From: a phage
Reading direction: 5' to 3' (one strand)
Length of the DNA stretch: 64,000 bases
Sequence record: PX104378.1
Below, piece by piece: positions 1-64,000 of this stretch. The notes beneath the pieces were generated by a model, which was not told the DNA's origin, searched no databases, and saw only the letters and a list, made by a program, of their open reading frames with translations. The position numbers and the translations under genes were made by a program. Each line of letters opens with the position of its first letter. Positions within the stretch are counted from its first letter, which is position 1.

Positions 1-218
1 TTTTTGTTGACGCTGTTAATCAATTGGCCTTTCTTGATACTACGAAACGGTTTACCGAACAACACAAAGCAAAGCGCCTCGATCATGGTCGATTTACCAG
101 CACCGTTAACACCAGTGATTAGTGTCTTTTTGAATCCGTCTAGCTGAATCTCAACAGGTTCAGCACCTACGCTCATTATATTTTGATAGCGCAAGGTTTT
201 AAAATTTAACTTTGCCAT
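1..218 (-). CDS. 46: gp46 recombination endonuclease subunit (Rad50/SbcC-like ATPase), N-terminal ~72 codons; gene continues beyond left edge
   Basis: Minus-strand translation from ATG at 218 reads MAKLNFKTLRYQNIMSVGAEPVEIQLDGFKKTLITGVNGAGKSTMIEAL..., matching the T4 gp46 N-terminus including the Walker A motif. Confidence 0.85.
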   Translation of the reverse strand, partial: MAKLNFKTLRYQNIMSVGAEPVEIQLDGFKKTLITGVNGAGKSTMIEALCFVLFGKPFRSIKKGQLINSVNK

Positions 219-462
219 TAATCCACTCCGCAATCACACATTCCATAATATTAAATGCTAACACATCTTCATCAATGTTGTAAACACTTGCCGCCTTCAC
301 TTTAACTAATGTGTCTCTGCGATCTGGCAACATGATAACATAATCCAGTGTCGCCGGATCATATGTCATAAAGGGATCAATGTAAATCCCTTTATTCAAT
401 GCCAGATATTCGCGAAGACCTTCTATAACCCTGTGTCTAAGGTAGGTCATCGATAGAATCAT
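199..462 (-). CDS. hypothetical protein (87 aa)
   Basis: ORF tiling the minus-strand gene block; 3' end overlaps gp46 start; no recognisable motif. Confidence 0.45.
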   Translation of the reverse strand: MILSMTYLRHRVIEGLREYLALNKGIYIDPFMTYDPATLDYVIMLPDRRDTLVKVKAASVYNIDEDVLAFNIMECVIAEWINGKVKF

Positions 463-1055
463 TTTAGTTTATGTTCCTCTAAAAATTCTTCAATTTCACC
501 TTGCAGGTCTTCCGCTTGCTGTTCCAGAATATCGCGAAATTCACCTACAGTCAAGCGGTAATCACATTTCACCAGTCGATGCGGGAGAATATACCCTTTA
601 TACATTGTCTCTGACGCTTCCAGGAATACCCCGCTATGCATGACAGAGACCCAACCTGTTAGCGTCAATGGGGTATTCGGAAAATAATACTTGCTGGATT
701 GTTTCCACTGGACGAAAGCACCATATACAATCGGATTATATTCACCAACCACACTCTTAATAATGGATTCTACTTTGTCTTTTACAAAGTCGCCAATGCC
801 CATAGTCACCATCAACTCTTGTGGGTGAATCACTTTAAGGTAACGACGGTAGCCGTCATCATACCACAGCTTAACCACTGGCTGACCCCACATTTTAGCA
901 ATGCGCGCTTTCAGATAACCATAGATCGGATTCTTGTAATATGATTGTTTTAGTGTGTATGCGTGCACCAATTCAATAAAATATTCCACTGCTATCGAAT
1001 CAGGATCAGCCGCGACCATAGTCGTATTCATAATATGTTCCTCGTTCAATTTCAT
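459..1055 (-). CDS. hypothetical protein (198 aa)
   Basis: Long minus-strand ORF between genes 47 and 46; no recognisable motif. Confidence 0.5.
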   Translation of the reverse strand: MKLNEEHIMNTTMVAADPDSIAVEYFIELVHAYTLKQSYYKNPIYGYLKARIAKMWGQPVVKLWYDDGYRRYLKVIHPQELMVTMGIGDFVKDKVESIIKSVVGEYNPIVYGAFVQWKQSSKYYFPNTPLTLTGWVSVMHSGVFLEASETMYKGYILPHRLVKCDYRLTVGEFRDILEQQAEDLQGEIEEFLEEHKLK

Positions 1056-1323
1056 ATTGTTTCAGGTCTTCTAAAAGTTCATCCACTGCTTGTTTCAGCA
1101 CATGACGTAGCGTAAAATAATAGCTTTCATCAAATTCTATTTCCGCGCGAGGAATAGAGCGAAACTTACACTTAACGGTAGTATCAGTGAGTCGCTTTTC
1201 GACCATCATCCGAACTTCTTCATGCTCTTTAGAATACCATACATCAACGGAGATCCCCTTGCGTCGAGCAAACATAGGCAATGCCGCATTAAATTCCATT
1301 ACCTTTTGTGCAAGTGTTTTCAT
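1006..1323 (-). CDS. hypothetical protein (105 aa; start uncertain)
   Basis: Minus-strand ORF; overlaps downstream ORF by 50 nt so true start may be internal. Confidence 0.4.
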   Translation of the reverse strand: MKTLAQKVMEFNAALPMFARRKGISVDVWYSKEHEEVRMMVEKRLTDTTVKCKFRSIPRAEIEFDESYYFTLRHVLKQAVDELLEDLKQYEIERGTYYEYDYGRG

Positions 1324-1583
1324 CGTACAGACTCCATAGATCCACGGGCAATTACATTCTGGGTAATATCAGCAACCTTACGGGATATGATGTTTGTTAG
1401 CCCCTCTTTGGTGATATTTTCACGATCAAATGGGATTTCGTCATGAGTCCATAAACCATAGTTAGACCGAAATGATAGCATATACTGACCATCTCGCACA
1501 ACCTCAAATACATGGATCTTAGTGAATTTCGATAAACCTTCGTTGATTTCTTTCAGTGCATTAGTAATCATAACAACCTCCAA
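1320..1583 (-). CDS. hypothetical protein (87 aa)
   Basis: Minus-strand ORF directly downstream of a PeSL-type promoter (1597-1625) and a GGAGG-like RBS. Confidence 0.5.
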   Translation of the reverse strand: MEVVMITNALKEINEGLSKFTKIHVFEVVRDGQYMLSFRSNYGLWTHDEIPFDRENITKEGLTNIISRKVADITQNVIARGSMESVR

Positions 1584-1596
1584 TCAATTTTTAGAG

Positions 1597-1625
1597 AGTA
1601 TAACGGGGATTTCTCCCCGCGTCAA
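1597..1625 (-). promoter_or_regulatory. PeSL-type early promoter (TTGACG-N17-TATACT), spacer forms hairpin
   Basis: Minus strand reads TTGACGCGGGGAGAAATCCCCGTTATACT; spacer GGGGAGAAATCCCC is palindromic. Confidence 0.6.
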
Positions 1626-2660
1626 CTAACTTTTTGCGCTATTTACTTCGGCTAAAAGTTCATCAGAAATACGCTTGACCGCCGCAAGTTCATCCGGTTC
1701 TAGGTTTTGTTCTTCCAGATATTCGTAAACCATTTGAATAGTGCTTTTAACCTCAATAACACCAGTTTCCTGTGATGCGCTACTCTCCAGCTTATGGACC
1801 ACTTTTAGCTTGTGTACAACGGCCTCTAACGCGCTTTCTAACTTAGTTAACCCATTATCAGCGACCGTTGCGATAAGACGCACACTAAGCCCCTTATAGC
1901 GTTCTACATCGATTTTATCATCTGACGGGTAAGTGATACGCACATGATAAGTTTTGTCATTCTGGATAAACTCTTTTTTGTGTGTATCGGTATCGAATAC
2001 CCAAAAACCACGCGGATCGTTTTCGTCACCAGCCGTTAGTGTGTATGGTGTACCGATATACGTTACGTTACCGCCATCGCTGATAGTATGAAAGTGACCA
2101 GAAAACACTTCACGATATTTCTTGAGGAAGTCCGCGCTATAACCTTCGGATTTTAGCCCTTTATAGAAATAGTAACCAGACAATTCCCAATGGCCTACAC
2201 AATATTCGCTGAATGAGTTTTGAATAAACTCTAAAATCTCTGATTTATTGTCATCACAAAACCACGGGAACAGATCAAATGATACACCATCAAAGGTGAC
2301 TGTTTCCGGTTTATCAATAACCTTAATGCAATCATACTGGCTTAACACTTCACGCGGTGCGTTAGGCTGGATCTTGTTTCGTTTAAACATATCATGATTC
2401 CCGACCGTGGTATAACAAGTAATACCAGCCTCTTCCAGTAGCGGGATAATTTTCGTTCTATTAAAACGCATAGTTGCATGTGTGATTGCTTTTCGGCAAT
2501 CAAACCAGTCCCCTGTCTGAATCCATGCCTTAATATTATGTTTTTTTGAATAATCGACTGCCTTTTTAATAGTATCAAGAATATACTCATGTATCCACGG
2601 ATCATCGTTGCCGATACCAGTATGCAGATCACCTAAAAGCAAAATTTTCATATTATACAT
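1626..2660 (-). CDS. 47: gp47 recombination endonuclease subunit (Mre11/SbcD-like phosphoesterase)
   Basis: Translation (KILLLGDLHTG..GDWFD..GNHD..GHFH..GDENDPRGFW) aligns along its length with remembered T4 gp47; AGGAGA RBS upstream of ATG. Confidence 0.9.
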   Translation of the reverse strand: MYNMKILLLGDLHTGIGNDDPWIHEYILDTIKKAVDYSKKHNIKAWIQTGDWFDCRKAITHATMRFNRTKIIPLLEEAGITCYTTVGNHDMFKRNKIQPNAPREVLSQYDCIKVIDKPETVTFDGVSFDLFPWFCDDNKSEILEFIQNSFSEYCVGHWELSGYYFYKGLKSEGYSADFLKKYREVFSGHFHTISDGGNVTYIGTPYTLTAGDENDPRGFWVFDTDTHKKEFIQNDKTYHVRITYPSDDKIDVERYKGLSVRLIATVADNGLTKLESALEAVVHKLKVVHKLESSASQETGVIEVKSTIQMVYEYLEEQNLEPDELAAVKRISDELLAEVNSAKS

Positions 2661-2666
2661 AATCTC

Positions 2667-3221
2667 CTAAAAATTTTTAACACCATATTCACCAAAATAA
2701 AGATCAACCGCTTTGTCATAAGCTCTAGCCGCATCTTCTTCGTTGACATAATACCCAAGAGATATTAGTTTATCATTATTTCGTATTCTTGCAACCCATT
2801 TCTTCGTATGTTTATGCCAGCTAACTCCTTTATACTTGCTTGCTTTATTCTTGTACTTTCCAACGTTACAAGCATTTTTCTTTGCGTCGGACTCTCTAAG
2901 ATTGCGCGGTGCGTTGTTTAAAGGATTTCGGTCTATATGATCTATAATTTCTGGTTGTGTTCCATGCTCAAGAAACCATACAACACGATGTACATATGGC
3001 TTTAAAACCCTCCCATTATCCATAACGATTGCAATTTGGAGATGATCCTGACTTTTAAAAGTTTTTACTTTATCTCCTGCCTTATAAAACTTTCCTTCGT
3101 AATTCTTTCCTCCGGCTCGGCTATTCTTTAAATGATAAAGAATACCCTCATCGTCATGTCTATATCTTTCTCTTATAATTCGTTGCGTTTCTTCATCCCA
3201 CAATTTGGAACGTCTACTCAT
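2667..3221 (-). CDS. HNH homing endonuclease with C-terminal AP2-type DNA-binding domain
   Basis: HNH motif HIDRNPLNNAPRNLRE and AP2-like segment YKGVSWHKHTKKWVARIR..LGYY..EEDAARAYDKA; GAGAGGAAGA RBS. Confidence 0.75.
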   Translation of the reverse strand: MSRRSKLWDEETQRIIRERYRHDDEGILYHLKNSRAGGKNYEGKFYKAGDKVKTFKSQDHLQIAIVMDNGRVLKPYVHRVVWFLEHGTQPEIIDHIDRNPLNNAPRNLRESDAKKNACNVGKYKNKASKYKGVSWHKHTKKWVARIRNNDKLISLGYYVNEEDAARAYDKAVDLYFGEYGVKNF

Positions 3222-3312
3222 AGTCTCTTCCTCTCTTCGTTTTCGATGCTCTCACTATATCACAGAAAAATAAAAAGGGAAACCCCTTTCAGAGTCTCCC
3301 TTATAAAAGCCA

Positions 3313-3600
3313 TTACAGCATACTTAATACCGTTTGCCGTGTACTAACCCACATAGCAGAAAGCAGTTCTGGCGTGTGTGGCTGTTTGTAGATATCACGC
3401 AATTTTCCGATAGCGTAGATATACGCATCACGGTTATCATCGATGATAGCTTGTTCAGCCCACCGCTTAAGGCGTGCAATCTCTCGCGAGTTCTTACGCA
3501 AGATCTTTTCCGCTTTCTTAGCGGCTTTCGCCTCTAGTTCTGCTTGTACTTTGTCTACTTCATTCACTACAATCTTGTCATGTTGTTCATCGTAAGTCAT
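3313..3600 (-). CDS. hypothetical protein (95 aa)
   Basis: Minus-strand ORF, tiles with neighbours. Confidence 0.45.
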   Translation of the reverse strand: MTYDEQHDKIVVNEVDKVQAELEAKAAKKAEKILRKNSREIARLKRWAEQAIIDDNRDAYIYAIGKLRDIYKQPHTPELLSAMWVSTRQTVLSML

Positions 3601-3601
3601 A

Positions 3602-3835
3602 TTATTTTCCTTCTGGGATATAGTCGATGATTAAAGAAAACTCATCTTCTGATACATTATAGCTATGTGAGATTGTACCCGTCAAGACCTCAAGATCCGG
3701 TGATTTGATATTGCACGGATCGATAATCACCGGAACGCCGCAATCTCTCAAAAATAATTTGGCGAAATACGGCACAAGGTCAGTTTCAAACTCTGCTTCT
3801 TCCAGCAAACGGGAAATGTTAATTTTCAATCTCAT
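3602..3835 (-). CDS. hypothetical protein (77 aa)
   Basis: Minus-strand ORF immediately downstream of gp55, small overlap. Confidence 0.45.
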
Positions 3836-4352
3836 AAAATTGGTCCAGGCTAGGCAATTCCTCGGTCAATACATCTTCAACCTTTGGCGCTTTCGGTTTA
3901 TTGACCGATTCCTCGTAGTTGTTGATCTTATCGTAAATGTCCTGTATGAATGCCTCATCAGCAATCTGGCACATATCAGCGTCGCGTTCGTCATATACAT
4001 GATGCACAAAATATTTGTATTTTGCGGCTGTCGCTGTTCTCTCTTTTTTAATGCGCTGTACAAAAGCATTAAAGCACGCTTGCGTGATGTAAGCATGAGG
4101 ATTTTTATACTTTGTCTCGTCAAAATTAATCAAACCCTTGACCGCCGCTTCGATTCCATCGTCGATCATTTCTTCGCGCCATGTTTGACTATAGCCAGAA
4201 AAGTTAAAACGCCGTGATAGATTTTTAGAGATTTGCATAATTGCTAGGCCGATTTGGTTGCTCATAGGCACTTGTCGACCTTCGGCTGCAATTCGTTGTT
4301 TCCAACGACAAATTTCTTCGTAAAGCTCTTTATTGTTTACATAATCAGACAC
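3819..4352 (-). CDS. 55: gp55 sigma factor for late transcription
   Basis: YVNNKEL...[54 protein letters not shown] matches T4 gp55 almost residue for residue; apparent GTG start after GAGGGTG RBS. Confidence 0.9.
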
Positions 4353-4392
4353 TTCGCACCCTCGCTATTATTTAGGAAATAACCCTTTCGGG

Positions 4393-5862
4393 CTATTCCC
4401 CATTGCCATTATACTTTCTTTGCTTAGTTATCCACACTCTAACCATCTCTACTGATTCACCGTCAGACGGATCAAGAGTTTTTCCTTTTTTCTTCATGCG
4501 GTACTTAAATCCGTTAAATCTTGCATTCTCTTGCTCGTTAAAGTCGAACATCTTTTTAAATGATTTTCGCCCTTTACGCTCACCACATTCTAGCGGAATC
4601 ATTCGGTCTGTTATTACATTGGCATTAGGTAGAAACGTTTTTAGATAATCTACCAACGCCCAATCAGGAACATATAGATTAACATTCTCCTTGCTCTCGT
4701 TGTCTCTCAGGTTACAACGCAAACATAATTGAAATGCTGGTTCCAGATAATCAGACACATGACGCGCTTTCAAAAACTCATTTGTCGGGAGATCACAACT
4801 ATTAGCAAGACCTTTTAAAATATCAATCTCCCATCGTTGAGGGTTAAAGCTGAACATCACCGCAACATTTTTATGATGAATGTAAGAGTTAAGACCATAA
4901 GACCCGTAAGGTATCCGCTCACCAATACCATTTGTACACGCTTCACGGTCCCGATTCACGGTATAAATGAAGTCATCACCACATTCATTTTTAACCATAT
5001 CAACAAGACGTTCAAAGGTATTGTTTGTTTCTGACTGGTGACGCGACCAGCGTTCGGAGTCCGTCATAAGGATGATATTAACTCTATCTGTATTTTTATA
5101 CTCTTTGAAATATAGTCTGGATTCTAGCGCACTCGGAACAAAATCGCAATTTGCATAGTATCGTAGATACTTCCCGCTATATGTATCAAAGAGATTTGCA
5201 CATGCTATCGTAACCTTTTTAAAGTCTCCCCACGTACCGTGTTTGTTATCGTTCAAGAAAACAATTTTCGACCCATTCTTCCGGTGTCCTTCGTTATGTT
5301 TTACCATAACGTTGATTTTCTTCTCTAATAACGCCTCATAAAGCCCTCTAAGAGAAGAATCGATCATATCAGTACCATCCTTTGCACTTTCTATCTTTTC
5401 TTTGATAGCGGCCTTCTCAGAGTCTTTTAGAACTAGGTTCTGTAGGCATTCCGATTCGTCGGCGATTGGTTCGCAATGCTTCGTGATAAGTTCAAGATTA
5501 GACTTAAACGGATACTCATTAAATTCAACCAGTTGAGGAACTTCATCAATGTAAAGAGCATATTCACTAAACATTTTTGAACGCTCCATATTAGATAACG
5601 CTGTATGTGTGATGAATATCACATCAGCACCATCTTTAACTGATTGCATTATCGACGCTTGCACTGTCTTAAGGCTTCTTAGTCTGGTGCTATCAATCAA
5701 GACAGCACGACCGCCCATTCTTTTAAACTTATTGTAAGATTGTTCACTTAAAACACGAGATGGCGAAGCAATAACCGCTTTTTCTTTTGTCTCTAGGACG
5801 TGGGAAAGTATAGCATCAGTTTTCCCCGCCGCTGGCAATGCGATTAATGTTTCAATCTTCAT
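4393..5862 (-). CDS. putative P-loop NTPase (489 aa), function unknown
   Basis: N-terminal Walker A-like ALPAAGKTDA and Walker B-like YIDEVPQ; occupies the position where T4 has a-gt, to which it shows no similarity. Confidence 0.6.
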   Translation of the reverse strand: MKIETLIALPAAGKTDAILSHVLETKEKAVIASPSRVLSEQSYNKFKRMGGRAVLIDSTRLRSLKTVQASIMQSVKDGADVIFITHTALSNMERSKMFSEYALYIDEVPQLVEFNEYPFKSNLELITKHCEPIADESECLQNLVLKDSEKAAIKEKIESAKDGTDMIDSSLRGLYEALLEKKINVMVKHNEGHRKNGSKIVFLNDNKHGTWGDFKKVTIACANLFDTYSGKYLRYYANCDFVPSALESRLYFKEYKNTDRVNIILMTDSERWSRHQSETNNTFERLVDMVKNECGDDFIYTVNRDREACTNGIGERIPYGSYGLNSYIHHKNVAVMFSFNPQRWEIDILKGLANSCDLPTNEFLKARHVSDYLEPAFQLCLRCNLRDNESKENVNLYVPDWALVDYLKTFLPNANVITDRMIPLECGERKGRKSFKKMFDFNEQENARFNGFKYRMKKKGKTLDPSDGESVEMVRVWITKQRKYNGNGE

Positions 5863-6149
5863 TAGAAACCCTTACGTCGTGCTTTCTGGCATTTCTTGAT
5901 CATTTTATCAGAAATTTCGCGCTTAGGTGCAATCTCTTTCACACCGAAAGCACTAATGCCAAATTCAGAGAGAATATATTCAACCAACAATTCACGCACA
6001 CGCGCTTTACCGATATTCACGCCGTTATTTTTCAGATATGTCTGGCCTTCGACTTGCATCAGATCTAAATCCGCGTCGGTAATATTGATTTCTTCCATGC
6101 GCCCAAATCGAGAATAAACCATGTGTGCGATTGCATTGTGTACTAACAT
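5862..6149 (-). CDS. hypothetical protein (96 aa)
   Basis: Start moved to internal ATG at 6149 preceded by GAGGAATATATT RBS. Confidence 0.45.
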   Translation of the reverse strand: MLVHNAIAHMVYSRFGRMEEINITDADLDLMQVEGQTYLKNNGVNIGKARVRELLVEYILSEFGISAFGVKEIAPKREISDKMIKKCQKARRKGF

Positions 6150-6170
6150 AATATATTCCTCACTCAAGAA

Positions 6171-6329
6171 TTACTTAATGATACTGACTTTACCAGATCC
6201 GTGACAATGAGCGCAACACCCATCACCACGCAATCCTGTTCCGTTACAGTGTTTACACTTCTTCAACGGTAAAGTCATTATAGCAAATAAAGCAATAATG
6301 AACACCGAAACTAAATTCTCAATAATCAT
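6171..6329 (-). CDS. small hydrophobic protein with CxxC..CxxC zinc-ribbon tail (52 aa)
   Basis: Not in ORF track (<60 aa); translation MIIENLVSVFIIALFAIMTLPLKKCKHCNGTGLRGDGCCAHCHGSGKVSIIK; fills a gap between two genes. Confidence 0.3.
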   Translation of the reverse strand: MIIENLVSVFIIALFAIMTLPLKKCKHCNGTGLRGDGCCAHCHGSGKVSIIK

Positions 6330-6588
6330 AAATCGCCCTCAGTTCTTTATAGCCTCCAATGTGCTCGTTGTCAATGAATATCTGGGGGTATACAAACCGG
6401 AGGCTCTTTGAGTTTAGCCTCCCCGCCAGTTCTTCAATCATATCACGGTCGGGAATAATGTCAACCCCGACCTGCTTGAATACTGGTTTAAGTGTATACG
6501 GAATACCCAGATCATCCAGTAGCTTCATTGCACTAATACAACCATAACAATGATAAGCCTCTTTCGGTATACCGTATATCTCGATCAT
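6319..6588 (-). CDS. glutaredoxin-like protein (NrdH-like)
   Basis: N-terminal CYGC redox motif, ~89 aa, C-terminal GGY..L motif typical of glutaredoxin fold. Confidence 0.7.
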   Translation of the reverse strand: MIEIYGIPKEAYHCYGCISAMKLLDDLGIPYTLKPVFKQVGVDIIPDRDMIEELAGRLNSKSLRFVYPQIFIDNEHIGGYKELRAIYDY

Positions 6589-7082
6589 TTCTCAGCCTTT
6601 AATCTTTCTAGTTCTTCTTCCAGTTCCTTGATCCGTTGGTCACGTTCAAAGTCACGCTGTAACTTAGTGGCGAATACTCGTTTAAACTGATTGTAATCAT
6701 CGATTTTAAACACTTCTTCTTCGCCATAGCGACGCACAGAAACTTCGTAGTTGTTGAAAAATTGTTCCAACATTGCATCAGTAGTCAGTTCTGACGACAC
6801 CACTTTAAAATAACGTTCTTCTGATTGCAAAAACCAGTTGTGCGCGTATTCCCGTACATCATCAACATCTCGACAGGTGTATGTTTTTCCATCAATTTCA
6901 ATCGCAGAAACATATTCGATATCTGACGCAATTTTTTCAAAAGCGATAACTTTAAATGTACGGTCACCGATAAAGTCTGCTATTGCATCATTTGCAACAC
7001 TGGTTGCAAAGGCTTTCCGCGCTCGCTCGTTTTTCCACTGATAGGTCATACCAACAACAAACATATTACCATCAACAAACAT
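6585..7082 (-). CDS. hypothetical protein, paralog family A
   Basis: Contains VGMTYQWKNERARKAF and FKV..DG..YT domain shared with ORFs at 7084, 7930, 8402, 13320, 14555, 15136; charged coiled-coil C-terminus; start at ATG 7082 after GAGG RBS. Confidence 0.55.
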   Translation of the reverse strand: MFVDGNMFVVGMTYQWKNERARKAFATSVANDAIADFIGDRTFKVIAFEKIASDIEYVSAIEIDGKTYTCRDVDDVREYAHNWFLQSEERYFKVVSSELTTDAMLEQFFNNYEVSVRRYGEEEVFKIDDYNQFKRVFATKLQRDFERDQRIKELEEELERLKAEK

Positions 7083-7089
7083 ATTACCA
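7054..7089. repeat. tandem direct repeat 2 x 17 bp (CAACAAACATATTACCA) with 1-nt spacer
   Basis: Read directly; 18-nt period keeps frame and duplicates the start-codon context of ORF 6585-7082 (NMFVDG / NMFVVG). Confidence 0.7.
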
Positions 7090-7917
7090 ACCTCGCTCTT
7101 TACCAATCAAAAATTCAACTTCACGACGTTTAATGTCTTCTTGAAGGTCTTTAATCTTCTGGCGATCTTGCATGATTTCATCCATCTTGTCAAGTGCCGC
7201 AATGAAATCATCGAAACGTTCAAAGGTTTTACCTTCATTTGCTTCGCCAAATTTAACCATTGTCAGGCCATAACGACTACTAAAAAGACGCTTCAACTGT
7301 CCAACGACCTTAGAATCATCGTTCACCTTTTCTTCTGGTTCTTTCACGGTTTCAACTTCACGAAAATATTTTCGTTCAAGCCCAACAAACCACACAGCAT
7401 CAACATCATCATCAACACCCGCCGAATGAGGATTAAATGTTCCACAAACATTATCATTATTGATGTCGATCATAGTAACGAAACCAACAGAATCAACGGA
7501 AGATACCGTAAAAGTCTCATCTCCTATCCAATCAGCAATTTTACGGTTGATATTAGAACAGTGAGAAAACGTCACTTTTGCGTTTACATCCTTCCAAATA
7601 TAAGTTTTACCAACTTCCCATTTAGGAGGAACTTCTTCAACTTCACGAAAGAATTTTATATCAAATGGACTAAACAAATATGTTGACGTCCAAATGTCTT
7701 TTCCTGTAGCCGTTTTCGCCGTATGATAAACACCGTCTAGCTCTATTACATTAATCCAACCATCACCTTCGTTCTCGATGATGGTAAATGGCTTGTCACC
7801 AATAGCTGCACTGATATCGCTGTTAAGTGGAGAAAGAACACCTTCTCCGTTAGTAATAAACTCAGTTTTAGCGTTTTCATCTTTCCAAGTGTAAGTTTTA
7901 CCAATTTCCCATTTCAT
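7084..7917 (-). CDS. hypothetical protein, paralog family A (two repeat domains)
   Basis: MKWEIGKTYTWKD at N-terminus and second internal copy PPKWEVGKTYIWKD. Confidence 0.6.
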   Translation of the reverse strand: MKWEIGKTYTWKDENAKTEFITNGEGVLSPLNSDISAAIGDKPFTIIENEGDGWINVIELDGVYHTAKTATGKDIWTSTYLFSPFDIKFFREVEEVPPKWEVGKTYIWKDVNAKVTFSHCSNINRKIADWIGDETFTVSSVDSVGFVTMIDINNDNVCGTFNPHSAGVDDDVDAVWFVGLERKYFREVETVKEPEEKVNDDSKVVGQLKRLFSSRYGLTMVKFGEANEGKTFERFDDFIAALDKMDEIMQDRQKIKDLQEDIKRREVEFLIGKERGW

Positions 7918-7929
7918 AATATATTCCCC

Positions 7930-8397
7930 TTAACCGATTTTATCAAGTTCGTTTAATGCTTTCTCAGCTTCCTGTATAGCTTGCACTCTTTCCGGCATTT
8001 TGTCAAGAAAATCTTTCAACTCTTCAAAACTGGAGATATGACGCAAGGCGTTAGCACCGATAGCCGCATGTGATTTGCATTCAAAGCGGATTTTATAATT
8101 ATCCATCGCCAACTTGAGAAGATCAATTAATTTAGATTCTTCTGGAATAATAATTTCTTCAAATCTGCTACGGTCATGATCCAGAAACCAACAATATAGA
8201 CCTACATCGGTTGAACTCATATAAGTTCCATCATGAAGATAAACAGACCGCACGTATCCTTTTTTCGCATCAACCGACGCAACTTTAAACGGTAATCTCA
8301 GATATTTCAAATAATCAACATCATACCATTTTAAAAAATGGTCTGCATCTTTTACATCTTTCCAGGCATAGGTCTTACCAACTTCCCATTTCAACAT
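7930..8397 (-). CDS. hypothetical protein, paralog family A
   Basis: N-terminal MLKWEVGKTYAWKD..FKVASVD domain. Confidence 0.6.
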   Translation of the reverse strand: MLKWEVGKTYAWKDVKDADHFLKWYDVDYLKYLRLPFKVASVDAKKGYVRSVYLHDGTYMSSTDVGLYCWFLDHDRSRFEEIIIPEESKLIDLLKLAMDNYKIRFECKSHAAIGANALRHISSFEELKDFLDKMPERVQAIQEAEKALNELDKIG

Positions 8398-8401
8398 AAT
8401 A

Positions 8402-8947
8402 TCACCTTTCGTTTTTGATACGTGATTCTAATTGGATCATACGGTCGCGCGTTTGTTTGTATTCTCGGATAGCACCGATCCGGCTAGGCATACCATCCAG
8501 TACGCTCTTAATACCTTCTAGGGTAGTGATTTTAGCAATGCTATTATGTAACCCCATCTTATCGATCAACTGAATGTCGTAGGCTTCCATAAGCAGACCC
8601 AGACGTTCTAATGTTAAATCCGGTTCTTGTTCTTTATCTTCTTCCTTTTCTTCCGGTTCTGGGATTTCTTTGTCAATAGTAGCTTCGGTAAAGAAACGAC
8701 GCTCACCAGCCCAAAACCACACACCGTAACAGTTAATAGGGGATTCTTTTAAAGTCATGGAGTCGAAATCACTACCAATAATAGTAATTTCTCTAACATC
8801 ACCATCGTCATCAATGTCTTCTACCTTAAACGGGCGACCAGCCAACAAGTCCACAATACATCCGTTAATACCCGACGAAAATTTAGTCAGTTCAGCTTTC
8901 GACGCTTCGCATTTAATATTGTAGATTTTACCTACTTCCCATTCCAT
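8402..8947 (-). CDS. hypothetical protein, paralog family A
   Basis: N-terminal MEWEVGKIYNIK..RPFKVEDIDDDG domain; start at ATG 8947 after GAGGTGATTATT RBS. Confidence 0.6.
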   Translation of the reverse strand: MEWEVGKIYNIKCEASKAELTKFSSGINGCIVDLLAGRPFKVEDIDDDGDVREITIIGSDFDSMTLKESPINCYGVWFWAGERRFFTEATIDKEIPEPEEKEEDKEQEPDLTLERLGLLMEAYDIQLIDKMGLHNSIAKITTLEGIKSVLDGMPSRIGAIREYKQTRDRMIQLESRIKNER

Positions 8948-8957
8948 AATAATCACC

Positions 8958-9461
8958 TCAAATAATTTTCACTGGAATACTATTAACAATCTTGTATTGT
9001 ACTTGATTGTCAGACCCCCGCCACGGCTTCTTCGTTGGCATATCTTTAATATAACGCCCATCGATGAACATGTCAACCGATTCTACAATTTTTCTTTGCT
9101 CATCATTCAATTGGTCAAGGGTATAACCAGACCATAGCCAAATATCTTTATTTGGCATCCATGATTTTACTTCATCGATGATCCGCTGTACACCCTTTAA
9201 ATTGCGTTTATACAATGGATCGCCACCTAAGAATGTTAGCCCCTGAATAAAATCAGGTCTAAGCAGATCCAGAATCAACCCCATTGTATCATCGGTGAAT
9301 GGTTCCCCGTTCTTAGGATTGAGTAGGCTAGCATTAAAGCAACCATCACATGCGTGTGAACATCCGGTAACGTAAAGGGAGACTCTCACTCCCTCACCGT
9401 TAACCATATCACAATCTTTAATATCGGCATAGCGTAGTTTGCCGTATGTATCAGAACTCAT
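8958..9461 (-). CDS. nrdG: anaerobic ribonucleotide reductase activating protein NrdG (radical SAM)
   Basis: CxxxCxxC cluster motif CSHACDGCFN, ~167 aa, adjacent to nrdD as in T4. Confidence 0.9.
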   Translation of the reverse strand: MSSDTYGKLRYADIKDCDMVNGEGVRVSLYVTGCSHACDGCFNASLLNPKNGEPFTDDTMGLILDLLRPDFIQGLTFLGGDPLYKRNLKGVQRIIDEVKSWMPNKDIWLWSGYTLDQLNDEQRKIVESVDMFIDGRYIKDMPTKKPWRGSDNQVQYKIVNSIPVKII

Positions 9462-9603
9462 ATTCAATTACCCCGAACTCGTTTACAATCTGCGCTTTAT
9501 AGTAACCACCGCGAGATGCCAATAGATAAGCTGGGCTTAGGTATTCGTATTCACGGATTTCTACTTGTGCGTTTTCAGTTTCCCAAATCAGTAAAGTCCA
9601 CAT
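9451..9603 (-). CDS. small hypothetical protein (50 aa)
   Basis: ATG at 9603 immediately after PeSL leader/RBS GGAGAATCAAAT; the longer track ORF would contain the promoter. Confidence 0.3.
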   Translation of the reverse strand: MWTLLIWETENAQVEIREYEYLSPAYLLASRGGYYKAQIVNEFGVIEYEF

Positions 9604-9645
9604 ATTTGATTCTCCTGTAAAGTTGTATCTCGTCTTGATGAATAT

Positions 9646-9674
9646 AGTATAGGGGATCTCGCGATCCCCGTCAA
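9646..9674 (-). promoter_or_regulatory. PeSL-type early promoter (TTGACG-N17-TATACT) with hairpin spacer
   Basis: Minus strand TTGACGGGGATCGCGAGATCCCCTATACT followed by leader and GGAGAATCAAAT RBS. Confidence 0.6.
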
Positions 9675-9678
9675 GCAT

Positions 9679-10206
9679 TTATTTTAAATTTTTTCGAATG
9701 TATTCAGACCATTCCTTCCCTGTCAGTTCGGTCCCATTCTGGAAACTGAAATATTCATACGGCATCGAGTCAAGATAAAACAGGATCATACATCGCGCCA
9801 TATAATACCAATCACGATTAAAGTAAACTACGTTATCACCAGTACCATCAGCACCTTTATCATAACCATCGCGGGTACGGGCGACCCATTGAATGGTATC
9901 ATTTTTCTCACGGATAGTAACAGGTTCCCAATATCCAGCACATCCAGCATGACCACACGAACAAGTAAGGAAATATTGACCTTTTGCTTTGTTGTCATCC
10001 CATTCACGATGAATTGGTTTGATTTCGTGAAACATTGCCAAACAATCATGATTATGCAACACTGGCTTACCATCAATCAATGCATGGAATGTATACAAAC
10101 GACCCGTAGACAAATAGCTATCCTCACGCTCAACCAGTTCAATAGCAATCTTTTTAGCTCGTTCTTTGTGTCGTTGTGCTTTACGCTTACGGTTTAATGA
10201 TTTCAT
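9679..10206 (-). CDS. hypothetical protein (175 aa)
   Basis: Start at ATG 10206 after GAGGTGAAT RBS; Cys/His-rich segment CSCGHAGCAGYW. Confidence 0.5.
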   Translation of the reverse strand: MKSLNRKRKAQRHKERAKKIAIELVEREDSYLSTGRLYTFHALIDGKPVLHNHDCLAMFHEIKPIHREWDDNKAKGQYFLTCSCGHAGCAGYWEPVTIREKNDTIQWVARTRDGYDKGADGTGDNVVYFNRDWYYMARCMILFYLDSMPYEYFSFQNGTELTGKEWSEYIRKNLK

Positions 10207-10223
10207 ATTCACCTCACACATTA

Positions 10224-10763
10224 TCAAAGGTCGCGATATAGTACATTATGAAAATGAGAACTTGCATTACCAATATTGTAGATAATAAATTCTTCATCCG
10301 GCGCTTGCGCTACAAATTGAGTATGAGCAACCGCCACAACCTTAAAAATACGATCCGTGATCTTGTGTTTAATTTCTGCCCCTACTTCCATAGGAACATA
10401 TTCATTTGTTTCTGTTTCAGTCGCAAAACAGCCATCTTCTTCATAAGCACGAACAAATCGGTCGCACTCAGTACGCTTAACAAATTCAAGAGTATACAAT
10501 TCTCGTGAATTGTCGGTATAGACCAATACAGAATTATTATGATAGCGAATCACATACAGGTTATTATCATCGTCAATTACGCAAAAGCTACGGATTCCTT
10601 CGCCTATACTCCAGCAGATATTAACCACGGTTCCTCTAATAAAAAAACTTTCCTTTAAATTAAAACTAGTCAATGTGCTAGCGTGCATTTTAACAACAAC
10701 ACCATCGCCAATTTCCAGTTTACGAAGTTTAACTTCTTTGCTCAGTACACAAAACATCATCAT
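10224..10763 (-). CDS. hypothetical protein (179 aa)
   Basis: ORF directly downstream of PeSL promoter 10793-10820 and GAGAGGACAAC RBS. Confidence 0.5.
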   Translation of the reverse strand: MMMFCVLSKEVKLRKLEIGDGVVVKMHASTLTSFNLKESFFIRGTVVNICWSIGEGIRSFCVIDDDNNLYVIRYHNNSVLVYTDNSRELYTLEFVKRTECDRFVRAYEEDGCFATETETNEYVPMEVGAEIKHKITDRIFKVVAVAHTQFVAQAPDEEFIIYNIGNASSHFHNVLYRDL

Positions 10764-10792
10764 GTTGTCCTCTCGTTGTTTTCGATGTGAGC

Positions 10793-10820
10793 ATTATACA
10801 TTAGCCAATCATGTTGTCAA
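10793..10820 (-). promoter_or_regulatory. PeSL-type early promoter (TTGACA-N16-TATAAT)
   Basis: Consensus hexamers on minus strand; conserved leader GCTCACATCGAAAACAACGAGAGGA before ATG 10763. Confidence 0.7.
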
Positions 10821-10835
10821 CACCCCAAAACGAAA

Positions 10836-10858
10836 AAGCCGACCCTTTCGGATCGGCT
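10836..10858 (-). terminator. intrinsic terminator after nrdD (part of PeSL)
   Basis: Hairpin AGCCGATCCGAAAGGGTCGGCT followed by T-run on minus strand. Confidence 0.6.
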
Positions 10859-10863
10859 GAAAA

Positions 10864-12726
10864 TTACATATGCTTAACGCGGTTTACCATCTCAGAGTGT
10901 TTCCCGTGGTTAAATGGACGCAGATCAACAGATCCAAGATATCCACTAACGCGACGGATAACATTCATTTTTTCCAGATTATCATTACCGCAATCAGGAC
11001 AAACAAAACCAAACTCGGTCGCTCTCATTTCCTTAGTAGATCCGCATACATGACACACATCAGAAGGGGTATTAACACCGAAGTAGTGCAATTTATCCAT
11101 TGCATAGTCTACTACAGTTTCAAGACCTTTCAGGTTGTTTTTCATGTCTGGGAACTCAACATAAGAGATCATGCCACCGGACGCCAGCCAGTGATAATCT
11201 TTCTCAAAGTCGATTTTCTCAAATGGAGTGACTTTCCGGTCTACGTCAAGGTGGAATGAGTTGGTGTACCAGTCTTTATCGGTAGCACCCTTAACAATAC
11301 CAAATTGCTCTCGGTCCAGTCGATTAAATCGATAGCAAAGGCTCTCGGCTGGCGTACCGTAAAGACTAAACCCAAGTCCGGTTTCGTCCTTCCATTTTTC
11401 AGTATAATGACGCAAGATCTTAAGAATATGTTTACCGTATCGCTGCGCATCTTCCGAATCAAACGGATGAACACCAAACAGGACGCTCAATACCTCATGT
11501 AAACCAATATATCCAAGAGAGATACTAGCGCGACCATCTTTCAACACTTCCAAAATTTCATCGTTTTGATGAATACGGAAAAATGCACCTTCTGTATACA
11601 GCACCGGAGCAACATTGGCTTTAGCCCCTTTTAAAGCGTCTACGCGACTCATGAGCGCATCAAAGCAAATAGGCATACGATTGGCTAGCTCTTGTTCGAA
11701 TAGCTCAATTCTGCGCATTACAGACGCTTTACCAGCACGACGCGCGGCAATAAGGGCAATACGCGGAAGATTCAGAGTCACAACACCTAAGTTATTACGT
11801 CCGTCTAATACTTCTTCGCCTTTCTCATTATGCCAAACACCCAGGAAGCTACGACAACCCATCGGGCTAACCGGAACACTAGATCCAGTGATACTACGGT
11901 TATTCTTCGCAGAGATATAATCAGGGTAAAGACGCTTACTAGAACATTCCAATGCAAGTTGCTTAATGTCGTAGTTCGGATCTTCCGGTTTAAGGTTTAA
12001 TCCTTCTTCTAAGAACATCACCAGCTTAGGAAACACCGGAGTGATACCATCTTTACCTAAACCTTTAGTTCGAACGTTCAGGATCGCTTTCTGAATCAGT
12101 TTTTCTTCCCAGCTAGTACCCATACCAAAGGTTAAAGTCACAAAAGGCGTTTGACCATTGGTAGAGAACAAAGTGTTGATCTCATATTCCAACGCCTGAT
12201 ATCCGTCTAACGTTTCTTTTTCTGTCTTCTCTTGTGCATAGAGAGTATCAGCTTTGATTCCGTAGGTTTCGGCATCAGCAAGGTGTTTATGATATGTTTT
12301 CTCAACGTATGGCGCTAAAACCTGATCAATGTTTGCTATGGTAGTTCCGCCATATTGATGACTTGCCACCTGTGCGATAATTTGAGCGGTTACAGCACAT
12401 GCAACACCGATTGATTTCGGACTTTCGATTTGTGCACTACCCAATTTAAAACCATTCTCTAACATGTCTTTGAGATTAACAAGACAGCAGTTAGTAAACG
12501 GCATAGCGGGTGCATAATCCATATCATGATAATGAATATCACCGTCTACATGCGCTTTATAGATGTGCTCAGGTAACACGGTTTTAGCAATCTGTTTAGA
12601 CACAGCGCCAGCAATCAGATCTCGACGTGTCGGGAATGTTCGCGCGTCTTTGTTCGCGTTCTCTTTGCTTACTTCGTTTTCTTTACCCGTTGCGATCTCT
12701 GTAATGTCTTTGATTAGTTTTTCCAT
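10864..12726 (-). CDS. nrdD: anaerobic ribonucleoside-triphosphate reductase NrdD (class III)
   Basis: 620 aa; C-terminal zinc ribbon CHVCGS..CPDCG and glycyl-radical motif RVSGYLGSVD; uninterrupted ORF. Confidence 0.95.
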   Translation of the reverse strand: MEKLIKDITEIATGKENEVSKENANKDARTFPTRRDLIAGAVSKQIAKTVLPEHIYKAHVDGDIHYHDMDYAPAMPFTNCCLVNLKDMLENGFKLGSAQIESPKSIGVACAVTAQIIAQVASHQYGGTTIANIDQVLAPYVEKTYHKHLADAETYGIKADTLYAQEKTEKETLDGYQALEYEINTLFSTNGQTPFVTLTFGMGTSWEEKLIQKAILNVRTKGLGKDGITPVFPKLVMFLEEGLNLKPEDPNYDIKQLALECSSKRLYPDYISAKNNRSITGSSVPVSPMGCRSFLGVWHNEKGEEVLDGRNNLGVVTLNLPRIALIAARRAGKASVMRRIELFEQELANRMPICFDALMSRVDALKGAKANVAPVLYTEGAFFRIHQNDEILEVLKDGRASISLGYIGLHEVLSVLFGVHPFDSEDAQRYGKHILKILRHYTEKWKDETGLGFSLYGTPAESLCYRFNRLDREQFGIVKGATDKDWYTNSFHLDVDRKVTPFEKIDFEKDYHWLASGGMISYVEFPDMKNNLKGLETVVDYAMDKLHYFGVNTPSDVCHVCGSTKEMRATEFGFVCPDCGNDNLEKMNVIRRVSGYLGSVDLRPFNHGKHSEMVNRVKHM

Positions 12727-12744
12727 TGTATCACCTATGAAAAA

Positions 12745-12760
12745 GCGGGATTTCTCCCGC
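12745..12760 (-). terminator. intrinsic terminator-like hairpin upstream of nrdD
   Basis: GCGGGAGAAATCCCGC followed by T5 on minus strand, after ORF 12771-13265. Confidence 0.5.
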
Positions 12761-12770
12761 TCGTTGATAG

Positions 12771-13265
12771 TTATTTTACCAGTTCTGCTAATTCTTTTTC
12801 CGCCGCTTCCAGTTCAGCTTTCAGTTGTTTAATCTCTTGTCGCTTCTTATTAGCGGCTTCCTGCTTACTATTTCGGATAACCTGATCTAGATATGAATCC
12901 CACTCATGAATATTTTTGATAATGTAACCGTCAACGTTCAGAACTTTAATATTAAGAACTTCTTCCAGCTTACTTAAAGAACGTTGTGTTTCGGGGAAGA
13001 AATAGTCATATTCACCTCGGTCAAACCAGTAGCGTATGCCAGCTTTATCTAAACGACGATGCAATTCATCAAAATCTCTACCATCTTCGACGATGAGTTT
13101 GTCTACATCGCCATTACAGTTAACAGAGACTTTGAATCTAATATTATCAACCCCACCAAAAACATCAATAAGGATAGTTCCTATCGTGTTATCCGCGCTT
13201 CCAGTATCCATAAAAGATTCTAGTTTTTCTTGATTAGTAACGTACCAAACATCTTGTTTCCACAT
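12771..13265 (-). CDS. hypothetical protein (164 aa) with coiled-coil C-terminus
   Basis: ORF downstream of PeSL promoter 13296-13323; C-terminal KQLKAELEAAEKELAELVK. Confidence 0.5.
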   Translation of the reverse strand: MWKQDVWYVTNQEKLESFMDTGSADNTIGTILIDVFGGVDNIRFKVSVNCNGDVDKLIVEDGRDFDELHRRLDKAGIRYWFDRGEYDYFFPETQRSLSKLEEVLNIKVLNVDGYIIKNIHEWDSYLDQVIRNSKQEAANKKRQEIKQLKAELEAAEKELAELVK

Positions 13266-13295
13266 AATATAATCCTCTCGTTGTTAAGTGGGAGT

Positions 13296-13323
13296 ATTAT
13301 AGCATACTCCCTTCGCATGTCAA
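13296..13323 (-). promoter_or_regulatory. PeSL-type early promoter (TTGACA-N16-TATAAT), hairpin spanning spacer/-10
   Basis: Minus strand TTGACATGCGAAGGGAGTATGCTATAATACTCCC. Confidence 0.65.
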
Positions 13324-14498
13324 GCACTAACTTTTTTCTTTACTGCTTTCACCTTCTGGCGAATTGCTCGAATCTCTTCGATCTCTTTTTCAGTCTCTTT
13401 AACAATTTCTTTGCGATTCTGAATATCTGTATCGAGATTATCATCAAGTTTAGGCAGCATGTCAATCAAGAACTTTTTAAAGTCTTTCAGGTTTCTGATA
13501 ACAGCACCTTCACCCATTACCGCCACCCCTACACCATCCGGCAGATCGCCAAACAGTTTAACCAGTTCAGACAGATGATCATGATCTTCTAGTGCTTCTT
13601 CCGGTTCAGATGGCAGTTCAACAAAGTTATAACGTTCATCATTGCTGATCAGGTGATACCAGCAAAGCCCGAATGATTTCGGTGTATATTCTACACCATC
13701 AATTTCAACCGAGTCAACACTTCCATAATCATCTACTTTAGTTACCTTAAATCCTTGTCCCAGCTTTTGAACAATTTCAACAACATGACTTGATACAGTT
13801 TCAGCGGTAAACCAATATGGCAAATTATGCTGATTTGGCTTGTAGCGTTCACCTACTTTAAATCTCTGACCAGCCGCTTGCATAGCATGAAATTGTTGTT
13901 TCGTGATTTCCGCGAAGTATTCAAATTCGCCACCATCAAACACACAAGCCCATTGTTCACAAAAACGATCTGCCTTAACAGTTTCACCTTTCGCGGTGAT
14001 CATGGTAGCCGACCCGTGAAATTCTTCTTCAACTAAAAAGCCATATTCGACAAAATCAACAAGTTTCATGGCTTCTTTGTGCTCTGGATCATGCTCTCCC
14101 CAGAATCGCTTAAATTCTTGCAAACCTTCCGGGGTAAACGAATAGCACTTACCTTTTTCAAAGTAAGTAGGCATTGCATCGTCTTTCTTGTTCATCGCTT
14201 CGTATGCCTCTTTTGAGATGCGTTTAAAGTATTTGCGCTCATTGTGCATAATCATAGTAGCCCAATAATCCACAATATCATTAGCGGAATAAACTACATC
14301 TCCAGCTTCAATAGTAATAACATGACCGTGGTCATCTTTTTCTAATACTTTAAAGCCCTTTTCTACGATTCCAGCAACCCGAATATGACCACGGCGCGAA
14401 GCATCGGTCAGAATAATTGAATAGCGAGAAAAGTCTAGAAACTCATCTTTACCGCCTTCACGGAATGCATAGTAATGCCCTTCAAAGAATTTAGCCAT
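13320..14498 (-). CDS. hypothetical protein, paralog family A (about three repeat domains, 392 aa)
   Basis: Repeated GFKVLEKDDHG.. / GFKVTKVDDYGSVDSVEIDGVEYT and ERKYFKRISKEAYEAM segments. Confidence 0.6.
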   Translation of the reverse strand: MAKFFEGHYYAFREGGKDEFLDFSRYSIILTDASRRGHIRVAGIVEKGFKVLEKDDHGHVITIEAGDVVYSANDIVDYWATMIMHNERKYFKRISKEAYEAMNKKDDAMPTYFEKGKCYSFTPEGLQEFKRFWGEHDPEHKEAMKLVDFVEYGFLVEEEFHGSATMITAKGETVKADRFCEQWACVFDGGEFEYFAEITKQQFHAMQAAGQRFKVGERYKPNQHNLPYWFTAETVSSHVVEIVQKLGQGFKVTKVDDYGSVDSVEIDGVEYTPKSFGLCWYHLISNDERYNFVELPSEPEEALEDHDHLSELVKLFGDLPDGVGVAVMGEGAVIRNLKDFKKFLIDMLPKLDDNLDTDIQNRKEIVKETEKEIEEIRAIRQKVKAVKKKVSA

Positions 14499-14529
14499 AA
14501 TATAATCCTCTCGTTGTTTAGATGGGAGT

Positions 14530-14558
14530 ATCTTACTACTCCCGTTTCATCATGTCAA
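14530..14558 (-). promoter_or_regulatory. PeSL-type early promoter (TTGACA-N17-TAAGAT)
   Basis: Same GGGAGTA..TACTCCC hairpin module as at 13296 and 15440. Confidence 0.6.
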
Positions 14559-15121
14559 GCGTTAAATGACTTTTTAATCTCTTTCAGTTCTTCCACTTTC
14601 TCGGCGCTGAATTTAGCGTAGGTATCATGTCGAATAATTTCACTTTCAAGAAAGGTTTCCAGTCGAGATCTATTTTCAATAAGGAACTCTTTCAGGTCTT
14701 CCGCGTTCTTGACAAAGATTTTATTGTCGGTAATGTCATCTTCAATCGCAAAGGAGATAGAGCGAACTTTACCAAACAAGTTAATCAGATCTTCCAGAGA
14801 TTCTTCTTTCTTAACTGGTTTCATTTCTTCAAACTGCTTTTTAGTGATGCGTTTAAAGTATTTGCGCTCGTTTGCAGCAATCAGAACAGATGCACCTTCA
14901 TACCCATGAGTTTCTACCAGATACACACGCCCCATCGCATCAACAGTGAGAACTTTAAAGCCGTTACAAAGCACGTCATACAAGAACTTATTATGTTGCG
15001 GACATCGTTTGATAAATTCTGCGGCTGTTTCTGCACTACGGAAAGTATAGTAACGACCTCGTTCAAAAACAGCATCATTTGAAGACTTAGCCGGATACAA
15101 TTTATACGTTTTCTGTACCAT
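14555..15121 (-). CDS. hypothetical protein, paralog family A
   Basis: NGFKVLTVDAMGRV..ERKYFKRITKKQFEEM; start at ATG 15121 after GAGGATTATATT RBS (alternative ATG 15139). Confidence 0.55.
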   Translation of the reverse strand: MVQKTYKLYPAKSSNDAVFERGRYYTFRSAETAAEFIKRCPQHNKFLYDVLCNGFKVLTVDAMGRVYLVETHGYEGASVLIAANERKYFKRITKKQFEEMKPVKKEESLEDLINLFGKVRSISFAIEDDITDNKIFVKNAEDLKEFLIENRSRLETFLESEIIRHDTYAKFSAEKVEELKEIKKSFNA

Positions 15122-15135
15122 AATATAATCCTCTA

Positions 15136-15408
15136 TCATTTCACTAATTGAACAGCACGGAACAGAATGCGCTCACACGGAAGCAGCATAAATTCCCAAC
15201 GCGGATCAAAGTCTTTAGCGGTGTATGTTTTCCCATCAACCGAGATTTCACTTACATAACCAACAGGTGACACTTTAAGAACAGTAAACCCATTCTTGAT
15301 GACTTCGTAGGTATCTTTCACCCCTTCGTATTCATCATCTAAGAAGTCTTTATGTGCTTGCTCAGATTTAAAAACATAGGCCACACCGGATTTAAACATC
15401 TTACGCAT
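15136..15408 (-). CDS. hypothetical protein, paralog family A (single domain)
   Basis: FKSEQAHKDF..NGFTVLKVSPVGYVSEISVDGKTYTAKDF; start at ATG 15408 after GGAGAATCAACA leader. Confidence 0.5.
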   Translation of the reverse strand: MRKMFKSGVAYVFKSEQAHKDFLDDEYEGVKDTYEVIKNGFTVLKVSPVGYVSEISVDGKTYTAKDFDPRWEFMLLPCERILFRAVQLVK

Positions 15409-15439
15409 TGTTGATTCTCCTTCTTGATTAGATGGGAGT

Positions 15440-15468
15440 ATTTTACTACTCCCATTTCTTATTGTCAA
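15440..15468 (-). promoter_or_regulatory. PeSL-type early promoter (TTGACA-N17-TAAAAT)
   Basis: Minus strand TTGACAATAAGAAATGGGAGTAGTAAAATACTCCC then GGAGAATCAACA RBS. Confidence 0.6.
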
Positions 15469-15471
15469 CTA

Positions 15472-15945
15472 CTATCTTAATCTTTGTATAAATTGTTTCT
15501 TATACTTCTTCGTGATCTCTTCTCTTGTATCAGCGTCGCAGTAATCGAAACATTCCGCGTCCATAATAGCAACCATCTCCGCGCGTGTCAAGCGTGAAAA
15601 TCGTTTTACTTTATCAACAGCATACTGAGGATGTAAATGATTGTTGGTGTAGTCTCCTTTGATGTAATTAACATAGTTTGTAGCCCAAACAACGAAATCA
15701 GCACCTAAAGCACCAACACCAAACCGTTTAAAGTCTCCGGTCAACGATCCTTCTAGGCGGTTGCAACACGAATGAAGCAATCCCCTTACGCGGCCTTGCC
15801 CTTTACCATCTAGATCGTGGTCGTGGTCAAGATGGTTTTTGCTCATATCCTCAAAAAGTGGCAATTGACAAAGGGGGCAAATGCCCCCCTGTTTTTCGAA
15901 TAGTTCTTGTTTGTACTCTTTAGCACTCTTAGCAGTCAGTAACAT
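15472..15945 (-). CDS. 49: gp49 endonuclease VII (Holliday junction resolvase)
   Basis: MLLTAKS..CPLCQ..HLDHDHDLDG..GRVRGLLHSCCN matches T4 EndoVII including zinc-binding cysteines; 157 aa as in T4. Confidence 0.85.
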   Translation of the reverse strand: MLLTAKSAKEYKQELFEKQGGICPLCQLPLFEDMSKNHLDHDHDLDGKGQGRVRGLLHSCCNRLEGSLTGDFKRFGVGALGADFVVWATNYVNYIKGDYTNNHLHPQYAVDKVKRFSRLTRAEMVAIMDAECFDYCDADTREEITKKYKKQFIQRLR

Positions 15946-15969
15946 AAATTCACCCTCCAAAGAAGGTAT

Positions 15970-16251
15970 TTAACCATTAATCTTGTTTTTGACTACAAAG
16001 GATCGGAACTCATCAAAGCCACCAATATAATCACCATTATAGAAAATCTGCGGCATGGTGGCAATAACTTCTACCCCTGCGCGATCCTGAATGTCGGCAA
16101 TGATAGAATCAATCTTTACCGGACGACCGTTTTCGTCTACACCATCATTAACCGGAATGTAGATGTAAGGGATCTTACGCGATTCACAAAGGCGCTTTGC
16201 ATTCTGGCAATACTTACAGTTGTAACCTTCAAAACCAAAAATTTCTACCAT
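15970..16251 (-). CDS. nrdC: glutaredoxin/thioredoxin NrdC-like
   Basis: CKYCQNAKRL..MPQIF.NGDYIGGFDEFR resembles T4 NrdC (CVYCDNAKRL..MPQVF..GGFDQL). Confidence 0.75.
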   Translation of the reverse strand: MVEIFGFEGYNCKYCQNAKRLCESRKIPYIYIPVNDGVDENGRPVKIDSIIADIQDRAGVEVIATMPQIFYNGDYIGGFDEFRSFVVKNKING

Positions 16252-16259
16252 GTTATACC

Positions 16260-17072
16260 TCAATCTACGTTAGTTACATAAACTTCTTGCGTATCAGAAG
16301 ACTTACCACCTGAACGATCTAGGCAATAGGTCTTATTCAACAGGACGCAGTTTAAATCATTCCGCTTGATAAAGTCAAGGAGATGATCATTTACCTTTCC
16401 CTTATGATGTGTGACATTACTGATACCAAACTGAAAACCACGCGCCATAATAGATTCTACCCACTGATAGAATTTAATCTCTTCCTCGTCACTCCAAAAC
16501 TTATTATATTCCGCAGAAGTGATAAGGTATGGAGGGTCCAAATAAACGAAATCACCCGGCAAGATCTCGATCTCGTCATATCGTCCAGAAGTAAAATTGA
16601 TTCGACCGTCTTTGTTTTCTTCCTTAAAATTCAGGACACGCTCTACCGCGTTTTCGTTAAAAGTCCGGCGACCAAAATTAGCATTAAATTCGCCCTTCCG
16701 GTTATGGCGGTTAATGTTGCTAAAACTATGTTGAATCAACACAAACAGAGATAGCGGATCTGGATTCTCGTTATACTTCTTGCGGAATGCCATGTAAGCA
16801 TCTTTATCATCACGAGACAAACCATTTTCGGCAATAATCCGCTTGATCGTAGAAACCGGATCAGGACACTCGTCAATCGCTTTGTACGCTTCAATTAAGC
16901 GGTGATCATAGTCATTAGCCAGCACATCCCCTTCGACGTACAGAGACACGCTCAAGCCGCCACAAAAGGCATCAACAAAGCGGTTATAGTGCTTAGGGAA
17001 ATACTTACTAACACCCGGCAATAACTTTTCCTTATTGCCAGTATAGGGAATTAAACCTAATGCTTTCTTCAT
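16260..17072 (-). CDS. dam: DNA adenine methyltransferase Dam
   Basis: YTGNK..FVDAFCGGLSV..DFVYLDPPYLITSAEYNKFWSDEEE matches T4 Dam motifs (FxGxG and DPPY). Confidence 0.9.
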   Translation of the reverse strand: MKKALGLIPYTGNKEKLLPGVSKYFPKHYNRFVDAFCGGLSVSLYVEGDVLANDYDHRLIEAYKAIDECPDPVSTIKRIIAENGLSRDDKDAYMAFRKKYNENPDPLSLFVLIQHSFSNINRHNRKGEFNANFGRRTFNENAVERVLNFKEENKDGRINFTSGRYDEIEILPGDFVYLDPPYLITSAEYNKFWSDEEEIKFYQWVESIMARGFQFGISNVTHHKGKVNDHLLDFIKRNDLNCVLLNKTYCLDRSGGKSSDTQEVYVTNVD

Positions 17073-17503
17073 TATCCCTTCCTCAAATAAGTTCGCTCAA
17101 TCTCTACCAGTTCGAAAAATTCTTGCCAGTCGCAAGGAAAATTGCAGTTTCCAAAATGATCCTCTTTGTAAAGTTCTTTACCGGATGACAGCTTAATATC
17201 TGTTACGCTGTAGTATCCGCAACAATCGCAATCACCCTCTGTATATTCTGTTTTGGTAGGAATATCCATCATTGCCAGATACAAAGGTACATCGTCTTGC
17301 TCAAAGTTCATGTAACCTTCATGGTCGAATGAAACAAAGTTATCATCGCCACCGAAAGGGATATAATGGTCATAATCGGTTACAGGTTGACCGTGTAATT
17401 CCCATTCTACAATTTTAACATTACCGCTAAACTTGATACCCATAATTTCAACAAGAAAATGAGTATCGTCAATGTAAATCTTACTAGGAGTTGGATAAAC
17501 CAT
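17072..17503 (-). CDS. hypothetical protein (143 aa), Cys-rich
   Basis: ATG after GAGGATTATATAATG RBS; CDCCGYY and CNFPC segments. Confidence 0.5.
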   Translation of the reverse strand: MVYPTPSKIYIDDTHFLVEIMGIKFSGNVKIVEWELHGQPVTDYDHYIPFGGDDNFVSFDHEGYMNFEQDDVPLYLAMMDIPTKTEYTEGDCDCCGYYSVTDIKLSSGKELYKEDHFGNCNFPCDWQEFFELVEIERTYLRKG

Positions 17504-17513
17504 TATATAATCC

Positions 17514-17807
17514 TCATATCTCAGAGAATAGAATCTCTGTTAGCTTCACTGACTGCTCTCTGAATGTTAGCGTATACTCGAAAGGAAAGTCAACACCTAA
17601 TTTCAGAAGAGAATAGCCTACCGCCTCTTTATGCTTATCGGTTAGGGCGATCCTAACCAATTCCCGTTGAATCTCTTTAGGCGGTGAATGGATAGTAACA
17701 CGGGTATCGTGTAATGTCCAGTCACCATTACGAATCAAGATTAACGGTTTATCGTCATTAAAGATCACCGACCCCTTTCCGGTCGGTGAGTGTTTTATAC
17801 TAATCAT
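17514..17807 (-). CDS. hypothetical protein (97 aa)
   Basis: Minus-strand ORF, ATG at 17807. Confidence 0.45.
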   Translation of the reverse strand: MISIKHSPTGKGSVIFNDDKPLILIRNGDWTLHDTRVTIHSPPKEIQRELVRIALTDKHKEAVGYSLLKLGVDFPFEYTLTFREQSVKLTEILFSEI

Positions 17808-18021
17808 CAAATTCTAAGAAATATTCTGGAACGATATAACCGTTAAAGTCATTGCACTTATAAAAATGTGGTGCATTTAATGCTGGATGAGCATTAGTAA
17901 AGAGTTTACCCTCTAGAAACAGAATGTAATTAATAGGTCTAATACCGACAGAATCAGGATCTAAACCTTTTTCTTTCAGTTCAGCCAGCGTTAAAACTCG
18001 TCCAGATCGTAACTTAGCCAT
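17800..18021 (-). CDS. hypothetical protein (73 aa)
   Basis: Minus-strand ORF, tiles with neighbours. Confidence 0.45.
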   Translation of the reverse strand: MAKLRSGRVLTLAELKEKGLDPDSVGIRPINYILFLEGKLFTNAHPALNAPHFYKCNDFNGYIVPEYFLEFDD

Positions 18022-18307
18022 GATTTACCCCCAATTCATCAAGATTATGTCGCAGCATTTCAGAGTATTTTTCTACTTCCTTGATCTTAGTGTGGATCTC
18101 CACGATCTCATCTTCACTATCAGAAAGTTTAATGGCAATTGCTAGCGTGCTTTTACCAGCTTTCATAGTCTCTTTCCGTTCAACCAATAGATCCGCGTGT
18201 TTCAGTAGCAGTTCTTCACGTCGAACATAAGCGACGGTCAAAGCCTCATCAGCGATTTCTAAAGCATTTTCAGCAACACCAACAACCATTTTACGAGTAG
18301 ACAGCAT
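18014..18307 (-). CDS. hypothetical protein (97 aa)
   Basis: ATG after GAGGTGAATTT RBS. Confidence 0.5.
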   Translation of the reverse strand: MLSTRKMVVGVAENALEIADEALTVAYVRREELLLKHADLLVERKETMKAGKSTLAIAIKLSDSEDEIVEIHTKIKEVEKYSEMLRHNLDELGVNHG

Positions 18308-18321
18308 AAATTCACCTCACA

Positions 18322-18630
18322 TTATTTCACGTTAACGCCGTCATCAATCCAGCCGACGCTATTTTGTTTAACAGTTTTACCATAGGATGCATACTTAATC
18401 AAGCATGGTTTAACATCATTATCAAATCTTCCTAAACGTACTCCCAAATCAGGAATATCCATGTATGCGGCTTTATATCCCCATGTGCCGTATTCAGAAT
18501 CAATCTCAACCGGACGGCCTTTAAAAGCATACACTACACCGTGACGGTCAACGATAACATAGCGATAGCCAGCCGGAAGATACACAGTTTCGCCGTAAAC
18601 TTTAACTGGAGTAGCAGAAGAGATAAACAT
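18322..18630 (-). CDS. hypothetical protein (102 aa)
   Basis: ATG at 18630 followed upstream by GAGGATTATATT RBS and PeSL promoter 18665-18693. Confidence 0.5.
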   Translation of the reverse strand: MFISSATPVKVYGETVYLPAGYRYVIVDRHGVVYAFKGRPVEIDSEYGTWGYKAAYMDIPDLGVRLGRFDNDVKPCLIKYASYGKTVKQNSVGWIDDGVNVK

Positions 18631-18664
18631 AATATAATCCTCACATCGTTCATTTGATGCGGTC

Positions 18665-18693
18665 ATTATATGATAACCGCATTTTCATGTCAA
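18665..18693 (-). promoter_or_regulatory. PeSL-type early promoter (TTGACA-N17-TATAAT)
   Basis: Minus strand TTGACATGAAAATGCGGTTATCATATAAT with GCGGTTATCA..TGACCGC hairpin. Confidence 0.65.
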
Positions 18694-18699
18694 CAGTTT

Positions 18700-19008
18700 T
18701 TAAAAATCTTCTTCCGGTTTATATCGACCGTCATCGACTGGTTTTGGACTGAATCCGGTATGTTTGCGCGGCTTCGCTTCCGGTTTCCCCGCGATCGATA
18801 GTCCAAGCCATTTAAGAAGTTTGTATGAGTAAGCGATGGTCACAACTACCCACGTTAAAGGCCATACAATAGAACAAATGGCATATGCTCCGGTATCGAC
18901 CTCTTTGGTGTCCTTATCGAATCTGGCATACAAGCAAATTATAAGATAGGTGATCATTGCACCAGTAGGCCAGATATAAAGAACATTAACAATATCTTGT
19001 GTTGTCAC
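18700..19008 (-). CDS. hypothetical membrane protein (102 aa), GTG start
   Basis: Strong AAGGAGG RBS 5 nt upstream of in-frame GTG at 19008; hydrophobic segments. Confidence 0.5.
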   Translation of the reverse strand: MTTQDIVNVLYIWPTGAMITYLIICLYARFDKDTKEVDTGAYAICSIVWPLTWVVVTIAYSYKLLKWLGLSIAGKPEAKPRKHTGFSPKPVDDGRYKPEEDF

Positions 19009-19018
19009 GTTATCCTCC

Positions 19019-19297
19019 TTACATGTCTTGCAGTGCATAAAAGCATTTTTCTTCGTAGTCATAGAAAATGTCAAAGTATGCTTTTTCTACATACTCGCCA
19101 TTGATCCAAGCGGCAGTAACAATCAGAGTGGTCCAGTTAGATCCGCTCTCAACCGTAAAGGTTTTAATACCCAGCTTCGCTGCTAAGTCGAACGCAAACC
19201 GGACGCAACCACGGCAGGAAGTGATATTGGAAGTTTTGATTTTGATGCCACCGCGAGTTTTAGAAATTTCTACTTTAGCGAAAGACAGGTTGCTCAT
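19019..19297 (-). CDS. hypothetical protein (92 aa)
   Basis: ATG after PeSL leader GGAGAATCAAA; promoter 19340-19368 upstream. Confidence 0.5.
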   Translation of the reverse strand: MSNLSFAKVEISKTRGGIKIKTSNITSCRGCVRFAFDLAAKLGIKTFTVESGSNWTTLIVTAAWINGEYVEKAYFDIFYDYEEKCFYALQDM

Positions 19298-19339
19298 TTT
19301 GATTCTCCTTAAGAAAGTGTGTTTCGTTTTGATGTGTGT

Positions 19340-19368
19340 AGTATAGGGGATACGTGATCCCCTGTCAA
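19340..19368 (-). promoter_or_regulatory. PeSL-type early promoter (TTGACA-N17-TATACT) with hairpin spacer
   Basis: Spacer GGGGATCACGTATCCCC palindromic; conserved leader ACATCAAAACGAAACACAC. Confidence 0.65.
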
Positions 19369-19376
19369 CAACTTTT

Positions 19377-19640
19377 TTATGATTTTAGTGAATTAACTAC
19401 TACATCAAAATGATGTACAGAGCACACCTTACGAAACACGTATTCATCATGTTTAGGAATCTCCCCTAACCTCTCTATTTCGCTCGCTAACACGATAAAC
19501 CGTTTATCCGGTACATTTACCTTATATGCTTCAACAACGCACGGAAAACGCGTTTTAGCGAGTTCGGGATAGTTTTCTGACTCCATCAGGACAATGAATA
19601 CTCTGTTACATTGATTGTAGAATCCTGTTTTTGATTTCAT
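19377..19640 (-). CDS. hypothetical protein (start uncertain)
   Basis: Track ORF overlaps upstream gene by 100 nt; internal ATG at 19640 chosen. Confidence 0.35.
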   Translation of the reverse strand: MKSKTGFYNQCNRVFIVLMESENYPELAKTRFPCVVEAYKVNVPDKRFIVLASEIERLGEIPKHDEYVFRKVCSVHHFDVVVNSLKS

Positions 19641-19944
19641 TAAGTTTTCTTCTCTGTGCAATTCGTGCAATCTTCCTTTCATGATTTCGTTGGTTCTTGT
19701 CTTCACAGTTTACCCATTCAACAAGATCTTTACCTAACTCGAAAGCCCATTCTCGGTCTTGCTTTACGTTTTGTAGGTATGGACTTTCCGACACTCTACG
19801 AAGTGATGTTGTCGTAACAAGAATGATCCCAGGAATGGTCGGATGTTCCTTTCCATATACAATAGGACGCGAGTCACTATCAATACCCTGTAAGAAAGTG
19901 TATCCTGAATCACTTAGAATCATATACATTTTCATTTCACACAT
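19606..19944 (-). CDS. hypothetical protein (112 aa)
   Basis: ATG at 19944 after GAGGAAGCTGTG RBS. Confidence 0.45.
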   Translation of the reverse strand: MCEMKMYMILSDSGYTFLQGIDSDSRPIVYGKEHPTIPGIILVTTTSLRRVSESPYLQNVKQDREWAFELGKDLVEWVNCEDKNQRNHERKIARIAQRRKLNEIKNRILQSM

Positions 19945-20201
19945 CACAGCTTCCTCAACCAGTTATTAAAGCGAGCAAACCATGATGCTTTTCGTGCTTC
20001 TTTTACTTTATGTGCACGAAAACCACTGAAACACCATTCATAATCATCACCGAAACATGATTCAACAGGAACACCCGCATTTCGTAGTTCTCTGGTCTTT
20101 ATCATGAATCCTTGACATAAGGGGCGACCTTCAACAATGATAGGAAGTTTAACTTTTTCCATGAAAGTATACCCAGCACGGTCAATAATTTCAATCTTCA
20201 T
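19944..20201 (-). CDS. hypothetical protein, paralog family B (MKIEIID..VKLPIIVEG)
   Basis: Shares N-terminal ~55 aa with ORFs 20220-20417 and 22543-22764; RBS GAGGATTATATT. Confidence 0.55.
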   Translation of the reverse strand: MKIEIIDRAGYTFMEKVKLPIIVEGRPLCQGFMIKTRELRNAGVPVESCFGDDYEWCFSGFRAHKVKEARKASWFARFNNWLRKL

Positions 20202-20219
20202 AATATAATCCTCAATTAG

Positions 20220-20417
20220 TTATACTGCCCATGCTTCATTTGCACGAAAACACCATTCATACTCAGGAAAATAACCTTTAATTGGTACGCCAGCTTTTTG
20301 TAGTTCCTGCGTTTCTACAAGATAATCAAGCCCATATCGACGACCTTCCACAATAATAGGAAGTTTAACGCCATTCATGAAAGAAAATCCACCATCATCA
20401 ATAATTTCAATTTTCAT
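20220..20417 (-). CDS. hypothetical protein, paralog family B
   Basis: MKIEIIDDGGFSFMNGVKLPIIVEGR..AGVP, tandem with 19944-20201. Confidence 0.5.
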   Translation of the reverse strand: MKIEIIDDGGFSFMNGVKLPIIVEGRRYGLDYLVETQELQKAGVPIKGYFPEYEWCFRANEAWAV

Positions 20418-20661
20418 TTACATTATCTCCATAGATCTTTCCATCAATATCAATTTCACCAGCGCGAACATCTAGGATAAGATGTGGTAGGTGAATGCAG
20501 TTTTCCCAACCTACTCGCTTCATTTCTGCTACAGTAACGTAAGCCCATCCGTTCGCTGTAATAAAGTCTACTTCAACCTTGAGAGGAAAGCAAGACTTTT
20601 CTATGTCTTCGAATCCGACAATGTGTTTTGTTGTTGAATATGGAATATATCCGGTGATCAT
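20407..20661 (-). CDS. hypothetical protein (84 aa)
   Basis: ATG after AAGGAGATCACAAA RBS. Confidence 0.5.
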   Translation of the reverse strand: MITGYIPYSTTKHIVGFEDIEKSCFPLKVEVDFITANGWAYVTVAEMKRVGWENCIHLPHLILDVRAGEIDIDGKIYGDNVNEN

Positions 20662-21092
20662 TTTGTGATCTCCTTATACTCAACACGCCATAAACGGGTC
20701 GCCCATGATAAACGCTCATAACGCTGGCAGAAATCAGACCATAGATATTGTGTACCGTCTTGCATAGTTGAAATATGCGTTTTCTCTCCTACTTTCACGA
20801 ATGAAGTATTCGATTTTGTGATCTCGACCGGAGTATATCCGAAAGCTGGTTCCAAGTCAACATCTGAACTAAATGCCAATTTAACAGAATTTGTTTTTTT
20901 GACCGCTGTCCGGTTTCCTTCTGGGTATAGCACAGCAGGTTTAGCGCCTAAGCGGATAAACTCAGTGTTTTTAATGAACAGAATATCATGATAACCGTCA
21001 TATTCCGACACTTCCATAGTAACAGGAAAATCGACATGTTCTAAACCTGGTAGATCTCGCATATCATGAAATGTAGCCATCAACTTTTTCAT
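20658..21092 (-). CDS. hypothetical protein (144 aa)
   Basis: Start at ATG 21092 after GAGGAATACAAG RBS. Confidence 0.45.
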   Translation of the reverse strand: MKKLMATFHDMRDLPGLEHVDFPVTMEVSEYDGYHDILFIKNTEFIRLGAKPAVLYPEGNRTAVKKTNSVKLAFSSDVDLEPAFGYTPVEITKSNTSFVKVGEKTHISTMQDGTQYLWSDFCQRYERLSWATRLWRVEYKEITK

Positions 21093-21102
21093 CTTGTATT
21101 CC

Positions 21103-21300
21103 TCACTCTTCTGTTTCATTTCTTTTATATGGTACTATAACAGGATTAATACAGCAAGCACCAATTACGTTATGAGCACCACAATTTAAGCATTTATAGT
21201 CATGGAACTTATTAAGGAATCGACCAAACTCATAACCGACTAGCGCCGCATGTACTTGAGTCTCGATCTCATCCATATCAGCCAATGTTTTAACCTTCAT
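21103..21300 (-). CDS. small Cys-rich protein (65 aa)
   Basis: CLNCGAHNVIGACC zinc-binding-like cluster; start at ATG 21300 after GAGGATTATACT RBS. Confidence 0.4.
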   Translation of the reverse strand: MKVKTLADMDEIETQVHAALVGYEFGRFLNKFHDYKCLNCGAHNVIGACCINPVIVPYKRNETEE

Positions 21301-21310
21301 AGTATAATCC

Positions 21311-21601
21311 TCAAATGGTAGTTTTGCGAAGATGGTCATTACATGCTTTTAATGCATCAGTCGCGGTGTCATAGCGAGTATTATCATAGCACCAGTAACC
21401 ATCTGTCAACTGATAAATCAATCCATCCCTTTTAGCTTCGATGAAAGATAACTCTTTGAAAGTTTCTACTTTCTTTGCTGATACTCCACGGTCACGGCGC
21501 TTATAGAGTTTAGCTAAAATGCGTTCAGCTTGTTCCTCTTTATCACCAGACAGATCCCAAATAATGTTGCGGATATGTTTGATTAATTGTTCAGTGGTCA
21601 T
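21311..21601 (-). CDS. hypothetical protein (96 aa)
   Basis: ATG after PeSL leader GGAGAATCAAAG; promoter 21631-21658. Confidence 0.5.
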   Translation of the reverse strand: MTTEQLIKHIRNIIWDLSGDKEEQAERILAKLYKRRDRGVSAKKVETFKELSFIEAKRDGLIYQLTDGYWCYDNTRYDTATDALKACNDHLRKTTI

Positions 21602-21630
21602 CTTTGATTCTCCTTAGTTGGTATGTGTGC

Positions 21631-21658
21631 ATTATAGCACTATGATTTTCATTGTCAA
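21631..21658 (-). promoter_or_regulatory. PeSL-type early promoter (TTGACA-N16-TATAAT)
   Basis: Consensus hexamers; leader and GGAGAATCAAAG RBS before ATG 21601. Confidence 0.7.
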
Positions 21659-21675
21659 CAACTAAAAACAAAAAA

Positions 21676-21695
21676 GGCTATCCAGAAGGATAGCC
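21676..21695 (-). terminator. intrinsic terminator after the gp38-like gene
   Basis: Perfect 8-bp stem GGCTATCC/GGATAGCC with 4-nt loop followed by T-rich run on minus strand. Confidence 0.7.
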
Positions 21696-21702
21696 CATAA
21701 AA

Positions 21703-22488
21703 TTACACGCGAGCACCGTAGATCGTGCCTACTTTATCCCAGCGTGGAGCATTACCAGTAACAGCCTTACCAGCCGCACCACCAGAGTGAACAGTTCCTC
21801 CAGTACCACCTTGAATATATGAAGATTTGCCAGCAGATCCCAAATCTCCACCATTTCCTCCATAGTGAACCCCAGAAACAGTGCCTTTACCTGGGGCAGA
21901 AATTGTACCAGCAGATGCTGCCGCTGCGCCGCCTCCTGCCTTACCAGCCGCACCAAATGGACGGCCTCCGCCGCCGCCAAATATCATATCCATTTGAGGG
22001 AAAGGATGGTATCTAGCACCAGCACCGCCACCACCACCACCACCAATAATACCATTATTGTTTATTCTTAAACGAGTTCCAATTCCGTTATTTATTGCAT
22101 TTCCTCCTGCTCCGCCAGCAGAGTTACTTCCGCCATTTCCTCCCCGACCTAATACATGAACACCAGAGTTAATAATGAGTGTTACATATTCGTTTGTTAG
22201 TGAGCTAGGGAAATCAAGACAAGGAACGCCAGTAGAATGGGAAACAATATTACCGGTGATAGTAATTACTACCGGAGTAGATCCTTGTGCTTTCATCCAG
22301 TTAATAAGAGTGTCTTTATTGTAAGAGTTACTAGCGCCAATGCTATAATGAATCTCTTTAGAACGTCCGACCATCGCTGACATATACGCCGGACGACCTA
22401 AGCGTACAGCTTGCATTGCGGCGCTCATCCACCGTTGACCAGTCTCAGCAACAGCCGATGATCCGACCCAACCTGCTTTAATTGCCAT
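21703..22488 (-). CDS. gp38-like glycine-rich receptor-binding adhesin homolog (T2/S16 type)
   Basis: N-terminus MAIKAGWVGSSAVAETGQRWMSAAMQAVRLG resembles the gp38 attachment domain; C-terminal half has glycine-rich motifs GRGGNGGSNS, GGGGGGGAG, GGGGGRPFGAAG, GGNGG separated by short variable segments; ends ..WDKVGTIYGARV. Confidence 0.7.
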   Translation of the reverse strand: MAIKAGWVGSSAVAETGQRWMSAAMQAVRLGRPAYMSAMVGRSKEIHYSIGASNSYNKDTLINWMKAQGSTPVVITITGNIVSHSTGVPCLDFPSSLTNEYVTLIINSGVHVLGRGGNGGSNSAGGAGGNAINNGIGTRLRINNNGIIGGGGGGGAGARYHPFPQMDMIFGGGGGRPFGAAGKAGGGAAAASAGTISAPGKGTVSGVHYGGNGGDLGSAGKSSYIQGGTGGTVHSGGAAGKAVTGNAPRWDKVGTIYGARV

Positions 22489-22542
22489 AAAGTTTCCTCA
22501 CAAGAAAAGCCCCATTTAAGGGGCATTGATTAATAATATTAC

Positions 22543-22764
22543 TTAGATGACCTCTGCTTCACCATTCAGGAAGAAAGACCATGTTTTGTTAGGACAGCGA
22601 AGCGCCCATGATTCAGCAGTTTTAACACCAGCTTCGAACAATTGACGGCTGGTTACTTTAGCCATACCATCTTCGATGGCAACGTTTTCAATAATCATCG
22701 GGTACTTAGCGCCACGCATGAAACCGAAGCCAGCGGAAGATTTGATAATTTTAACAGTTGCCAT
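22543..22764 (-). CDS. hypothetical protein, paralog family B
   Basis: MATVKIIKSSAGFGFMRGAKYPMIIEN..EAGV parallels MKIEIID..VKLPIIVEG..AGVP; PeSL promoter 22806-22834 upstream. Confidence 0.5.
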   Translation of the reverse strand: MATVKIIKSSAGFGFMRGAKYPMIIENVAIEDGMAKVTSRQLFEAGVKTAESWALRCPNKTWSFFLNGEAEVI

Positions 22765-22805
22765 TTTTGATTCTCCTAGAAAGTGTATCTCGTTTCGATG
22801 TGTGT

Positions 22806-22834
22806 ATTATGCAATAACACCGGATCACTGTCAA
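22806..22834 (-). promoter_or_regulatory. PeSL-type early promoter (TTGACA-N17-CATAAT)
   Basis: Conserved leader ACACATCGAAACGAGATACAC and GGAGAATCAAAA RBS. Confidence 0.6.
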
Positions 22835-22852
22835 CACTTTCTAAGAAAAATT

Positions 22853-23137
22853 TTAAATTAATCGAATATAGCCCAGAATTTCAGCACCTTTAGCCAGTCC
22901 TAAAACTTCCCATTCAAGGTCGCCGTAGTCATAATTTGCAACCATCAACTGACCATTTTTCATGCAGCAATCATGAGAGAAAATTTGCCCCGCATAAACT
23001 ACGATAGTAATAAACTTTCCTGATTCTGGCGGTGTGGAAGACAAAGCGACCATATGACCATTCAGCTTAGTCACCAGTGATGGAACAATAAAATTCGGGC
23101 TTACCTGAATACCGTTAAATTCGTTTGTGTCTTTCAT
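22853..23137 (-). CDS. hypothetical protein (94 aa)
   Basis: Minus-strand ORF, tiles with neighbours. Confidence 0.45.
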   Translation of the reverse strand: MKDTNEFNGIQVSPNFIVPSLVTKLNGHMVALSSTPPESGKFITIVVYAGQIFSHDCCMKNGQLMVANYDYGDLEWEVLGLAKGAEILGYIRLI

Positions 23138-23484
23138 GCCATACCCCTTAAAACACTAATAGCATAATCATGCTGGTTATTCATAATATCAATTGCATTG
23201 TGATAACGAGCTAAACCATCAAGGATAAATTCTTGTTTATCCTGTTTTAGCTTAGTATCACGCGCAGCCATAAGAGCATCAAGAACAGGTCCAAAGTGAT
23301 TATCTAATTCATCTTCGGTCGCAATGTTTCCTATGGCCTCATCGATCCGTGATTCCAATGCTTGTTTTTCGTTGACCACTTGCTGGGTATATTCCAGAAC
23401 ATCAAGAATATCGCGGGTAACATCTCCGTGATAAGGTATTCCCGCATGAAGGTGATCAATTAGTCTTTGAATGTCAATGTTCAA
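23134..23484 (-). CDS. hypothetical protein (116 aa), TTG start
   Basis: Strong AGGAGGG RBS 6 nt upstream of in-frame TTG; no ATG available. Confidence 0.45.
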   Translation of the reverse strand: MNIDIQRLIDHLHAGIPYHGDVTRDILDVLEYTQQVVNEKQALESRIDEAIGNIATEDELDNHFGPVLDALMAARDTKLKQDKQEFILDGLARYHNAIDIMNNQHDYAISVLRGMA

Positions 23485-23819
23485 TTGTAACCCTCCTCTG
23501 AAAGTACATCCCAGATCGTTGCGTCAAGATGCATTAAATTCCACATAATAGAATCATAACTACCTAAGCCAGAAGTAAAAATTACATCACACTGGCGATA
23601 GGTCTTATGAAAATCGGTGGCTGTCTCTGCATCAATAGGCATATCGTCACCGGAAAGCACCAGACATTTAAGAATCATAACTCTGTTAGCCGTTGGCGCT
23701 TGCTTAGTCTTTTCAGCATATTTTTCGATGATCCGTTTTGCCTTTTCTTCTTTGATACGTCCAGACCAAATCCGGTTTCGGTATTGATTCATAATAATTT
23801 CAATCACATCATTTTGCAT
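23481..23819 (-). CDS. hypothetical protein (112 aa)
   Basis: Minus-strand ORF, tiles with neighbours. Confidence 0.45.
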   Translation of the reverse strand: MQNDVIEIIMNQYRNRIWSGRIKEEKAKRIIEKYAEKTKQAPTANRVMILKCLVLSGDDMPIDAETATDFHKTYRQCDVIFTSGLGSYDSIMWNLMHLDATIWDVLSEEGYN

Positions 23820-24018
23820 TCTTCACGGTCTCCATAATTGTTTTGTAAGCCAGTTTAAGATGATCACCGAAAAACTTTGCAGTGTTACCCTTCGGATCGC
23901 GAAGCATGGTTTCTACGATCTCATCGGCAGTAACAATTTCTCCTTTCTTTGCTGCATGTCCTACCATATACTTCAAAGTTTCTTCGGAAGCAAGTGCTGC
24001 GGCTACTGGATTAATCAT
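23809..24018 (-). CDS. hypothetical protein (69 aa)
   Basis: ATG after PeSL leader GGAGAATCAAA; promoter 24048-24076. Confidence 0.5.
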   Translation of the reverse strand: MINPVAAALASEETLKYMVGHAAKKGEIVTADEIVETMLRDPKGNTAKFFGDHLKLAYKTIMETVKNAK

Positions 24019-24047
24019 TTTGATTCTCCTTTGTTGTCGATGTGTGC

Positions 24048-24076
24048 ATTATGCTATACCCTATTCCGGTTGTCAA
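24048..24076 (-). promoter_or_regulatory. PeSL-type early promoter (TTGACA-N17-CATAAT)
   Basis: Terminator hairpin immediately upstream, leader and RBS downstream. Confidence 0.6.
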
Positions 24077-24093
24077 CACCTAAAAACGAAAAA

Positions 24094-24113
24094 AGCCACC
24101 CTTTCGGATGGCT
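24094..24113 (-). terminator. intrinsic terminator after the 715-aa gene
   Basis: Hairpin AGCCATCCGAAAGGGTGGCT followed by T6 on minus strand. Confidence 0.65.
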
Positions 24114-24125
24114 TTTGATTATATT

Positions 24126-26273
24126 TTATTCACGTCCATTTGTATAGTAGTGTTTGAATCGCCCATAGCCAGTTTCAATAGACATATCCTTCTGGCGGAC
24201 AATCGCCCAATAACCATTACACGAATCTTGAAGATACAAATCCTTACCTTTTAGGAACTCATTAAAGATAGTGATTTGCCAGTCATAGTAGACAGAATCT
24301 TCAAGTTTATCCATCCAACCATGCGGATCTTCCATCAATTCGACAAGCTCATCAATTACCCAATACGGACACGGACTAAATCGGCCTTTGCTAAACTCGT
24401 TAAACATAGTAACAATTTTAACTTCCGGTCTAGGTTCATCCGGTCGCACAGGACGTTTATTAACTACAACCTGAACATATTTTGTATACCCGACAATCTC
24501 GCCAGGATCTAGTTCATCGTTGCTGTTTTTATCAGCAAATGCAACAAATCGATAAACACCAGCATCCTCTAGCGTAACGTTTGCTTTACGGTAAATCGGA
24601 CTTCTTGAGTCCTCCATGTCCATTTTAACACCGTTTTTACTAAACTCATAAGTCGGAACATATGAGGCTGGCGGTTTTAGCATGGTTGCTTCTAGCGTTA
24701 GGGTATCACCTTCCGTAACCTGTACCGGATGAGGACCGTCAAACTCCATATTCGGCACTACTTCAACATGATAGGTCGAACGACCAGCAATATCAAAATC
24801 AGTATGTGCACTAAATGGATCTTTACTAGGACTATCACGATATTCATGCGCCCAGATGCCGTTATGGTCTCGGTCCGCAGAGTCGGTGATCTTATATTCC
24901 TTAGTACCTAGCGGAAGTTCCGTTACTTTAACGTCGTTTTTGGTGATAACCAAAGTTCGCGTTTGTTCGGGATCATCGCTAGCTGGCGGTTCAGGATCTA
25001 TGATCTTGAGAACAATCGGTTCACCCACTTCAATATTACGATAATCATACTCTTTATCATAAATATCAAGCATACGACGATCATAAAATAATGGGCGACC
25101 GTTAGGAATCACCTGTTCACCCGCTGGATTGGCAGGAGCAACCAACAATTGAAGCGCAACGCTGTTATCATATTGCAATCCAGATAGCGTTATCCGGTCA
25201 TAACCCTCATCGCCATATTTTTTACTTTGTAGTTTCTTACCGCCAAGCATCCACGTAAAGTAAACATTGTTAGTAAGCATACCATAATGACGATTCCATG
25301 AGCTATCGGCTTGCATCACTGGCATATCAAGGTTTACTGTAGACCCAGAAGGATAACGAAAATCAATAGCACTAAAATCACGGCTAAAAAATTCGTTTTC
25401 TTTTACGTTAACCGTGAATTGATGACGTTGCCCGTCAATATATTCAGTTCCAGCACCAGGTCCATTAACAACCTTATACGCACGAACAAAAGCAACATAA
25501 ACTCCGGCATCTGACGGTTGAGCATGTTTAGTTACATACAAAGTCTTATCTTTAGACTCATAAACCAAACTACCATCATTGCGCTCTAGTCGATATCGGA
25601 CAATAGTATATTCCGCCTGATTTGGTGCATCATCCTCTACGGTAAAATAAGCAGGTGCATATTTTTGTACGTTGAATACTTCCTTATTTTCAGTGATGTT
25701 TGCATAGAAAGGATATACAAATTTAACCTCACCATGTTCATCACTCAATTCCATTTTATATGTACCGGAAAATTCAGGCCAAGCGAATTTTGCAATTTTA
25801 AATTCACGATGGTCTAACCCCAGATCACCATCAACGGAATCAACCAAACCATCATTATAATAAAGGTCAACCGAAATATTAGGCTGGATATGACTACGAA
25901 AAACAATCTTTGCCTTGATTTCATCACCAATATTAAAAGACGTCGGCGGGTATACATGTTCCACATATGGATTATCAAAAAGTTCAAAGGTGAAGTTTTC
26001 CGTGCCGATATCTACGGATTCGCCAGAAAGATTTTCATCATCTTGAGCAAAACCACGAACATTAACAGACCAACCTGTTTTATCTTCCTCTTTAACAGAT
26101 TTTAGCGGAAAGGATGGACCATCTGTCATTGTGATCAACTTATCATTCTTTTTCCACAAATAACCTTTTCGTCTTTTCTCTGGGTCTTCCGACTCAGCAA
26201 CAATAGAACATTCAAAAGTATGAGGAAGCCAAATTTGTGAGTTAATTGTAGTGTTTTTAATTTCTGCTGGCAT
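24126..26273 (-). CDS. large hypothetical protein (~715 aa) with Ig-like repeat signatures
   Basis: Recurrent D-x-G-x-Y motifs (SDAGVYVAFVRAYKV, EDAGVYRFVAFADK) typical of Ig-like beta-sandwich domains; start at ATG 26273 after AGGGGGA RBS; no signal peptide. Confidence 0.6.
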   Translation of the reverse strand: MPAEIKNTTINSQIWLPHTFECSIVAESEDPEKRRKGYLWKKNDKLITMTDGPSFPLKSVKEEDKTGWSVNVRGFAQDDENLSGESVDIGTENFTFELFDNPYVEHVYPPTSFNIGDEIKAKIVFRSHIQPNISVDLYYNDGLVDSVDGDLGLDHREFKIAKFAWPEFSGTYKMELSDEHGEVKFVYPFYANITENKEVFNVQKYAPAYFTVEDDAPNQAEYTIVRYRLERNDGSLVYESKDKTLYVTKHAQPSDAGVYVAFVRAYKVVNGPGAGTEYIDGQRHQFTVNVKENEFFSRDFSAIDFRYPSGSTVNLDMPVMQADSSWNRHYGMLTNNVYFTWMLGGKKLQSKKYGDEGYDRITLSGLQYDNSVALQLLVAPANPAGEQVIPNGRPLFYDRRMLDIYDKEYDYRNIEVGEPIVLKIIDPEPPASDDPEQTRTLVITKNDVKVTELPLGTKEYKITDSADRDHNGIWAHEYRDSPSKDPFSAHTDFDIAGRSTYHVEVVPNMEFDGPHPVQVTEGDTLTLEATMLKPPASYVPTYEFSKNGVKMDMEDSRSPIYRKANVTLEDAGVYRFVAFADKNSNDELDPGEIVGYTKYVQVVVNKRPVRPDEPRPEVKIVTMFNEFSKGRFSPCPYWVIDELVELMEDPHGWMDKLEDSVYYDWQITIFNEFLKGKDLYLQDSCNGYWAIVRQKDMSIETGYGRFKHYYTNGRE

Positions 26274-26293
26274 GTATCCCCCTGTGACTGACA

Positions 26294-26692
26294 TTAAGCC
26301 AGTCGAGTGAGTTTATAAATTGTTTTAAAGCATAGAACTTTTATATCGTCTAAAACGCTCTGTAACGAGCTATCAACATCATTATAAATCTCACTAGCCA
26401 TTTGCGTTAACTCTTGCAAATAGGCAATTTCGCTAATCTCCTTGCGGACGACCAACGTTGGCTGATAACGACCAGTGATCCCAATATTGGTTTCAGTGAA
26501 ATTATCAACCAATTCTTGCATTTCAAGATAGAACTCTTCGAGAGCCTTATGTTTTGCATAAGATCCCGGACCAGTTACCCCAAAATGCGCAGAATGCATA
26601 TAAGTAACACTCATCAGACATTCACCGATAAAGCGGTCAACTTTATTAGCTTTCCCCTCTTCGGACGTCTTTCGAAAATCACTGAATTTCAT
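26294..26692 (-). CDS. hypothetical protein (132 aa)
   Basis: Start at ATG 26692 after GGAGAATCGAGAAC RBS. Confidence 0.4.
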   Translation of the reverse strand: MKFSDFRKTSEEGKANKVDRFIGECLMSVTYMHSAHFGVTGPGSYAKHKALEEFYLEMQELVDNFTETNIGITGRYQPTLVVRKEISEIAYLQELTQMASEIYNDVDSSLQSVLDDIKVLCFKTIYKLTRLA

Positions 26693-34771: not shown

Positions 34772-35024
34772 AGAATGAAATTTTCACAGACACAATTTTA
34801 CCATAAGTGAAGAATGAATATACATTATCGAGATATTCAACGTCACCTACAATCACATCAAACTGCGGATCAGCAACCGCCGCAACATATTCTACCAGTT
34901 CATCAAGAGAATGCAACTTAATTTCATCAATTCGGCTGTATTTGGTTGCATCTTTGATTTTAAAACCACGTTGTTTCAGCTTATCAATTAGAATTTCACG
35001 CGGAGTTTCAAACAGTTTGCTCAT
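34704..35024 (-). CDS. hypothetical protein (106 aa)
   Basis: ATG after GAGGATTATATT RBS. Confidence 0.5.
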   Translation of the reverse strand: MSKLFETPREILIDKLKQRGFKIKDATKYSRIDEIKLHSLDELVEYVAAVADPQFDVIVGDVEYLDNVYSFFTYGKIVSVKISFCENVEVLASEPEKPTDNGPTAA

Positions 35025-35045
35025 AATATAATCCTCACATTAAAT

Positions 35046-35246
35046 CTAAAATTTGTTAACGACGAATTGCATAATTAGACTAATCACAAACATTGCAAAC
35101 CAAGTATAAATGCAACAGATAAAAGCTACATACAATTCAATCTGGTCAGAGAATACACCGGGTAAAAGCATTAGCAAAATAACAACAGTAAAGACGCTAG
35201 CGATACCCGCAACAAAACCAATATCATTTTTACTAATCGTCATCAA
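35046..35246 (-). CDS. small hydrophobic protein (66 aa)
   Basis: TM segments. Confidence 0.4.
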   Translation of the reverse strand: MMTISKNDIGFVAGIASVFTVVILLMLLPGVFSDQIELYVAFICCIYTWFAMFVISLIMQFVVNKF

Positions 35247-35452
35247 GTCACCGTTTTGTAAAGAAACACAATAAAATCCAAGACAAGAAAGACAGTGTAA
35301 ATGATCATCGTCAAGACAGTAAACACTGTCAAATTTTCATCGTTAGTTAATTCATAGTCGCCCATCCATACAATCACAAGATATAGCATTGAAAGAATGG
35401 AAGCACCTACGAAGTTAAAAAACATATTCTTGAGCGTCATATTAACAACCAT
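35243..35452 (-). CDS. small hydrophobic protein (69 aa)
   Basis: TM segments. Confidence 0.4.
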   Translation of the reverse strand: MVVNMTLKNMFFNFVGASILSMLYLVIVWMGDYELTNDENLTVFTVLTMIIYTVFLVLDFIVFLYKTVT

Positions 35453-35624
35453 CGCGGCTTAAGTCAACAGCAATTGCATACAGCATAATGAATATGCTAG
35501 CAGATCCGAGAATCAATGCACCCTCACATTTTGAAACTCGCTCATCAAAATGTAACATTATCCATCCGAGGATGTTAAAGGCGCAGACCGCGCCTATGTT
35601 CTCTAACCAATTAATCTTTTTCAT
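35442..35624 (-). CDS. small hydrophobic protein (60 aa)
   Basis: TM segments. Confidence 0.4.
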   Translation of the reverse strand: MKKINWLENIGAVCAFNILGWIMLHFDERVSKCEGALILGSASIFIMLYAIAVDLSRDGC

Positions 35625-35632
35625 AATATACC

Positions 35633-35959
35633 TTAGAAAGAAACAGTTTTCAAGAAATCCAGATTTTTAGTACCGAAAACAGAAAAGTAGTGTTTTCCTT
35701 TTTCGGTTTTAGAGAAAGCGATTGTCTTCTCTACATGGTGACGGAAGCCAGACAGACGATCACCCAGGTCAAGGCGGCAAGCGTAAGTAGTGCCGTTTTC
35801 GAAAGTAACCTCGATTTGAGTTTTGTCATATTCGCTTTCATAGGCTTTTGCTGCCGCGTCCTGTGCTTTACGCTCGAAGTCTTCGAAGTGGAATACTTCG
35901 TTTGCGTTAGCGAATACAGAAGATTCAGAGAAGATAACTTTAACAGATACTGGTTTCAT
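35633..35959 (-). CDS. hypothetical protein (108 aa)
   Basis: ATG after PeSL leader GGAGTATCAAA; promoter 36002-36030. Confidence 0.55.
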   Translation of the reverse strand: MKPVSVKVIFSESSVFANANEVFHFEDFERKAQDAAAKAYESEYDKTQIEVTFENGTTYACRLDLGDRLSGFRHHVEKTIAFSKTEKGKHYFSVFGTKNLDFLKTVSF

Positions 35960-36001
35960 TTTGATACTCCTTAGTAGTTCGTGTTTCGTTTCGATGGGTG
36001 T

Positions 36002-36030
36002 ATTATGCTATACACCCTCTCGCGTGTCAA
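36002..36030 (-). promoter_or_regulatory. PeSL-type early promoter (TTGACA-N17-CATAAT)
   Basis: Leader ACACCCATCGAAACGAAACAC identical to copies at 36980 and 38966. Confidence 0.65.
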
Positions 36031-36039
36031 CAACTTTTT

Positions 36040-36228
36040 TTAGTCTTTTTTCATAATTTCTAGAGCAGTTTCTACAGCACCTTTCCAACCTTCCCACATA
36101 ATGGACATAGTAAGGAAGTTAAAGCACCCGCAGGAATCAACCTTTTTAGAGATAAACCATTCTACAAACGCTTCGCTCATACCATGCTCTTTAGCGGATT
36201 CGCGTAATTGTTCAATTTGGTCTTCCAT
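36040..36228 (-). CDS. hypothetical protein (62 aa)
   Basis: ATG after GAGGTGATACT RBS. Confidence 0.45.
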   Translation of the reverse strand: MEDQIEQLRESAKEHGMSEAFVEWFISKKVDSCGCFNFLTMSIMWEGWKGAVETALEIMKKD

Positions 36229-36250
36229 AGTATCACCTCAACACTTAACG

Positions 36251-36445
36251 TTATTCAAACTCAAACGGTCTATTCAACCTATTGTAAAAGTACATATAAC
36301 AAGCAAAATTATGCTTTGGCTGTACCGTATCAGATAGACACGCTTTTACAGCCTCGCGGTCCGATGGGTCTACACCCTCAGCTTTAAGTAATGCTAAAAT
36401 CTGGTTATAGCGTACTCTTAGTTGTACTAATGGTTTATCCCCCAT
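36251..36445 (-). CDS. hypothetical protein (64 aa)
   Basis: Minus-strand ORF, tiles with neighbours. Confidence 0.45.
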   Translation of the reverse strand: MGDKPLVQLRVRYNQILALLKAEGVDPSDREAVKACLSDTVQPKHNFACYMYFYNRLNRPFEFE

Positions 36446-36454
36446 ATTACCCCC

Positions 36455-36682
36455 TTATAGTTGATCAGCAATGTATGCGGTGCATTTGCGGAGTTTAGCC
36501 ATAGCACCACCTTTCATGTCGCTTGCGCCTACAATGTTCATGATCTCTAAGCGATCAGCCGGATTCAGTCTAGTAGCCCAGATCTGGTTAGCCAGTTCCA
36601 TTTTACCCATCTGCGGTTCCATCTCAAACATTTCACGCTCAAAGTCGATAATTTCTTTTGCTGCGTCTTTAAAGTTAATCAT
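36455..36682 (-). CDS. hypothetical protein (75 aa)
   Basis: ATG after PeSL leader; promoter 36712-36740. Confidence 0.5.
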   Translation of the reverse strand: MINFKDAAKEIIDFEREMFEMEPQMGKMELANQIWATRLNPADRLEIMNIVGASDMKGGAMAKLRKCTAYIADQL

Positions 36683-36711
36683 TTTGATTCTCCTGTTCAG
36701 TTGATGGTTGT

Positions 36712-36740
36712 ATTGTAGGGGAGTTATCCTCCCCTGTCAA
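36712..36740 (-). promoter_or_regulatory. PeSL-type early promoter (TTGACA-N17-TACAAT) with hairpin spacer
   Basis: Spacer GGGGAGGATAACTCCCC palindromic. Confidence 0.6.
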
Positions 36741-36748
36741 CACTTTTA

Positions 36749-36934
36749 TCAGAAATATGCAATATAGTTTGCCAGTCCTACAGAGTCATCATTCGGCATT
36801 GCTTTTACTGCCAGTTCAAACCCTGCTTCAACTTTCTGTTTAGCGGATTCTTCGTTATAACCCCAGATTACCAGAATAGCTACTACGTTTTCTTTGCTTA
36901 CTGCTTTCAGTGCTTTAGTGATGCGACGTGCCAT
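36749..36934 (-). CDS. hypothetical protein (61 aa)
   Basis: ATG after PeSL leader GGAGAATCAAATT; promoter 36980-37008. Confidence 0.5.
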   Translation of the reverse strand: MARRITKALKAVSKENVVAILVIWGYNEESAKQKVEAGFELAVKAMPNDDSVGLANYIAYF

Positions 36935-36979
36935 AATTTGATTCTCCGTTTAAGAAAGTGTGTTTCGTTTCGATGGGTG

Positions 36980-37008
36980 TATTATGCTATAGGCCGGATC
37001 TGGTGTCA
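36980..37008 (-). promoter_or_regulatory. PeSL-type early promoter (TTGACA-N17-CATAAT)
   Basis: Leader ACACCCATCGAAACGAAACACAC and GGAGAATCAAATT RBS. Confidence 0.65.
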
Positions 37009-37042
37009 ACAACTTTTTTAAAAAAATTTTAGGCAATAAAAA

Positions 37043-37062
37043 AGCCACTCCGAAGAGTGGCT
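37043..37062 (-). terminator. intrinsic terminator
   Basis: Perfect 8-bp stem AGCCACTC/GAGTGGCT, loop CGAA (TTCG on minus), followed by T6 on minus strand. Confidence 0.7.
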
Positions 37063-37210
37063 TATAGGGAAGGTAGCGAATCTTCCTTGTCTCCAACCTG
37101 CTAGCGGCCTAGCAAGTGAATGCTTTAGCGTACCGGATAGCCCACATACGCTGTAATAAATGCGGCTAGGTGACGTCCAAATCATTCTAACCGCGCTGTC
37201 TTTAGTTCAC
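37063..37210 (-). ncRNA. candidate small non-coding RNA or structured leader (~150 nt), speculative
   Basis: ORF-free stretch bounded by a late-promoter match (37214-37221) and intrinsic terminator (37043-37062); contains internal inverted repeats; not a canonical tRNA. Confidence 0.25.
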
Positions 37211-37212
37211 TA

Positions 37213-37431
37213 TTATTTATATCGCTTTCTCTCGCGACGTTTTTGATCTTCTTCCTTGATAGAGTTAAATGCATCAAAAAGACACATGACACTAATAATA
37301 AACATAACCGTATTTTCTACGATATCCCACGGCTTCGCATCAGTACAGATCCCCCAAACGGTAAGAAATGCAAATAAGGCAGAAGAGATCACAAGAATGA
37401 TACTTGCTAAGATATAAAAAGTCATTTTCAT
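37213..37431 (-). CDS. small hydrophobic protein (72 aa)
   Basis: TM segment plus basic tail. Confidence 0.4.
   Translation of the reverse strand: MKMTFYILASIILVISSALFAFLTVWGICTDAKPWDIVENTVMFIISVMCLFDAFNSIKEEDQKRRERKRYK
37214..37221 (-). promoter_or_regulatory. T4-type late promoter TATAAATA (minus strand)
   Basis: Exact TATAAATA on minus strand overlapping the stop codon of ORF 37213-37431. Confidence 0.45.
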
Positions 37432-37622
37432 GGTTTTACCTCAATTCTTCGATATTCATCACACATCCACGCAGTAAGCAAGAATCCCAACACATAAGCA
37501 ACAAAATACGTTAATGCTTCTTCTGGTTCGGTGCTATGCGCCATCATCAGACCAGCGAGAAAGGTCTTAACAATTACATTTAAAATAATTAGCCACGCAA
37601 ATAATTTCATCGTTTGCCCCAT
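37428..37622 (-). CDS. small hydrophobic protein (64 aa)
   Basis: TM segments. Confidence 0.4.
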   Translation of the reverse strand: MGQTMKLFAWLIILNVIVKTFLAGLMMAHSTEPEEALTYFVAYVLGFLLTAWMCDEYRRIEVKP

Positions 37623-37846
37623 TTCGGTCGAGTCTTTTCAAACTTATACATTCCGTAACAATCTCGAATCATCCACGTAACAAAAGCACCAGTCAACGCA
37701 GACAATACACAGAAGAAGTAAAACGGTCCGGTTGCATTATCAACATGAGCAAGCCAGGTAAAGAAAACACATGCTAAGAATGTAAAGAACATCATAAAGC
37801 ACAAGAAAGCGAAATATTTTATACTACTCATAGCGCCACCATACAA
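37607..37846 (-). CDS. small hydrophobic protein (79 aa)
   Basis: TM segments. Confidence 0.4.
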   Translation of the reverse strand: MYGGAMSSIKYFAFLCFMMFFTFLACVFFTWLAHVDNATGPFYFFCVLSALTGAFVTWMIRDCYGMYKFEKTRPKWGKR

Positions 37847-37924
37847 AAGATCATAAGAAAACCCAACGCAATAAGAATTGCATCAAATTTAGTGAACTCA
37901 GGTCCACCTATCAACATCATTCGT

Positions 37925-38167
37925 TCATAGCGTACAAAGCCATTTAAAAGCACCACATAAAGCGAGCAGAATACTAGGTATAAACGAGATCAAAACAAGT
38001 TTGCAAAAATCATCTAAGGAAACACCGGAATAGCTACCTACTGTAACAACACCGATCATCAGACACAGAAAGAAAACAAATGCAATCATAAACAAAGTAT
38101 TGCTAAACAGTTTAATGATCATTAGACACCCCACGACGATCAATTTCAAAAACTTTTTTATCATCAA
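37925..38167 (-). CDS. small hydrophobic protein (start uncertain)
   Basis: TM segments; overlaps upstream ORF. Confidence 0.35.
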   Translation of the reverse strand: MMIKKFLKLIVVGCLMIIKLFSNTLFMIAFVFFLCLMIGVVTVGSYSGVSLDDFCKLVLISFIPSILLALCGAFKWLCTL

Positions 38168-38315
38168 CGAAGCATGTCACAACTGCCTCGTTGACTTCCG
38201 CAAATTGTTGTGTTACCCACTTAAGGTCAGAGCGAAACAATGTTCTATTAATAACAAATGTTTTACCGCTCTTATCCTTACCCATAAATTTTGCTTTAAC
38301 CATATCAAATTCCAT
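38112..38315 (-). CDS. hypothetical protein (67 aa)
   Basis: ATG after AAGGTGATAAT RBS. Confidence 0.4.
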   Translation of the reverse strand: MEFDMVKAKFMGKDKSGKTFVINRTLFRSDLKWVTQQFAEVNEAVVTCFVDDKKVFEIDRRGVSNDH

Positions 38316-38324
38316 ATTATCACC

Positions 38325-38483
38325 TTATTTGCTAATCGCTAAACCCAATCCGAAGAGAGCACCCGATGCTACAGTATACCCGAAAGTTTCAAAGGCAGTA
38401 AAGATATCTAAGCCACCAGCTAACAGAGTTGCAGTAAACAGAGTACCAGCTACGAACATAAAAGTTTTACCGATAAATTTCAT
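38325..38483 (-). CDS. small hydrophobic protein (52 aa)
   Basis: Not in ORF track; MKFIGKTFMFVAGTLFTATLLAGGLDIFTAFETFGYTVASGALFGLGLAISK; ATG directly after PeSL leader GGAGAATCAAA; promoter 38516-38544. Confidence 0.4.
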   Translation of the reverse strand: MKFIGKTFMFVAGTLFTATLLAGGLDIFTAFETFGYTVASGALFGLGLAISK

Positions 38484-38515
38484 TTTGATTCTCCTTTCGT
38501 TTGTTTGTGGGGGGT

Positions 38516-38544
38516 ATCTTACTACCCCCGTTTCATGTTGTCAA
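38516..38544 (-). promoter_or_regulatory. PeSL-type early promoter (TTGACA-N17-TAAGAT) with hairpin
   Basis: GGGGGTAGTAAGATACCCCCC hairpin; GGAGAATCAAA RBS before ATG 38483. Confidence 0.6.
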
Positions 38545-38550
38545 CTATTT

Positions 38551-38928
38551 TTAAGAATATTTTACTTCGTCTACAATGTCTTTCATGACATTGATTTCCA
38601 TTCCGGTCAGAACACGTTGGAACATGTGCTGCACATACGCTTTCAGGTATTCATTTGATGGCTTGCTATCGAAAGTCTTTTTAGTGTAGTAGTCATCACC
38701 GAAAGCTACTGTAATTACATTTTCGTCGTCGTTCCAAGCGATATAAGCAAATTTGCCGTTATCCCAGAAGCGAGCACTAATTGCTACTTTTGTTGAATCG
38801 AATCCTACTTCGCTGTGAGATTCAAGAACTACTTGCGTGCCAGTTTCTTTATGAATGTAGTAGCGGGATACTAAGTCAAAGTTACGGGTGTAGTGACATT
38901 CGAATTTATCTTTAAACATCATCATCAT
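38551..38928 (-). CDS. hypothetical protein (125 aa)
   Basis: Start at ATG 38928 after PeSL leader; promoter 38966-38994. Confidence 0.5.
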   Translation of the reverse strand: MMMMFKDKFECHYTRNFDLVSRYYIHKETGTQVVLESHSEVGFDSTKVAISARFWDNGKFAYIAWNDDENVITVAFGDDYYTKKTFDSKPSNEYLKAYVQHMFQRVLTGMEINVMKDIVDEVKYS

Positions 38929-38965
38929 TTTGATTCTCCTAAGTGTGTTTCGTTTCGATATGTGC

Positions 38966-38994
38966 ATTATGCTATAGTCGTTTATGGTTGTCAA
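38966..38994 (-). promoter_or_regulatory. PeSL-type early promoter (TTGACA-N17-CATAAT)
   Basis: Leader ACATATCGAAACGAAACACAC and GGAGAATCAAA RBS before ATG 38928. Confidence 0.65.
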
Positions 38995-39011
38995 CACCTA
39001 AAAACAAAAAA

Positions 39012-39030
39012 CCCCGAAAAATTTTCGGGG
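39012..39030 (-). terminator. intrinsic terminator after gene 57B
   Basis: Hairpin CCCCGAAAATTTTTCGGGG followed by T-run on minus strand. Confidence 0.65.
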
Positions 39031-39037
39031 TATAAAA

Positions 39038-39508
39038 TTACAGTTTGGTCGTCCACTCCAGGTCTAGATCTTCGACATACTCATGAGATCGGACAATCTC
39101 TAAATCGAACTCTAGGTCAGTGCCAAATTTACGCGCACCAACATCATAAGAAAGCGTGATATGCGGTACATATTCAGGATAATCCCACGTCGCACCTAAA
39201 GCAGTGCCGATATCGTGTCTGAATTGCATGTAGTCGCTTTCAAATGCCAGCACAAGCGCATTAGTACCGGATTGAGTTTCAAACACTTTCAGATGACACA
39301 GAGAGCCTAAAAACTTTTCACCCTCTTCCGGGATAAACGGAACATAGACACGAGAATATAAGATAGTGCTATGCAGTTTATCACGAGGAACGGCATTAGG
39401 CAGATCGTAGAACTCCTGCAATTTTTCAATGCGGTCTAGTGTATCCTCAGTGAATTTAACCGCCGCATATGTACCTTTAACGGATTCTCGAAACGGGGTC
39501 ATAATCAA
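39038..39508 (-). CDS. 57B: gp57B-like protein, 2H phosphoesterase superfamily
   Basis: Two H-x-T/S-x motifs (HSTILYS, HITLSYD) ~90 aa apart; position immediately downstream of 57A as in T4. Confidence 0.7.
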   Translation of the reverse strand: MIMTPFRESVKGTYAAVKFTEDTLDRIEKLQEFYDLPNAVPRDKLHSTILYSRVYVPFIPEEGEKFLGSLCHLKVFETQSGTNALVLAFESDYMQFRHDIGTALGATWDYPEYVPHITLSYDVGARKFGTDLEFDLEIVRSHEYVEDLDLEWTTKL

Positions 39509-39771
39509 GCCTCCGTGATCAGTTCTACTTCCTCTTTAGCGTCTTCCGCTGCTTCGTCTTTAGGGAGAAGTGCTTTTACTTCTTCGACGATAGCATCAAG
39601 GGAAACAGTGCCATTTTCATCTGGCTGAATACCCAGAATGCGTACCAGTTCCATCAATACACGCTCACGATCTTTCAGTTGGCCTTCTAAGAATGCGGCT
39701 TTTTCTTGAGTGTCAAACAGACGTACTTTCAGGACATTAATCATTTGTTCATGCTGATTGGACATATTCAC
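39505..39771 (-). CDS. 57A: gp57A chaperone for tail-fibre assembly
   Basis: 88 aa; LKVRLFDTQEKAAFLEGQLKDRERVLMELVRILGIQPDENG parallels T4 gp57A; adjacent to gene 1. Confidence 0.8.
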   Translation of the reverse strand: MNMSNQHEQMINVLKVRLFDTQEKAAFLEGQLKDRERVLMELVRILGIQPDENGTVSLDAIVEEVKALLPKDEAAEDAKEEVELITEA

Positions 39772-39797
39772 ATCTCCTACTTGTTGATAACTTTTTA

Positions 39798-40454
39798 TTA
39801 AATGTTCGCGAGAATCGCGCTTTCAAATTCTTCTAATGTACCATTATTTATGATAATGGTTTCACCGTCAATAGGCAAAATTCCTTTTTCGGTGGAGTGA
39901 GTCGATACAATACCAGTATCACGCTGAATATGCAACACCTTAGCACCCATAGCACGCATGAGAGCAATTTCAATAGGCTGACGCACATCAACCACTACAA
40001 AATACCCTTCTTCATTTTTGCGCTTCATAAACTCATTCACGAAGAGATTACACCAATAAAGCGGATTGATCAAGTTAACCATTATATCAGTACCGAGAGT
40101 GGTTAACATGAGACGAATAGACCAGACGTTATTATGTTTTTCGCCGATCTCATTAACGACCTTGTAAATCTCAGCCAGACGATCACAAGTAAAGGAACTA
40201 CCGCCATACTTCGAATCTAACATAAGCAGACACTGAATAAACCACTTATGCGCGGTATAGGTATCAATACCTAGATCGGCTTCTCTGTCACGCCCTAACC
40301 CGTCAAAGTCAAGATAAGTCAGTCCTAATTCCGGTTGACATTCGCATAAGATTTCTTTGATCGGTGCTGCCAGTTGATAACTATGTCCATCAATGATTAA
40401 CGCGGCAGTGTCTTTTCCTACTCGCTTTTTACCACAAAGTGCAATCAATTTCAT
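39798..40454 (-). CDS. 1: gp1 deoxynucleoside monophosphate kinase
   Basis: MKLIALCGKKRVGKDT P-loop and overall similarity to T4 gp1; T4 synteny 57A-1-3-2-4. Confidence 0.9.
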   Translation of the reverse strand: MKLIALCGKKRVGKDTAALIIDGHSYQLAAPIKEILCECQPELGLTYLDFDGLGRDREADLGIDTYTAHKWFIQCLLMLDSKYGGSSFTCDRLAEIYKVVNEIGEKHNNVWSIRLMLTTLGTDIMVNLINPLYWCNLFVNEFMKRKNEEGYFVVVDVRQPIEIALMRAMGAKVLHIQRDTGIVSTHSTEKGILPIDGETIIINNGTLEEFESAILANI

Positions 40455-40469
40455 TATATAAGCCTCTTA

Positions 40470-41060
40470 TTACTTTCTAAAAGCAGGGTGCATAGCTTTA
40501 ATACCTTCCACCCGCTGACGATCCGCCGCCTGAATTGCAGGGCGAGGAACGATCAGTTGACCATCACGTTCAATGCTCATTGTTTTAAATGGAAGAATTG
40601 CAGTACATACCAGAGATTCATGCATATCATCGGTGTATGTTAACTCAAGTTCCCCCAATTGTGAACACCAACAACCATAAAAGTTAAAGGTGCATACAAT
40701 GTTACGGCGTTCATTGTCCATCATGTGAACTTGAACGGCTTCCGGCATTGAATCCTTCCACGCAGTGGAGTTACCGTTATTGTAGTCTACTATAGAAAGC
40801 ATCCATGTGTAAAGGTTTAGATAGCTTTCCAAATGCTCATCGACAATAAACCGGACTACCAACGGGTCAAACTCTACATGACTAGACGGATAATCAGCGA
40901 CCGCCAAACCATATTGACCAGCAACTTGCTTAGTCGGTGGAATGGTTATAGCAGGAAGTGTAACACCTTGAGCATTTAAAGTAAAGCCTTTTGTTAGTTG
41001 TCCATCTGGAATATTGATCTGCCAGTTGCTAGGGTTAGCATAGTTAAAGAGATTAGACAT
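40470..41060 (-). CDS. 3: gp3-like tail completion / sheath stabiliser protein
   Basis: Assigned mainly by position between genes 1 and 2 and size (196 aa); sequence similarity not verified from memory. Confidence 0.6.
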   Translation of the reverse strand: MSNLFNYANPSNWQINIPDGQLTKGFTLNAQGVTLPAITIPPTKQVAGQYGLAVADYPSSHVEFDPLVVRFIVDEHLESYLNLYTWMLSIVDYNNGNSTAWKDSMPEAVQVHMMDNERRNIVCTFNFYGCWCSQLGELELTYTDDMHESLVCTAILPFKTMSIERDGQLIVPRPAIQAADRQRVEGIKAMHPAFRK

Positions 41061-41249
41061 TACTGATTCCTCAAATGAAAATATTTATTAACAATTGTCG
41101 CTTTGCGACGTGCCGTAGGCACTGACTACTTTTTAACCGAAACAAATTTTTATTATTCTAAAGATCTTTCTTCGTTTTGGTTATGTTTTAACCAATAACT
41201 ATATTTTTATACAGTAATAAATAAAACGGGTACTATACGAGGACTTCTT

Positions 41250-41504
41250 ATGACAGAAGACATTTTGTTAAAACTCTATGATCGTTTGGACAACGAATTG
41301 GCAACATTGCGGGGTGAAGTTCTCTATTTGTCTAAATGCAATACAGATCTGCTTAAGCAGATTGCAGAAAGGGATGACCAAATAAAATCCCTTTCAGGTG
41401 CATTACGTGATCGCGACAAGGCATTAGAGATTTTACAGCGTGTTACCAATAAGGAAGAATTAAAAGACTTCTTGCATGGTTATGCTCATGCTATCGATCT
41501 ATAA
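41250..41504 (+). CDS. hypothetical coiled-coil protein (84 aa)
   Basis: Plus-strand ORF with GAGGA RBS inside the minus-strand block, followed by a bidirectional terminator. Confidence 0.5.
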   Translation: MTEDILLKLYDRLDNELATLRGEVLYLSKCNTDLLKQIAERDDQIKSLSGALRDRDKALEILQRVTNKEELKDFLHGYAHAIDL

Positions 41505-41511
41505 TAAAAAA

Positions 41512-41530
41512 AGCCCGTCATTGACGGGCT
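41512..41530. terminator. bidirectional intrinsic terminator between plus-strand ORF 41250-41504 and gp2
   Basis: Hairpin AGCCCGTCA/TGACGGGCT flanked by A-run on one side and T-rich on the other. Confidence 0.65.
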
Positions 41531-41535
41531 TAATC

Positions 41536-42357
41536 TTATGCATCCTTCCAAACTTTCCTTGCGTCGTATTTCTTGCCTTTTGACATAAACTGATATGTAG
41601 GCATATAGATAATATTGCTCCAGTCTTTCGGGCTAATCTCAACAAGTTTTGTTTTAATGTGTCCTGGTAGATATGCTTTGATCATGTGGTCACTTCCACG
41701 CATACCTTTTACATCGCTCCATTTGATTTTTAAGCGTGTTTTATTGCTCAAGGTAGGAGTAGATGCATATTGCTTTAAAAGTGCTTCTAGAAACTGCTGA
41801 CGGGCTTTAGGCGTTACATAGTGTAAGTTAAGACCCAGCATTGCAGTATTACCCGCCTTTGTCTTAGAATCACCCAGACAAATGATCAGCGGGAAAACAT
41901 CCCAATATGGCAAAGTGTCTTTATACTTCGCATCATACATAAAGGTATAGATTCGCCCTACTTGCGGTTTTACAATCTGGTGTCCCTTTATTCCCGCTTT
42001 TATTGTTTTAGTAAACCACTCCTGTGATTTTTCTTTAGGACGACTCTTTGATACAGCACGCATAGACGCACGAAAATCATTAATCATCATCATTGCGCGT
42101 TGCTGCTTATTGAGACCCTTTGCACCTTTCCCTTTTAGTTTTTCAACTTCTATAGCTGTTTTAATTTCGCTGGCATAACGAGACATACTTTTAGTGAAAG
42201 TCGCATAGGCTATTCCCTTAGAATCTGCAAATGCTTTAGCTGTCATGCCTTTGGCTTTTGCTTTCGCAAATTCTACACCCAATTCGACCCACTGTTTAGA
42301 CTTTCGTTTTTGGGGAGACGGCTTTTCGTCTTCTGTGATTATTTCAAATACGCTCAT
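41536..42357 (-). CDS. 2: gp2 DNA end protector protein
   Basis: 273 aa vs T4 274 aa; synteny 3-2-4; similarity recalled for the central YDAKYKDTLPYWD-like region. Confidence 0.85.
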   Translation of the reverse strand: MSVFEIITEDEKPSPQKRKSKQWVELGVEFAKAKAKGMTAKAFADSKGIAYATFTKSMSRYASEIKTAIEVEKLKGKGAKGLNKQQRAMMMINDFRASMRAVSKSRPKEKSQEWFTKTIKAGIKGHQIVKPQVGRIYTFMYDAKYKDTLPYWDVFPLIICLGDSKTKAGNTAMLGLNLHYVTPKARQQFLEALLKQYASTPTLSNKTRLKIKWSDVKGMRGSDHMIKAYLPGHIKTKLVEISPKDWSNIIYMPTYQFMSKGKKYDARKVWKDA

Positions 42358-42368
42358 AATATTATCCT

Positions 42369-42842
42369 CTATTTGTTAAGCCCTTTAAAGCCAAATACTT
42401 TCTTTAATGCATGTTCGGTTATGATCTTAAACTCCATGTTATGCTTTTGGCACAATTTCACGGCAGCTAACCATTTTTCAGTATTTTTTGTGTACGTCCA
42501 TACTTCATGCATATACCGTTGCTTTGTCTTCGCGGTCATTCTTTTTGGCTTTTCTGGTGGTCTTGTCTCTTTAGCTGGTTTAACTTCCCATAAATGCTCC
42601 TTACCATCATCAAACTTAACGTAAAAATCCATAAAGTATCTGTGTCTTTTTCCGTCTGTTGATGACTCATAAGGAATTACTACGGTCTCTGATCCCCATT
42701 TTGCAACTCTAGGATTGCGGTCTAAAAATTTCATTATATGTAATTCCCAACTTGACCTGTAGACGATTTTTTTCAGGTCGCCTTTATACTTCTCCGGGTT
42801 TTCAGGTCTATATTTACCCTTATATGTGTTGCAATTACCCAT
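42369..42842 (-). CDS. 4: gp4 head completion protein
   Basis: KYKGDLKKIVYRSSWE..VVIPYESS..RHRYFMDFYVKF..LWEVKPAKETRPPEKPKRMT parallels T4 gp4. Confidence 0.85.
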   Translation of the reverse strand: MGNCNTYKGKYRPENPEKYKGDLKKIVYRSSWELHIMKFLDRNPRVAKWGSETVVIPYESSTDGKRHRYFMDFYVKFDDGKEHLWEVKPAKETRPPEKPKRMTAKTKQRYMHEVWTYTKNTEKWLAAVKLCQKHNMEFKIITEHALKKVFGFKGLNK

Positions 42843-43537
42843 TATACCACCTTCTTCTTGCAGTTGTCACCATGCCATCTAACATAATTTCCCTGATTGG
42901 CTGTTTTTCCACAATGAGGACAGGTGAAATACGGACGAGACTTTGACAATTCACTATATTTTTGTTTCATTTCTGGCGTGTTATGAATACGTTTCCATTT
43001 CTCTACGTTTTCTTGTGACAACTTTCTACCCTTACCCGCTTTAGAGATGTTGTCTCTCCATTCTTGTGTAATTTCTCTTGACGCAATATTTCTTTTATGT
43101 TCTTCTGTAAACACTCTACCTTTTAATGAAGCAGATAATTTCTGTCGATGTTCCTCAGATAATTTAATTCCTTTTCTCTTTCCTTTAGTTGCTTCTGATA
43201 TTCTGCGTCTAGTCTCTTCGGATCTTTTTCTTCCTGTATGAAATTTTCTTGAAGTCTCGACCGCAAGTTTTCTTACCCACTCAAATTGTTTATTGTTATA
43301 GTTGGTAGACCCCATCAATATTTTCGCCGCATGTACAATTCCGTGATGTGTTGGATGCATTTTTGCTAAAAGTTGATGAGCAACAAAATGTTCAGACCCC
43401 GTTAATTCAACTATATTTTCTGGACTATCATCGCCTCCCATACAACGAGGAATAATATGATGTTTTTCTTTATATCCGTCAAGCGTTCTATGCTTTGCGC
43501 GTTCAATTAATCGATCATAATGTTTTTGATAGTCCAT
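42842..43537 (-). CDS. HNH homing endonuclease (HNH + NUMOD-like repeats + C-terminal zinc finger)
   Basis: HNH signature EKHHIIPRCMGGDDSPENIVELTGSEH, basic repeat region, CPHCG..C tail; stop overlaps gp4 start (TAATG). Confidence 0.8.
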   Translation of the reverse strand: MDYQKHYDRLIERAKHRTLDGYKEKHHIIPRCMGGDDSPENIVELTGSEHFVAHQLLAKMHPTHHGIVHAAKILMGSTNYNNKQFEWVRKLAVETSRKFHTGRKRSEETRRRISEATKGKRKGIKLSEEHRQKLSASLKGRVFTEEHKRNIASREITQEWRDNISKAGKGRKLSQENVEKWKRIHNTPEMKQKYSELSKSRPYFTCPHCGKTANQGNYVRWHGDNCKKKVV

Positions 43538-43552
43538 TTTAGCACCCTTTAT

Positions 43553-43560
43553 TATAAATA
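43553..43560 (+). promoter_or_regulatory. T4-type late promoter TATAAATA for gene 53
   Basis: Exact TATAAATA 32 nt upstream of gp53 ATG at the start of the plus-strand late block. Confidence 0.7.
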
Positions 43561-43592
43561 CATAATACTATTTATCAATTGAGGGTGCTAAA

Positions 43593-44147
43593 ATGCTCTT
43601 TTCTTTCTTCCCTGCCATTGAATACAACGGCAAGATGATTACTGACATTGTGCGCAATTACCGCGCATATTTCAACGCAATAATTTCTGATTATAACATA
43701 CAAACATATTACATTCAAGGTAGTCCACGACCGGAACAAGTTGCATATGAAGTATACGGAAACCAGCAACTTTATTGGATCTTGCTGATGCTTAATGACG
43801 TATACGACCCGTTCCATGACTGGATCACCGATCAAGAGACAGCATATGAGTCAGCCGAACAGCGATATGCAAATGTAGGAGGAAATCAAGTATTATACCA
43901 CGTTGATATTGACGGAAACAAGTATTGGAATCTTACCGAATATCCGAAAGGATCAAGCAATTGGTATGATAAAGGAGATATTCATCATCGTCATTTGCAG
44001 TTTCATGGTGCATTATCGGCAGTAGACACTCTGGAAGATGCGATTCTCCGCAATGAGGAACGACGCAAGATCAAGATCATAGATCCTACACAAATTAAAC
44101 AATTTATTAACGCATTCATTCGAGAAATGGAAAAGGCTGATGTGTAA
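43593..44147 (+). CDS. 53: gp53 baseplate wedge protein
   Basis: MLFSFFPAIEY..YYIQGSPRPEQVAYEVYGNQQLYWILLMLNDVYDP parallels T4 gp53; TATAAATA late promoter 32 nt upstream. Confidence 0.9.
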   Translation: MLFSFFPAIEYNGKMITDIVRNYRAYFNAIISDYNIQTYYIQGSPRPEQVAYEVYGNQQLYWILLMLNDVYDPFHDWITDQETAYESAEQRYANVGGNQVLYHVDIDGNKYWNLTEYPKGSSNWYDKGDIHHRHLQFHGALSAVDTLEDAILRNEERRKIKIIDPTQIKQFINAFIREMEKADV

Positions 44148-44158
44148 GGTGATTAATT

Positions 44159-45958
44159 ATGCTAATGTTTAATAACTCCGTTAAATGGTTTACCGGAATT
44201 GTAGAAAACAGAGAAGACCCATTAATGTTAGGCCGAGTTCAGGTTAGGATTCATGGTATACATCCTTCGCTATCCGCACACGGTGACATTCAAGGTCTTC
44301 CAACCGAAGATCTATTATGGATTACGCCAGTGCAAGATATTACAAGCGCGGCGATCTCCGGTATAGGTCAAAGCCCTACTGGTATTGTTGAAGGTTCAAT
44401 GGTATTTGGTTTGGCTTTAGATGAACGTTATTTAAACTGCGTTATTCTGGGTACTATTGCCGGACAATATACAGAGAAACCACTCACTACAGAAGGTTTT
44501 TGCGACCCTTCTGGTGCATATCCTCGTTATATTGGTAATGATGTTAATATTCTTGCTCGTGGCGGTATTAACCCAGAAACCGGACAAACAACAAAACCTG
44601 ATAGTGTCTATATTCGAGATGAAAACACTGGGGTTGCAGTAAATCCAGACGACGAGCCATTAGACCAAATTCCGGTTGACGATAACCCAGAATACACAAT
44701 AGAAAAAATGCTGCGGGGCGATGAGGGATATCGCGAGAAATGGTATCTTGATTCAGAAGGATATCCGACAATAGGCATCGGGCATTTGATCATTTATAAG
44801 AAAACCAGTGATCTGGGTATTATCAATAATGAACTTTCTAAGCTGGTAGGGCGTGAAGTTACAAACGGAAGACTTACAGCCGAAGAAGTTAGTAAAGTAT
44901 TTGCTGACGATATAGAAAAGACTCGTCGTGATATGCGCAAACATCCACGAATTGCACCTGTCTATAATAAGTGTAATGCTTCTCGTCGTATGGCATTAGA
45001 AAATATGGCGTTTCAAATGGGTGTTGGTGGATTGGGTAAATTTAAGAATAGTCTTGCTGCAATGTTAGCGGAAGAATGGAAACAAGCCTATGATGGATTA
45101 CGTCAATCTGTATGGGCTAACCAAACTCCAGGACGTTCAAGCCGTGTATCTAAAATTATTTTAACTGGTAACTTAGAATCATATGGCGTAATTGCTCCAA
45201 AGAAAGAGGAATCAATTTCGGATGATCCGCGAGCACGTTTGAGAAATGCCCGTATTGCTGCCTATAAGACGCAGAGAGCAGAAGAAGACCCAGAAGCACC
45301 GTTTACCCCACAAGACACACGAATCATGTTTAAAGAGCCTAAGAGTTCGTATTCTGCAAGGTATCCTTATAACCATGTGTACGAGTCAGAGAGCGGTCAT
45401 ATTATCGAGATTGATGATACTCCTTCTCACGAACGTTATCACCGCAAACATCCTTCTGGTACATTTGAAGAAACCAGACCGGACGGAACGAGGGTAGAAA
45501 AGATTGAAGGTGATGACTATTTGATCGTTAAGCAAGGCCGCAAAGTCAACGTTAAAGGAAATCTGCAAGTTGTTGTTGAAGGTGACGCGCAAGTTTATTA
45601 TATGGGTAATGTAATGCAAACCGTTGATGGAAACGTTACTGAATTTGTTCGTGGTAATGTTAATCAGACCGTCGAGGGTACTGCAAATATGCATGTTGTC
45701 GGTGATGTTATCGCACAGCTTGACGCTAATTTGACGGCTAACGTCAAGGGTAATGCTGAATTAATGATCGAGGGTAACACTACCGAGACAATTAAAGGTA
45801 ACTATGATTTAACCGTTGAGGGTAATTTTAATATGACCGTCAATGGCACTAAATCAGATCAGGTTAATGGTGACTGGTCCCGTAATTGTGGTGCAAGCGT
45901 TAAAGATATTGCATCCGGTACAGTTAAAATTGATGGTAGCCGTATTGATCTTGGGTGA
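44159..45958 (+). CDS. 5: gp5 baseplate hub subunit / tail lysozyme
   Basis: N-terminal OB-fold region like T4 gp5, lysozyme signature LDSEGYPTIGIGHLI, C-terminal VxGxxxxxV beta-helix repeats. Confidence 0.95.
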   Translation: MLMFNNSVKWFTGIVENREDPLMLGRVQVRIHGIHPSLSAHGDIQGLPTEDLLWITPVQDITSAAISGIGQSPTGIVEGSMVFGLALDERYLNCVILGTIAGQYTEKPLTTEGFCDPSGAYPRYIGNDVNILARGGINPETGQTTKPDSVYIRDENTGVAVNPDDEPLDQIPVDDNPEYTIEKMLRGDEGYREKWYLDSEGYPTIGIGHLIIYKKTSDLGIINNELSKLVGREVTNGRLTAEEVSKVFADDIEKTRRDMRKHPRIAPVYNKCNASRRMALENMAFQMGVGGLGKFKNSLAAMLAEEWKQAYDGLRQSVWANQTPGRSSRVSKIILTGNLESYGVIAPKKEESISDDPRARLRNARIAAYKTQRAEEDPEAPFTPQDTRIMFKEPKSSYSARYPYNHVYESESGHIIEIDDTPSHERYHRKHPSGTFEETRPDGTRVEKIEGDDYLIVKQGRKVNVKGNLQVVVEGDAQVYYMGNVMQTVDGNVTEFVRGNVNQTVEGTANMHVVGDVIAQLDANLTANVKGNAELMIEGNTTETIKGNYDLTVEGNFNMTVNGTKSDQVNGDWSRNCGASVKDIASGTVKIDGSRIDLG

Positions 45959-45966
45959 GGTAACTA

Positions 45967-46533
45967 ATGGTTGAAATTCTTCCGATGAGTTCAAAATTGG
46001 AGGATATCAGCGAGCGAGAACTCTTTGAGGTGGTGTTCTCTTATAAAGCAACGCCACCTGATGCAAACACCACATACACGATTAAAGAGTTTAAGATCAG
46101 CGAGTATCGCCCTAATAAGGGCGTTACCGTTGAAGAAACTAAAATATCTGGTGAGTATCGGGATAGTTTTTCGCTTGGCGCGGATTCTCTTAAATATATA
46201 ACGAAAGATAGAATTAAAAAATCTGCCGGAAGTTTTGATGATTTACCAGATCCAACTACCGCAGATCTATATTATTTTAACGCTCCTACACGTCTACAGG
46301 AGGTTTATACTTATAAAGTAACCCTAACCTATATCCAATCTGTTTCAGAGTCTTCTGGGGGGTCTGGTGAAGGAAATAGTGGTGGTTCCAATAGCCGAGA
46401 GGGTGCTGGTGAAACTAATCCGCCTCCGGTAGTAACCGAGCACACAATAGAGAAAGTTTATACTCAAACCGTTTTTGGAAATTGGGATGTGTGGAGTAAA
46501 CAGTTAAGAGATTATGTACATAGGGGTGTTTAA
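45967..46533 (+). CDS. 5.1: gp5.1-like baseplate-associated protein
   Basis: Position between genes 5 and 5.4 as in T4; Gly/Ser-rich central linker. Confidence 0.55.
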
Positions 46534-46826
46534 TGGCTGGATTATCCTACGATAAAGCTAAAACTACAGGGCACGGAAACTACCCACCTACGGTAATTAA
46601 TGCAACTCAATCTAAGGTATTTGTTGAGGGTATCCCTGTATTAGTCGAAGGAGACCCAATTACACCACATACAAAAACAACAAAGCCTTATGATACACAC
46701 GGGGGAACTACGGTCGCCAGTACCCCGAAAGTATTTGTTACCGGAAAGAAAGCAATTCAAATGGCAGATCGTATTAGCTGTGGCGATACCGTCGCTATGG
46801 CATCACCGAAGGTATTCATAAAATGA
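46533..46826 (+). CDS. 5.4: gp5.4 PAAR-repeat spike tip protein
   Basis: 97 aa; [56 protein letters not shown] matches T4 gp5.4. Confidence 0.9.
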
Positions 46827-48727
46827 CAAAGCAAAAGATTACACAAATTCCTGATATTTTTAATGCTGCTACATTCGATGAAATTAAAAGCGCATTAACA
46901 GACTGGATGAGAAACCAGGAAGAATTTAAAGATTTTGATTTTAATGGTGCTGGTATTAACGTATTGATGGACTTGCTCGCATATAATACCCTTTATATTC
47001 AGCAATTCGCCAACGCCGCGCTATATGAATCTTTTATCAGAACGGCAATTAAGCGTAGTTCAGTTGTTCAAGCCGCGCAAGATTTAGGATATTTGCCAGC
47101 AAGTAAAACTAGTGCATCAACTACAATTATGTTGCATGTATCACATCCACGAAATCCGGCAAGTATTCGAATCCCACGAGGAACTAAATTTATTGCAAGT
47201 GTGGATCGCCAGACTTCTTACCCATTTGTGACTACAGAAGACGTTGTGAGCGTTTTAGGTTCAAATGGTTTATATACGCCTATGCTTAAAGTTGCGCAAG
47301 GTCGTATTGTTCGTACAGAAATGTTATTTGATCCGAAGAAACAAATTCTGATCCGCGATCCTGATATTGACCGCGCTCAGGTTAAGTTGTGGGTAGACGG
47401 TGCTGAATGGAAAGACTGGACACGAGAAAGTATTGTTAATGCAACTGGCGCTAGTAATATTTTCTATATGCGCGAAACCGTAGATGGACATACAGAAATC
47501 TTCTTTGGTGAAGGTGAATCAACTTTATCTGCTGCTGGCGGTGCACTGGAAGCAAATTATATTGGTGGACTTAAGCCGTCAACTGGTGCTAATATTGTTA
47601 TCGAATATATCAGCACTAAAGGCGCGGAAGCTAACGGTTCAGTCAATTTCACATACGCGGATACCCTTGCATCTATCTCTATTGTTAAAATTATTGAGAA
47701 TCCGACAAATGATCGTGATTATGTCGGTGCAGATGGTGGTGGTGATCCTGAATCAATCGAACGTATCCGTGAACTTGCTCCGGTAATGCGTGAATCTCAG
47801 CGTCGTTGTGTAACTGCTTCCGACTATGAGGCTTTTGTTTCCAGCCGATTTGGTAGTATTGTTCAGGCGGTACAGTGTTTCACCGATCGAGAAAAACCAG
47901 GTTATGCTTTTGTTGCTGTTAAGCCTAAATCTGGCTTGCGCTTGACAACTGTTCAAAAAGAAGATATGCGGGATTATCTGGCAAAATATAATCTTGCCCC
48001 TATCACACCGAGCATCATTGACCCTAACTATCTGTATATTAAACAGAATATTAAAGTATCCTATTCAATCAATGACTTATCAGAATCAGAGCAGTGGTTG
48101 CGCGGTGCGGTTATTGATCAGATTGATGCATATTATACCGACGAAGTGGAAATTTTTAACCAGACCTTTAGTAAGTCTAAAATGCTTGCGCGTATTGACA
48201 AAGCTGATGTATCTGTGATAGGTTCTAGTGCAGAAATCGAGATGGTGCGAGAGATCGACAACTTCTATAAAGCGCCTATGGCGGGAATCAAGTTTTTAAA
48301 CCAGTATAAGAGCGGAATCAAGTCTAGTTCATTCAACTTCGAAAAGGACGACAAGCAATATCCGATCCATTATGTAAGTACAGAAATGAACAAAGAATCC
48401 GGTTTGGCTAAATTGCTGGTTGGACCTTTCCCTGTTGGTTCTACAATCGCTTTACCGCACTATTCCGGCACTGATTTTGATAAAGAGATTATCGACGGTG
48501 CGGACCTATACTTTGAGGTTGGAGAGGTTCAGCATTATGAAGACCTTATTTCATGGGATCTGGGTAAACTGAATATCAATAGCGATCGCTTTACTGGTTC
48601 ATATATTGAGTTGACAGCTAAACCGATTGCTGATAACATTTTTACTAAAGACGGTTCTTTGATCGTGTTTGAAAACGATCTCCGTCCTCAGTACACAACT
48701 ATTAGTCTGGAGGCAATTGCTCAATGA
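46823..48727 (+). CDS. 6: gp6 baseplate wedge protein
   Basis: [30 protein letters not shown] and [18 protein letters not shown] match T4 gp6. Confidence 0.95.
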
Positions 48728-51700
48728 TTAAAGCGCCTAGTGTAACTAGCTTGACAATAGAAAAATTGTCTGCTAATCAGGCGTATATCACATGGGATGA
48801 CGTAGGCGAAAACTTCTTTTATTTTGTGGAGTTAGCCGAAACCAGAACAAGAGACGGGGAGATCATCCCCGTCGATGAGTTAAGCTGGGTAAACCTGGGA
48901 TATACTGCCGATCAAAACTGGTTTGAGGACAAAAACCTTTTTCCAGAATATTATTACAAGTTTCGTGTAGCAGTAGCCGCAGAAGGATTTGAACAAAGTA
49001 AATGGATTGAAACAGAAGAGTTTCAGACATTTAAAACAAACGCATATAATTTTTCTATGATGCGAGAGTTCAACCTTGCAAACGAGTTTATAAAGGAAAA
49101 ATTTACATACGATAATAGAGAGTATGTAAAGTTTAATACCGACCTGATTCAAGCATCATTGATGAAGGAAGATTTTGTCTTTAGTCCTGAATATGCAAAC
49201 ATGACAAATATCTCAAACTACATTGTAGTTGATGAGAACTTTCATGAAATACAGGACCACATAGAAAAAGTCTGTACGGACATAAACCGCACAATGTTAG
49301 CGGAAATGAACGGTGTTTTGTACCTTTTCGAACGGTTCCAGCCGATCGTCAAAGTATCAAACGATAAAGGTCAATCATGGAAAGCATACAAGGCTTTTAA
49401 TGATCGTATAGGCAATCCGGTTTCCCGTACATGCGTTTATCAGTCTAAAACCACTACTTACGTTTTAGGATATGACCGAATCTTTTACGGACGACAAGCT
49501 AGCGATACTCGATGGAGCGCGGACGATGTTCGATTTAGTGATGATACGATCACTTTTGCAAAGGTTGGTGACGAGAACGATTTAGGCTTTGATGTTGAGG
49601 TATTTGGCGTATTTTCCAGATTAACAGGCGACACCACAAAATACGCCGAAGCTATGGCATGTAGTGATGACTATTTGTGGGTTGGTGCTAAAGATGTTAT
49701 TCGCCGGATTCGCCTTAAGAATACTCCTGTTGATACCGTACAGGGTTCGCCTACGTTTGGAGAAAAAATATTCGATCCTGATGTTATCCGAGTAACAGGA
49801 AATGATAAAGCTGTCATTCAGAAAATGGATGTGATCGACGGTAAATTGCTTGTATTTGTTACGGGTGAAGTTAAACAGCGTTATCAAGATCCAACTAAAC
49901 CGGAAAACGTTGTTCCGTCAGATGATGCGGGTGTATACTTAATCGGGAGTGATGGTCTGTCTTTTCAGAGAGTATTTGGCAACACTCCGCAGGAAAGGGA
50001 ATATATTCAGCATGGGTTCAGTAATATGTCAACCAATGGTGATGAGGTGTTCATAAGCCATTATAATCATCACTTCGAAAGCATTTTACCTGATCCAGAA
50101 ACTGCCGCGAAATATGAATTGGGCGAAGCTGTAAAATATTCTCAAGAGCCAACTTATCTAACTGATAAGAAAATACATCAAACTACTTTCAGAGCAAGTT
50201 ATGATGATTTGCGTATTTGGGAGTTAGGACCGCAAGCGTATTATAATGAGGCTGATTATACATGGATGCGTCGAAACGGTGTCCGTGTGTGGATCACAAA
50301 TGATAATCGCCCGTTGGTTGTTTATCCAGAGGTTATCTATACTCAAGAAGTTGATACGTCTGGCATTCTTGACCAAAATAGGGTTAACCGAGAAGTTTAT
50401 GATAAAGGGACCGTGACCTGTTATCTTAACAATGTTAAATTTGAAGGATTCAAACAATATGCATCCGGTGTAATGTTCCATAAAAACACGGGAGAGATCA
50501 TAGGATTCTATCAATTTAATTATCGTGTTCGTGATCAGGTTGGTGTATATTGGAAACCTACAAATGTAGCATTTGTTGCTGAATTGCAAAATCAGGTTAG
50601 AGAGGTTCCCTGGGTTCCGGTTCACTACGATCGAGAGCAAGATCCAGATTTGCGACCTTTACTGAATAAGATGACACCGGATAGCTTTTTACTTGAGAAC
50701 GAAAATTTCAGAAAATTCTCTGAATATTATCTGCAATTCTTAAGTGATGGTTCAGGAACATATTATAATAAACTAAAAAATCTGATTAAAAACAAATATC
50801 CACGCGAGCAAGATGCATATGAGTATCTTTGGTCCGAGATGAACAAACGAAACATCTATGCAGATAAAAACAAGAGAGATGCGGTAGTAAGATTCTTTGA
50901 ATCCCGCAAATCAGATTTTTATTCCACTAAGGGCGTGGAGGCTTCTTATAAGTTCTTGTTTAAGTTACTTTATAATGAAGATGTGGAAATTGAGGTTGAA
51001 TCACAAGCCGGACTAGAGTATGATATTGTTGTTAGTTCAACGAACATTGACGAGGATATCGTAGGTCGCACGATTTATACTCCGACCGGACGGGCTAACG
51101 TGACGTATCTTGAAAGGGAATATGAAGGTGGTCGCCTACGCTGGCGAGTAACCATTCATAACCTGATCGGGCGGTTCGAAGAAGGACAAGTGATCAAATC
51201 AGAGAAAACAGCGTTTGAAGGGATGATCCTTGTTGGTGTACGTGGTAAAGAGTTGTTGAGTAGTTCAATCGACTATATCAACCGCTCACGAAGCCAATAC
51301 ACCATGAAGATTAAAAGTGCATTGCCAGTTTCGCGCTATGCAAATGATGTAATGCGATTCGTTCATCCTGTCGGCTTTGGGTTTATCGGTGTTACCCTGC
51401 TTACGATGTTCATTAACAGCGGGTTGAGCATGAAGCACACCGAGACTATAATTCAATCTCTGAAAAATTATAAGTTTGACAGCGGATTGCCTAGCGTGTA
51501 TCCTGATCGGGTGGCAGACCTTGACGTTGACGGAAACATTAAGAAAGACCCGCTTACCGGAAAAGCATTATATTTGACTTCACCTTTAATTGGTGATGAA
51601 TTTCCGGTTCCTCCTGAATATGATCAGGAGAACAGCGAATTGTTCCACGGACTTAAAGCAAGCGAACGAAGATTTGCAATGAGTCCACTGTTTGACCAGT

Positions 51701-51810
51701 CGGCGGTAACATTCTCTATGTTCCGTGAACTTGTAGATAAACGGTTGAAGGATAATATAGGGAATCCACGCGATCCGAAGAATCCGACACAGAGGAAAAT
51801 TAATGGCTAA
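48724..51810 (+). CDS. 7: gp7 baseplate wedge protein
   Basis: 1028 aa (T4 gp7 1032 aa), translationally coupled between gp6 and gp8. Confidence 0.9.
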   Translation: MIKAPSVTSLTIEKLSANQAYITWDDVGENFFYFVELAETRTRDGEIIPVDELSWVNLGYTADQNWFEDKNLFPEYYYKFRVAVAAEGFEQSKWIETEEFQTFKTNAYNFSMMREFNLANEFIKEKFTYDNREYVKFNTDLIQASLMKEDFVFSPEYANMTNISNYIVVDENFHEIQDHIEKVCTDINRTMLAEMNGVLYLFERFQPIVKVSNDKGQSWKAYKAFNDRIGNPVSRTCVYQSKTTTYVLGYDRIFYGRQASDTRWSADDVRFSDDTITFAKVGDENDLGFDVEVFGVFSRLTGDTTKYAEAMACSDDYLWVGAKDVIRRIRLKNTPVDTVQGSPTFGEKIFDPDVIRVTGNDKAVIQKMDVIDGKLLVFVTGEVKQRYQDPTKPENVVPSDDAGVYLIGSDGLSFQRVFGNTPQEREYIQHGFSNMSTNGDEVFISHYNHHFESILPDPETAAKYELGEAVKYSQEPTYLTDKKIHQTTFRASYDDLRIWELGPQAYYNEADYTWMRRNGVRVWITNDNRPLVVYPEVIYTQEVDTSGILDQNRVNREVYDKGTVTCYLNNVKFEGFKQYASGVMFHKNTGEIIGFYQFNYRVRDQVGVYWKPTNVAFVAELQNQVREVPWVPVHYDREQDPDLRPLLNKMTPDSFLLENENFRKFSEYYLQFLSDGSGTYYNKLKNLIKNKYPREQDAYEYLWSEMNKRNIYADKNKRDAVVRFFESRKSDFYSTKGVEASYKFLFKLLYNEDVEIEVESQAGLEYDIVVSSTNIDEDIVGRTIYTPTGRANVTYLEREYEGGRLRWRVTIHNLIGRFEEGQVIKSEKTAFEGMILVGVRGKELLSSSIDYINRSRSQYTMKIKSALPVSRYANDVMRFVHPVGFGFIGVTLLTMFINSGLSMKHTETIIQSLKNYKFDSGLPSVYPDRVADLDVDGNIKKDPLTGKALYLTSPLIGDEFPVPPEYDQENSELFHGLKASERRFAMSPLFDQSAVTFSMFRELVDKRLKDNIGNPRDPKNPTQRKING

Positions 51811-52798
51811 TGAAAATAGTGTGATCTATCGCTCAATCATTACTAGCAAATTCAGAACAGAAAAACTTATGAACTTCTATAATTCTGTAGGCGATGGAGC
51901 AAATCAAATTACAATTTATGGAACGTTTGGACGTTCGGAGCCGTGGTCAGAAAACGAAAAAGAGGTGGGCTTCGCCCCACCTTATCCGACCGATTCAACG
52001 GCTGGTGTTGTTGACATGTGGACCCATATGATGGGGGCGGTTAAGATTAACAAATCACTTCTTGATGCGGTTATCCCTCGTAAAGATTGGGGTGATACCG
52101 GACAGGATAACCCGCGCACATTCTTTATCAATGATATTGTTGTTGTTAACTCAGCACCATATAACCGAACTGATGTTGGTAGCGGCTGGATGATTTACCG
52201 TGTAACCGATGTTCCTGATCGCGGTTACTGCTCGATTTCAAGCATTGACGCTAAAGTAGAGTGTTTGAAGTTGGGCGGAAAGTGGACACCTACTCATGAA
52301 TCAATTGCGCCACCTGTAGGAAAGGGCGATTCTATTGATATGGGTGATGGATATCGTTGGGAATATCTGTACACAATTCCACCTGATGCGGCGATCAACC
52401 GTTGCACCAATGAACATATTGTTGTTCCCTTCCCAGATGAATTGAGACAAGATCCGGCGCGTTGGGGCTATGATAATGTGATCACCTGGTATAATGACTA
52501 TAATCTGCTTTATCGGCTGAAAGTAGTAACTTTGCGTTTTCAGGCTTATATGGACTCTGCGCAATTCCCAACTACCGCGTTAGTGGGTAATACTGGTTTC
52601 CGTCAGTTAAGCATTATCCTTAACCCATTGGAAAAGAAAGCACGCCCTAGCGATCCAGACGTTAAAGCGGTTAAAGATAAGTACCGACCGCAAGACTTAG
52701 AGCCACACTCAGGCGAAATGATCTACATGGAAAACCGACAACCTATCGTTCGGTCATTAGATCAAACAGAACTTGTTTCTGTATTGTTTGAGTTCTAA
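51803..52798 (+). CDS. 8: gp8 baseplate wedge protein
   Basis: SVIYRSIITSKFRTEKLMNFYNS..FGRSEPWSENEKEVGFAPPYPTDS..CTNEHIVVPFP matches T4 gp8. Confidence 0.95.
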   Translation: MANENSVIYRSIITSKFRTEKLMNFYNSVGDGANQITIYGTFGRSEPWSENEKEVGFAPPYPTDSTAGVVDMWTHMMGAVKINKSLLDAVIPRKDWGDTGQDNPRTFFINDIVVVNSAPYNRTDVGSGWMIYRVTDVPDRGYCSISSIDAKVECLKLGGKWTPTHESIAPPVGKGDSIDMGDGYRWEYLYTIPPDAAINRCTNEHIVVPFPDELRQDPARWGYDNVITWYNDYNLLYRLKVVTLRFQAYMDSAQFPTTALVGNTGFRQLSIILNPLEKKARPSDPDVKAVKDKYRPQDLEPHSGEMIYMENRQPIVRSLDQTELVSVLFEF

Positions 52799-52810
52799 GT
52801 GTATGATTTA

Positions 52811-52845
52811 AAAGCCAATTCGAGAGAGTTGGCTTTTTCTATTTT
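52811..52845 (+). terminator. intrinsic terminator after gp8
   Basis: Hairpin AAAGCCAA(ttcgagagag)TTGGCTTT followed by T-rich run. Confidence 0.65.
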
Positions 52846-52850
52846 GGGGG

Positions 52851-52878
52851 TTGACAATCTTGTCTGATAAGGTATAAT
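52851..52878 (+). promoter_or_regulatory. sigma70-type promoter (TTGACA-N16-TATAAT) driving inserted methyltransferase cassette
   Basis: Consensus -35 and -10 hexamers; downstream leader GCTCACATCTAAACAACGGAGGA nearly identical to the minus-strand PeSL leader at 10764-10792. Confidence 0.7.
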
Positions 52879-52907
52879 GCTCACATCTAAACAACGGAGG
52901 ATAAATT

Positions 52908-53165
52908 ATGGCACGTCGTAAATTTACAGATAATTGTGAAGCAATTCAGGTATCCCCTTGCGGTTGGGATGTGATCGCGAACGGTGAAAAGATCGGAGAG
53001 ATCATCGATCATACTCATTCATCACTAGCCGATTACACCGATGAACTATGGGAGGGTATTAATTGCGCTAACGTAACTAAACGATTCAAGACTATTGATG
53101 AAGCTATACATTTTGTGTATAATCCAACTTTCGGTATGTGGAGTAGTAGAAAATGGCACGCGTAA
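52908..53165 (+). CDS. hypothetical protein (85 aa), first gene of inserted cassette
   Basis: GGAGG RBS; starts ATGGCACG (MAR) like the two following genes; follows sigma70-type promoter. Confidence 0.6.
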   Translation: MARRKFTDNCEAIQVSPCGWDVIANGEKIGEIIDHTHSSLADYTDELWEGINCANVTKRFKTIDEAIHFVYNPTFGMWSSRKWHA

Positions 53166-53482
53166 ATATTAAACTGCATTACACAATGGGTAAACCAAAA
53201 CATCCAATGCATAAAGTGTTTTGGGGATTGCATCTTCAAGAAAAATGGCATGATAACTATTGGTTTTGTGACCATGATAAGAAGTGGCATTCTCAAGATG
53301 AAGTTAATGCGATGATGGAACAGGGTATCAAATTTAATTACTCTAATTATGACCATAACATTACTTGTATTCGAAAATTGAAACGGTTTATTCGAAAGAA
53401 TCCGCAATTTAAAAACTTTGTGTTCTTTATGTCTCATGTTTATTTGGGGCATAGCGTTACCGTCACTGCAAAGGTTAAATAA
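53153..53482 (+). CDS. hypothetical Trp/His-rich protein (109 aa), second gene of inserted cassette
   Basis: Overlaps upstream ORF by 13 nt; starts ATGGCACG. Confidence 0.6.
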   Translation: MARVNIKLHYTMGKPKHPMHKVFWGLHLQEKWHDNYWFCDHDKKWHSQDEVNAMMEQGIKFNYSNYDHNITCIRKLKRFIRKNPQFKNFVFFMSHVYLGHSVTVTAKVK

Positions 53483-54321
53483 TGGCACGACTTTCTAAAC
53501 AAGAACAAAAATTACACGACCGAGCAATGGAGTTGATTAATTCAGATCGTCCATTGACATATGAAGAAAAAGAATTTTGCTATAATAACTATCAGGGCGA
53601 TGGGCTAGGTGGTTCCGGTGCATTCTTTACCCCAGAAGGGCTTGCATGGGATTTTACCATCGATGCGCATTGCACAGGAAAAGTATTGGATCTTTGTGCT
53701 GGGATCGGTCGTTTATCTTTTTGTATGTTACATCGTTGTAAGCCAGAAAAGATCGTATGCGTCGAACTAAATTCAGAATTTGCACGTATAGGTAAACGAC
53801 TATTACCGGAAGCAGAATGGATCACCAGCGATGTATTCGAATTTGAGTCAAACGAAAAATTCGATGTTGTGATCAGCAATCCTCCTTTCGGGAAAATCAA
53901 TACAACCGACACAAAGGATGTATTTGAATATACTGGCGGTGAGTTTGAATTTAAGGTTATGACATTAGGCCAGAAGTTTGCCGATGTAGGTTATTTTATT
54001 GTTCCTGCTGGTTCCGCTGGTTTTGCCTATTCCGGTAGACCTTATTATGACGGGACCATGAAGTCTAATAAATATCTAAAATGGAGCAAACAAACTGGTT
54101 TGGTGACTTATGCCGGATGTGGGATCGATACATCAATCTATCGCGATGAATGGCATAGTACCAACGTTTTAACAGAAGTGGTTGAGGTTCGGTATTACGA
54201 GAAAGAAGCCGTAGAAGCGCCTAAATCGCGTCCTAACGAACAAATAGAAGAAAGTAAGGAGATTACCTTACCGAAACAGGAAAGCGAGTCTGGGACTCTC
54301 TCAGACTTGTTTGACATTTAA
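53482..54321 (+). CDS. SAM-dependent methyltransferase (motif I FxGxG + motif IV NPPF)
   Basis: VLDLCAGIGRLS (SAM-binding) followed ~55 aa later by VISNPPFG; start overlaps upstream stop (TAATG). Confidence 0.8.
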   Translation: MARLSKQEQKLHDRAMELINSDRPLTYEEKEFCYNNYQGDGLGGSGAFFTPEGLAWDFTIDAHCTGKVLDLCAGIGRLSFCMLHRCKPEKIVCVELNSEFARIGKRLLPEAEWITSDVFEFESNEKFDVVISNPPFGKINTTDTKDVFEYTGGEFEFKVMTLGQKFADVGYFIVPAGSAGFAYSGRPYYDGTMKSNKYLKWSKQTGLVTYAGCGIDTSIYRDEWHSTNVLTEVVEVRYYEKEAVEAPKSRPNEQIEESKEITLPKQESESGTLSDLFDI

Positions 54322-54325
54322 TTAT

Positions 54326-54352
54326 AAGCCGTCCTTGTGGGCGGCTTTTTTG
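54326..54352 (+). terminator. intrinsic terminator after methyltransferase cassette
   Basis: Hairpin AAGCCG(tccttgtggg)CGGCTT followed by T6. Confidence 0.6.
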
Positions 54353-54361
54353 TATGTATTT

Positions 54362-54369
54362 TATAAATA
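54362..54369 (+). promoter_or_regulatory. T4-type late promoter TATAAATA for gene 9
   Basis: Exact TATAAATA 28 nt upstream of gp9 ATG. Confidence 0.7.
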
Positions 54370-54396
54370 ATACATCATAACATGAGGAATTAAACA

Positions 54397-55251
54397 ATGG
54401 CACAAGTTCCAAAGAAAAGAATAGACACAGGTACGGTCGGCAATCCATCGACTGGCGATATTTTATATGATGGCGGTAATAAAATTAACGATAACTTTGA
54501 TTCAATATATGACGCATTTGCTGATCAGCGGTTTAAAGACGTAGACCACGGAGTGGGAAGAATGGTTATTCATGCAACCGGATACTATCAGAAGCATCCA
54601 CGTCAAAGCTACGCTGGTTCCGCTGTTGAGATTGGGAGTCTACACGATATCGATACAACTCAAGGCGCACTTATTGCTATTCTACCTAAAGCAAAGGTTG
54701 GCGAGGGTGTTGTATTCATAAATAGTAACGGTAGCCTTTCAACGACGACACCGCTCAATATTCGAACTCAAGCAGGTGATTCTATTAGCGGGTATTCCGG
54801 TGATGCTACAATAACACAACCATTTTCAAAAGTCACTGTTTGGTGTACTGCCGTTGAAGGTAGTCGCGTAACATGGCGATTGGGTATCGAAAGTATGTTT
54901 ACCGATACAACAACGCCATTAGATAAAACAGTTAACGTAACTGGAGTAGCAACAAACGTTGCTATTGCCGCAAAAACAGAATACGTTTCCATCAAATTAT
55001 TAACTACCGCTAGCAATACATCCGGTTCAAAAATGCGTTCAAGTGAAACGCTACTGATGATTGATTCTAAAGCCGGAAAAGTTTATGCGACGGAATATGC
55101 AGTTTTGCAGAAGACAGAAGATGAACTATACACGGTTCGTTATTTCATCGGTTCCGGCGATAAAGTATATGCAGAGTATAAGGCCACTGGCGAAAATATT
55201 CGTTTAGCAGTTAAAGCCGTAGACACTATTAAAATCGGGGTTGCTACATGA
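54397..55251 (+). CDS. 9: gp9 baseplate wedge tail-fibre connector
   Basis: PKKRIDTGTVGNPSTGDILYDGGNKINDNFDSIYDAF..HATGYYQKH matches T4 gp9; TATAAATA 28 nt upstream. Confidence 0.9.
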   Translation: MAQVPKKRIDTGTVGNPSTGDILYDGGNKINDNFDSIYDAFADQRFKDVDHGVGRMVIHATGYYQKHPRQSYAGSAVEIGSLHDIDTTQGALIAILPKAKVGEGVVFINSNGSLSTTTPLNIRTQAGDSISGYSGDATITQPFSKVTVWCTAVEGSRVTWRLGIESMFTDTTTPLDKTVNVTGVATNVAIAAKTEYVSIKLLTTASNTSGSKMRSSETLLMIDSKAGKVYATEYAVLQKTEDELYTVRYFIGSGDKVYAEYKATGENIRLAVKAVDTIKIGVAT

Positions 55252-57050
55252 AACAATTAATTAATATCGGTAACGTTGTTGATGACGGTACAGGTGATTA
55301 TCTAAGAAAAGGTGGTCAAAAGATTAATGACAACTTTTCTGAACTTTACACTAAGCTGGGGGATGGTGATATCCCTCATGCATCCGGCGCGTGGAAAACT
55401 CACACACAACCAGTATTAAAACCAAATTTTGGTGATGCATGGGCGATTAATACAACTAACAACGCTGTTTCTGTTGAATTGCCTAAAGGAAGCGCGAGTG
55501 ATTATAATAAAACAATTAAACTTCGTGATGTTTGGCGCTCATGGGCTGCACATAACGTAACATTGAAGCCAGCACAAGGTGATACCATTAAGGGATCTCC
55601 AATCGACCGTGAGTTGTATAAAGATTTCATGGATGTTGAATTGGTTTATTGTGCGCCTGGACGTTGGGAATATGTCGAGAATAAACGAGTAGATACTATC
55701 ACCACTTCCGATTTAAGCACAGTCGCTAAGGAAGTTTATATTGCAACCGAAGGACAAACAGACTTCCCCAATGTGTTTGGTTCCAATACTTACAATATTC
55801 GAAATGTTGAAGTGTATTATCGCGGTAACTTGCTTTATTATGGCAAGGATTTAACCGATGATTCTAACTATGGTTCAATCGGTGAAAACGGTGATATTGT
55901 TCCGCTGGACGGTAAAAGCATTAAATTACGCTTCCCTTGTTCGGCTGGTGATACCATTCAAATCATCACTTATATGGACGGTATCGCATCATTCCGGTCA
56001 AGCTATATTACTCATACAATCCGCGTTTATGAAACAGGAATGACCACTTTGGAATCCATCCCCGGTGAAGTTTGGGTTGGTGAACTAGCTAATAAGAAAG
56101 AATTTACTAATGCTGAATTAGGCGTAAGTAAGCGAGATCTTATTAATCCAAATTCATTTGAATTGCTGATTAACGGTACACAAATGATTAAAGCGGGTGA
56201 TGCGGATTTACCTTCCTTTATTTGTGAAGGTGCTGACGGTGAAACGGAAGAAACCTGCGTACTTGCTGGCGGTCAATGGGTGGAATCTGGGGAAGATTAT
56301 TCATTGATGTTCGACGAAAACAGCGTGGTGACTGGTATTAAATTATCTAAAGCACTAGATAACCGAGACACTATCACAATTCGCTGGTTTAATAATGATA
56401 TCGGAACATTAATGGAATGGGACGGTGTAGGCGGTATTAAAGAAAAAGCAGATAAAATCTATCTTAATAACGAAGATGAAGTTACTCTGACAAATCGAAT
56501 TGAATATACCGATTTCCAGAATCCAAGCCAAGCGACTAAACGCCCAATGGAAGATTATACAGGTCGTGTGATGGATATCTATTCCATATTCGATATTTTC
56601 TATCCTATAGGCACAATTTATGAAAATGCGCATAACCCAGCTAACCCAGCGACCTATATGGGATTTGGTACATGGGTACGTTATGCAGAAAAAGAATTTT
56701 TAGTTGGTTGGTCTTCTGACGCAAGCGATCAAAACTTCGCACTAAACAACAACGATCTTGATACACATGGTCAACCTACACACACCGCAGGTGGTAACGG
56801 TGGTGATGTTGCATACCAGATCAAGAAAAATATGATTCCTGAATTACAGAGCGACGATCGAGTTCTTGTAAAAGATGATAACGGAAATATTATTATCGGT
56901 GGTTGTCAGGTAGACCCTGATGCAGTAGGTCCAGCGTTTACCAAATATCGCGAAGATAATGTTAAAGTTAATCAGGGAAATACCGATCCATCAATGATTG
57001 GTATTCTTCCTCCATACAGAACTGTCTATCGTTGGCTAAGGGTAGGTTAA
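55248..57050 (+). CDS. 10: gp10 baseplate wedge protein
   Basis: 600 aa (T4 602), N-terminal GDYLRKGGQKINDNF parallels gp9/gp10 shared motif; synteny. Confidence 0.9.
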   Translation: MKQLINIGNVVDDGTGDYLRKGGQKINDNFSELYTKLGDGDIPHASGAWKTHTQPVLKPNFGDAWAINTTNNAVSVELPKGSASDYNKTIKLRDVWRSWAAHNVTLKPAQGDTIKGSPIDRELYKDFMDVELVYCAPGRWEYVENKRVDTITTSDLSTVAKEVYIATEGQTDFPNVFGSNTYNIRNVEVYYRGNLLYYGKDLTDDSNYGSIGENGDIVPLDGKSIKLRFPCSAGDTIQIITYMDGIASFRSSYITHTIRVYETGMTTLESIPGEVWVGELANKKEFTNAELGVSKRDLINPNSFELLINGTQMIKAGDADLPSFICEGADGETEETCVLAGGQWVESGEDYSLMFDENSVVTGIKLSKALDNRDTITIRWFNNDIGTLMEWDGVGGIKEKADKIYLNNEDEVTLTNRIEYTDFQNPSQATKRPMEDYTGRVMDIYSIFDIFYPIGTIYENAHNPANPATYMGFGTWVRYAEKEFLVGWSSDASDQNFALNNNDLDTHGQPTHTAGGNGGDVAYQIKKNMIPELQSDDRVLVKDDNGNIIIGGCQVDPDAVGPAFTKYREDNVKVNQGNTDPSMIGILPPYRTVYRWLRVG

Positions 57051-57051
57051 T

Positions 57052-57696
57052 ATGATTTCGAAAACACGTTCAAAAGCTAGTGTATTTTCCAGCGATGCGG
57101 CGTTTATTTCATACGATCCAGGATCGAAAGATCCTGTTATCGGTGGTTCTCGTCCTATCGGTGGTGTTAATGTCGATCAATCAAGAAAAGGTTCCTATGT
57201 AAGCAACGTTCAATCTGCAATTGATGACCTTTATTCGTTGTCAATGATCCGAATTGGTGACGTTTTAGTAACAACAAACTCAACTGCACCACAATCGGCA
57301 GGGCAAATTGAAACATTAACATTTGCAGGAAGTGTTAATAATCAACATAACCCAGAAGCAAAGAAAGTATTAATTGATGTTTTGGGTTATCCATTTATTG
57401 TTGACGTTGGGTCTTCCGGCGTTTCTCTATGTGAGAAAGTAACGGAAAAATTTACCGAACTAATGAATAAAAACATTATGTTCAAAGAAGTAAAAAGAAA
57501 AGGAAGTAGCAACGATCAACTAGAAATTCATTATATCGATTCTCTTGAACATCCACCAACCGATATTAACAAGTACGGAATTACAATCACAGGAAATGTT
57601 GATTCCCCTGCCCGTGTTGGTTATGGTTCATGGTCTCGCATGGGTACAGAAGAGAAATTTGGAACTACCCTATATTATTTCAAACGTATTGCATAA
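57052..57696 (+). CDS. 11: gp11 baseplate wedge / short tail fibre attachment protein
   Basis: 214 aa (T4 219), synteny between 10 and 12. Confidence 0.9.
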   Translation: MISKTRSKASVFSSDAAFISYDPGSKDPVIGGSRPIGGVNVDQSRKGSYVSNVQSAIDDLYSLSMIRIGDVLVTTNSTAPQSAGQIETLTFAGSVNNQHNPEAKKVLIDVLGYPFIVDVGSSGVSLCEKVTEKFTELMNKNIMFKEVKRKGSSNDQLEIHYIDSLEHPPTDINKYGITITGNVDSPARVGYGSWSRMGTEEKFGTTLYYFKRIA

Positions 57697-57707
57697 GGTG
57701 ATGTATA

Positions 57708-59108
57708 ATGGCAAACAATACTATTAACCATGTAAAAGACGATGCTCAATACGTCAAGTTTAACCCTGTAAATGATTGGCCTCAAAGCATTACCAACGTA
57801 CAAGCGGCTTTAGCCGCTATTAATGGATTTGCCGTAAATGGATTACCGGACGCTACGGAAGATACAGCCGGGATCGCTGCAATCGCAACTCAGGAAGAAG
57901 TAAACGACGGTACTGTAGACAATAAGATCGTGACACCAAAAACATTGGCGGTTAAAATGTCACGCCCAGATGCTACAAAAGAAGTAAAGGGTATCACCCG
58001 ATTTGCCACAATGGAAGAATCGCTGCAAGAGAGCAACGAGAACATGGCAATCGGTCCAGATACACTAAACCATTACTTCACCACTAAAAAGGCGTCAGAG
58101 AGCGTTCAGGGGACTATTAAGATATGTTCTCTTGAGGCAGCAAAGATTGGCAGTGATGACACAATGGCAGTAACACCGAAAAAGATGCACACTGCCATTG
58201 CACAGATTGTACCCGGATTAATTCCAGATCAAAACACAGCAACCGAAAGCGCACAGGGTTTAGTTCAGTTAGCAACCAATGCGCAAGTTTTGCAAGGCCA
58301 GATTCGAGAAGGTTTTGCAATTAGCCCTTATGCATTTGCAAATGCTCGCGCCAATGAGAATCAGGCGGGTACTGTTAAGATCGCCAGCCAGTCACAGATG
58401 AATGCTGGTTCAGATGATACTGTAGTTGTTTCTGCTAAGAAGTTTGCAAGCACTAAGGCAACAACGTCTCAATACGGTATTGTTAAACTACGAGACACCG
58501 TAGGAAGTGAGGCTAACGCTGCACTATCAGCAAATGCTAAGGTTCTTCCTAGCACTGGCGGTACGGTAAGCGGAAACGTCTATAAAGGTTCTAACTCAGA
58601 CGGCAACCAGTTTGTTACTAAAAATGAATTAGCGAGTCACGCAATGCCAATTGGTGGTATTATCCTTTCTGGATTCAATGCTGATCGCGGTGACTTCATG
58701 ATCTGTAATGGTCGTTCACTGAATAAAAATCAATATCCGCAATTATTTTCTGCGATTGGTTATACCTTTGGTGGTTCAGGTAACAATTTTAACCTTCCTG
58801 ATATGCGCGGTTTAGTTGCTCGTGGTTGCGATCATGGAAGAAACCTTGATCCAGGCCGTCGATTTGGTTCTTATCAAGAAGACGCAATGCAGAGAATTAC
58901 TGGTAAATTCCCTGTAGCTGACCGCTGGCGCGGTTGGTATGGTGGCGCATTTACTGCACAGCGCGGTCAATGGAGCACGAACTATAAAAACGGTGGGGGT
59001 GATGATTGGGGTTCTACTGTTAACTTTGACTCAGGAAGATCCGTAAGAACGGCTAACGAGACTCGCGTCAAGAGTCTGGCATTAAACTATATCATAAGGG
59101 TGCGCTAA
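57708..59108 (+). CDS. 12: gp12 short tail fibre
   Basis: YVKFNPVNDWPQSITNVQAALAAIN..NGLPDAT and C-terminal NLPDMRGLVARG..LALNYIIRV match T4 gp12. Confidence 0.9.
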   Translation: MANNTINHVKDDAQYVKFNPVNDWPQSITNVQAALAAINGFAVNGLPDATEDTAGIAAIATQEEVNDGTVDNKIVTPKTLAVKMSRPDATKEVKGITRFATMEESLQESNENMAIGPDTLNHYFTTKKASESVQGTIKICSLEAAKIGSDDTMAVTPKKMHTAIAQIVPGLIPDQNTATESAQGLVQLATNAQVLQGQIREGFAISPYAFANARANENQAGTVKIASQSQMNAGSDDTVVVSAKKFASTKATTSQYGIVKLRDTVGSEANAALSANAKVLPSTGGTVSGNVYKGSNSDGNQFVTKNELASHAMPIGGIILSGFNADRGDFMICNGRSLNKNQYPQLFSAIGYTFGGSGNNFNLPDMRGLVARGCDHGRNLDPGRRFGSYQEDAMQRITGKFPVADRWRGWYGGAFTAQRGQWSTNYKNGGGDDWGSTVNFDSGRSVRTANETRVKSLALNYIIRVR

Positions 59109-60877
59109 TGATTGAACAATTAAACATCCACGAGATCCCAAATGTTGACGGTGTACCAGGCGAAGGACAGCACCGTATTAATTGGATCAAGAATGGCGAA
59201 TGTTTAAGCGCAGCAACGACACAGACTGGCAATGACGGGACGCTTAACCGCGCCCCGGTTGCAATTCAAGAAAACGTTGCACGCGTAAACGAAAACGCAA
59301 AATCAACCGTCGCTAAAGTTAACGAGGTTGTAACGGCGGTTAACGATATTAAAACAACTTTAGGGGCAATTTCTGACGGAAGTATCATTGATGTGGTTAA
59401 CCAGACTGTCGCAAAAGTTGAATCCGTCGAAGAGAACTTAGGAGAAACAGCAAAAACTCTGCAAACAACGGTAGACGCTGTATCAGAACTTAACGTCAAG
59501 ATTGGTGATCGCCCCGCTGCCGATCCGAGCACAAGAACAATCTATGATGACATTTCTTTCATCAAACAAGAAATGGGTTCTTATCCTAACTTTAATATTA
59601 ATGGTTCGCCTGATGCGGGTAATTCCGGTTCCGGCATCAAATACCGAGTTATTCAGAATACCGCAGCATTAAACGACCACGGTCGCCGAATCGTTCAGCT
59701 TGAAAACGACTGGCAAGATTCTGACGTAGGCGAGTTAACAAAACAAGTTAACAAAATGCGCAGTGAGATCGGCGACACGTCTCTTGCAACACAAGAAAAT
59801 GTGTATGTTCGTCTCCGCACCAACGCAAGAAACATTGCTAACTTATCAAACGAAGTTCTAGAAGTCAAGAAAGCAATTTTGTTTGATTCAATCCCTGATA
59901 TCGGGACTAAAGTCACTACGCTGGGAACTAATTATGAACGTCTAAACAATGATGTTAATGGTGTAGATTCCGGTATTCGTCCTCGTCTTCTGGCTGTCGA
60001 GAATAAGATCGGAACGCCTCAATCGGCTGGAAGCATTGATTATCGATTAACCAACACAGAGCGAGAATTTTTAGATCTTAAACAGGTTGTTGGTGTAAGC
60101 GGTGCTGACGGTTTGCGCGGTGAAGTTGCTCGACTTTCCAATGAGATTGGTACTGACAGCGATCGACATACTCTAGCCGGACGTCTTAAAGTTGTAGAAA
60201 ACACTCAGGGTCGGTTAGAAGCAAGCGTACAGGACATGGAACAGCTTGTCGGTGATCGCGAATCAGGTTTGACCGCTGGCGTTATTAAACTATCAAGTGA
60301 TATCTATGGTGATGATGGTTCAGAAGATCCATTTACTAAGAAAGGCGTGATTAAAATCGTCAAAGAGCTACAAACATCTAACGGAAACAAAGTAGATGAT
60401 GTACCTGATGACGGTTTCCATTATCTGCGTAAGCGCGGAGAATGGGTGCAAGTTGCATATGCTGCTGGAGCATTTAAAAATACCGCAGATATTACGGTTG
60501 AACTTAACGAACAGGATGTTTATAAACCGATTCCGCTTAACGACATGGCGGCAGAAGTTAATGTGCGTCAAATGGTGAAAAGTGAATCTGTTGTTACCGT
60601 TCAGGACAAAGGTTTATTCCGTTGTGTATTCCGTTGCGCTGTACACGCTCAACATAATGCAACATTCATTGTTGCGATTTTCAAAAATGGACAGATGGTA
60701 TATGAAGCGAAAAATGGTCATTACGGCACAGACGAATTGATCAGCTATTCTACCAGTGCTTTCCTAAATATTGAAAAGGGCGACCAGATTAACATCCGTA
60801 TTAAAGGTGTTTCTCAGGAAGCAGTGGCACAACCAGCACAAATTAAAGAGTTCCTCTTTGGGATTTCTCCGGTATAA
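59108..60877 (+). CDS. wac: fibritin (wac) with additional C-terminal domain
   Basis: N-terminus IPNVDGVPGEGQHRINWIKNGE like T4 wac; coiled-coil body; foldon-like DDGFHYLRKRGEWVQV at ~res 435-450 followed by ~138 extra residues. Confidence 0.85.
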   Translation: MIEQLNIHEIPNVDGVPGEGQHRINWIKNGECLSAATTQTGNDGTLNRAPVAIQENVARVNENAKSTVAKVNEVVTAVNDIKTTLGAISDGSIIDVVNQTVAKVESVEENLGETAKTLQTTVDAVSELNVKIGDRPAADPSTRTIYDDISFIKQEMGSYPNFNINGSPDAGNSGSGIKYRVIQNTAALNDHGRRIVQLENDWQDSDVGELTKQVNKMRSEIGDTSLATQENVYVRLRTNARNIANLSNEVLEVKKAILFDSIPDIGTKVTTLGTNYERLNNDVNGVDSGIRPRLLAVENKIGTPQSAGSIDYRLTNTEREFLDLKQVVGVSGADGLRGEVARLSNEIGTDSDRHTLAGRLKVVENTQGRLEASVQDMEQLVGDRESGLTAGVIKLSSDIYGDDGSEDPFTKKGVIKIVKELQTSNGNKVDDVPDDGFHYLRKRGEWVQVAYAAGAFKNTADITVELNEQDVYKPIPLNDMAAEVNVRQMVKSESVVTVQDKGLFRCVFRCAVHAQHNATFIVAIFKNGQMVYEAKNGHYGTDELISYSTSAFLNIEKGDQINIRIKGVSQEAVAQPAQIKEFLFGISPV

Positions 60878-60883
60878 GAAATT

Positions 60884-60908
60884 AAAGGGGCGTTAAGCCC
60901 CTTTTTCG
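60884..60908 (+). terminator. intrinsic terminator after wac
   Basis: Hairpin AAAGGGGC(gttaa)GCCCCTTT followed by T-run. Confidence 0.65.
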
Positions 60909-60923
60909 TTTATAGGTGATATT

Positions 60924-61856
60924 ATGTCAGGATATGTAACCAATAACCCAAGAGAATTAAAAGACGCTATTCTGCGTCGTTTAGGCGCACCAGTAATTAA
61001 CGTAGAAGTAACAGAAGACCAGATTTACGATTGTATTCAGAGAGCACTAGAACTCTATGGGGAATATCATTTCGATGGTGTGAATAAAGGATATAAAGTA
61101 TTTCGTGTTAGTGCAGAGCAAGCGCAACATGGGGTATTTGATTTAAGCGATTCTGGAGTATTTGCAGTAACTAAAATAATTCGAACAAACGTAGGTAGCG
61201 CGGCTACGATGGATGGTACTGCCGTTTATCCGTGGTTTACCGACTTTCTGTTGGGTTTAGCGGGTGTAAATGGCGGTTTAGGATCTGGCTGTAGTAAATT
61301 TTATGGTCCAAATGCAATGGGCGGTGATCTAGGATATTTCGAACAGCTTATGAGCTATCGAGCCACTATGCAAAATATGCTCAATCCGCTGCCAGATTAT
61401 TGGTATAACAGCGCAAACGGACAACTTAAGATTACAGGAAACTTCCGAGAAGGTGATCTCATTGTTGTTGAATTATATGTTAAAAGCTATGTAGATGTTC
61501 CTGATATGATCGGCGCGGTTGCTGGCTATGCCCATGCAGGAGGATGTTCTACCGCTGGCGGGATTAGCGCCGTTTATGATAATCCAACTGCTGGTTTAAG
61601 CGGGATTGTTGCTGGCATGGGACCGATCAGTGAGAACAAGCAGGGCGCATATAATAACCGTTGGGTTAAAGACATGGCAACCGCTTTCACTAAGGAGGTG
61701 TGGGGGTCAATCATGGCTAAACATCAAGGTCTGCAATTACCCGGTGGTGTCACTGTTGATGGTATCCGAATCATTGAAGAAGCACGCGCCGACATTGAGA
61801 AATTGCGACAAGAACTAGAATTATTAGATCCTCCGTTCGGCATCCTCATGATTTGA
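60924..61856 (+). CDS. 13: gp13 neck protein
   Basis: Near-identical N-terminus to T4 gp13 ([42 protein letters not shown]) and C-terminus LDPPFGILM. Confidence 0.95.
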
Positions 61857-61892
61857 TTTATTGGGGGAGTATTCCCCCATTTGGAGTAACAT

Positions 61893-62633
61893 ATGTTTAA
61901 CACCACTCTTTTTGCTCGCCTTGAATCGCAAAAGGATTATGAGAATACACGACAAACAGAGATTCTCAATCCTTATGTGAACTTTCACAAATATACAAAT
62001 ACTCAGACGTTAGCCGACGTTATGGTCGCAGAAGCTATCCAGATGAGAGGTGTAGAATTATATTACATCCCTCGTGAATTTGTCAAGCCAGATATGATCT
62101 TTGGTGAAGATGTTCAAAGCAAATTCACTAAAGCATGGAAATTTGCGGCTTATATTAACTCGTTTGATGGTTATGAAGGTGCGGGTAATTTCTTCTCTAG
62201 TTTCGGGTATCAAGCTAATGATGAATTAACTTTTACGGTTAACCCCAACCTATTCAAGCATCAAGTAGATGATCAAGAGCCAAAATCAGGTGACTTGATT
62301 TATATTCCAATGAGTAATGATCTCTTTGAAATTAATTACGTCGAGCCATATCAGCCGTTTTTTCAGGCTGGAAAAAATGCCATGCGTAAAATTATTGCAG
62401 AGAAATTCGTGTATAGCGGCGAGGAATTGCGACCAGAATTACAGCGTAATGATGGAATTAATGTTGATGAGTTCGCAGATCTGGATCTTGCACCGATCAC
62501 TAATCTGGACGGGTTAACAGATATCAACTTAGATCAGTACAAAGAAGATAAGCAATTCAGAAGCGAAGGACAAGATTTTATTGATCCGTTTGATCCTATT
62601 AATGGCAAGGGTTCACCTTTCGCCGATTTTTGA
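61893..62633 (+). CDS. 14: gp14 neck protein
   Basis: [35 protein letters not shown] matches T4 gp14. Confidence 0.95.
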
Positions 62634-62659
62634 TAAATACTCATAAACAAGGGGGTCAA

Positions 62660-63493
62660 ATGTTCGGTTGGCACTATAATTCGTCAATTAGACGGTATAT
62701 TGTATTGCTGGGTAATTTATTCTCCGGTGTACAAATTAAAAGGGTGCGTAGTGACGGTGAGCGTTTTATTAAAGTTCCTATCACCTACGCAAAGAAAGAA
62801 AAATTCATGATGAGTCTGGACAAATATAACAATATCTCAAGTGAGGAAGACGTAGCAAAGGTAGAAACTATTTTACCGCGTATGTGTCTTTCTTTGATTG
62901 ATATGACATACGCCCAGAACTTTAAAACCAATATTGCAAATAAGACAGTACCAAAATATACGGCTGATGGAATCAGGAGTGTGACACAATATAACCCTGT
63001 ACCATATAAGTTTACTTTCGAGTTGGGGATTTATACACGTAACGAAGATGACATGTTTCAGATAATTGAACAGATTCTTCCTTACTTCCAGCCTCATTTT
63101 AACTGTAAGATTAAAGAACTACACGGTAATGATGTATGGATTGATCGAGATATTCAGGTCACAATTAGTTCTATTACTCCAGATGAACAGGTAGGCGAAG
63201 ATAAGTTTTCTCGTCGCCGTCTTGAGTGGACCATTATGTTCGAATTTATCGGGTTTATATATCCTCCAGCTACCGACGTTAAGGGGGAAATTAGAACGAT
63301 TTATCTTGATTTTCATGCTAATTCTCGCGAATTAAATCCTAGCGGTAATTTTGAATCAGTGGATCACGAGGTCGTTAAACGTGATGTTGAGCAAGAAGAA
63401 TGGGACGGAACTGTCAAAGAATCATATTCTAGTGATATTCCTGTACCAGTTGCACCAACTCCACCGGGTCCACGTATTGTAAGAGAATTTTAA
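62660..63493 (+). CDS. 15: gp15 tail sheath stabiliser / tail completion protein
   Basis: MFGWHYNSSIRRY..FIKVPITYAKKEKFMM..QIIEQILPYFQPHFN matches T4 gp15; start at ATG 62660 after AAGGGGG RBS. Confidence 0.9.
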   Translation: MFGWHYNSSIRRYIVLLGNLFSGVQIKRVRSDGERFIKVPITYAKKEKFMMSLDKYNNISSEEDVAKVETILPRMCLSLIDMTYAQNFKTNIANKTVPKYTADGIRSVTQYNPVPYKFTFELGIYTRNEDDMFQIIEQILPYFQPHFNCKIKELHGNDVWIDRDIQVTISSITPDEQVGEDKFSRRRLEWTIMFEFIGFIYPPATDVKGEIRTIYLDFHANSRELNPSGNFESVDHEVVKRDVEQEEWDGTVKESYSSDIPVPVAPTPPGPRIVREF

Positions 63494-63506
63494 GAGGTAA
63501 TTTATT

Positions 63507-64000
63507 ATGTCAGATCTAGGCTTAGATATGAAGCAATTAATGAATTTCGAAAGTCTAGGTCTTCCGGGGTCATTCGACGCGGAAGAAGATCGAGTGAGTT
63601 ATGATCCGCTCGTCTTGACTCCGGTCGAAAGCCATCCAGAAGATCGTAATATTGACTTACAACGAGATTATAATGAGGCACGCCAGAACATTCATTTTCA
63701 GAATCAGATGATGATGGACGCAGCAAAGATTTATCTTGAACTTGCAAAAAATAGTGAGTCTCCGAGGTTCCTACAAGCATTTAACGGCCTCATGCAGCAA
63801 ATGAGCAACAACAATAAAGAATTGCTGAATATCCATAAGGATATGAAGAAAATCACCGAGCAAGCTGGAGAGAAAAAGAAAGATAATACTCCAGCCGCAC
63901 CAGTTAATATCCAGAATGCGACCGTCTTTATGGGTTCTCCTAGTGATTTAATGGATGAAATCGAAGACGAGGAAGCGCGAGTTATTGAAGGTGAGACAGT
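63507..64000 (+). CDS. 16: gp16 terminase small subunit (partial, runs off right edge)
   Basis: NIQNATVFMGSPSDLMDEIEDEEA and HFQNQMMMDAAKIYLELAKNSESPR match T4 gp16; no stop before window end. Confidence 0.9.
   Translation, partial: MSDLGLDMKQLMNFESLGLPGSFDAEEDRVSYDPLVLTPVESHPEDRNIDLQRDYNEARQNIHFQNQMMMDAAKIYLELAKNSESPRFLQAFNGLMQQMSNNNKELLNIHKDMKKITEQAGEKKKDNTPAAPVNIQNATVFMGSPSDLMDEIEDEEARVIEGET

Follow-up and report, generated by a model that had tools for sequence, protein, structure and literature searches.

One composite cassette recurs 19 times between genes in the window, the 64-kb stretch of phage DNA analysed here, and these repeats are the PeSL promoter/stem-loop cassettes known since 2010 from RB49-like coliphages (Arbiol, Comeau, Kutateladze, Adamia and Krisch, 2010, Genome Biol Evol 2:140; PMC2839356). 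We put the probability that the cassettes are PeSLs, i.e. composite early regulatory units of RB49-like (Krischvirus) phages with five modules between two genes, at roughly 0.9. Since PeSLs were described in the same group of coliphages, the finding is a rediscovery, and the sole small addition is that the cassette's ribosome-binding site resembles an integral cleavage target of the phage RNase RegB.

Nineteen intergenic cassettes

An nhmmer profile search gave 18 minus-strand cassettes, spread over 1569-39031, and a single plus-strand one (52810-52910), before a methyltransferase block. Seventeen scored E<1e-7 and two were weaker (29822, E=3e-4; 1625, E=2e-3), while the first match beyond them had E=0.7. 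This careful motif search thus bears out the repeats proposed in the first-pass annotation, which had counted more than 15 copies, given a range (1597-39030) that agrees with the outermost elements, and mentioned a plus-strand copy before the methyltransferase cassette, present at 52851-52878 though outside that range. Chance sigma70-like matches in AT-rich DNA are an extremely improbable source of these sites. A loose 9-of-12 scan does yield 76 and 93 matches compared to ~57 in shuffles, but with at most two mismatches in all -35/-10 positions, and 100 dinucleotide shuffles as control, there were 49 matches on the minus (coding) strand and 8 on the plus strand versus 10.8 +/- 3.3 in shuffles. 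Furthermore, each of the 19 cassettes lies between genes in the right orientation, profile E-values go down to 1e-12, and the hexamers are nearly invariant among orthologues, so that the scan and profile statistics rule out a chance origin. A second independent scan put the same cassette sites at the top, with a strong terminator directly upstream of five. The features are as follows (SD, Shine-Dalgarno sequence).

Cassette 1, 38926..39031, minus: terminator hairpin 39031-39011 with T-run; -35 TTGACA 38994-38989; -10 CATAAT 38971-38966; predicted +1 ~38959; leader ATCGAAACGAAACACACTTA; SD GGAGAATCAAA 38939-38929; ATG 38928 (125 aa, Phi1 ORF125 homologue); E=3e-12
Cassette 2, 38481..38544, minus: -35 at 38544; -10 TAAGAT 38521-38516 looped out by GGGGGTAG/ACCCCC (-13.6 kcal/mol); SD GGAGAATCAAA; ATG 38483 (52 aa); E=9e-9
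Cassette 3, 36932..37063, minus: terminator 37063-37042; -35 at 37009; -10 CATAAT 36986-36981; 40-nt leader including CGAAACGAAACAC; SD GGAGAATCAAA; ATG 36934 (61 aa); E=2e-12
Cassette 4, 36680..36740, minus: -35 at 36740; palindromic spacer GGGGAGGATAACTCCCC; -10 TACAAT; SD GGAGAATCAAA; ATG 36682 (75 aa)
Cassette 5, 35957..36030, minus: -35 at 36030; hairpin GGGTGTATAG/CATAAT/ACACCC about the -10; leader including CGAAACGAAACAC; SD GGAGTATCAAA; ATG 35959 (108 aa); E=3e-12
Cassette 6, 30605..30667, minus: -35 at 30667; -10 TAATAT within GGGGGTAG/ACCCCC hairpin; SD GGAGTATTAAA; ATG 30607 (112 aa); next gene downstream regB; E=1e-11
SD of regB itself, not a cassette, 30265..30277, minus: GGAGAATAAAA, then ATG
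Cassette 7, weak member, 29757..29822, minus: TTGACT, 17-nt spacer, TATTAT; SD GGAGAAATTA; ATG 29759 (vs.1, 196 aa); promoter annotated in GEC-3S; E=3e-4
Cassette 8, 24016..24116, minus: terminator 24116-24091; -35 at 24076; -10 CATAAT; SD GGAGAATCAAA; ATG 24018 (69 aa); best profile match, E=9e-13
Cassette 9, 22762..22834, minus: -35 at 22834; -10 CATAAT; without strong hairpin; leader ATCGAAACGAGATACAC; SD GGAGAATCAAA; ATG 22764 (73 aa)
Cassette 10, 21599..21696, minus: terminator 21696-21675, after gene 38; -35 at 21658; 16-nt spacer; TATAAT; SD GGAGAATCAAA; ATG 21601 (96 aa)
Cassette 11, 19295..19368, minus: -35 at 19368; palindromic spacer GGGGATCACGTATCCCC; TATACT; leader ATCAAAACGAAACAC; SD GGAGAATCAAA; ATG 19297 (92 aa)
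Cassette 12, 18628..18693, minus: consensus TTGACA, 17-nt spacer, TATAAT; hairpin GCGGTTATCA/TATAAT/GACCGC; SD GAGGATTATATT; ATG 18630 (102 aa)
Cassette 13, 15406..15468, minus: -35 at 15468; TAAAAT within GGGAGTAG/ACTCCC hairpin; SD GGAGAATCAAC; ATG 15408 (90 aa)
Cassette 14, 14496..14558, minus: -35 at 14558; TAAGAT within GGGAGTAG/ACTCCC hairpin; SD GAGGATTATATT; ATG 14498 (frd.2, 392 aa)
Cassette 15, 13263..13323, minus: consensus TTGACA, 16-nt spacer, TATAAT; GGGAGTATGC/ACTCCC hairpin; SD GAGGATTATATT; ATG 13265 (164 aa)
Cassette 16, 10761..10858, minus: terminator 10858-10837, after nrdD; TTGACA, 16-nt spacer, TATAAT; SD GAGAGGA; ATG 10763 (179 aa)
Cassette 17, 9601..9674, minus: TTGACG; palindromic spacer GGGATCGCGAGATCCCC; TATACT; SD GGAGAATCAAA; ATG 9603 (50 aa)
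Cassette 18, weak member, 1569..1625, minus: TTGACG; palindromic spacer CGGGGAGAAATCCCCG; TATACT; leader without conservation; ATG 1571 (83 aa); E=2e-3
Cassette 19, 52810..52910, plus: terminator hairpin 52810-52837; TTGACA 52851-52856; TATAAT 52873-52878; leader ATCTAAACAAC; SD GGAGGATAAAT; ATG 52908; E=4e-10

Cassette 19 precedes an 85-aa ORF, a 109-aa ORF and a 279-aa methyltransferase (PF05175), a block inserted between the baseplate genes 8 and 9. As a separate observation, the ATG of cassette 15 (13265) coincides exactly with a divergent-allele boundary.

Relationship to described PeSLs

The window belongs to the Krischvirus RB49/Phi1/GEC-3S group and is 95-98% identical to many records, including Phi1, RB49, JSE and GEC-3S. 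PeSLs were first found and named in Phi1 and RB49 (52 and 51 copies, respectively), where lacZ assays of promoter and terminator activity and mini-circles, in which PeSL cassettes recombine, have been published (PMC2839356), and the GenBank record of GEC-3S already carries promoter and terminator annotations at orthologous sites. The PeSL assignment of the first-pass annotation holds at the level of every sequence feature: a sigma70-consensus promoter, an upstream A/T tract and a stem-loop at one published position, in sites that run from a stop codon to the SD or start and are mostly followed by a small hypothetical gene. The two sets share genus, orthologous loci and modules (stop codon, A/T tract, sigma70 -35/-10, GGGG...CCCC stem-loops at several positions, SD and start), linkage to small hypothetical genes and nrdD, and a similar density (19 per 64 kb here, 52 in the 164-kb Phi1 genome), with no essential difference between them.

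Arbiol et al. (2010; PMC2839356) use neither the word “leader” nor “RegB” and do not treat conservation of the initial transcribed sequence or of the leader. The RB49 early-promoter consensus has C at -3 to -1 and T or C at -12, in agreement with 5'-end mapping (Nolan et al., 2006; PMC1524935). In these descriptions (Nolan et al., 2006; Desplats et al., 2002, as cited), G at -33, T or C at -12, a C-rich -3 to -1 segment and an upstream A tract are shared with the cassettes, but the descriptions end at ~+1, whereas the window cassettes are conserved on to about +10 to +14.

Anatomy and conservation

The modules follow the order A/T tract, GTTGACA, 16-17 nt spacer, -10 hexamer, C-rich discriminator, start, leader and SD. 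The start motif is C-1 A+1 T C n A A A, followed by a short, A/C-rich, unstructured leader. Conservation is position-specific from -5 to +10 (C-5, C-3, T+2 and C+3 in 15/19 each; C-1, A+5 and A+10 in 17/19; A+1 in 18/19), while the spacer holds ~0 bits. Because nothing but the hexamers and an intergenic location guided the choice of profile seeds, the conservation seen past the promoter is not circular. The optional terminator of the first-pass annotation is a true upstream canonical terminator in 6/19 copies, but the spacer, described as often a perfect palindrome, is palindromic in only 4/19, and seven other copies have a hairpin with the -10 in its loop. No T-run follows the hairpin in 13/19 cassettes, so that terminator function is not evident there from sequence.

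Two further details had to be revised. The leader in the literal form ACA(C/T)CGAAACGAAACAC is absent from the window and actually reads ACAyCCATCGAAACGAAACAC; the exact 13-mer CGAAACGAAACAC occurs three times, and five times with up to two mismatches, a count reached in 3/100 shuffles. Of the two proposed ribosome-binding sites, GGAGAATCAAA is essentially cassette-specific, but GAGGATTATATT also stands before many promoterless internal genes.

Substitution rates among orthologues, measured against five relatives, were 0.002 for each hexamer, 0.010 for the SD module, 0.035 for +1 to +15, 0.050 for the spacer and 0.065 for third codon positions, i.e. the SD module evolves six times slower than synonymous sites. 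It is rather doubtful that the leader and SD similarity is functionless and merely reflects recent common ancestry and gene conversion of mobile copies (concerted evolution). Sub-families do exist: between the terminator tail and +8, the cassettes at 38994 and 24076 hardly differ, those at 10820 and +52851 both have GCTCACATC(G/T)AAA(A)CAAC, and those at 14558 and 13323 have leader and SD in common; the published mini-circles also show that cassettes recombine (PMC2839356). However, the spacer shows no conservation, although any conversion tract would include it, while the positions flanking it are conserved one by one; the slow SD module likewise argues against this reading, as does the start/leader motif, which is common to the window, Pseudotevenvirus and Slopekvirus, including RB43 although it lacks regB, in surrounding DNA that is 65-85% identical or unalignable.

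Mosaic breakpoints between the window and the five relatives were not enriched at cassettes (5/77 versus 5.2% expected, p=0.37), so that the modular-shuffling role, which gained no independent confirmation in the window, rests on the literature. Most window indels are homing-endonuclease genes. Like morons (Hendrix, 2000) and integron gene cassettes, the units combine an accessory gene with its own promoter and terminator and are insulated from surrounding transcription, an arrangement that the methyltransferase block on the plus strand, between genes 8 and 9, resembles; in contrast to both, the PeSL regulatory sequences themselves are the proposed recombination substrate, and unlike integron cassettes PeSLs have no integrase or attC-type site.

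Leader RNA and promoter function

A structured cis-regulatory RNA (riboswitch, attenuator or sRNA-like element) would fit the repeated occurrence of the sequence, its sole support, but is very unlikely. Rfam gave no match anywhere in the 64-kb window, the leaders are just 19-40 nt long and poor in G (A 49%, C 23%, G 10%), and the MFEs are only -0.6 to -7.9 kcal/mol. With 30 nt of downstream sequence, 17/19 fold more weakly than shuffles (mean z +0.88, t-test p=2e-5); the structured-RNA reading is effectively refuted. The shared post-transcriptional signal suggested by the first-pass annotation is partly supported: the leader RNA shows no conserved structure, but the SD module fits the RegB/S1 consensus.

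The TSS-proximal part of the leader may instead be a feature of the promoter, i.e. its initial transcribed region. At a little under even odds, all conservation past the -10 is of this kind and the SD is simply a strong SD. How long open complexes last and how fast these very strong early promoters are escaped would then be adjusted by C-5/C-3/C-1 of the discriminator together with the CAT start and an initial transcribed region rich in A. The motif is tied to the -10 and TSS rather than to the ATG, with leader lengths ranging from 19 to 40 nt; in RB43, leE and phT4A it comes after -35 regions of differing context, and +1 to +15 is only moderately constrained. The T7 early promoters A1, A2 and A3, likewise near-consensus sigma70 promoters of a lytic coliphage, are similar: A1 starts CC/ATCGAGAGGGACAC (CC/ATCGA...), A3 starts CAC/ATGAAACGACAG (AC/ATGAAACGA...), and TTGACAACATGAA is common to A2, A3 and the cassettes at 38544 and 10820. 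T7 differs in belonging to an unrelated family, in having three tandem rather than dispersed copies, and in lacking stem-loops or an SD module alongside. A purely promoter-based explanation leaves unexplained why GGAG with an A-rich tail is nearly confined to promoter-proximal genes and regB and is rare in RB43, as well as the selection against structure across the entire TIR. For the SD module, it can hold alongside the best explanation rather than displacing it.

A candidate RegB site in the SD module

From its sequence we infer that the cassette SD, GGAGAAUCAAA, is also a candidate RegB/S1 endonuclease site. The T4-type target is an 11-nt site in early-gene SDs that has to be single-stranded, GGAG followed by an A-rich tail, with the consensus GGAGRAYARAA (Durand et al., 2006; PMC1702504), which GGAGAATCAAA fits at 10/11 positions. 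Matches with at most one mismatch precede 9/18 promoter-proximal but 1/78 internal genes (Fisher p=3e-7, which overstates independence because the cassette copies are paralogues). The single internal gene is regB itself, which has a perfect consensus; the same position in RB49, Phi1, GEC-3S and JSE reads GGATAATAAAA, and the regB SD of RB49 was reported to be cleaved in vivo (PMC3014915). Thirteen window sites keep GGA intact, 11 of them as the SD of a cassette or of regB. In RB43, regB was not found (best tblastn E=2.6; none annotated), and its promoters keep the same leader but have AAAGGAA-type SDs, with three RegB-like SDs in 180 kb versus 11 in the 64-kb window. Position 8 of GGAGAAUCAAA is C, in contrast to a strong preference for A in T4 sites, and Krischvirus RegB shares only ~41-45% identity with the T4 type, so that cleavage of the cassette SDs stays a prediction. 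GGAG ahead of an A-rich spacer also makes an effective SD for translation initiation in its own right.

A model for the cassette

The present analysis itself shows that the repeats exist, how they are built and which positions are conserved, that the leader is unstructured and that RegB-like SDs go with the cassettes; the activity of promoters and terminators, the mapped 5' ends and the mini-circles are taken from the literature. In the model for these PeSLs, a canonical intrinsic terminator (module 1, ~1/3 of copies) would block upstream read-through, the remaining copies having a GC-rich hairpin in the spacer or about the -10. The A/T tract and near-consensus sigma70 promoter (module 2; GTTGACA, 16-17 nt, TAtAAT-like) would serve unmodified host RNA polymerase right after infection. 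The C-rich discriminator and the initial transcribed sequence A+1 U C n A A A C ... (module 3) probably act mainly at the promoter level, with +1 to +10 contributing to start-site choice and fast escape. The 19-40 nt leader (module 4), A/C-rich and G-poor, was presumably selected for lack of structure. In about half of the copies the SD (module 5) is GGAGAAUCAAA; as a putative RegB/S1 site, it would turn off the first cistron of each immediate-early transcript once RegB accumulates. Being repeated, the ~60-100 bp cassettes may also offer stretches of homology at which recombination takes place, which is their published role in “modular shuffling”.

Organization of the promoter cassette

The recurrent terminator/promoter/leader element that the first-pass annotation described in the early region is real, with minor corrections to the original observation. 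A profile HMM trained on 19 intergenic copies, 18 on the minus strand (1569-39031) and one on the plus strand (52810-52910), recovers the same 19, 17 of them at E<1e-7, with no further match below E=0.7 over the whole window. A strict regular expression retrieves 14 minus-strand cassettes and one plus-strand cassette, whose sequence likeness extends plainly beyond the hexamers, and sites with at most two hexamer mismatches (49 on the minus and eight on the plus strand) lie far above the 10.8 +/- 3.3 seen in dinucleotide shuffles. The same sites occupy the top ranks of an independent consensus scanner, which also places strong T-run terminators directly upstream of five minus-strand copies.

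The promoters carry sigma70 hexamers separated by 16-17 nt, with TTGAC, A-11 and T-7 present in 19/19 copies and a G at -1 relative to the -35 hexamer in 15/19. Further upstream are an A-run (-5 to -9 relative to that hexamer) and a T-run (-11 to -15). The information profile consists of the A/T tract, G-36, the invariant TTGAC and the invariant A-11 and T-7, with ~0 bits in the spacer. Past the -10, conservation continues at C-5, C-3, C-1, A+1, T+2, C+3, A+5 to A+7 and A+10; because only hexamers and position guided the choice of seeds, this conservation counts as an independent finding. In all 19 copies a start codon with a Shine-Dalgarno (SD) sequence follows 19-40 nt downstream, and the genes so preceded are mostly annotated "hypothetical protein" in Phi1, RB49 and GEC-3S.

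The position of the stem-loop varies, and folding sorts the copies, each named here by its -35 coordinate, into the published classes of promoter-early stem-loops (PeSLs), with a stem-loop in 17/19:

Stem-loop position in the cassettes, as predicted by folding
38994, 37009, 24076, 21658, 10820 (minus strand) and +52851 (plus strand): upstream intrinsic terminator
36740, 19368, 9674, 1625 (minus strand): palindrome that fills the spacer
38544, 36030, 30667, 18693, 15468, 14558, 13323 (minus strand): hairpin with the -10 hexamer as its loop
22834, 29822 (minus strand): without a clear stem

The seven hairpins that enclose the -10 have energies of -10 to -16 kcal/mol. A GC-rich hairpin directly followed by a T-run is found in six of the 19 (39031, 37063, 24116, 21696, 10858 and +52810), and the hairpins of the remaining cassettes lack the T-run. 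The cassette terminators form one sequence family, GCCnnTCC-GAAA-GGnnGGC-TTTTTCGTTTT. Strong terminator-like hairpins without an adjoining cassette promoter also occur at 31901-31877, 3302-3275, 22524-22509 and 17789-17765; of these, the 31901 hairpin is a member of this family, and that at 17765-17789 is predicted on both strands.

Genomic setting

In megablast searches of GenBank phages, the segments 30000-40000 and 9000-33000 gave 95-98% identity to ~60 Krischvirus genomes, including Phi1, RB49, JSE, GEC-3S, Brandy and G2494. Judged from GC skew and ORFs, genes are directed along the minus strand to ~43.6 kb and are followed by plus-strand late genes. By synteny with Phi1, the order in 1-41 kb is 46, 47, 55, nrdH/G/D, frd.2, 49, dam, 38, rI, tk, vs, regB, dmd and 57A/1/3, with many small hypothetical ORFs among them. 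At the switch point between the two gene blocks lie overlapping divergent sigma70-like sites at 43526-43578 (TTGATA..TATAAT on the minus and TTGATA..TATTAT on the plus strand), which do not match the cassette profile.

The plus-strand copy, which had been noticed ahead of a methyltransferase gene, is confirmed by a profile match at +52851:

52908-54321, plus strand: block of three genes encoding 85 aa, 109 aa and a 279-aa methyltransferase of N6-adenine type (PF05175/Eco57I) with an NPPF motif

The block sits between baseplate genes 8 and 9, within the late region, and carries a terminator and an early-type promoter of its own. All Krischvirus records retrieved share it; in RB43 genes 8 and 9 are adjacent and the block is absent at that position.

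Relation to published PeSLs

About 100 PeSL motifs, 52 in Phi1 and 51 in RB49, were described as consisting of an AT-rich region, a sigma70 consensus, a stem-loop in one of five positions and a 3' SD with start codon, and as clustering ahead of ORFans as well as near nrdD, g43 and hoc (Arbiol 2010, PMC2839356). By that definition the motif is intergenic, begins after the stop codon of the preceding gene and mostly precedes ORFans of hyperplastic regions; its stable stem-loop, often polyG/polyC, lies ahead of the -35, between the hexamers, or overlaps or adjoins one of them. In the same study lacZ fusions revealed promoter and terminator activity for Phi1 PeSL193/192, 206/205 and 211/210, whose loci lie outside the window, and mini-circles arose from PeSL-PeSL recombination. 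In the RB49 early consensus, position -33 is G, -12 is T or C, and -3 to -1 are C (Nolan 2006, PMC1524935), which that study states to be in agreement with 5'-end mapping; the RB49 mapping and RegB data go back to Desplats 2002 and Piesiniene 2004, as quoted in later papers. In the GenBank entry of GEC-3S, most orthologous positions already carry promoter and terminator annotations. Taken together, these motifs, consensus and annotations make the cassette a correct rediscovery of a published class, which had been named correctly at first pass. The cassette promoter falls outside the T4 (Tequatrovirus) early class, with GTTGACA and G at -33 here versus GTTTAC in T4; it acts like a T4 early promoter but is of the sigma70-consensus RB49 type.

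With PeSLs, RB49 early promoters and RegB all described already, the biological addition is small. The leader and SD are the only part that goes beyond the existing literature: "leader" and RegB are unmentioned in the PeSL paper (PMC2839356), and CGAAACGAAAC was not found in a phage context in the paper texts. The remaining novelty lies in reading the SD module as a RegB site and in a start/leader motif shared across genera, both of which we infer.

Cassettes and gene shuffling

The larger indels in 1-44 kb relative to Phi1, GEC-3S, RB49 and JSE correspond to homing-endonuclease genes or to an internal deletion of a 722-aa ORF, and no cassette-to-cassette event is found among them.

2667-3221, minus strand: HNH_3+AP2 gene of free-standing homing-endonuclease type, present in RB49 and absent from Phi1, GEC-3S and JSE
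42842-43537, minus strand: NUMOD3-containing ORF of homing-endonuclease type, absent in all four relatives with sequence across the site
24126-26294, minus strand: 722-aa ORF with a weak, sub-threshold Ig_3 match, just upstream of cassette 24076

The first two, together with insertions in JSE and GEC-3S, make up most gene-sized indels. The 722-aa ORF has counterparts in Brandy and JK32 (712 aa) and is replaced in Phi1, RB49, GEC-3S and JSE by a ~70-130 bp remnant, the ends of which lie inside the ORF and therefore suggest an internal deletion in these phages.

Clean allele boundaries do occur at cassettes 9674, 10820, 13323, 14558 and 24076, among them:

9685, minus strand: -35 of cassette 9674, boundary versus JSE
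10775-10812, minus strand: cassette 10820, boundary versus JSE and JK32
ATG of cassette 13323, minus strand: boundary at the start codon
14591, minus strand: cassette 14558, boundary versus Phi1

At cassette 13323, the N-terminal two-thirds (12924-13259) of the adjacent ORF (12771-13265, minus strand, 164 aa) are ~40% divergent from Phi1, RB49, GEC-3S and JSE and identical to JK32, and the switch falls exactly at the start codon. Breakpoints are not enriched at cassettes in the comparison with five relatives (5/77 unique breakpoints fall in cassette intervals, which cover 5.2% of the region, p=0.37), and wider cassette margins capture 7 and 10 of the 77 (p=0.23 and 0.09). Preferential recombination at cassettes thus rests on the published mini-circles and Phi1/RB49 comparisons. 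In the 44-kb early region, it is homing endonucleases and intragenic mosaic patches, not PeSL-to-PeSL exchange, that explain most differences between relatives.

The leader RNA

The leaders are 19-40 nt long and rich in A (49%), with 23% C and 10% G; the segment from +1 to +15 reads ATCGAAACGAAAC. The earlier claim of a conserved leader holds in general, but the literal string proposed for it does not occur, and an exact 13-mer is present three times. A scan of IMG/VR with the exact 14-mer CATCGAAACGAAAC returned at least 120 single-copy matches, apparently due to chance, and is uninformative.

Leader conservation had been taken as a hint of a shared post-transcriptional signal, and folding of the leader had been proposed as a check, which yields no structured RNA: segments from +1 to ATG+30 fold weakly, 17/19 being less stable than shuffled versions (mean z +0.88, p=2e-5), and the whole window has no Rfam cis-regulatory RNA match at the gathering threshold. 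The idea of a structured leader is thereby rejected, and the two results together argue for selection of an open 5' region rather than a fold. The Hfq (ARN)n, IHF, DnaA-box and NAD-capping start-site consensuses do not seem to fit the leader sequence.

Substitution rates relative to five relatives are 0.002 for both the -35 and the -10 hexamer, 0.010 for the SD module, 0.035 for +1 to +15, 0.036 for the discriminator, 0.050 for the spacer and 0.065 for third codon positions. This pattern suggests purifying selection, with the SD module strongly and the start/leader moderately constrained.

The SD module and RegB

Two SD types can be distinguished: GAGGATTATATT precedes many internal genes, while GGAGAATCAAA is nearly confined to the first gene past a promoter. 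In T4, the phage RNase RegB acts with S1 on an 11-nt single-stranded target, GGAGRAYARAA, in which GGA(G/U) is followed by seven A-rich nucleotides and which is typically the SD of an early gene (Durand 2006, PMC1702504). This consensus is matched with at most one mismatch by 10/19 cassette SDs, and without mismatch by the SD of regB itself. Among 96 mapped gene starts, RegB-like SDs (at most one mismatch) precede 9/18 promoter-proximal versus 1/78 internal genes, a difference for which the Fisher p-value of 3e-7 is generous because the cassette copies are paralogous; the sole internal gene is regB. The pattern occurs 17 times versus 9.0 +/- 2.8 in shuffles, and when an intact GGA is required 13 sites with at most one mismatch are left in the window, 11 of which are the SDs of cassettes or of regB.

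The regB SD (30265-30277, minus strand) reads GGAGAATAAAA in this isolate, identical to the T4 optimum, and GGATAATAAAA in RB49, Phi1, GEC-3S and JSE, a GGAU site that is reported to be cleaved in vivo (PMC3014915). A single T-to-G change converts an atypical GGAU autoregulatory site into a T4-optimal RegB site. S1-stimulated cleavage between G and A by RegB is known only from T4 and from a small number of sites in RB49, the regB SD among them. If such SDs are targets, G/A cuts would be predicted in GGAGAAUCAAA, GGAGAAUAAAA and GGAUAAUAAAA, and not in GAGGAUUAUAUU. The ribosome-binding site of the cassette may in this way couple immediate-early expression to RegB-mediated shut-off.

The start/leader motif in other phages

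BLAST with the consensus -10/leader/SD detects the motif several times per genome in Krischvirus, Pseudotevenvirus (RB43, CfP1 and Cronobacter phages) and Slopekvirus (Klebsiella Miro-like phages and phT4A). The promoters of leE, phT4A and RB43 have another -35 context, CTTGCA, yet keep TAtAtT-ACACA-CATCGAAACGAAACA as in Krischvirus, and they are also PeSL-like because CTTGCA often lies within a terminator-like hairpin. Sites in Pseudotevenvirus and Slopekvirus place the -35-like CTTGC(A/G) within a GC-rich terminator-like hairpin, followed by TTTTG-TTATATT-ACACA-CATCGAAACGAAACAGACAAAAGGAA, and so form a compact terminator/promoter overlap with a Krischvirus-type start/leader:

RB43, 57743, 95371, 96827 and 10866: CTTGC(A/G) sites
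leE, 19150: CTTGC(A/G) site
phT4A, 19392: CTTGC(A/G) site

RB43, the one genome checked whole, lacks regB according to its annotation and a whole-genome tblastn (best E=2.6). The SDs of its leader-bearing promoters read AAAGGAA...ATCATG, and RegB-like SDs number three in its 180 kb versus 11 in the 64-kb window. Since RB43 keeps the leader without regB, the start/leader is independent of RegB, and the GGAG-A-rich SD accompanies regB.

The cassette start also resembles early promoters of T7, namely the A1 start CC/ATCGAGAGG and the A3 start AC/ATGAAACGAC. Furthermore, TTGACAACATGAA is common to T7 A2/A3 and two cassettes (13 nt and 12 nt), AGTAAGATAC to cassettes and the T7 A2 -10 region, and CC/ATCGA to the T7 A1 start.

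38544-38516, minus strand: non-consensus flank resembling T7 A1-A3
10820-10793, minus strand: non-consensus flank resembling T7 A1-A3
14558-14530, minus strand: non-consensus flank resembling T7 A1-A3

These shared flanks could reflect either convergence on what is optimal for E. coli RNA polymerase or an old exchange. The likeness to T7 A1-A3 favours a promoter-level role for the first ~10 transcribed bases.

A possible three-layer expression module

These observations would fit a PeSL that is more than a promoter with a terminator, namely a three-layer expression module, in which the SD GGAGAAUCAAA serves as a dedicated RegB/S1 cut site and is joined to an older, separate start/leader, AUCGAAACGAAAC; we tentatively give this reading a probability of about one in three (0.35). 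The SD module would have co-evolved with regB: Krischvirus has it, and RB43, a phage without regB, has AAAGGAA in its place. Conserved across Krischvirus, Pseudotevenvirus and Slopekvirus, AUCGAAACGAAAC would have a specific role in promoter escape or 5'-end recognition. The conservation of the initial transcribed sequence in three genera of T4-like phages is a modest new lead. Such leads could help to design strong and insulated phage expression cassettes. For the phages, if the module works as proposed, a gene captured behind a cassette would gain immediate-early expression together with programmed shut-off.

Follow-up and report, generated by a model that had tools for sequence, protein, structure and literature searches.

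A probable HNH-AP2 homing endonuclease gene inserted at the start codon of gene 47 in a Krischvirus genome

The 64,000-nucleotide stretch of phage DNA analysed here (sequence record PX104378.1; hereafter the window) carries, at 2667..3221 on the minus strand, a gene that is very probably a free-standing HNH-AP2 homing endonuclease gene (HEG), spreading by intronless homing as a selfish insert of 570 bp placed directly before the gene 47 ATG. The window phage is a Krischvirus, that is, an RB49-like T4-type coliphage, with 98.2% identity to MIZ4 and 97.7% identity to RB49 over the first 6.2 kb. The gene itself is not new: it belongs to a known class, has been annotated and published before, and has been cited since 2004–2010. 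What is new here is a base-exact insertion junction, a HEG-linked haplotype of gene 47 that nominates a candidate target, and a diverged homologue in phage phiS at the same junctions. These new details are unsurprising but useful to experimentalists, and the remainder is tidy annotation. HNH-AP2 homing endonucleases are the class from which the plant AP2/ERF transcription factors have been proposed to derive.

The endonuclease gene and its protein

The open reading frame spans 2667..3221 (minus strand) and encodes 184 residues followed by a TAG stop. The protein is 100% identical to RB49p040 (RB49ORF040c, NP_891611.1) of phage RB49, where the gene occupies the same locus between the same neighbours. 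RefSeq describes RB49p040 as 'similar to HNH endonuclease; DNA-binding AP2 domain'. Nolan et al. 2006 placed RB49ORF040c, with its AP2 and HNH matches, among 'putative mobile DNA elements' and named RB49 and RB43 as carriers of HEGs of the AP2-HNH class (PMC1524935). Table 5 of Petrov et al. 2010 credits RB49 with one HNH-AP2 HEG and phi-1 with none (PMC2993671), and papers on plant AP2/ERF proteins, with reference to Magnani et al. 2004, point to RB49 as one source of AP2 homologues that occur within HNH endonucleases (PMC4237383). The literature searched yielded no experimental characterisation of RB49p040 or of another phage HNH-AP2 enzyme. With no characterised HNH-AP2 homing endonuclease in that literature, the RB49/Phi1 pair would be a convenient one for learning which DNA a nuclease-guiding AP2 domain recognises.

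The preliminary description had read the protein as an HNH motif fused to an AP2-type DNA-binding domain and had proposed a profile search as a check on the AP2 part. Judged against the curated gathering scores of Pfam, both domain calls exceed their cut-offs. HNH_3 (PF13392), a nuclease domain of the His-Asn-Asn type, matches residues 76–117 (2871..2996, minus strand) with an E-value of 7.2e-12 and 45.2 bits (cut-off 24.8), and AP2 (PF00847) matches residues 128–171 (2709..2840, minus strand) with an E-value of 2.4e-10 and 41.0 bits against a cut-off of 33.3. Almost the entire protein (residues 8–183) is covered by PHROG 99 'HNH endonuclease' (E 2.5e-50). The motif HIDRNPLNNAPRNLRE corresponds to residues 95–110 (window 2892..2939).

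Both halves of the protein can also be connected to solved structures. A family profile was built from seven homologues taken from phage loci, which are 43–50% identical to the window protein. Run against PDB sequences, it matched the plant AP2/ERF factors WRI1 (E 6e-18), TEM1, ERF096 and AtERF1 (1gcc/2gcc; E ~1e-6), and the AP2 domain of WRI1 (7wq5) was found in the same sequences by phmmer with the single window sequence (E 7.5e-10). YKGV (YRG-like) and AARAYD (RAYD) blocks are legible in the AP2 domain. An AlphaFold single-sequence model, of low confidence overall (mean pLDDT 39.9, 50–69 in the AP2 part), places strands at 133–136, 141–148 and 151–158 and a helix at 161–178.

The same profile matched I-HmuI (1U3E; E 4e-7), with profile positions 39–123 aligned to 1U3E residues 17–104. 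The match includes an N-terminal part of about residues 39–75 (3056..3107, minus strand), which resembles the region before the HNH motif in I-HmuI and whose coordinates are approximate, as profile positions are not exact residue numbers. Within the nuclease domain, D94-H95, N102-N103, N107 (of NLRE) and N116 align with the DH, NN, NLR and IN positions of I-HmuI, and D94, H95, N107 and N116 are invariant in 7/7 homologues. In I-HmuI, a nuclease of the His-Asn-Asn variant, the counterparts of these conserved residues are taken to act as general base, structural Asn and metal-binding Asn. By these alignments the window protein is I-HmuI-like through the nuclease core, with an AP2 domain C-terminal to the core, and this AP2 domain is likely the sequence-recognition module of the nuclease.

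The gene had further been described as the second, unrelated HEG-like gene in the window, and this agrees with our data. A 231-residue open reading frame at 42842..43537 (minus strand), between gene 4 and gene 53, carries a different HNH motif (HHIIPR...N...H) together with a NUMOD3 repeat that Pfam matches at E 6.8e-07. The frame falls within about 0.7 kb that RB49 does not have (window 42724–43534 against ~115 bp in RB49) and is probably a mob-like free-standing HEG, the 'first' of the window. A tblastn search with the HNH-AP2 protein found only itself in the window and thus no paralogue; a weak match (E 3.1) lies inside nrdD and was dismissed as chance.

Several other features of the window deserve mention in their own right. 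A 722-residue open reading frame (24126..26294, minus strand) between the equivalents of RB49p084 and rI.-1 fills a segment of ~2.0 kb that RB49 lacks (24161–26182); its sole match is a sub-threshold one to Ig_3 (22.7 bits, cut-off 30). The 489-residue protein at 4393..5862 (minus strand) is the equivalent of RB49p044, conserved in Krischvirus, which matches PHROG 2467 'unknown function' (E 2.6e-174) and, marginally, a DEAD/DEAH helicase-type profile at its N-terminus (28.6 bits, cut-off 26). Lastly, the megablast alignment to RB49 breaks at 7318..7584 and 21783..22019, where lengths are similar and the region is otherwise 95–97% identical; these are locally diverged or replaced segments.

The insertion site and its occupancy among relatives

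All genes at the locus lie on the minus strand and are transcribed in the order 55, a-gt.5, a-gt.4, HNH-AP2, 47, four small open reading frames and 46, which places the HNH-AP2 gene immediately upstream (5') of gene 47. The earlier placement downstream of gene 47 is true only in plus-strand coordinates and must be reversed for the direction of transcription. Gene 47 (1626..2651, minus strand), which encodes an SbcD/Mre11-like recombination nuclease subunit according to Pfam, PHROG and the RB49 annotation and is the presumed target, adjoins the HNH-AP2 gene, and gene 46 follows beyond gene 47 and the four small open reading frames, with only its first ~220 nt in the window. The upstream neighbour is a homologue of a-gt.4 (DUF2654; 3313..3600, minus strand; Pfam and RB49 annotation).

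Alignment with HEG-less Krischvirus genomes delimits an insert of 570 bp (2652..3221). As the open reading frame takes up 555 bp of it, there is no space for an intron or ribozyme, and the gene is intergenic, outside any intron or intein. The junctions are base-exact relative to Phi1, with an ambiguity of the 4 nt CATA present at both ends. In the empty site of Phi1, the gene 47 ATG stands directly after GAGGAAGAGACT. This native ribosome-binding region of gene 47 (3222..3233, minus strand) is now located before the endonuclease ATG. Since the 570 bp are inserted between the ribosome-binding site and the start codon of gene 47, the endonuclease ATG takes over the old gene 47 ribosome-binding site.

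At its 3' end the insert supplies a substitute. There (2652..2669, minus strand) the TAG stop overlaps a new Shine-Dalgarno sequence, TAGGAGATTATGTATAAT, ahead of the conserved gene 47 ATG at 2649..2651. The insert also creates an alternative in-frame ATG for gene 47 at 2658..2660, 9 nt upstream of the conserved start (MYNMKILLLG versus MKILLLG), so that the distance from the new Shine-Dalgarno sequence is 3 nt for the first gene 47 ATG and 12 nt for the conserved start. Annotations use the longer form (1035 nt) in JK32 and MIZ4 and the shorter (1026 nt) in RB49 and all HEG-less phages. With these spacings the efficiency of gp47 translation may differ in HEG+ phages.

The HEG has no terminator of its own and its stop codon is separated from the gene 47 ATG by 15 bp; hence co-transcription with gene 47 can be presumed. 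The terminator-like hairpin that had been noted upstream of the gene is real: it follows a-gt.4 on the minus strand, reading from 3302 to 3271 (3271..3302), with a 12-bp stem and then a T-run, and it is annotated as a terminator in GEC-3S. However, it is conserved in HEG-less phages and therefore native to the a-gt.4/47 intergenic region, resident sequence and not part of the insert. A sigma-70 scan reported no site upstream of the HNH-AP2 ATG, and the T4-type late promoter TATAAATA is absent from 2400–3700. The consensus-like arrangement TTAAAA-17-TATAAT at 2680..2652 was rejected as a promoter of gene 47, as it abuts the gene 47 ATG, cannot serve it and probably arose by chance. By eye, a possible extended -10 element, TGATATAGT, can be seen between the hairpin and the ribosome-binding site; HEG-less phages have the same.

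Among Krischvirus records the site is mostly empty. The region is matched by 59 records, and the HEG occurs in 5 of these: RB49 (twice), MIZ4, MIZ5 and JK32, which are four distinct phages. In 53 records the HEG is absent with the same gap of ~570 bp, the matching span measuring 2028–2031 bp for a query of 2601 bp; counted as distinct phages, 48 of 53 have no gene at the site. The single remaining record, phiS, holds a diverged HNH-AP2 gene (PP449093.1 9027–9581; 1272..1826 of locus L003), which also encodes 184 residues, with 47% protein identity and the same two junctions; the span is similar in length and the DNA is different, being unalignable by megablast to the window HEG. Universal conservation at the site had been named as evidence against mobility, and what is found is five occupied records, 53 clean empty sites and one diverged homologue.

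Beyond this site, relatives of the HEG (43–50% identical) are located after gene 39 in JSE and between 34 and rnh in KFS-EC; phiS has one between genes 2 and 3. Others (45–47%) stand just downstream of gene 46 in RB16 (1492..2067 of L023) and in Klebsiella Slopekvirus phages such as Matisse (2567..3049 of L006). Such a placement beside varied conserved core genes is typical of free-standing HEGs. HNH-AP2 genes thus flank the 46/47 cluster on differing sides in different genera, and in phage CPRSB both the HNH-AP2 copy and gene 46 are split into several annotated coding sequences (L007). The RB49-type and phiS-type proteins score 154–155 bits against each other and paralogues score up to 150; that the two types are each other's closest relatives is only marginally supported. 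An IMG/VR scan for close relatives returned only one distant locus (42% identity, L019). In tblastn searches with both proteins, nothing at 60–95% identity was present in 50,697 phage records, so no candidate donor lineage emerged.

A linked haplotype in gene 47 and the case for homing

To the side of gene 47, the HEG is accompanied by a distinct haplotype. An alignment of ~3.2 kb compared the window with three HEG+ phages, with phiS and with ten phages that lack the HEG. In it, 13 fixed differences separate HEG+ from HEG-less genomes, all of them at 2543–2610 (minus strand), 40–108 bp inside gene 47 (codons 14–37). Elsewhere among the 2633 aligned flank columns, including the a-gt.4 side, there is none, and the 40 bp adjoining the insert are identical in all genomes. 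In the ten HEG-less genomes gene 47 codons 7–24 are essentially invariant. The RB49-type allele changes codons 14–15 from GGT GGC to GGC AAC (G15N) and codon 20 from GTG to ATA (V20I), with a further run of mostly synonymous changes in codons 27–37. In phiS, whose gene 47 flank has a substitution set of its own, codon 15 is independently changed from GGC to AAT, which also gives G15N, and codon 20 from GTG to GTA, which is synonymous.

The linkage between this haplotype and the HEG is perfect in the 59 records: a blastn search with the 117 bp at 2535–2651 gives identities of at least 99% for the 5 HEG+ records, as against 82–87% for the other 54. Left of ~2530, the HEG-less phages Phi1 and GoldenSnicker have the HEG+ haplotype, indicating recombination breakpoints nearby, and outside ~2300–2651 the HEG+ phages are not mutual nearest relatives. 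Between the window and RB49 there are 0 differences over 2442..3304 (863 bp), as compared with 28/1134 and 34/1280 (about 2.5%) in the adjoining segments. JK32 and MIZ4 share a second HEG allele, which differs at 8/570 positions. The window HEG is the RB49 element in another Krischvirus background. Taken together, these patterns suggest that the HEG and about 100–350 bp of gene 47 transfer as a unit between otherwise mosaic genomes. A linked flank haplotype and a zero-difference tract shared with RB49 constitute a strong mobility signature, the absence of which the preliminary description had named as part of its refuting condition, and the block at 2543–2610 is a candidate for both the target/immunity site and the minimal co-conversion tract.

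We therefore favour intronless homing, for which a general account and the T4 examples SegF, SegG and MobE are available (PMC2993671). In a mixed infection with a HEG-less relative, the enzyme would nick or cut the relative's allele close to the 5' end of gene 47. Repair by recombination, with the HEG+ genome as template, would then transfer the HEG together with neighbouring gene 47 sequence to the recipient, and the HEG+ genome would be spared because its own gene 47 carries the cluster of substitutions. The positions critical for immunity would most likely be codons 14–15, where a GC-rich GGTGGCG is removed, and codon 20. We infer the enzymatic activity, the cut position, the choice between nick and double-strand break and the time of HEG expression; since I-HmuI is a nicking enzyme, the break could be confined to one strand. 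The target is most probably located at codons ~13–21, a placement suggested by the alteration of codons 15 and 20 in both HEG lineages and by the loss of GGTGGCG. AP2 domains are reported to favour GC-rich DNA (PMC10448857). The linked substitutions could instead be passive hitch-hikers from a diverged donor and not immunity changes. Moreover, a homing cycle predicts some HEG-less genomes with the 'immune' haplotype, and none was seen, albeit among only 54 records.

More tentatively, the RB49-type and phiS-type HEGs might go back to a single ancient insertion event at the gene 47 ATG. Both would then recognise codons ~13–21, after phosphoesterase motif I, and their spread would have forced G15N and a change of codon 20, either V20I or synonymous. 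If so, the spread of a HEG would have reshaped a core Mre11-like nuclease whose end-processing homing itself needs.

The alternative that survives best concerns the position of the target. It is possible, if on balance unlikely, that the target spans the insertion point, i.e. the junction between the gene 47 ribosome-binding site and ATG, so that insertion alone immunises and the cluster at 2543–2610 is a co-converted remnant of a diverged donor. The exactly shared junctions of the two HEG lineages speak for this, and the identical 40 bp beside the insert could be part of a conserved target; in addition, the RB49-type flank states are only partly present in phiS. However, codons 15 and 20 are changed in both independent lineages within a stretch where the ten HEG-less genomes show essentially no variation, and linkage is perfect in 59 records although breakpoints are located only ~15–100 bp further left. 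Characterised free-standing phage HEGs also argue for a target inside gene 47: SegF, SegG and MobE cut within the adjacent gene, away from their insertion points.

It is improbable that the HEG is an inactive relic, once mobile but no longer cutting or moving and inherited vertically in a small RB49-like clade. Its carriers are indeed only four distinct phages, and its activity is deduced and not taken from experiment. Nevertheless, the open reading frame is intact, with an invariant D-H...N...N and a complete AP2 domain, and the HEG+ phages are not nearest relatives beyond the immediate flank. Such mosaic backgrounds, together with an 863-bp identical tract in genomes ~2.5% different, point to recent transfer and not to vertical descent.

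A domesticated function that mainly benefits the phage, be it nuclease attack on co-infecting competitors (marker exclusion) or AP2-type regulation of gene 47 expression, appears more improbable still. The HEG does precede the core recombination gene 47 and is presumably co-transcribed with it, plant AP2 domains serve as transcription factors, and co-option of HEG-derived domains is documented for other phage systems (PMC10448857). Against this, most relatives manage without any gene at the site (48 of 53 counted as distinct phages, 53 of 59 counted as records), the nuclease motif that a pure regulator would not need is intact, and the cutting of competitors is biochemically the same as homing and no separate mechanism.

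Least probable of all is an ancestral Krischvirus gene deleted independently in most lineages: the deeply diverged phiS homologue at the same junctions does indicate that the site was occupied long ago, but the 53 empty records share the same ~570-bp gap, with a clean junction and a functional ribosome-binding site and ATG in the loci read, a 4-nt CATA repeat alone would not guide such uniform deletions, the flank haplotype is perfectly linked to the HEG, and loss via recombination with an empty allele belongs to the normal HEG cycle and is no rival to it.

Comparison with known homing endonucleases and AP2 proteins

The window protein resembles I-HmuI of the Bacillus phage SPO1 (1U3E) through its nuclease core: the sequence before the HNH motif aligns, and so does the His-Asn-Asn motif. 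I-HmuI is an intron-encoded HNH homing endonuclease that nicks one strand, and its C-terminal part is unlike the AP2 domain of the window protein. The window HEG, in contrast, is free-standing, has its AP2 domain in the C-terminal part and encodes a putative nuclease.

With regard to genomic behaviour, a close parallel is provided by T4 SegF, SegG and MobE. These are small, sporadic open reading frames between conserved genes, which target the neighbouring gene and are inherited together with flanking markers (PMC2993671); the flank pattern in the window agrees with this. On the protein level, the Seg proteins differ in being GIY-YIG enzymes, whereas MobE belongs to a different HNH subfamily, carries a zinc finger and lacks an AP2 domain. 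Beyond the HNH motif there is no detectable sequence relationship, and homing has been demonstrated for SegF, SegG and MobE but is deduced for the window HEG.

The same two-domain architecture is shared by HNN-AP2 or HNH-AP2 genes of the Xanthomonas phages Xp10, OP1 and Xop411, of RB16, RB43 and Felix O1, of ICP1 ('IPA-HNH'), and of Trichodesmium and Tetrahymena. The window protein has the same boxes (HRxxWxL, DH, NLRE and N) that were described for the 'HNN-AP2' genes of Xanthomonas phages (PMC2248197), and the HNH-AP2 family is recognised as one of HEGs (PMC10448857). The other HNH-AP2 genes differ from the window HEG in their insertion sites. The ICP1 members are too diverged for Pfam HNH_3, whereas the window protein matches it clearly.

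Comparing the C-terminal domain with plant AP2/ERF factors (WRI1, TEM1, ERF096 and AtERF1) reveals a homologous DNA-binding domain, with profile E-values down to 6e-18. However, the plant proteins lack a nuclease domain and act as transcription factors, whereas the AP2 domain of the window protein presumably directs a nuclease.

Follow-up and report, generated by a model that had tools for sequence, protein, structure and literature searches.

A conserved XPD/DinG-like superfamily-2 helicase-type ATPase encoded between genes 55.2 and 55 of RB49-like phages

The Rad3-type superfamily-2 (SF2) proteins XPD, Rad3, DinG and CasDinG are 5′-3′ DNA helicases. In XPD and CasDinG, the Fe-S or vestigial Fe-S domain makes up, together with the Arch domain, a pore for single-stranded DNA and is required for unwinding or stability; in CasDinG, Walker B occupies residues 336-342 and the Arch domain residues 352-467 (PMC10450177). 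The short-type DinG of cyanobacteria (sDinG), found in Nostocales and related orders, has a compact Arch domain placed between two motor domains and lacks an Fe-S domain; its ATP site is degenerate, the DNA-binding residues are missing, and the protein is thought to be inactive (PMC11981726). Among phage proteins, Kazlauskas et al. (2018) predicted a helicase family, "pVOG1685/9714", for which the supplements give bacterial accessions only (PMC5862659). In T4, the product of 55.2, a gene transcribed early, inhibits the host topoisomerase I, and T4 workers consider the region around this gene variable, with many accessory genes (PMC4396842). Here we describe a gene from this region of another phage, whose product has motor domains that, in a predicted model, appear structurally nearest to those of XPD/Rad3/DinG/CasDinG.

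The window, by which we mean the whole 64-kb stretch of DNA that was analysed (PX104378.1), is from a Krischvirus, an RB49-like phage. According to the ORF list and the sequence, it bears an ORF of 489 codons at 4393-5862 of the minus strand, running from ATG to TAG. An earlier sequence-only reading had pointed to this ORF and to its ALPAAGKT and YIDEVPQ segments, all of which were indeed present there. The gene and its neighbours are as follows:

5862-6167, minus strand: homolog of T4 55.2 (DUF7570), the upstream gene
4393-5862, minus strand: gene of the SF2 helicase-type ATPase, complete, ortholog of RB49p044 / NP_891615, PHROG 2467; stop codon at 4393-4395
3819-4352, minus strand: gene 55 (late sigma factor), the downstream synteny anchor, 40 nt past the helicase stop codon
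3602-3835: a-gt.5, between 55 and a-gt.4
3313-3600: a-gt.4, between a-gt.5 and the HNH/AP2 endonuclease
2667-3221, minus strand: HNH + AP2 homing endonuclease, the only gene in the interval of the a-gt slot (a-gt.4 to 47)
1626-2660: gene 47, next after the HNH/AP2 endonuclease

In the direction of transcription, the T4 order is 55.2-55.1-55-a-gt.5-a-gt.4-a-gt.3-a-gt.2-mobB-a-gt-47.1-47, and that of the window and RB49 is 55.2-helicase ORF-55-a-gt.5-a-gt.4-HNH/AP2 endonuclease-47. The helicase ORF fills the slot of T4 55.1, and gene 55 separates this slot from that of a-gt. The claim of the sequence-only reading that it occupies the position of the T4 alpha-glucosyltransferase gene was thus mistaken, since the ORF lies in the 55.2-55 interval and the a-gt interval (a-gt.x-47) is elsewhere; all that the two genes have in common is the general 47-55-nrd region. 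The same arrangement recurs in related T4-like phages: nrdH was found upstream of the helicase gene in 29/29 loci and gene 55 downstream in all 22 loci with 55 in range (immediately so in 21), and in none of these 22 did the helicase gene stand between 55 and 47. The surroundings consist of early and middle genes of DNA metabolism (nrdD/G/H, 46/47). The TAA stop codon of the 55.2 homolog overlaps the helicase ATG (TAATG), which makes the two genes translationally coupled. Neither an Rfam family nor a late-promoter motif was detected in or around the helicase gene, nor were there significant repeats or terminators above chance level; the copy of the TATAAATA late-promoter motif closest to it is at 27015.

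The 489-aa protein is 100% identical to its counterpart in Shigella phage JK32 and 99.8% identical to that of RB49, and matches PHROG 2467 with an E-value of 2.6e-174. Its homologs were found in 244 phage records spread across non-T-even T4-like phages, and a profile search of viral contigs with the closer alignment likewise returned only T4-like phages; the whole family is larger and comprises at least 1330 protein clusters at 50% identity. T4 itself is without the gene, as are the T-even type phages, judged by the organisms and identities of the 244 matches. The sequence-only reading had named a known conserved T4-type gene as an outcome that would count against it; this is half the case, as the conservation holds for the non-T-even T4-like phages but fails for T4. 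In GenBank, the homologs are mostly labeled "hypothetical protein", RB49p044 among them, and one bears the label "putative helicase". The carriers include therapeutic-candidate phages of Escherichia, Klebsiella, Enterobacter, Cronobacter, Proteus, Serratia and Aeromonas.

Aeromonas phages 44RR, 31 and 25 also carry homologs, and all three encode gene 42, the dCMP hydroxymethylase (PMC2993671). The gene is thus not tied to modification status, and the link to DNA modification drawn from the sequence alone cannot be upheld. The RB49 genome lacks 42 and beta-gt in the uvsX-43 interval when compared with the T4 interval, and RB49 DNA has been shown experimentally to have unmodified cytosine, with hydroxymethylase and glucosyltransferase missing (PMC4041780), so that the modification status of RB49 was known before and is not new here. 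In the 64-kb window, tblastn with T4 a-gt, beta-gt and gp42 as queries gave nothing significant, which bears out, at that sensitivity and for T4-type enzymes, the earlier remark that no glucosyltransferase is present. It also agrees with the remark that the 489-aa protein is unrelated to a-gt, whose fold class differs. The a-gt gene has been reported from T-even-type phages only (PMC2993671), so its absence is the rule outside this type. The helicase gene has no role in DNA glucosylation, and a-gt is not replaced by anything.

The motifs and domains of the 489-aa protein, in order from the N-terminus, are as follows:

5818-5841, minus strand: motif I / Walker A, ALPAAGKT, residues 8-15, K14 invariant
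5737-5772, minus strand: motif Ia-like segment, IASPSRVLSEQS, residues 31-42, family consensus IAxPTxxLxxQ
5533-5553, minus strand: motif II / Walker B, YIDEVPQ, residues 104-110, D106 and E107 invariant
5218-5529, minus strand: 104-aa accessory domain, residues 112-215, an insertion in RecA-like domain 1 that follows immediately on motif II
5191-5214, minus strand: motif III-like segment, VTIACANL, residues 217-224, where the chain re-enters RecA-like domain 1
4585-5097, minus strand: RecA-like domain 2, residues 256-426, with motifs IV, V, VI and VPD
4945-4971, minus strand: motif IV-like segment, FIYTVNRDR, in RecA-like domain 2
4882-4911, minus strand: motif V-like segment, PYGSYGLNSY, G323 and N325 invariant
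4705-4743, minus strand: motif VI (arginine-finger motif), EPAFQLCLRCNLR, Q378, R382 and R386 invariant
4663-4671, minus strand: conserved VPD in RecA-like domain 2
4396-4584, minus strand: basic C-terminal tail, residues 427-489 (63 aa), pI 10.1, 17 K+R

All SF2 motifs were thus found, I, Ia, II and III in domain 1 and IV, V and VI in domain 2, where the names of motifs III to V are given by order and position. The segments AAGKT (residues 11-15) and YIDE (104-107) are those of a P-loop NTPase of the ASCE type, so that the Walker A and B motifs noticed from the sequence are genuine. In an alignment of 125 family members with about 20% identity, only K14, D106, E107, G323, N325, Q378, R382 and R386 are invariant, and the family consensus reads AxxGxGKT / IAxPTxxLxxQ / IDExP / VTxxxAN / FLYxxN / HGLNxY / YQxxxRTSxR. 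In the motif III-like segment, A222 is conserved in at least 90% of members, and T218 and N223 are invariant within the T4-like clade. When the profile was matched to PDB, the motif Ia-like segment lined up with PTRELAxQ of DEAD-box proteins. Judged by this conservation, the catalytic residues are under selection and the Walker motifs are no product of chance.

The database searches lead to the same superfamily. In Pfam, the 489-aa protein matches DEAD (PF00270) at 28.6 bits against a cut-off of 26 bits, and among 79 diverse family members DEAD matched 62 and ResIII 41. The profile of the close family gave nothing relevant against PDB sequences, and a broadened profile was needed for generic SF2 matches; these reached an E-value as low as 9e-7 and included RecA-like domain 1 of DDX52, Mss116, reverse gyrase, PriA, Mfd, NS3, UvrB and XPB. 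As a counterpoint to a DNA substrate, it should be said that the top PDB sequence matches are RNA helicases. No match to NCBIfam was found for the 489-aa protein, and DEAD_2 (PF06733) and Helicase_C_2 (PF13307) were not among the families listed for 42 close and 79 diverse members. When the family profile was aligned with E. coli DinG by hhalign, the probability was 0.6%, a weak test with a single-sequence template. The AF2 model of the protein (pLDDT 87.8) contains two RecA-like domains, and in fold searches it aligns over both of them with many SF2 structures. Two structure searches agree that the closest neighbours of the model are the DNA helicases XPD/Rad3/DinG/CasDinG. Taken together, fold and motifs identify a superfamily-2 helicase, the "helicase" option among the functions offered earlier, and we consider the re-annotation from "hypothetical protein" to "SF2 (XPD/DinG-like) helicase" justified.

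The protein differs from XPD and DinG in being much smaller, in its basic C-terminal tail and in having neither the Fe-S domain nor their Pfam signature. Walker A and Walker B are separated by 88 residues, compared with about 190 in CasDinG; this spacer is made of core strands and helices and holds no Cys, so that an Fe-S cluster domain (4 Cys) or a vestigial one is absent between the two motifs. The only invariant Cys in the clade are C130 and C380. With the Fe-S domain missing, unwinding and its polarity may differ, and a translocase or remodeller, as opposed to a true helicase, is conceivable. A small, soluble-looking XPD/DinG-like motor of this kind could also show what share the Fe-S domain has in unwinding. 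The accessory domain begins 2 residues past the Walker B segment, is acidic (pI 5.8) and poorly conserved, and consists in the AF2 model of mixed β strands and two long helices. It stands where XPD, DinG and CasDinG have their Arch domain and is similar in size to that of CasDinG, and may be its structural equivalent. The tail comprises a KGRKSF element and two helices, the second of which terminates in VRVWITKQRK. Neither the tail nor the insertion of the window protein, searched alone, matched any Pfam family.

The C-termini of relatives suggest what the tail may do. Among the tails compared in 79 diverse relatives, many finish in a helix-turn-helix (HTH), with Pfam matches to HTH_23, HTH_28, HTH_29 and HTH_7 in a subset, and an AT-hook ("GRP") was also seen. 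By analogy, the basic tail of the 489-aa protein may be the counterpart of these HTH and AT-hook tails and serve in DNA binding. Moreover, 69/189 family sequences bear a C-terminal primase-like module, and about half of the sampled distant relatives carry this DxD/PriCT-1 module as a fusion; in the fusions, the helicase is N-terminal and the module C-terminal. The module gave weak matches to PriCT_1 and matches to PHROG "DNA primase", and is homologous to the C-terminus of an annotated DNA primase of N4-like phages. Its DxD domain fell into no Pfam class, and the whole extension had no PDB sequence match; as Pfam sees the PriCT_1 part alone, we term the extension "primase-like" and do not assign it to AEP. 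The fused relatives are only about 20% identical to the window protein, but the fusions give a concrete functional lead toward DNA replication. The neighbourhood of one distant relative, P0043, was uninformative.

These features recall several described families. With sDinG, the phage protein shares a three-part plan without an Fe-S domain; sDinG is defined by this architecture together with a degenerate ATP site, and in the phage protein this site is intact and invariant, so that it falls outside the definition. The likeness to pVOG1685/9714 lies in these traits: remote similarity to SF2, presence in T4-like phages and fusion to primases, which in that family are AEP-type primases in mobile elements and here primase-like modules. 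The fusions of that family are of the type Prim+zf-CHC2+helicase, with the helicase C-terminal (PMC5862659), an order reversed here. Two of the 79 diverse members match Herpes_ori_bp (PF02399) and one relative faintly matches the SPbeta YonV_C model, both of which also echo pVOG1685/9714; no usable literature on YonV was found, and SPbeta was not among the phage records listed for the long-relative query. The herpesvirus UL9 protein (PF02399) similarly has an N-terminal SF2 helicase and a C-terminal DNA-binding region, but the window protein does not match PF02399 and its 63-aa tail is basic, with no recognised HTH. The T4-type helicases UvsW (SF2), a far weaker structural match than XPD/DinG, and Dda (SF1B) are not orthologs of the 489-aa protein. 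RB49, the closest annotated relative, encodes its own dda and gene 41 (gp41), which argues that the protein is an added helicase and no replacement.

We therefore read the 489-aa protein as an active, ATP-driven SF2 nucleic-acid motor, most likely on DNA, with a probability of about 0.6. DNA is preferred over RNA because the HTH and AT-hook tails of relatives sit where the window protein has its basic tail. It most likely serves replication or recombination as a DNA helicase or translocase of the early or middle phase. ATP would be bound and hydrolysed in the cleft between the two RecA-like domains, thereby driving stepwise translocation along one DNA strand; the domain past Walker B may separate strands or act as a clamp, as the Arch domain does, and the basic tail would tether the protein to DNA. 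By analogy with XPD/DinG, the architecture suggests 5′-3′ polarity. The substrates would be replication or recombination intermediates of early or middle infection, where the protein would join gp41 and Dda as a fourth helicase with an accessory part. The primase-like fusions and HTH ends of distant relatives hint at a role near the initiation or priming of DNA synthesis, where a DNA-bound helicase might open the duplex. The gene appears to be an ordinary, well-conserved gene of DNA metabolism that provides an apparently fourth helicase to many T4-type phages. Its absence from T4 and the presence of gp41 and Dda in RB49 indicate that its function may be dispensable or host-specific.

A more far-reaching version of this DNA motor reading can be offered only tentatively. 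The protein might be a motor that stands alone within a class of replication proteins, not described before, of phages and mobile elements, in which an XPD/DinG-like SF2 helicase without an Fe-S domain is targeted to DNA by an HTH or AT-hook tail and often fused to the DxD/PriCT-1 module. Such a protein would be an initiator or primosome helicase, a phage counterpart of UL9, used instead of the DnaB, SF3 or MCM type. In RB49-type phages, it might act at specific sites and open them for replication that is origin-dependent or restarts, with the co-translated gp55.2 modulating DNA topology.

Another conceivable role, which we regard as unlikely, is that of a factor for counter-defence or inter-phage competition, for example, a translocase that removes host restriction or defence complexes from unmodified phage DNA, or outruns them there, and is kept in lineages without glucosylated hydroxymethylcytosine. 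The variable, accessory-rich region (PMC4396842) and the absence of the gene from T-even type phages would fit such a role, as would the presence of the defence helicases CasDinG, Hna and DdmD among the structural neighbours. Nevertheless, the gene is kept in 44RR, 31 and 25 together with gene 42 (PMC2993671), and its constant place after nrdH, apparently with vertical inheritance across divergent genera, is unlike that of fast-turnover anti-defence genes. The family ties are to primase-like and DNA-binding modules and not to nucleases or inhibitors. PADLOC gave only a stray match of 60 residues (E 0.0087) to an unrelated DRT-associated model, so that the defence or anti-defence option of the sequence-only reading gained no positive evidence.

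The protein might alternatively be an RNA helicase or RNP remodeller that acts on transcripts of the phage or its host, for example in translation, the turnover of mRNA or the processing of R-loops, and this seems quite improbable to us. It is true that DEAD is the best Pfam model, that the strongest PDB sequence matches of the broad profile are the DEAD-box RNA helicases DDX52, Mss116 and DDX42, and that CasDinG, one of the top structural matches, can unwind RNA/DNA hybrids as well (PMC10450177). However, the PDB sequence matches cover no more of RecA-like domain 1 than its generic stretch from motif I to motif II, whereas the ranking by whole-protein structure puts DNA helicases of the XPD/DinG type first. 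With just 7 residues ahead of the P-loop, there is no space for a Q-motif, and the HTH and AT-hook tails and primase-like modules of relatives also speak against RNA as the substrate.

It is very improbable that the protein is an ASCE ATPase of the packaging type or another non-helicase kind, or a structural relic that has lost catalysis. Walker A and B alone would fit many ATPase classes, and sDinG, likewise without an Fe-S domain, is thought inactive (PMC11981726); still, Pfam, PHROG, NCBIfam, PDB sequence and fold searches gave no match to terminase or packaging families, and the packaging-like ATPase proposed earlier can be set aside. The second RecA-like domain and the arginine-finger motif VI are present, the latter invariant, and together with the invariant Walker A lysine and Walker B acids, motif VI argues against lost activity.

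Hardly credible is the view that the gene took the place of a-gt and reflects or joins an alternative modification state: the unmodified DNA of RB49 (PMC4041780) and the tblastn result for T4-type glucosyltransferase and hydroxymethylase would suit it, but the interval is wrong (55.2-55, not a-gt.x-47), the fold is that of a helicase and not GT-B or another modification-enzyme fold, and gene 42 co-occurs in 44RR, 31 and 25. In two distant phages, Atu_ph07 and one metagenomic phage, a homolog does lie two genes downstream of a DNA methyltransferase, which would also favour this view and could be taken for a methyltransferase-X-helicase module. We discarded this candidate module, since the two methyltransferases come from separate families (D12 and N6_N4) and the proteins in between are not related to each other, so the adjacency looks coincidental.

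The six-frame ORF list of the window contains the gene together with both motifs that the sequence-only reading had described, ALPAAGKT and YIDEVPQ, and the translated residues place them as follows:

4393..5862, minus strand: ATG-initiated ORF of 489 aa
residues 8-15: ALPAAGKT, Walker A
residues 104-110: YIDEVPQ, Walker B
residues 112-215: alpha/beta segment of 104 aa directly after Walker B
residues 217-224: VTIACANL, where the chain re-enters the core
residues 398-400: conserved VPD

The protein starts with MKIETLIALPAAGKTDAILS. Its start codon and the stop of the preceding gene overlap as TAATG, gene 55 begins 40 nt past its own stop, and in GC content (0.39-0.40) it does not differ from the neighbouring genes. 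Shigella phage JK32 has a gene of 100% identity, and RB49p044 (NP_891615, 'hypothetical protein') matches at 99.8% identity, thus indicating that the window derives from a Krischvirus, one of the RB49-like 'pseudo-T-even' phages. The ORF is genuine and intact.

Pfam DEAD (PF00270) matched residues 11-130 above the curated threshold, the whole protein fell into PHROG 2467 ('unknown function'), and the NCBIfam and PADLOC searches gave nothing useful. Across 42 aligned orthologs from T4-like phages (32-74% identity), conserved blocks are spread over the full length of the protein. An exhaustive profile search over 1.84 billion representative proteins retrieved 1330 clusters at E <=1e-3 and 764 at E <=1e-10. 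When 125 and 79 diverse members (~20% identity) were aligned, the sole invariant residues were K14, D106, E107, G323, N325, Q378, R382 and R386, and the consensus AxxGxGKT / IAxPTxxLxxQ / ITHxAL / IDExP / VTxxxAN / FLYxxN / HGLNxY / YQxxxRTSxR is, judged by its sequence, the SF2 helicase motif series I-Ia-Ib-II-III-IV-V-VI. The broad family profile matches the first RecA domain of many solved SF2 proteins, among them DDX52, Mss116, reverse gyrase, PriA, Mfd, NS3, UvrB and XPB; none was reached by the narrow, close-family profile.

The annotated gene orders, that of RB49 in the direction of transcription, are:

RB49: nrdD ... nrdG ... nrdH - ORF046 - 55.2 - RB49p044 - 55 - a-gt.5 - a-gt.4 - HNH endonuclease - 47 - ... 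- 46
T4: nrdD - mobC - nrdG - 55.8 - nrdH - 55.6 ... 55.3 - 55.2 - 55.1 - 55 - a-gt.5 - a-gt.4 - a-gt.3 - a-gt.2 - mobB - a-gt - 47.1 - 47

With T4 proteins as tblastn queries, 55.2, 55, a-gt.5, a-gt.4 and 47 were located in the window as annotated; a-gt, beta-gt, gp42 and 55.1 had no match in the 64 kb, which bears out the reported lack of a glucosyltransferase and extends it to a T4-type hydroxymethylase. The gene order and these searches place the 489-aa gene in the 55.1 slot of T4, upstream of gene 55. Of 29 T4-like loci sampled from viral contigs, all 29 have nrdH upstream of the helicase gene and 21 have gene 55 directly downstream; in the 22 loci with gene 55 within range, the helicase gene was never found between 55 and 47. 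Annotated examples of such loci are Aeromonas phage 65 and Proteus phage PM2. The gene had been taken to occupy the position of T4 a-gt, and this is therefore wrong. In RB43-type phages (L004 4984-8413 in phage RB43; also the loci L032, L033, L036, L037, L041 and L044), a 1220-aa ORF follows the helicase gene in place of gene 55, which was not found within 5 kb downstream.

The interval that corresponds to a-gt, from the a-gt.x genes to 47, holds a single gene:

2667-3221, minus strand: HNH-AP2 homing endonuclease

It mirrors mobB, which lies in the a-gt interval of T4. An HNH + AP2 endonuclease is also present between a-gt.4 and 47 in RB49, is missing from two Krischvirus contigs with a 99-100% identical helicase (L016 and L017, where a-gt.4 and 47 are ~94 nt apart), and was found in 0/29 of the T4-like loci. 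As a mobile endonuclease, it shows presence/absence polymorphism.

The protein was modelled with confidence by AlphaFold2 from the 42-sequence alignment (mean pLDDT 87.8, pTM 0.77), and a Foldseek comparison, which had been proposed as a check of its fold, returned a helicase motor fold with the XPD/DinG type ranked first. CasDinG, E. coli DinG, XPD and Rad3 took the top ranks in the PDB (E 1.6e-10 to about 1e-7), followed by the generic SF1/SF2 proteins Ighmbp2, SecA, reverse gyrase and T4 UvsW. In a viral structure library the same fold was found in Agrobacterium phage Atu_ph07, Ralstonia phage phiRSL1, Fusobacterium phage Fnu1, Achromobacter phage Motura and Pseudoalteromonas phage H101, and an entry from an uncultured phage bears the label 'DinG Rad3-related DNA helicases'. 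The XPD/DinG family is defined by two motor domains, the first of which carries both an inserted Fe-S (or vestigial Fe-S) domain and an inserted Arch domain (PMC11981726); in CasDinG the order is Walker A (138-146), vestigial Fe-S domain (200-263), Walker B (336-342) and Arch (352-467) (PMC10450177). The 112-215 segment of the phage protein occupies the same place as the CasDinG Arch and is of similar size, and it may be equivalent in fold. The Fe-S feature is absent, the 88 residues between Walker A and Walker B being all core secondary-structure elements with no cysteine. The XPD/DinG-specific families DEAD_2 and Helicase_C_2 are not among the Pfam families listed for the 42 close or the 79 diverse members, and a profile comparison with E. 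coli DinG was negative. Judging by the model, the protein looks like, and is predicted to work like, an XPD/DinG-type motor; as two defining XPD/DinG tests failed, it should not be filed as DinG or XPD. Cyanobacterial 'short-type DinG' likewise misses the Fe-S domain, but it is described with a degenerate ATP site, in which the phage protein differs.

After VPD the protein ends in a basic tail of 63 aa (pI 10.1), GERKGRKSFKKMFDFNEQENARFNGFKYRMKKKGKTLDPSDGESVEMVRVWITKQRKYNGNGE, in which Pfam recognized nothing. Relatives of similar length carry at this position either a textbook helix-turn-helix (e.g., '...NVSEISRRTGFSRSTINRI', '...IKEIARRASVSPKTIRNWIEK', '...VGISRATAYRWLK') or basic helices preceded by a 'GRP' AT-hook-like element; Pfam detected HTH_23 in 10/79 members, HTH_28 and HTH_29 in 6/79 each, HTH_7 in 3/79 and Herpes_ori_bp in 2/79. 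A C-terminal extension of ~270 aa is present in 69/189 family sequences (47% of those outside the T4-like clade), with the motifs DN.LISPA.F / hhhLDxDGG / S......RYRV.IPT / G.D.SK / FYLPC / G.....FF.L...L...GL. PriCT_1 matched 3 of 24 extensions (best E 1.3e-4), the long relative P0074 matches PHROG 'DNA primase' families, and in N4-like phages, e.g., Acinetobacter phage XC38, the annotated DNA primase has a homologous module at its C-terminus (tblastn; hmmsearch E 4e-16). The hhhDxD ... D pattern agrees with the definition of AEP motifs I and III in PMC5862659. Since the DxD domain has no PDB sequence match and no Pfam model, we term the extension primase-like only.

In the XC38 'DNA primase' the module comes after a different P-loop ATPase. 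Helicase-module fusions of ~800 aa make up about half of the distant relatives (proteins P0063-P0189; loci L014 5908-8196 and L045 2441-4591). The distant relatives reside in phage genomes and one bacterial integrative element: in a Neptuniibacter sp. contig (L008 5867-11274), a 546-aa homolog has a tyrosine integrase on one side and a resolvase on the other, an arrangement suggestive of an integrative mobile element. A DNA methyltransferase gene is found two genes upstream of the homolog in Atu_ph07 and in a metagenomic phage unrelated to it (L011 4610-8497; L012; L014 3552-8196). This adjacency is probably coincidental, as the methyltransferase families differ (D12 vs. N6_N4) and the intervening proteins, one consisting of CapR-homology repeats, are unrelated.

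The 489-aa gene belongs to a leftward early/middle block with nrdD/G/H, 55 and 46/47, and its sequence indicates translational coupling to the 55.2 homolog. In T4, transcription of 55.2 is early and the encoded protein is an inhibitor of host topoisomerase I (PMC4396842). Four TATAAATA late-promoter motifs occur in the window, none nearer to the gene than position 27015. Two sigma-70-like sites, both consensus matches only, lie upstream:

6464-6437, minus strand: TTGACA-16-TATGAT with extended -10 TG, within nrdH
6207-6178, minus strand: TTGTCA-18-TATCAT, just upstream of the 55.2 homolog

Either could be a candidate driver of early 55.2 and helicase transcription; the region has 16 such sites vs. 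9.7 ± 2.8 in shuffles. The helicase-gene region gave no Rfam match, no repeat of note and no terminator above chance.

Taken together, we favour, with a probability of about 0.6, an active ATP-dependent DNA helicase/translocase that serves the replication or recombination of phage DNA ahead of late gene expression. The protein has an intact SF2 ATPase site, strong purifying selection, a predicted XPD/DinG-like fold and a conserved early-region location, and its family is associated throughout with DNA-binding tails and primase-like modules. The substrate would be DNA, not RNA, the post-Walker-B domain may aid strand separation, and the helicase, possibly of 5′-3′ polarity, might act near initiation or priming. 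Beside these family-wide associations, a counter-defence motor appears unlikely, and an RNA helicase slightly more so. With the ATPase site intact and under selection, a packaging-type or dead ATPase is very improbable.

A role in DNA modification, or as a replacement for a-gt, is the least credible of all. Compared with T4, the RB49 uvsX-43 interval is devoid of beta-gt and 42; RB49 is described as having neither hydroxymethylase nor beta-glucosyltransferase, and its DNA is cleaved by enzymes that modified cytosine blocks (PMC4041780), so that the RB49-type absence of modification genes is already known. Petrov et al. assign alpha-gt to 'T-even type phages only' and list gene 42 for Aeromonas phages 44RR, 31 and 25 (PMC2993671), all three of which carry a homolog of the 489-aa gene; its presence thus does not track modification status. 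What stands of the earlier interpretation is the P-loop ATPase with helicase among its possible roles, without the a-gt position and the modification link.

The description given by Kazlauskas et al. (2018) in their work on AEP primases of mobile elements (PMC5862659) agrees with our independent recovery of the family, which was therefore very probably predicted as helicases before. The GenBank record of phage W115 names the ortholog 'putative helicase', and our literature search found no experimental study of the family. The 489-aa gene encodes a conserved, uncharacterised SF2 helicase whose family had already been pointed out in earlier work. That Fe-S-less XPD-like helicases form a distinct class of phage/mobile-element initiator or primosome helicases is a tentative and rather doubtful proposal.

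Four tandem paralogous genes, 'hypothetical' in RB49, lie between nrdH and nrdG (6585-8956, minus strand); a separate small ORF is listed after them:

6585-7106, minus strand: tandem paralog
7084-7917, minus strand: tandem paralog
7930-8397, minus strand: tandem paralog
8402-8956, minus strand: tandem paralog
6171-6329, minus strand: 52-aa ORF, 'hypothetical protein' in RB49

The paralogs share an N-terminal 'WE(V/I)GKxYxWK' domain, of which the 277-aa member has two copies (residues 3 and 100); in blastp most pairs gave E-values between 1e-5 and 2e-10, the weakest pair that was detected had E 0.008, and one pair had no match. In the 52-aa product a hydrophobic helix at the N-terminus precedes KCKHCNGTG...CCAHCHGSG, in which the CxxCxGxG zinc-finger motif, DnaJ-like, occurs twice.

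What the first reader, a model, noticed from the sequence alone, without database searches (positions are those of the whole stretch)
6585..8947. Tandem array of four paralogous genes (family A) upstream of nrdG
Four consecutive genes (6585-7082, 7084-7917, 7930-8397, 8402-8947) each open with a conserved ~60-aa domain (W-E-V-G-K-T-Y-x-W-K-D ... F-K-V ... D-G ... Y-T) and end in charged coiled-coil tails; the 7084 gene carries two copies. The same domain recurs in a second array at 13320-15408 on the other side of nrdD/nrdG, giving roughly a dozen domain copies in 9 kb. I do not recognise it as any characterised T4 protein family. Such expansion in a hyperplastic early region is typical of fast-evolving host-interaction or anti-defence factors.
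Basis: seen in the sequence. Interest (0 to 1): 0.7.

Follow-up and report, generated by a model that had tools for sequence, protein, structure and literature searches.

The report
Expanded GoF/Frd.2-family gene arrays in RB49-like phage
The repeated domain is real, but it is the small beta-barrel of the phage T4 proteins GoF and Frd.2, a family described in 2025 whose normal function is unknown; this RB49-like phage carries 11 copies in 8 early genes and swaps them as cassettes between isolates.

Summary
The window is a Krischvirus (RB49-like coliphage), and all the genes concerned lie on the minus strand.

- **Copies.** Array A (6585-8947) holds 5 copies of an 85-100 aa N-terminal domain in 4 genes. 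Array B (13320-15408) holds 5 copies in 3 genes.
- **Statistical support.** Profiles built from one array find every gene of the other (E 2e-11 to 4e-4; background 0.07 or weaker).
- **Interpretation.** The domain is the N-terminal barrel of T4 GoF (E 1e-17), Frd.2 (9e-10) and MotB.1 (3e-4). Kim et al. 2025 described this family as "LSm-like".
- **Evolution.** The "fast-evolving" idea is partly supported. Isolates that are 98-100% identical in nrdD and nrdG carry domain-sized replacement alleles only 55-74% identical, and one isolate lacks a barrel. However, dN/dS stays below 1.
- **Function.** The normal function is unknown. The best guess is early, non-enzymatic binding proteins that act on mRNA fate. 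An anti-defence role is untested.

The parts
6585..7082 (-). A1: one GoF-type barrel (6786-7061) plus a conserved helical C-terminal domain (6588-6785). A second in-frame ATG lies at 7064.
   Evidence: ORF. phrog_5347 E 1.8e-53. Iterated HMM E 2.3e-27. The barrel is 73-74% nucleotide-identical to the allele in 5 isolates while the C-terminal domain is 93-97% identical. An 18-nt duplication sits at the start (D16).
7084..7917 (-). A2: two barrels (7633-7917 and 7321-7629) plus a C-terminal domain (7087-7320).
   Evidence: Two HMM domains, i-E 1.1e-23 and 5.8e-23. The second barrel is 53-55% identical to the allele in 5 isolates and absent in phage ELT4. A 29-nt repeat at the ends of the two units (D11) could mediate the loss of one unit.
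7930..8397 (-). A3: one barrel (8146-8397) plus a C-terminal domain (7933-8145).
   Evidence: HMM E 8.3e-20. AlphaFold2 mean pLDDT 80: strands 9-12, 37-42, 49-53, 59-61 and 79-82, with helices 15-25 and 28-34 inserted after strand 1. The C-terminal domain is helix, hairpin, helix, then a long helix 134-154.
8402..8947 (-). A4: one barrel (8666-8947), an acidic Pro/Glu linker, and a C-terminal domain (8405-8665).
   Evidence: HMM E 4.8e-24. phrog_5347 E 4e-61. The linker carries an 18-nt length polymorphism among isolates.
12771..13265 (-).
   Evidence: The HMM from array A or array B alone is not significant. The iterated family HMM, whose training alignment excludes X (its seed profile included X's N-terminal unit), gives E 3.4e-8 over profile positions 1-81. 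AlphaFold2 mean pLDDT 84 shows the same strand-helix-helix-strand-strand order and a terminal helix 119-163. The N-terminal part is 63-66% identical to the allele in 6 isolates and 100% identical to JK32.
13320..14498 (-). B1: three barrels (14208-14498, 13893-14177, 13578-13871) plus a C-terminal domain (13323-13577). Its RB49 orthologue is annotated frd.2 / goF mRNA metabolism modulator.
   Evidence: Three HMM domains, i-E 3.8e-17, 5.7e-15 and 7.1e-20. phrog_8944 E 1.9e-212, and phrog_5347 matched to profile position 162 of 165. RefSeq annotation.
14555..15121 (-). B2: one barrel (14810-15076; the only basic one, pI 9.3) plus a C-terminal domain (14558-14809). The start is most likely the ATG at 15121, not 15139.
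   Evidence: HMM E 4e-17. The GAGGATTATATTATG ribosome-binding context is identical to that of B1 and X. The RB49 orthologue is 567 nt. pI. The C-terminal domain is 69-70% identical to the allele in 3 isolates.
15136..15408 (-). B3: a stand-alone barrel of 90 aa with no tail.
   Evidence: HMM E 3.3e-26. phrog_16115 E 8e-60. 90-aa orthologues P0001-P0006.
13266..13323 (-). Promoter-early stem-loop (PeSL) cassette upstream of X.
   Evidence: TTGACA-16-TATAAT, 12 of 12 matches, with TG. The stem-loop GGGAGTA..TACTCCC overlaps the -10 box and is followed by the ribosome-binding site and ATG. The element type is described in PMC2839356.
14499..14558 (-). PeSL cassette upstream of B1.
   Evidence: TTGACA-17-TAAGAT, the same stem-loop, and a 78-nt repeat shared with the B3 PeSL (D2).
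15409..15468 (-). PeSL cassette upstream of B3 (and of B2, which follows with no promoter of its own).
   Evidence: TTGACA-17-TAAAAT, 11 of 12 matches, and the same stem-loop.
10764..10858 (-). Terminator plus consensus promoter after nrdD. It is the nearest strong promoter upstream of the promoter-less run orf10224-orf9679-nrdG-A4-A3-A2-A1. Co-transcription of that run is inferred, not shown.
   Evidence: Terminator-like hairpin at 10858-10837 and TTGACA-16-TATAAT with 12 of 12 matches at 10820-10793. Array-A genes are 1-12 nt apart and separated only by ribosome-binding sites.

Best explanation
**What it is (shown).** The region holds two tandem arrays, plus one extra gene, of paralogues of the T4 early proteins GoF and Frd.2.
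- Each protein has one to three copies of an 85-100 aa SH3-like small beta-barrel with a two-helix insert after strand 1. In seven of the eight proteins an acidic linker follows, then a 65-85 aa helical C-terminal domain that ends in a long charged helix. The eighth (B3) is a bare barrel.
- The set grew by tandem gene duplication, duplication of barrels within genes, and duplication of promoter-plus-gene (PeSL) cassettes.
- It is still being reshuffled. Closely related isolates carry different barrel alleles, as divergent as paralogues, and differ in barrel number.

**How it works (inferred).**
- The proteins are made from consensus sigma-70 early promoters in the first minutes of infection. 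They are non-enzymatic binding proteins.
- The conserved residues are core and turn positions (G, Y, F, F, V). The variable barrel surface would therefore be the recognition module.
- The conserved helical tail would be an oligomerisation or docking module.
- By analogy with GoF(D25Y), which lengthens the half-life of gene 41 mRNA, the most likely target is phage or host mRNA, or a protein that handles it. The effect would be to change transcript stability or expression during host takeover.
For: **Family membership.**
- Cross-validated HMMs link arrays A and B.
- The window-derived HMM hits T4 GoF residues 4-90 (E 1.3e-17), Frd.2 residues 2-87 (9.2e-10) and MotB.1 residues 3-83 (3e-4).
- In 137 kb of T4 it finds only those three genes; the next hit is E 0.48.
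- PHROG goF families match A2, B1, B2 and B3 at E below 1e-4; A1 matches one only at E 0.0068, with no individually significant stretch.
- Foldseek against BFVD gives 38 hits at E 1e-3 or better. All those with an organism name are T4-like phages apart from phAPEC8; none has a known function (one, in Citrobacter phage Moon, is labelled 'Protease inhibitor'); one is Dc2.

**Early expression.** Consensus promoters with stem-loops lie upstream of B3, B1 and X. They match the PeSL elements shown experimentally to be strong early promoters in RB49 and phi1 (PMC2839356).

**Recognition module versus conserved tail.**
- In array A, barrel dN/dS is 0.22-0.52 against 0.02-0.13 for the tails.
- Allele replacement is confined to barrel-sized segments.
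- The invariant alignment columns are G7, Y10, F37 and F79.

**RNA link.**
- GoF(D25Y) stabilises mRNA post-transcriptionally (PMC12152347).
- frd.2 is the only gene of unknown function scored as "Fit" in a T4 CRISPRi-ART screen (PMC11879866).
- The two GoF suppressor substitutions mimic states that occur naturally here. The G84 column is R or K in 6 of 11 units. The D25 column is aromatic in 4 of 11 units.
Against: - Wild-type GoF and MotB.1 had little effect on the RNA reporter, and no RNA binding has been shown for any family member (PMC12152347).
- Most of these proteins are acidic, with full-length pI 4.65-5.3 and 7 of 11 barrels at pI below 5. That is unusual for RNA binders.
- The pattern "variable barrel, conserved tail" does not hold for B2, whose tail is the more divergent part.
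- Early timing rests on promoter sequence only.
- Oligomerisation through the tail is untested.
Confidence: 0.5

Rival explanations
1. **Anti-defence or host-factor inhibitors.** Each barrel would bind and neutralise a different host protein, such as an immunity sensor, nuclease or protease. The arrays would be an arsenal that diversifies under an arms race, and the acidic linkers and surfaces might mimic nucleic acid.
For: - Barrel-sized alleles of 55-74% identity sit in a 98-100% identical backbone, and barrel number varies between isolates.
- dN and dN/dS are raised relative to neighbouring genes.
- The genes lie in a hyperplastic region with mobile PeSL cassettes (PMC2839356).
- The set is expanded from 3 to 12 barrels relative to T4.
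- The proteins are acidic.
Against: - No family member has been linked to a defence system in the library searched.
- dN/dS stays below 1. The raised dS shows that much of the divergence is imported by recombination rather than generated by positive selection in place.
- frd.2 knock-down lowers T4 fitness on a standard host (PMC11879866). That points to a general role rather than a strain-specific one.
Confidence: 0.25
2. **Modulators of the transcription machinery.** The barrel would act like a Tudor or KOW domain. It would dock on RNA polymerase or on Rho and alter termination or elongation on phage DNA. The proteins would join the many T4 early proteins that retarget the host polymerase.
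For: - goF mutations were isolated as suppressors of rho (nusD) hosts, and GoF was first proposed to be an antiterminator (PMC12152347, introduction).
Against: - Reporter assays showed that GoF(D25Y) acts post-transcriptionally (PMC12152347).
Confidence: 0.15
3. **No real family.** The shared motif would be a chance or compositional resemblance among unrelated small ORFs.
For: Pairwise identities are only 20-35%, and Pfam, NCBIfam and PADLOC give no hit.
Against: - The cross-validated HMM E-values reach 1e-11, with background at 0.07 or weaker.
- Independent PHROG profiles cross-hit the genes.
- The T4 control scan is specific.
- Two independent AlphaFold models give the same architecture.
Confidence: 0.01

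Closest known systems
T4 GoF (comC-alpha), Frd.2 and MotB.1: the phage "LSm-like fold" family of Kim et al. 2025 (PMC12152347)
   Same: - The N-terminal barrel is homologous by sequence (E 1e-17, 9e-10 and 3e-4).
- The layout is the same: barrel, acidic linker, small C-terminal domain.
- The genes are early and dispensable-type, and are restricted to T4-like phages.
- No family member has a known wild-type function.
   Different: - There are 11 barrels in 8 clustered genes here, against 3 scattered single-barrel genes in T4.
- Some proteins have two or three barrels.
- The C-terminal domain is of a different type, with a long charged terminal helix. The array-A tail HMM does not hit GoF or Frd.2.
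- The genes sit in the nrdH-nrdG and nrdD-49 gaps, which hold no such genes in T4. The T4 goF/motB.1 site between gene 39 and dexA is empty in RB49.
- The paper does not mention RB49, tandem arrays or duplications.
Sm/LSm/Hfq RNA chaperones
   Same: Both are small five-stranded, strongly bent beta-barrels. Oligomerisation is plausible, since barrels occur fused in twos and threes and the tails are helical. There is also a genetic link to mRNA stability through GoF(D25Y).
   Different: - There is no N-terminal helix before strand 1. Two helices are inserted between strands 1 and 2 instead.
- There is no Pfam LSM or Hfq match.
- The proteins are mostly acidic.
- Ring formation and RNA binding are untested.
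FeoA and the DtxR/IdeR C-terminal SH3-like domains
   Different: There is no sequence relationship (Pfam FeoA is not hit), no metal-binding histidines, and no link to iron transport. The similarity is at fold level only.
PeSL + ORFan cassettes of RB49 and phi1 (Arbiol et al. 2010, PMC2839356)
   Same: A consensus sigma-70 promoter with a stem-loop overlapping the -10 box, then a Shine-Dalgarno sequence and ATG, lies directly upstream of X, B1 and B3. The cassettes sit in a hyperplastic region next to nrdD, a gene that paper names as PeSL-associated.
   Different: That paper describes PeSLs as mediating insertion and deletion of unrelated ORFans. Here one PeSL subtype (GGGAGTA..TACTCCC, found 3 times in 64 kb and only here) accompanies paralogues of a single family. 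Much of the variation between isolates is replacement inside genes, at barrel boundaries, rather than at PeSLs.

Membership tests
GoF/Frd.2/MotB.1 phage small-barrel family (Kim et al. 2025) | N-terminal domain of about 80-90 aa homologous to the GoF and Frd.2 N-terminal domains | tested here: met
   An HMM built from window units, then iterated, hits T4 GoF 4-90 (E 1.3e-17), Frd.2 2-87 (9.2e-10) and MotB.1 3-83 (3e-4). It finds nothing else in 137 kb of T4. PHROG goF families also match.
GoF/Frd.2/MotB.1 phage small-barrel family (Kim et al. 2025) | Predicted bent five-stranded antiparallel barrel joined by a flexible linker to a variable C-terminal domain | tested here: met
   In the AlphaFold2 models of A3 (mean pLDDT 80) and X (84), A3 has five strands with a two-helix insert; X keeps the same strand-helix-helix-strand-strand order, but a helix (65-74) takes the place of the fourth strand. 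pLDDT dips in the linker, and a helical C-terminal domain follows.
GoF/Frd.2/MotB.1 phage small-barrel family (Kim et al. 2025) | Early gene of a T4-like phage | tested here: inconclusive
   The phage is a Krischvirus, family Straboviridae. Consensus early-type promoters and PeSLs lie upstream of B3, B1 and X. No expression data were available, and the array-A genes have no promoter of their own.
GoF/Frd.2/MotB.1 phage small-barrel family (Kim et al. 2025) | Effect on mRNA stability (shown only for the GoF D25Y mutant) | not testable with these tools
   This needs reporter or half-life assays. There is only an indirect hint: the suppressor-like residues are natural in several units.
Sm/LSm/Hfq superfamily | N-terminal alpha-helix followed by five strands, with Sm1/Sm2 sequence motifs | tested here: not met
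   No helix precedes strand 1, and helices are inserted between strands 1 and 2. No Pfam LSM or Hfq hit even at E up to 1.
Sm/LSm/Hfq superfamily | Closest structural neighbours are Sm/Hfq proteins | tested here: not met
Sm/LSm/Hfq superfamily | Hexameric or heptameric ring that binds RNA | not testable with these tools
   No multimer prediction or biochemistry was available. Kim et al. report no confident AlphaFold3 homomultimers for GoF or MotB.1.
FeoA / DtxR-type SH3-like domain | Sequence membership in Pfam FeoA, and a role with FeoB or metal regulators | tested here: not met
PeSL regulatory cassette (Arbiol et al. 2010) | Intergenic sigma-70 consensus promoter, adjacent or overlapping GC-rich stem-loop, Shine-Dalgarno sequence, and start codon of the downstream ORF | tested here: met
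   Met at 13266-13323, 14499-14558 and 15409-15468: TTGACA, a 16-17 nt spacer and a -10 box with 10-12 of 12 matches, with the GGGAGTA..TACTCCC stem over the -10 box, then GAGG..ATG.
Known anti-phage-defence or counter-defence protein families | Profile match to a catalogued family | tested here: not met
   PADLOC gives no family for seven of the eight proteins. The only match is a weak Csx1 match to the helical tail of X, E 0.0025. PADLOC holds defence proteins, not counter-defence proteins, so the test has limited reach.

The most novel reading that the evidence does not exclude
The arrays would be a cassette system for switching specificity. In this reading a conserved helical tail assembles homo- or hetero-oligomers of small barrels, in the way eukaryotic Sm proteins form mixed rings. 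The barrels themselves would be exchanged between phages as domain-sized alleles. The exchange would use short conserved DNA patches at the barrel ends (KWEVGKTY at the 5' end, ERKYFxEV at the 3' end) and the flanking PeSLs. Each phage lineage would then carry its own combination of RNA-binding or host-protein-binding surfaces. That would make this a modular, recombination-driven recognition repertoire inside a lytic phage, acting on host takeover or on immunity.
Probability: 0.15. Interest if true: 0.75.

Novelty: new member of a known kind. Interest (0 to 1): 0.42.

Why it matters
GoF has been an unsolved T4 gene since the 1970s, and frd.2 is the only gene of unknown function that scored as a fitness gene in a genome-wide T4 knock-down screen.

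RB49-like phages offer a natural experiment on this family:
- There are twelve barrels in place of three.
- Fusions of two and three barrels occur naturally.
- A tail-less barrel exists.
- Natural alleles are as divergent as paralogues, in otherwise isogenic backgrounds.
- Several natural barrels already carry the residue types (an aromatic residue at GoF position 25, a basic residue at position 84) that turn T4 GoF into an mRNA stabiliser.

Together these give concrete constructs for asking what the barrel binds, and whether its diversification tracks host RNA-handling factors or host immunity.

The result also corrects the annotation. All eight genes belong to one family, yet five are annotated only as hypothetical proteins in the RB49 RefSeq record.

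Tried and rejected
- **Profile libraries.** Pfam, NCBIfam and PADLOC scans of all eight proteins gave nothing above the curated cut-offs. The RecT hit on B1 (E 8e-4, 19 bits against a cut-off of 24) and the LYR hit on B2 were rejected as sub-threshold matches to short stretches.
- **Solved structures by sequence.** A profile search of PDB sequences gave only chance-level hits, the best at E 0.006 over 29 residues of a kinase.
- **Solved structures by fold.** Foldseek against the PDB gave nothing at E below 0.26. The afdb50 library was not available.
- **Giant repeat proteins.** The 1.84-billion-protein scan returned giant VCBS-like repeat proteins of 1,000-6,400 aa. They match only profile positions of about 35-65, in many repeated stretches. 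I judged this to be repeat-amplified similarity to a beta-hairpin motif, not homology.
- **Array-A tail HMM.** It does not reach significance on array B (E 0.06), on X, or on T4 GoF and Frd.2. Homology of the tails across arrays therefore rests only on the full-length PHROG and BLASTP alignments.
- **Word-indexed homologue search.** It reached only Krischvirus relatives.
- **Possible extra copies.** Candidates at 34707-35039, 38554-38997, 19022-19384 and 10224-10763 have E 0.014-0.19, with partial coverage only. They are not counted as members.
- **Rfam.** No RNA family was found in the window.
- **Literature.** A search for a link between this family and anti-defence found none.
Full report
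**Source and layout.** The window is 93-98% identical in DNA to RB49, JK32, Phi1 and 56 other Krischvirus coliphages. All genes between 4 and 17 kb are on the minus strand. Read in the direction of transcription, the order is:
1. dam, nrdC, endonuclease VII (gene 49)
2. B3, B2, B1 and X
3. nrdD
4. three small ORFs
5. nrdG
6. A4, A3, A2 and A1
7. nrdH

Array A is therefore downstream of nrdG on the coding strand. In T4 the same backbone (nrdH-55.8-nrdG-mobC-nrdD-49) holds no related genes. The arrays thus fill two gaps that are specific to this lineage.

**Check of the observation.** Pairwise BLASTP identities are 25-35%.

I cut eleven candidate units and cross-validated them:
- An HMM from the five array-A units finds the three array-B genes at E 1.8e-11, 1.3e-8 and 7.1e-7. 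The best unrelated segment among 617 six-frame segments of the window scores 0.076.
- An HMM from the five array-B units finds all four array-A genes at 3e-10 to 3.9e-4, with the next hit at 1.4.

The unit is 85-100 aa, not 60. A2 has two units and B1 has three.

An iterated family HMM, whose training alignment excludes X (its seed profile included X's N-terminal unit), finds it at E 3.4e-8 over profile positions 1-81. Its AlphaFold model has the same architecture.

The total is 11 units in 8 genes within 8.9 kb. Four further weak candidates in the window (E 0.014-0.19) are not counted.

**What the domain is.**
- Pfam, NCBIfam, PADLOC and PDB sequence searches give nothing.
- PHROGs links the genes to families annotated "goF mRNA metabolism modulator". 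The RB49 RefSeq record calls the B1 orthologue frd.2.
- The window-derived HMM hits T4 GoF residues 4-90 (E 1e-11, and 1.3e-17 after iteration), Frd.2 residues 2-87 (4e-7, then 9e-10) and MotB.1 residues 3-83 (0.17, then 3e-4).
- As a specificity control I scanned 137 kb of T4 in six frames. Only those three genes appear; the next hit is E 0.48.

This is exactly the family that Kim et al. 2025 defined from deep sequence searches and AlphaFold3 and called "LSm-like" (PMC12152347). Their text does not mention RB49, tandem arrays or duplications.

**Distribution.**
- An exhaustive HMMER scan of 1.84 billion representative proteins finds only 80 clusters at E 1e-3 or better. About 65 of them are small proteins with the domain at the N-terminus and several different C-terminal domains. 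The rest are giant repeat proteins that I regard as spurious.
- Foldseek against BFVD gives 38 hits at E 1e-3 or better. All those with an organism name come from T4-like phages apart from phAPEC8, and the hosts include Escherichia, Proteus, Aeromonas, Morganella, Citrobacter, Pectobacterium, Serratia and Edwardsiella. None has a known function, although one in Citrobacter phage Moon is labelled "Protease inhibitor".

**Structure.** The AlphaFold2 model of A3 has mean pLDDT 80. It shows strands at 9-12, 37-42, 49-53, 59-61 and 79-82, with two helices (15-25 and 28-34) inserted after strand 1. A low-confidence linker follows, then helix, hairpin, helix and a long terminal helix 134-154. X gives the same order, with a 45-residue terminal helix (mean pLDDT 84).

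The fold class is therefore secure, but the "LSm" label is loose. The canonical N-terminal helix is absent, and the helical insert resembles FeoA-type SH3 domains.

The invariant alignment columns (G7, Y10, F37, F79; nearly invariant F21, V39, G47) are glycine-turn and hydrophobic positions lying in strands 1, 2 and 5, helix 1 and the turn between strands 2 and 3. That looks like a conserved scaffold with a variable surface rather than a conserved active site. This is an inference.

Most of the proteins are acidic, and only the B2 barrel is basic. The tails are 40-54% charged. Whether they form coiled coils was not tested.

**Evolution.** RB49 has one further member, Dc2, just upstream of gene 41. 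It has no goF, cef, motB or motB.1 at the T4 position. Krischvirus therefore carries 12 barrels in 9 genes, against 3 in 3 for T4.

I aligned the region from eight isolates.

| Region | dN/dS |
|---|---|
| nrdD, nrdG, endonuclease VII | about 0.04 |
| Barrels | 0.13-0.52 |
| Array-A tails | 0.02-0.13 |

No value exceeds 1, and dS is also strongly raised in A1, X and B2.

The reason is allele replacement. In a backbone that is 98-100% identical, four segments stand out:

| Segment | Identity to most isolates | Identity to the matching isolate |
|---|---|---|
| A1 barrel | 73-74% (five isolates) | 100% (ELT4) |
| Second A2 barrel | 53-55% (five isolates); absent in ELT4 | 98% (JK32) |
| X barrel | 63-66% (six isolates) | 100% (JK32) |
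| B2 tail | 69-70% (three isolates) | 100% (ELT4) |

Short DNA patches are conserved between paralogues at the barrel ends: a 58-nt patch at the KWEVGKTY start and a 29-nt patch at the FFREVE end. These could support such exchanges, and also the loss of one A2 barrel. That is an inference.

Upstream of X, B1 and B3 lie near-identical promoter/stem-loop elements. Each has TTGACA, a -10 box overlapped by the stem GGGAGTA..TACTCCC, and then GAGGATTATATTATG. That stem occurs three times in the 64-kb window and only there. These elements match the PeSL cassettes shown to be strong early promoters and recombination sites in RB49 and phi1 (PMC2839356). Array-A genes are 1-12 nt apart with no promoters. 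They are probably read from upstream, possibly from the 12-of-12 promoter at 10820-10793. This too is an inference.

**Function.** Nothing is established for the wild-type family.

| Finding | Source |
|---|---|
| GoF(D25Y) and GoF(G84R) let T4 grow on rho mutants | PMC12152347 |
| D25Y lengthens mRNA half-life post-transcriptionally, independently of Hfq | PMC12152347 |
| Wild-type GoF and MotB.1 do little in the same assay | PMC12152347 |
| frd.2 knock-down reduces T4 fitness | PMC11879866 |
| An in-frame deletion in the acidic region of goF rose to high frequency in an evolution experiment | PMC9271167 |

Mapping the two suppressor positions onto the window units with hmmalign shows the following:
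- The G84 column is R or K in 6 of 11 units.
- The D25 column is aromatic in 4 of 11 units. The D25 column lies next to an indel, so this mapping is less certain.

Some natural barrels may therefore already have the activity that T4 GoF gains by mutation. This is a testable inference.

I commit to early, non-enzymatic binding proteins that affect mRNA fate, with the barrel as the recognition module and the tail as the assembly module (confidence about 0.5, most of which rests on the shown family membership and architecture). The rivals are anti-defence or host-factor inhibitors (0.25) and Tudor/KOW-like binding to RNA polymerase or Rho (0.15). The acidity of the proteins and the weak effect of wild-type GoF count against direct RNA binding. 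The lack of any known defence link, and dN/dS below 1, count against the arms-race reading.

**Verdict.** The claim that the family is unrecognised is wrong. The claim of rapid, expansion-type evolution is supported in the form of modular allele shuffling. The anti-defence function remains a guess. These are new members of a known but functionally unsolved family. They add lineage-specific expansion, multi-barrel fusions, and cassette-like exchange between isolates. They are of moderate interest, mainly as a well-equipped system for finally working out what GoF-type proteins do.

Noticed in passing
window 13290-13311, 14524-14543, 15434-15453: The stem-loop GGGAGTA..TACTCCC occurs exactly three times in the 64-kb window (0 expected by chance). 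Each copy overlaps the -10 box of a TTGACA promoter directly upstream of X, B1 or B3. One PeSL subtype therefore seems to have been duplicated together with the GoF-type genes.
   Followed up: partly
window 7049-7084: An 18-nt tandem duplication (TACCAACAACAAACATAT / TACCATCAACAAACATAT on the + strand) lies at the start of A1. It creates two in-frame ATG starts, at 7082 and 7064. The RB49 and JK32 orthologues have the shorter form.
   Followed up: partly
window 10224-10763 (minus strand): A 179-aa ORF lies between nrdD and nrdG. It has two weak stretches matching the barrel HMM (E 0.19), belongs to its own PHROG of unknown function, and has an allele only 66% identical in phage JK32. A terminator-like hairpin (10858-10837) and a 12-of-12 consensus promoter (10820-10793) precede it. 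It may be another small-barrel protein.
   Followed up: no
window 34707-35039, 38554-38997, 19022-19384 (all minus strand): Three small ORFs of unknown function give marginal partial hits to the family HMM (E 0.014, 0.024 and 0.043, with 617 segments searched). That is more than chance predicts, but none covers the whole domain.
   Followed up: partly
L010 (RB49 NC_005066) 11993-12628, outside the window: RB49 gene dc2, immediately upstream of helicase gene 41, is a ninth family member (HMM E 1e-7; the BFVD Dc2 model of phage ECD7 also matches structurally). This is curious because T4 GoF(D25Y) acts on gene 41 mRNA. RB49 lacks goF, cef, motB and motB.1 at the T4 position between gene 39 and dexA.
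   Followed up: partly
L005 (phage ELT4) 1186-2220, the counterpart of window 6585-7917: In ELT4 the A2 orthologue has a single barrel (537 nt), and the A1 orthologue is split into two ORFs. Barrel number and gene integrity therefore vary between isolates that are otherwise 97-100% identical.
   Followed up: partly
window 8405-8665 (A4 linker): The acidic Glu/Pro/Lys linker of A4 has an 18-nt length polymorphism among isolates. This recalls the in-frame 21-bp deletion in the acidic region of T4 goF that rose to high frequency in a gut-on-a-chip evolution experiment (PMC9271167).
   Followed up: no
window 4393-5862 (minus strand): A 489-aa ORF (phrog_2467, unknown function) lies just beyond nrdH. 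The Sf20 record notes DEAD/DEAH-box helicase and P-loop NTPase domains for its orthologue. It is highly conserved among isolates.
   Followed up: no
proteins P0029, P0034, P0044, P0052 and others: Giant repeat proteins of 1,000-6,400 aa from metagenomes score up to E 4e-28 against the barrel profile. The score comes from dozens of short matches to the strand 2-strand 3 hairpin motif (FxVxxVDxxGxV). I judged this to be repeat-amplified chance similarity, but it was not examined structurally.
   Followed up: partly
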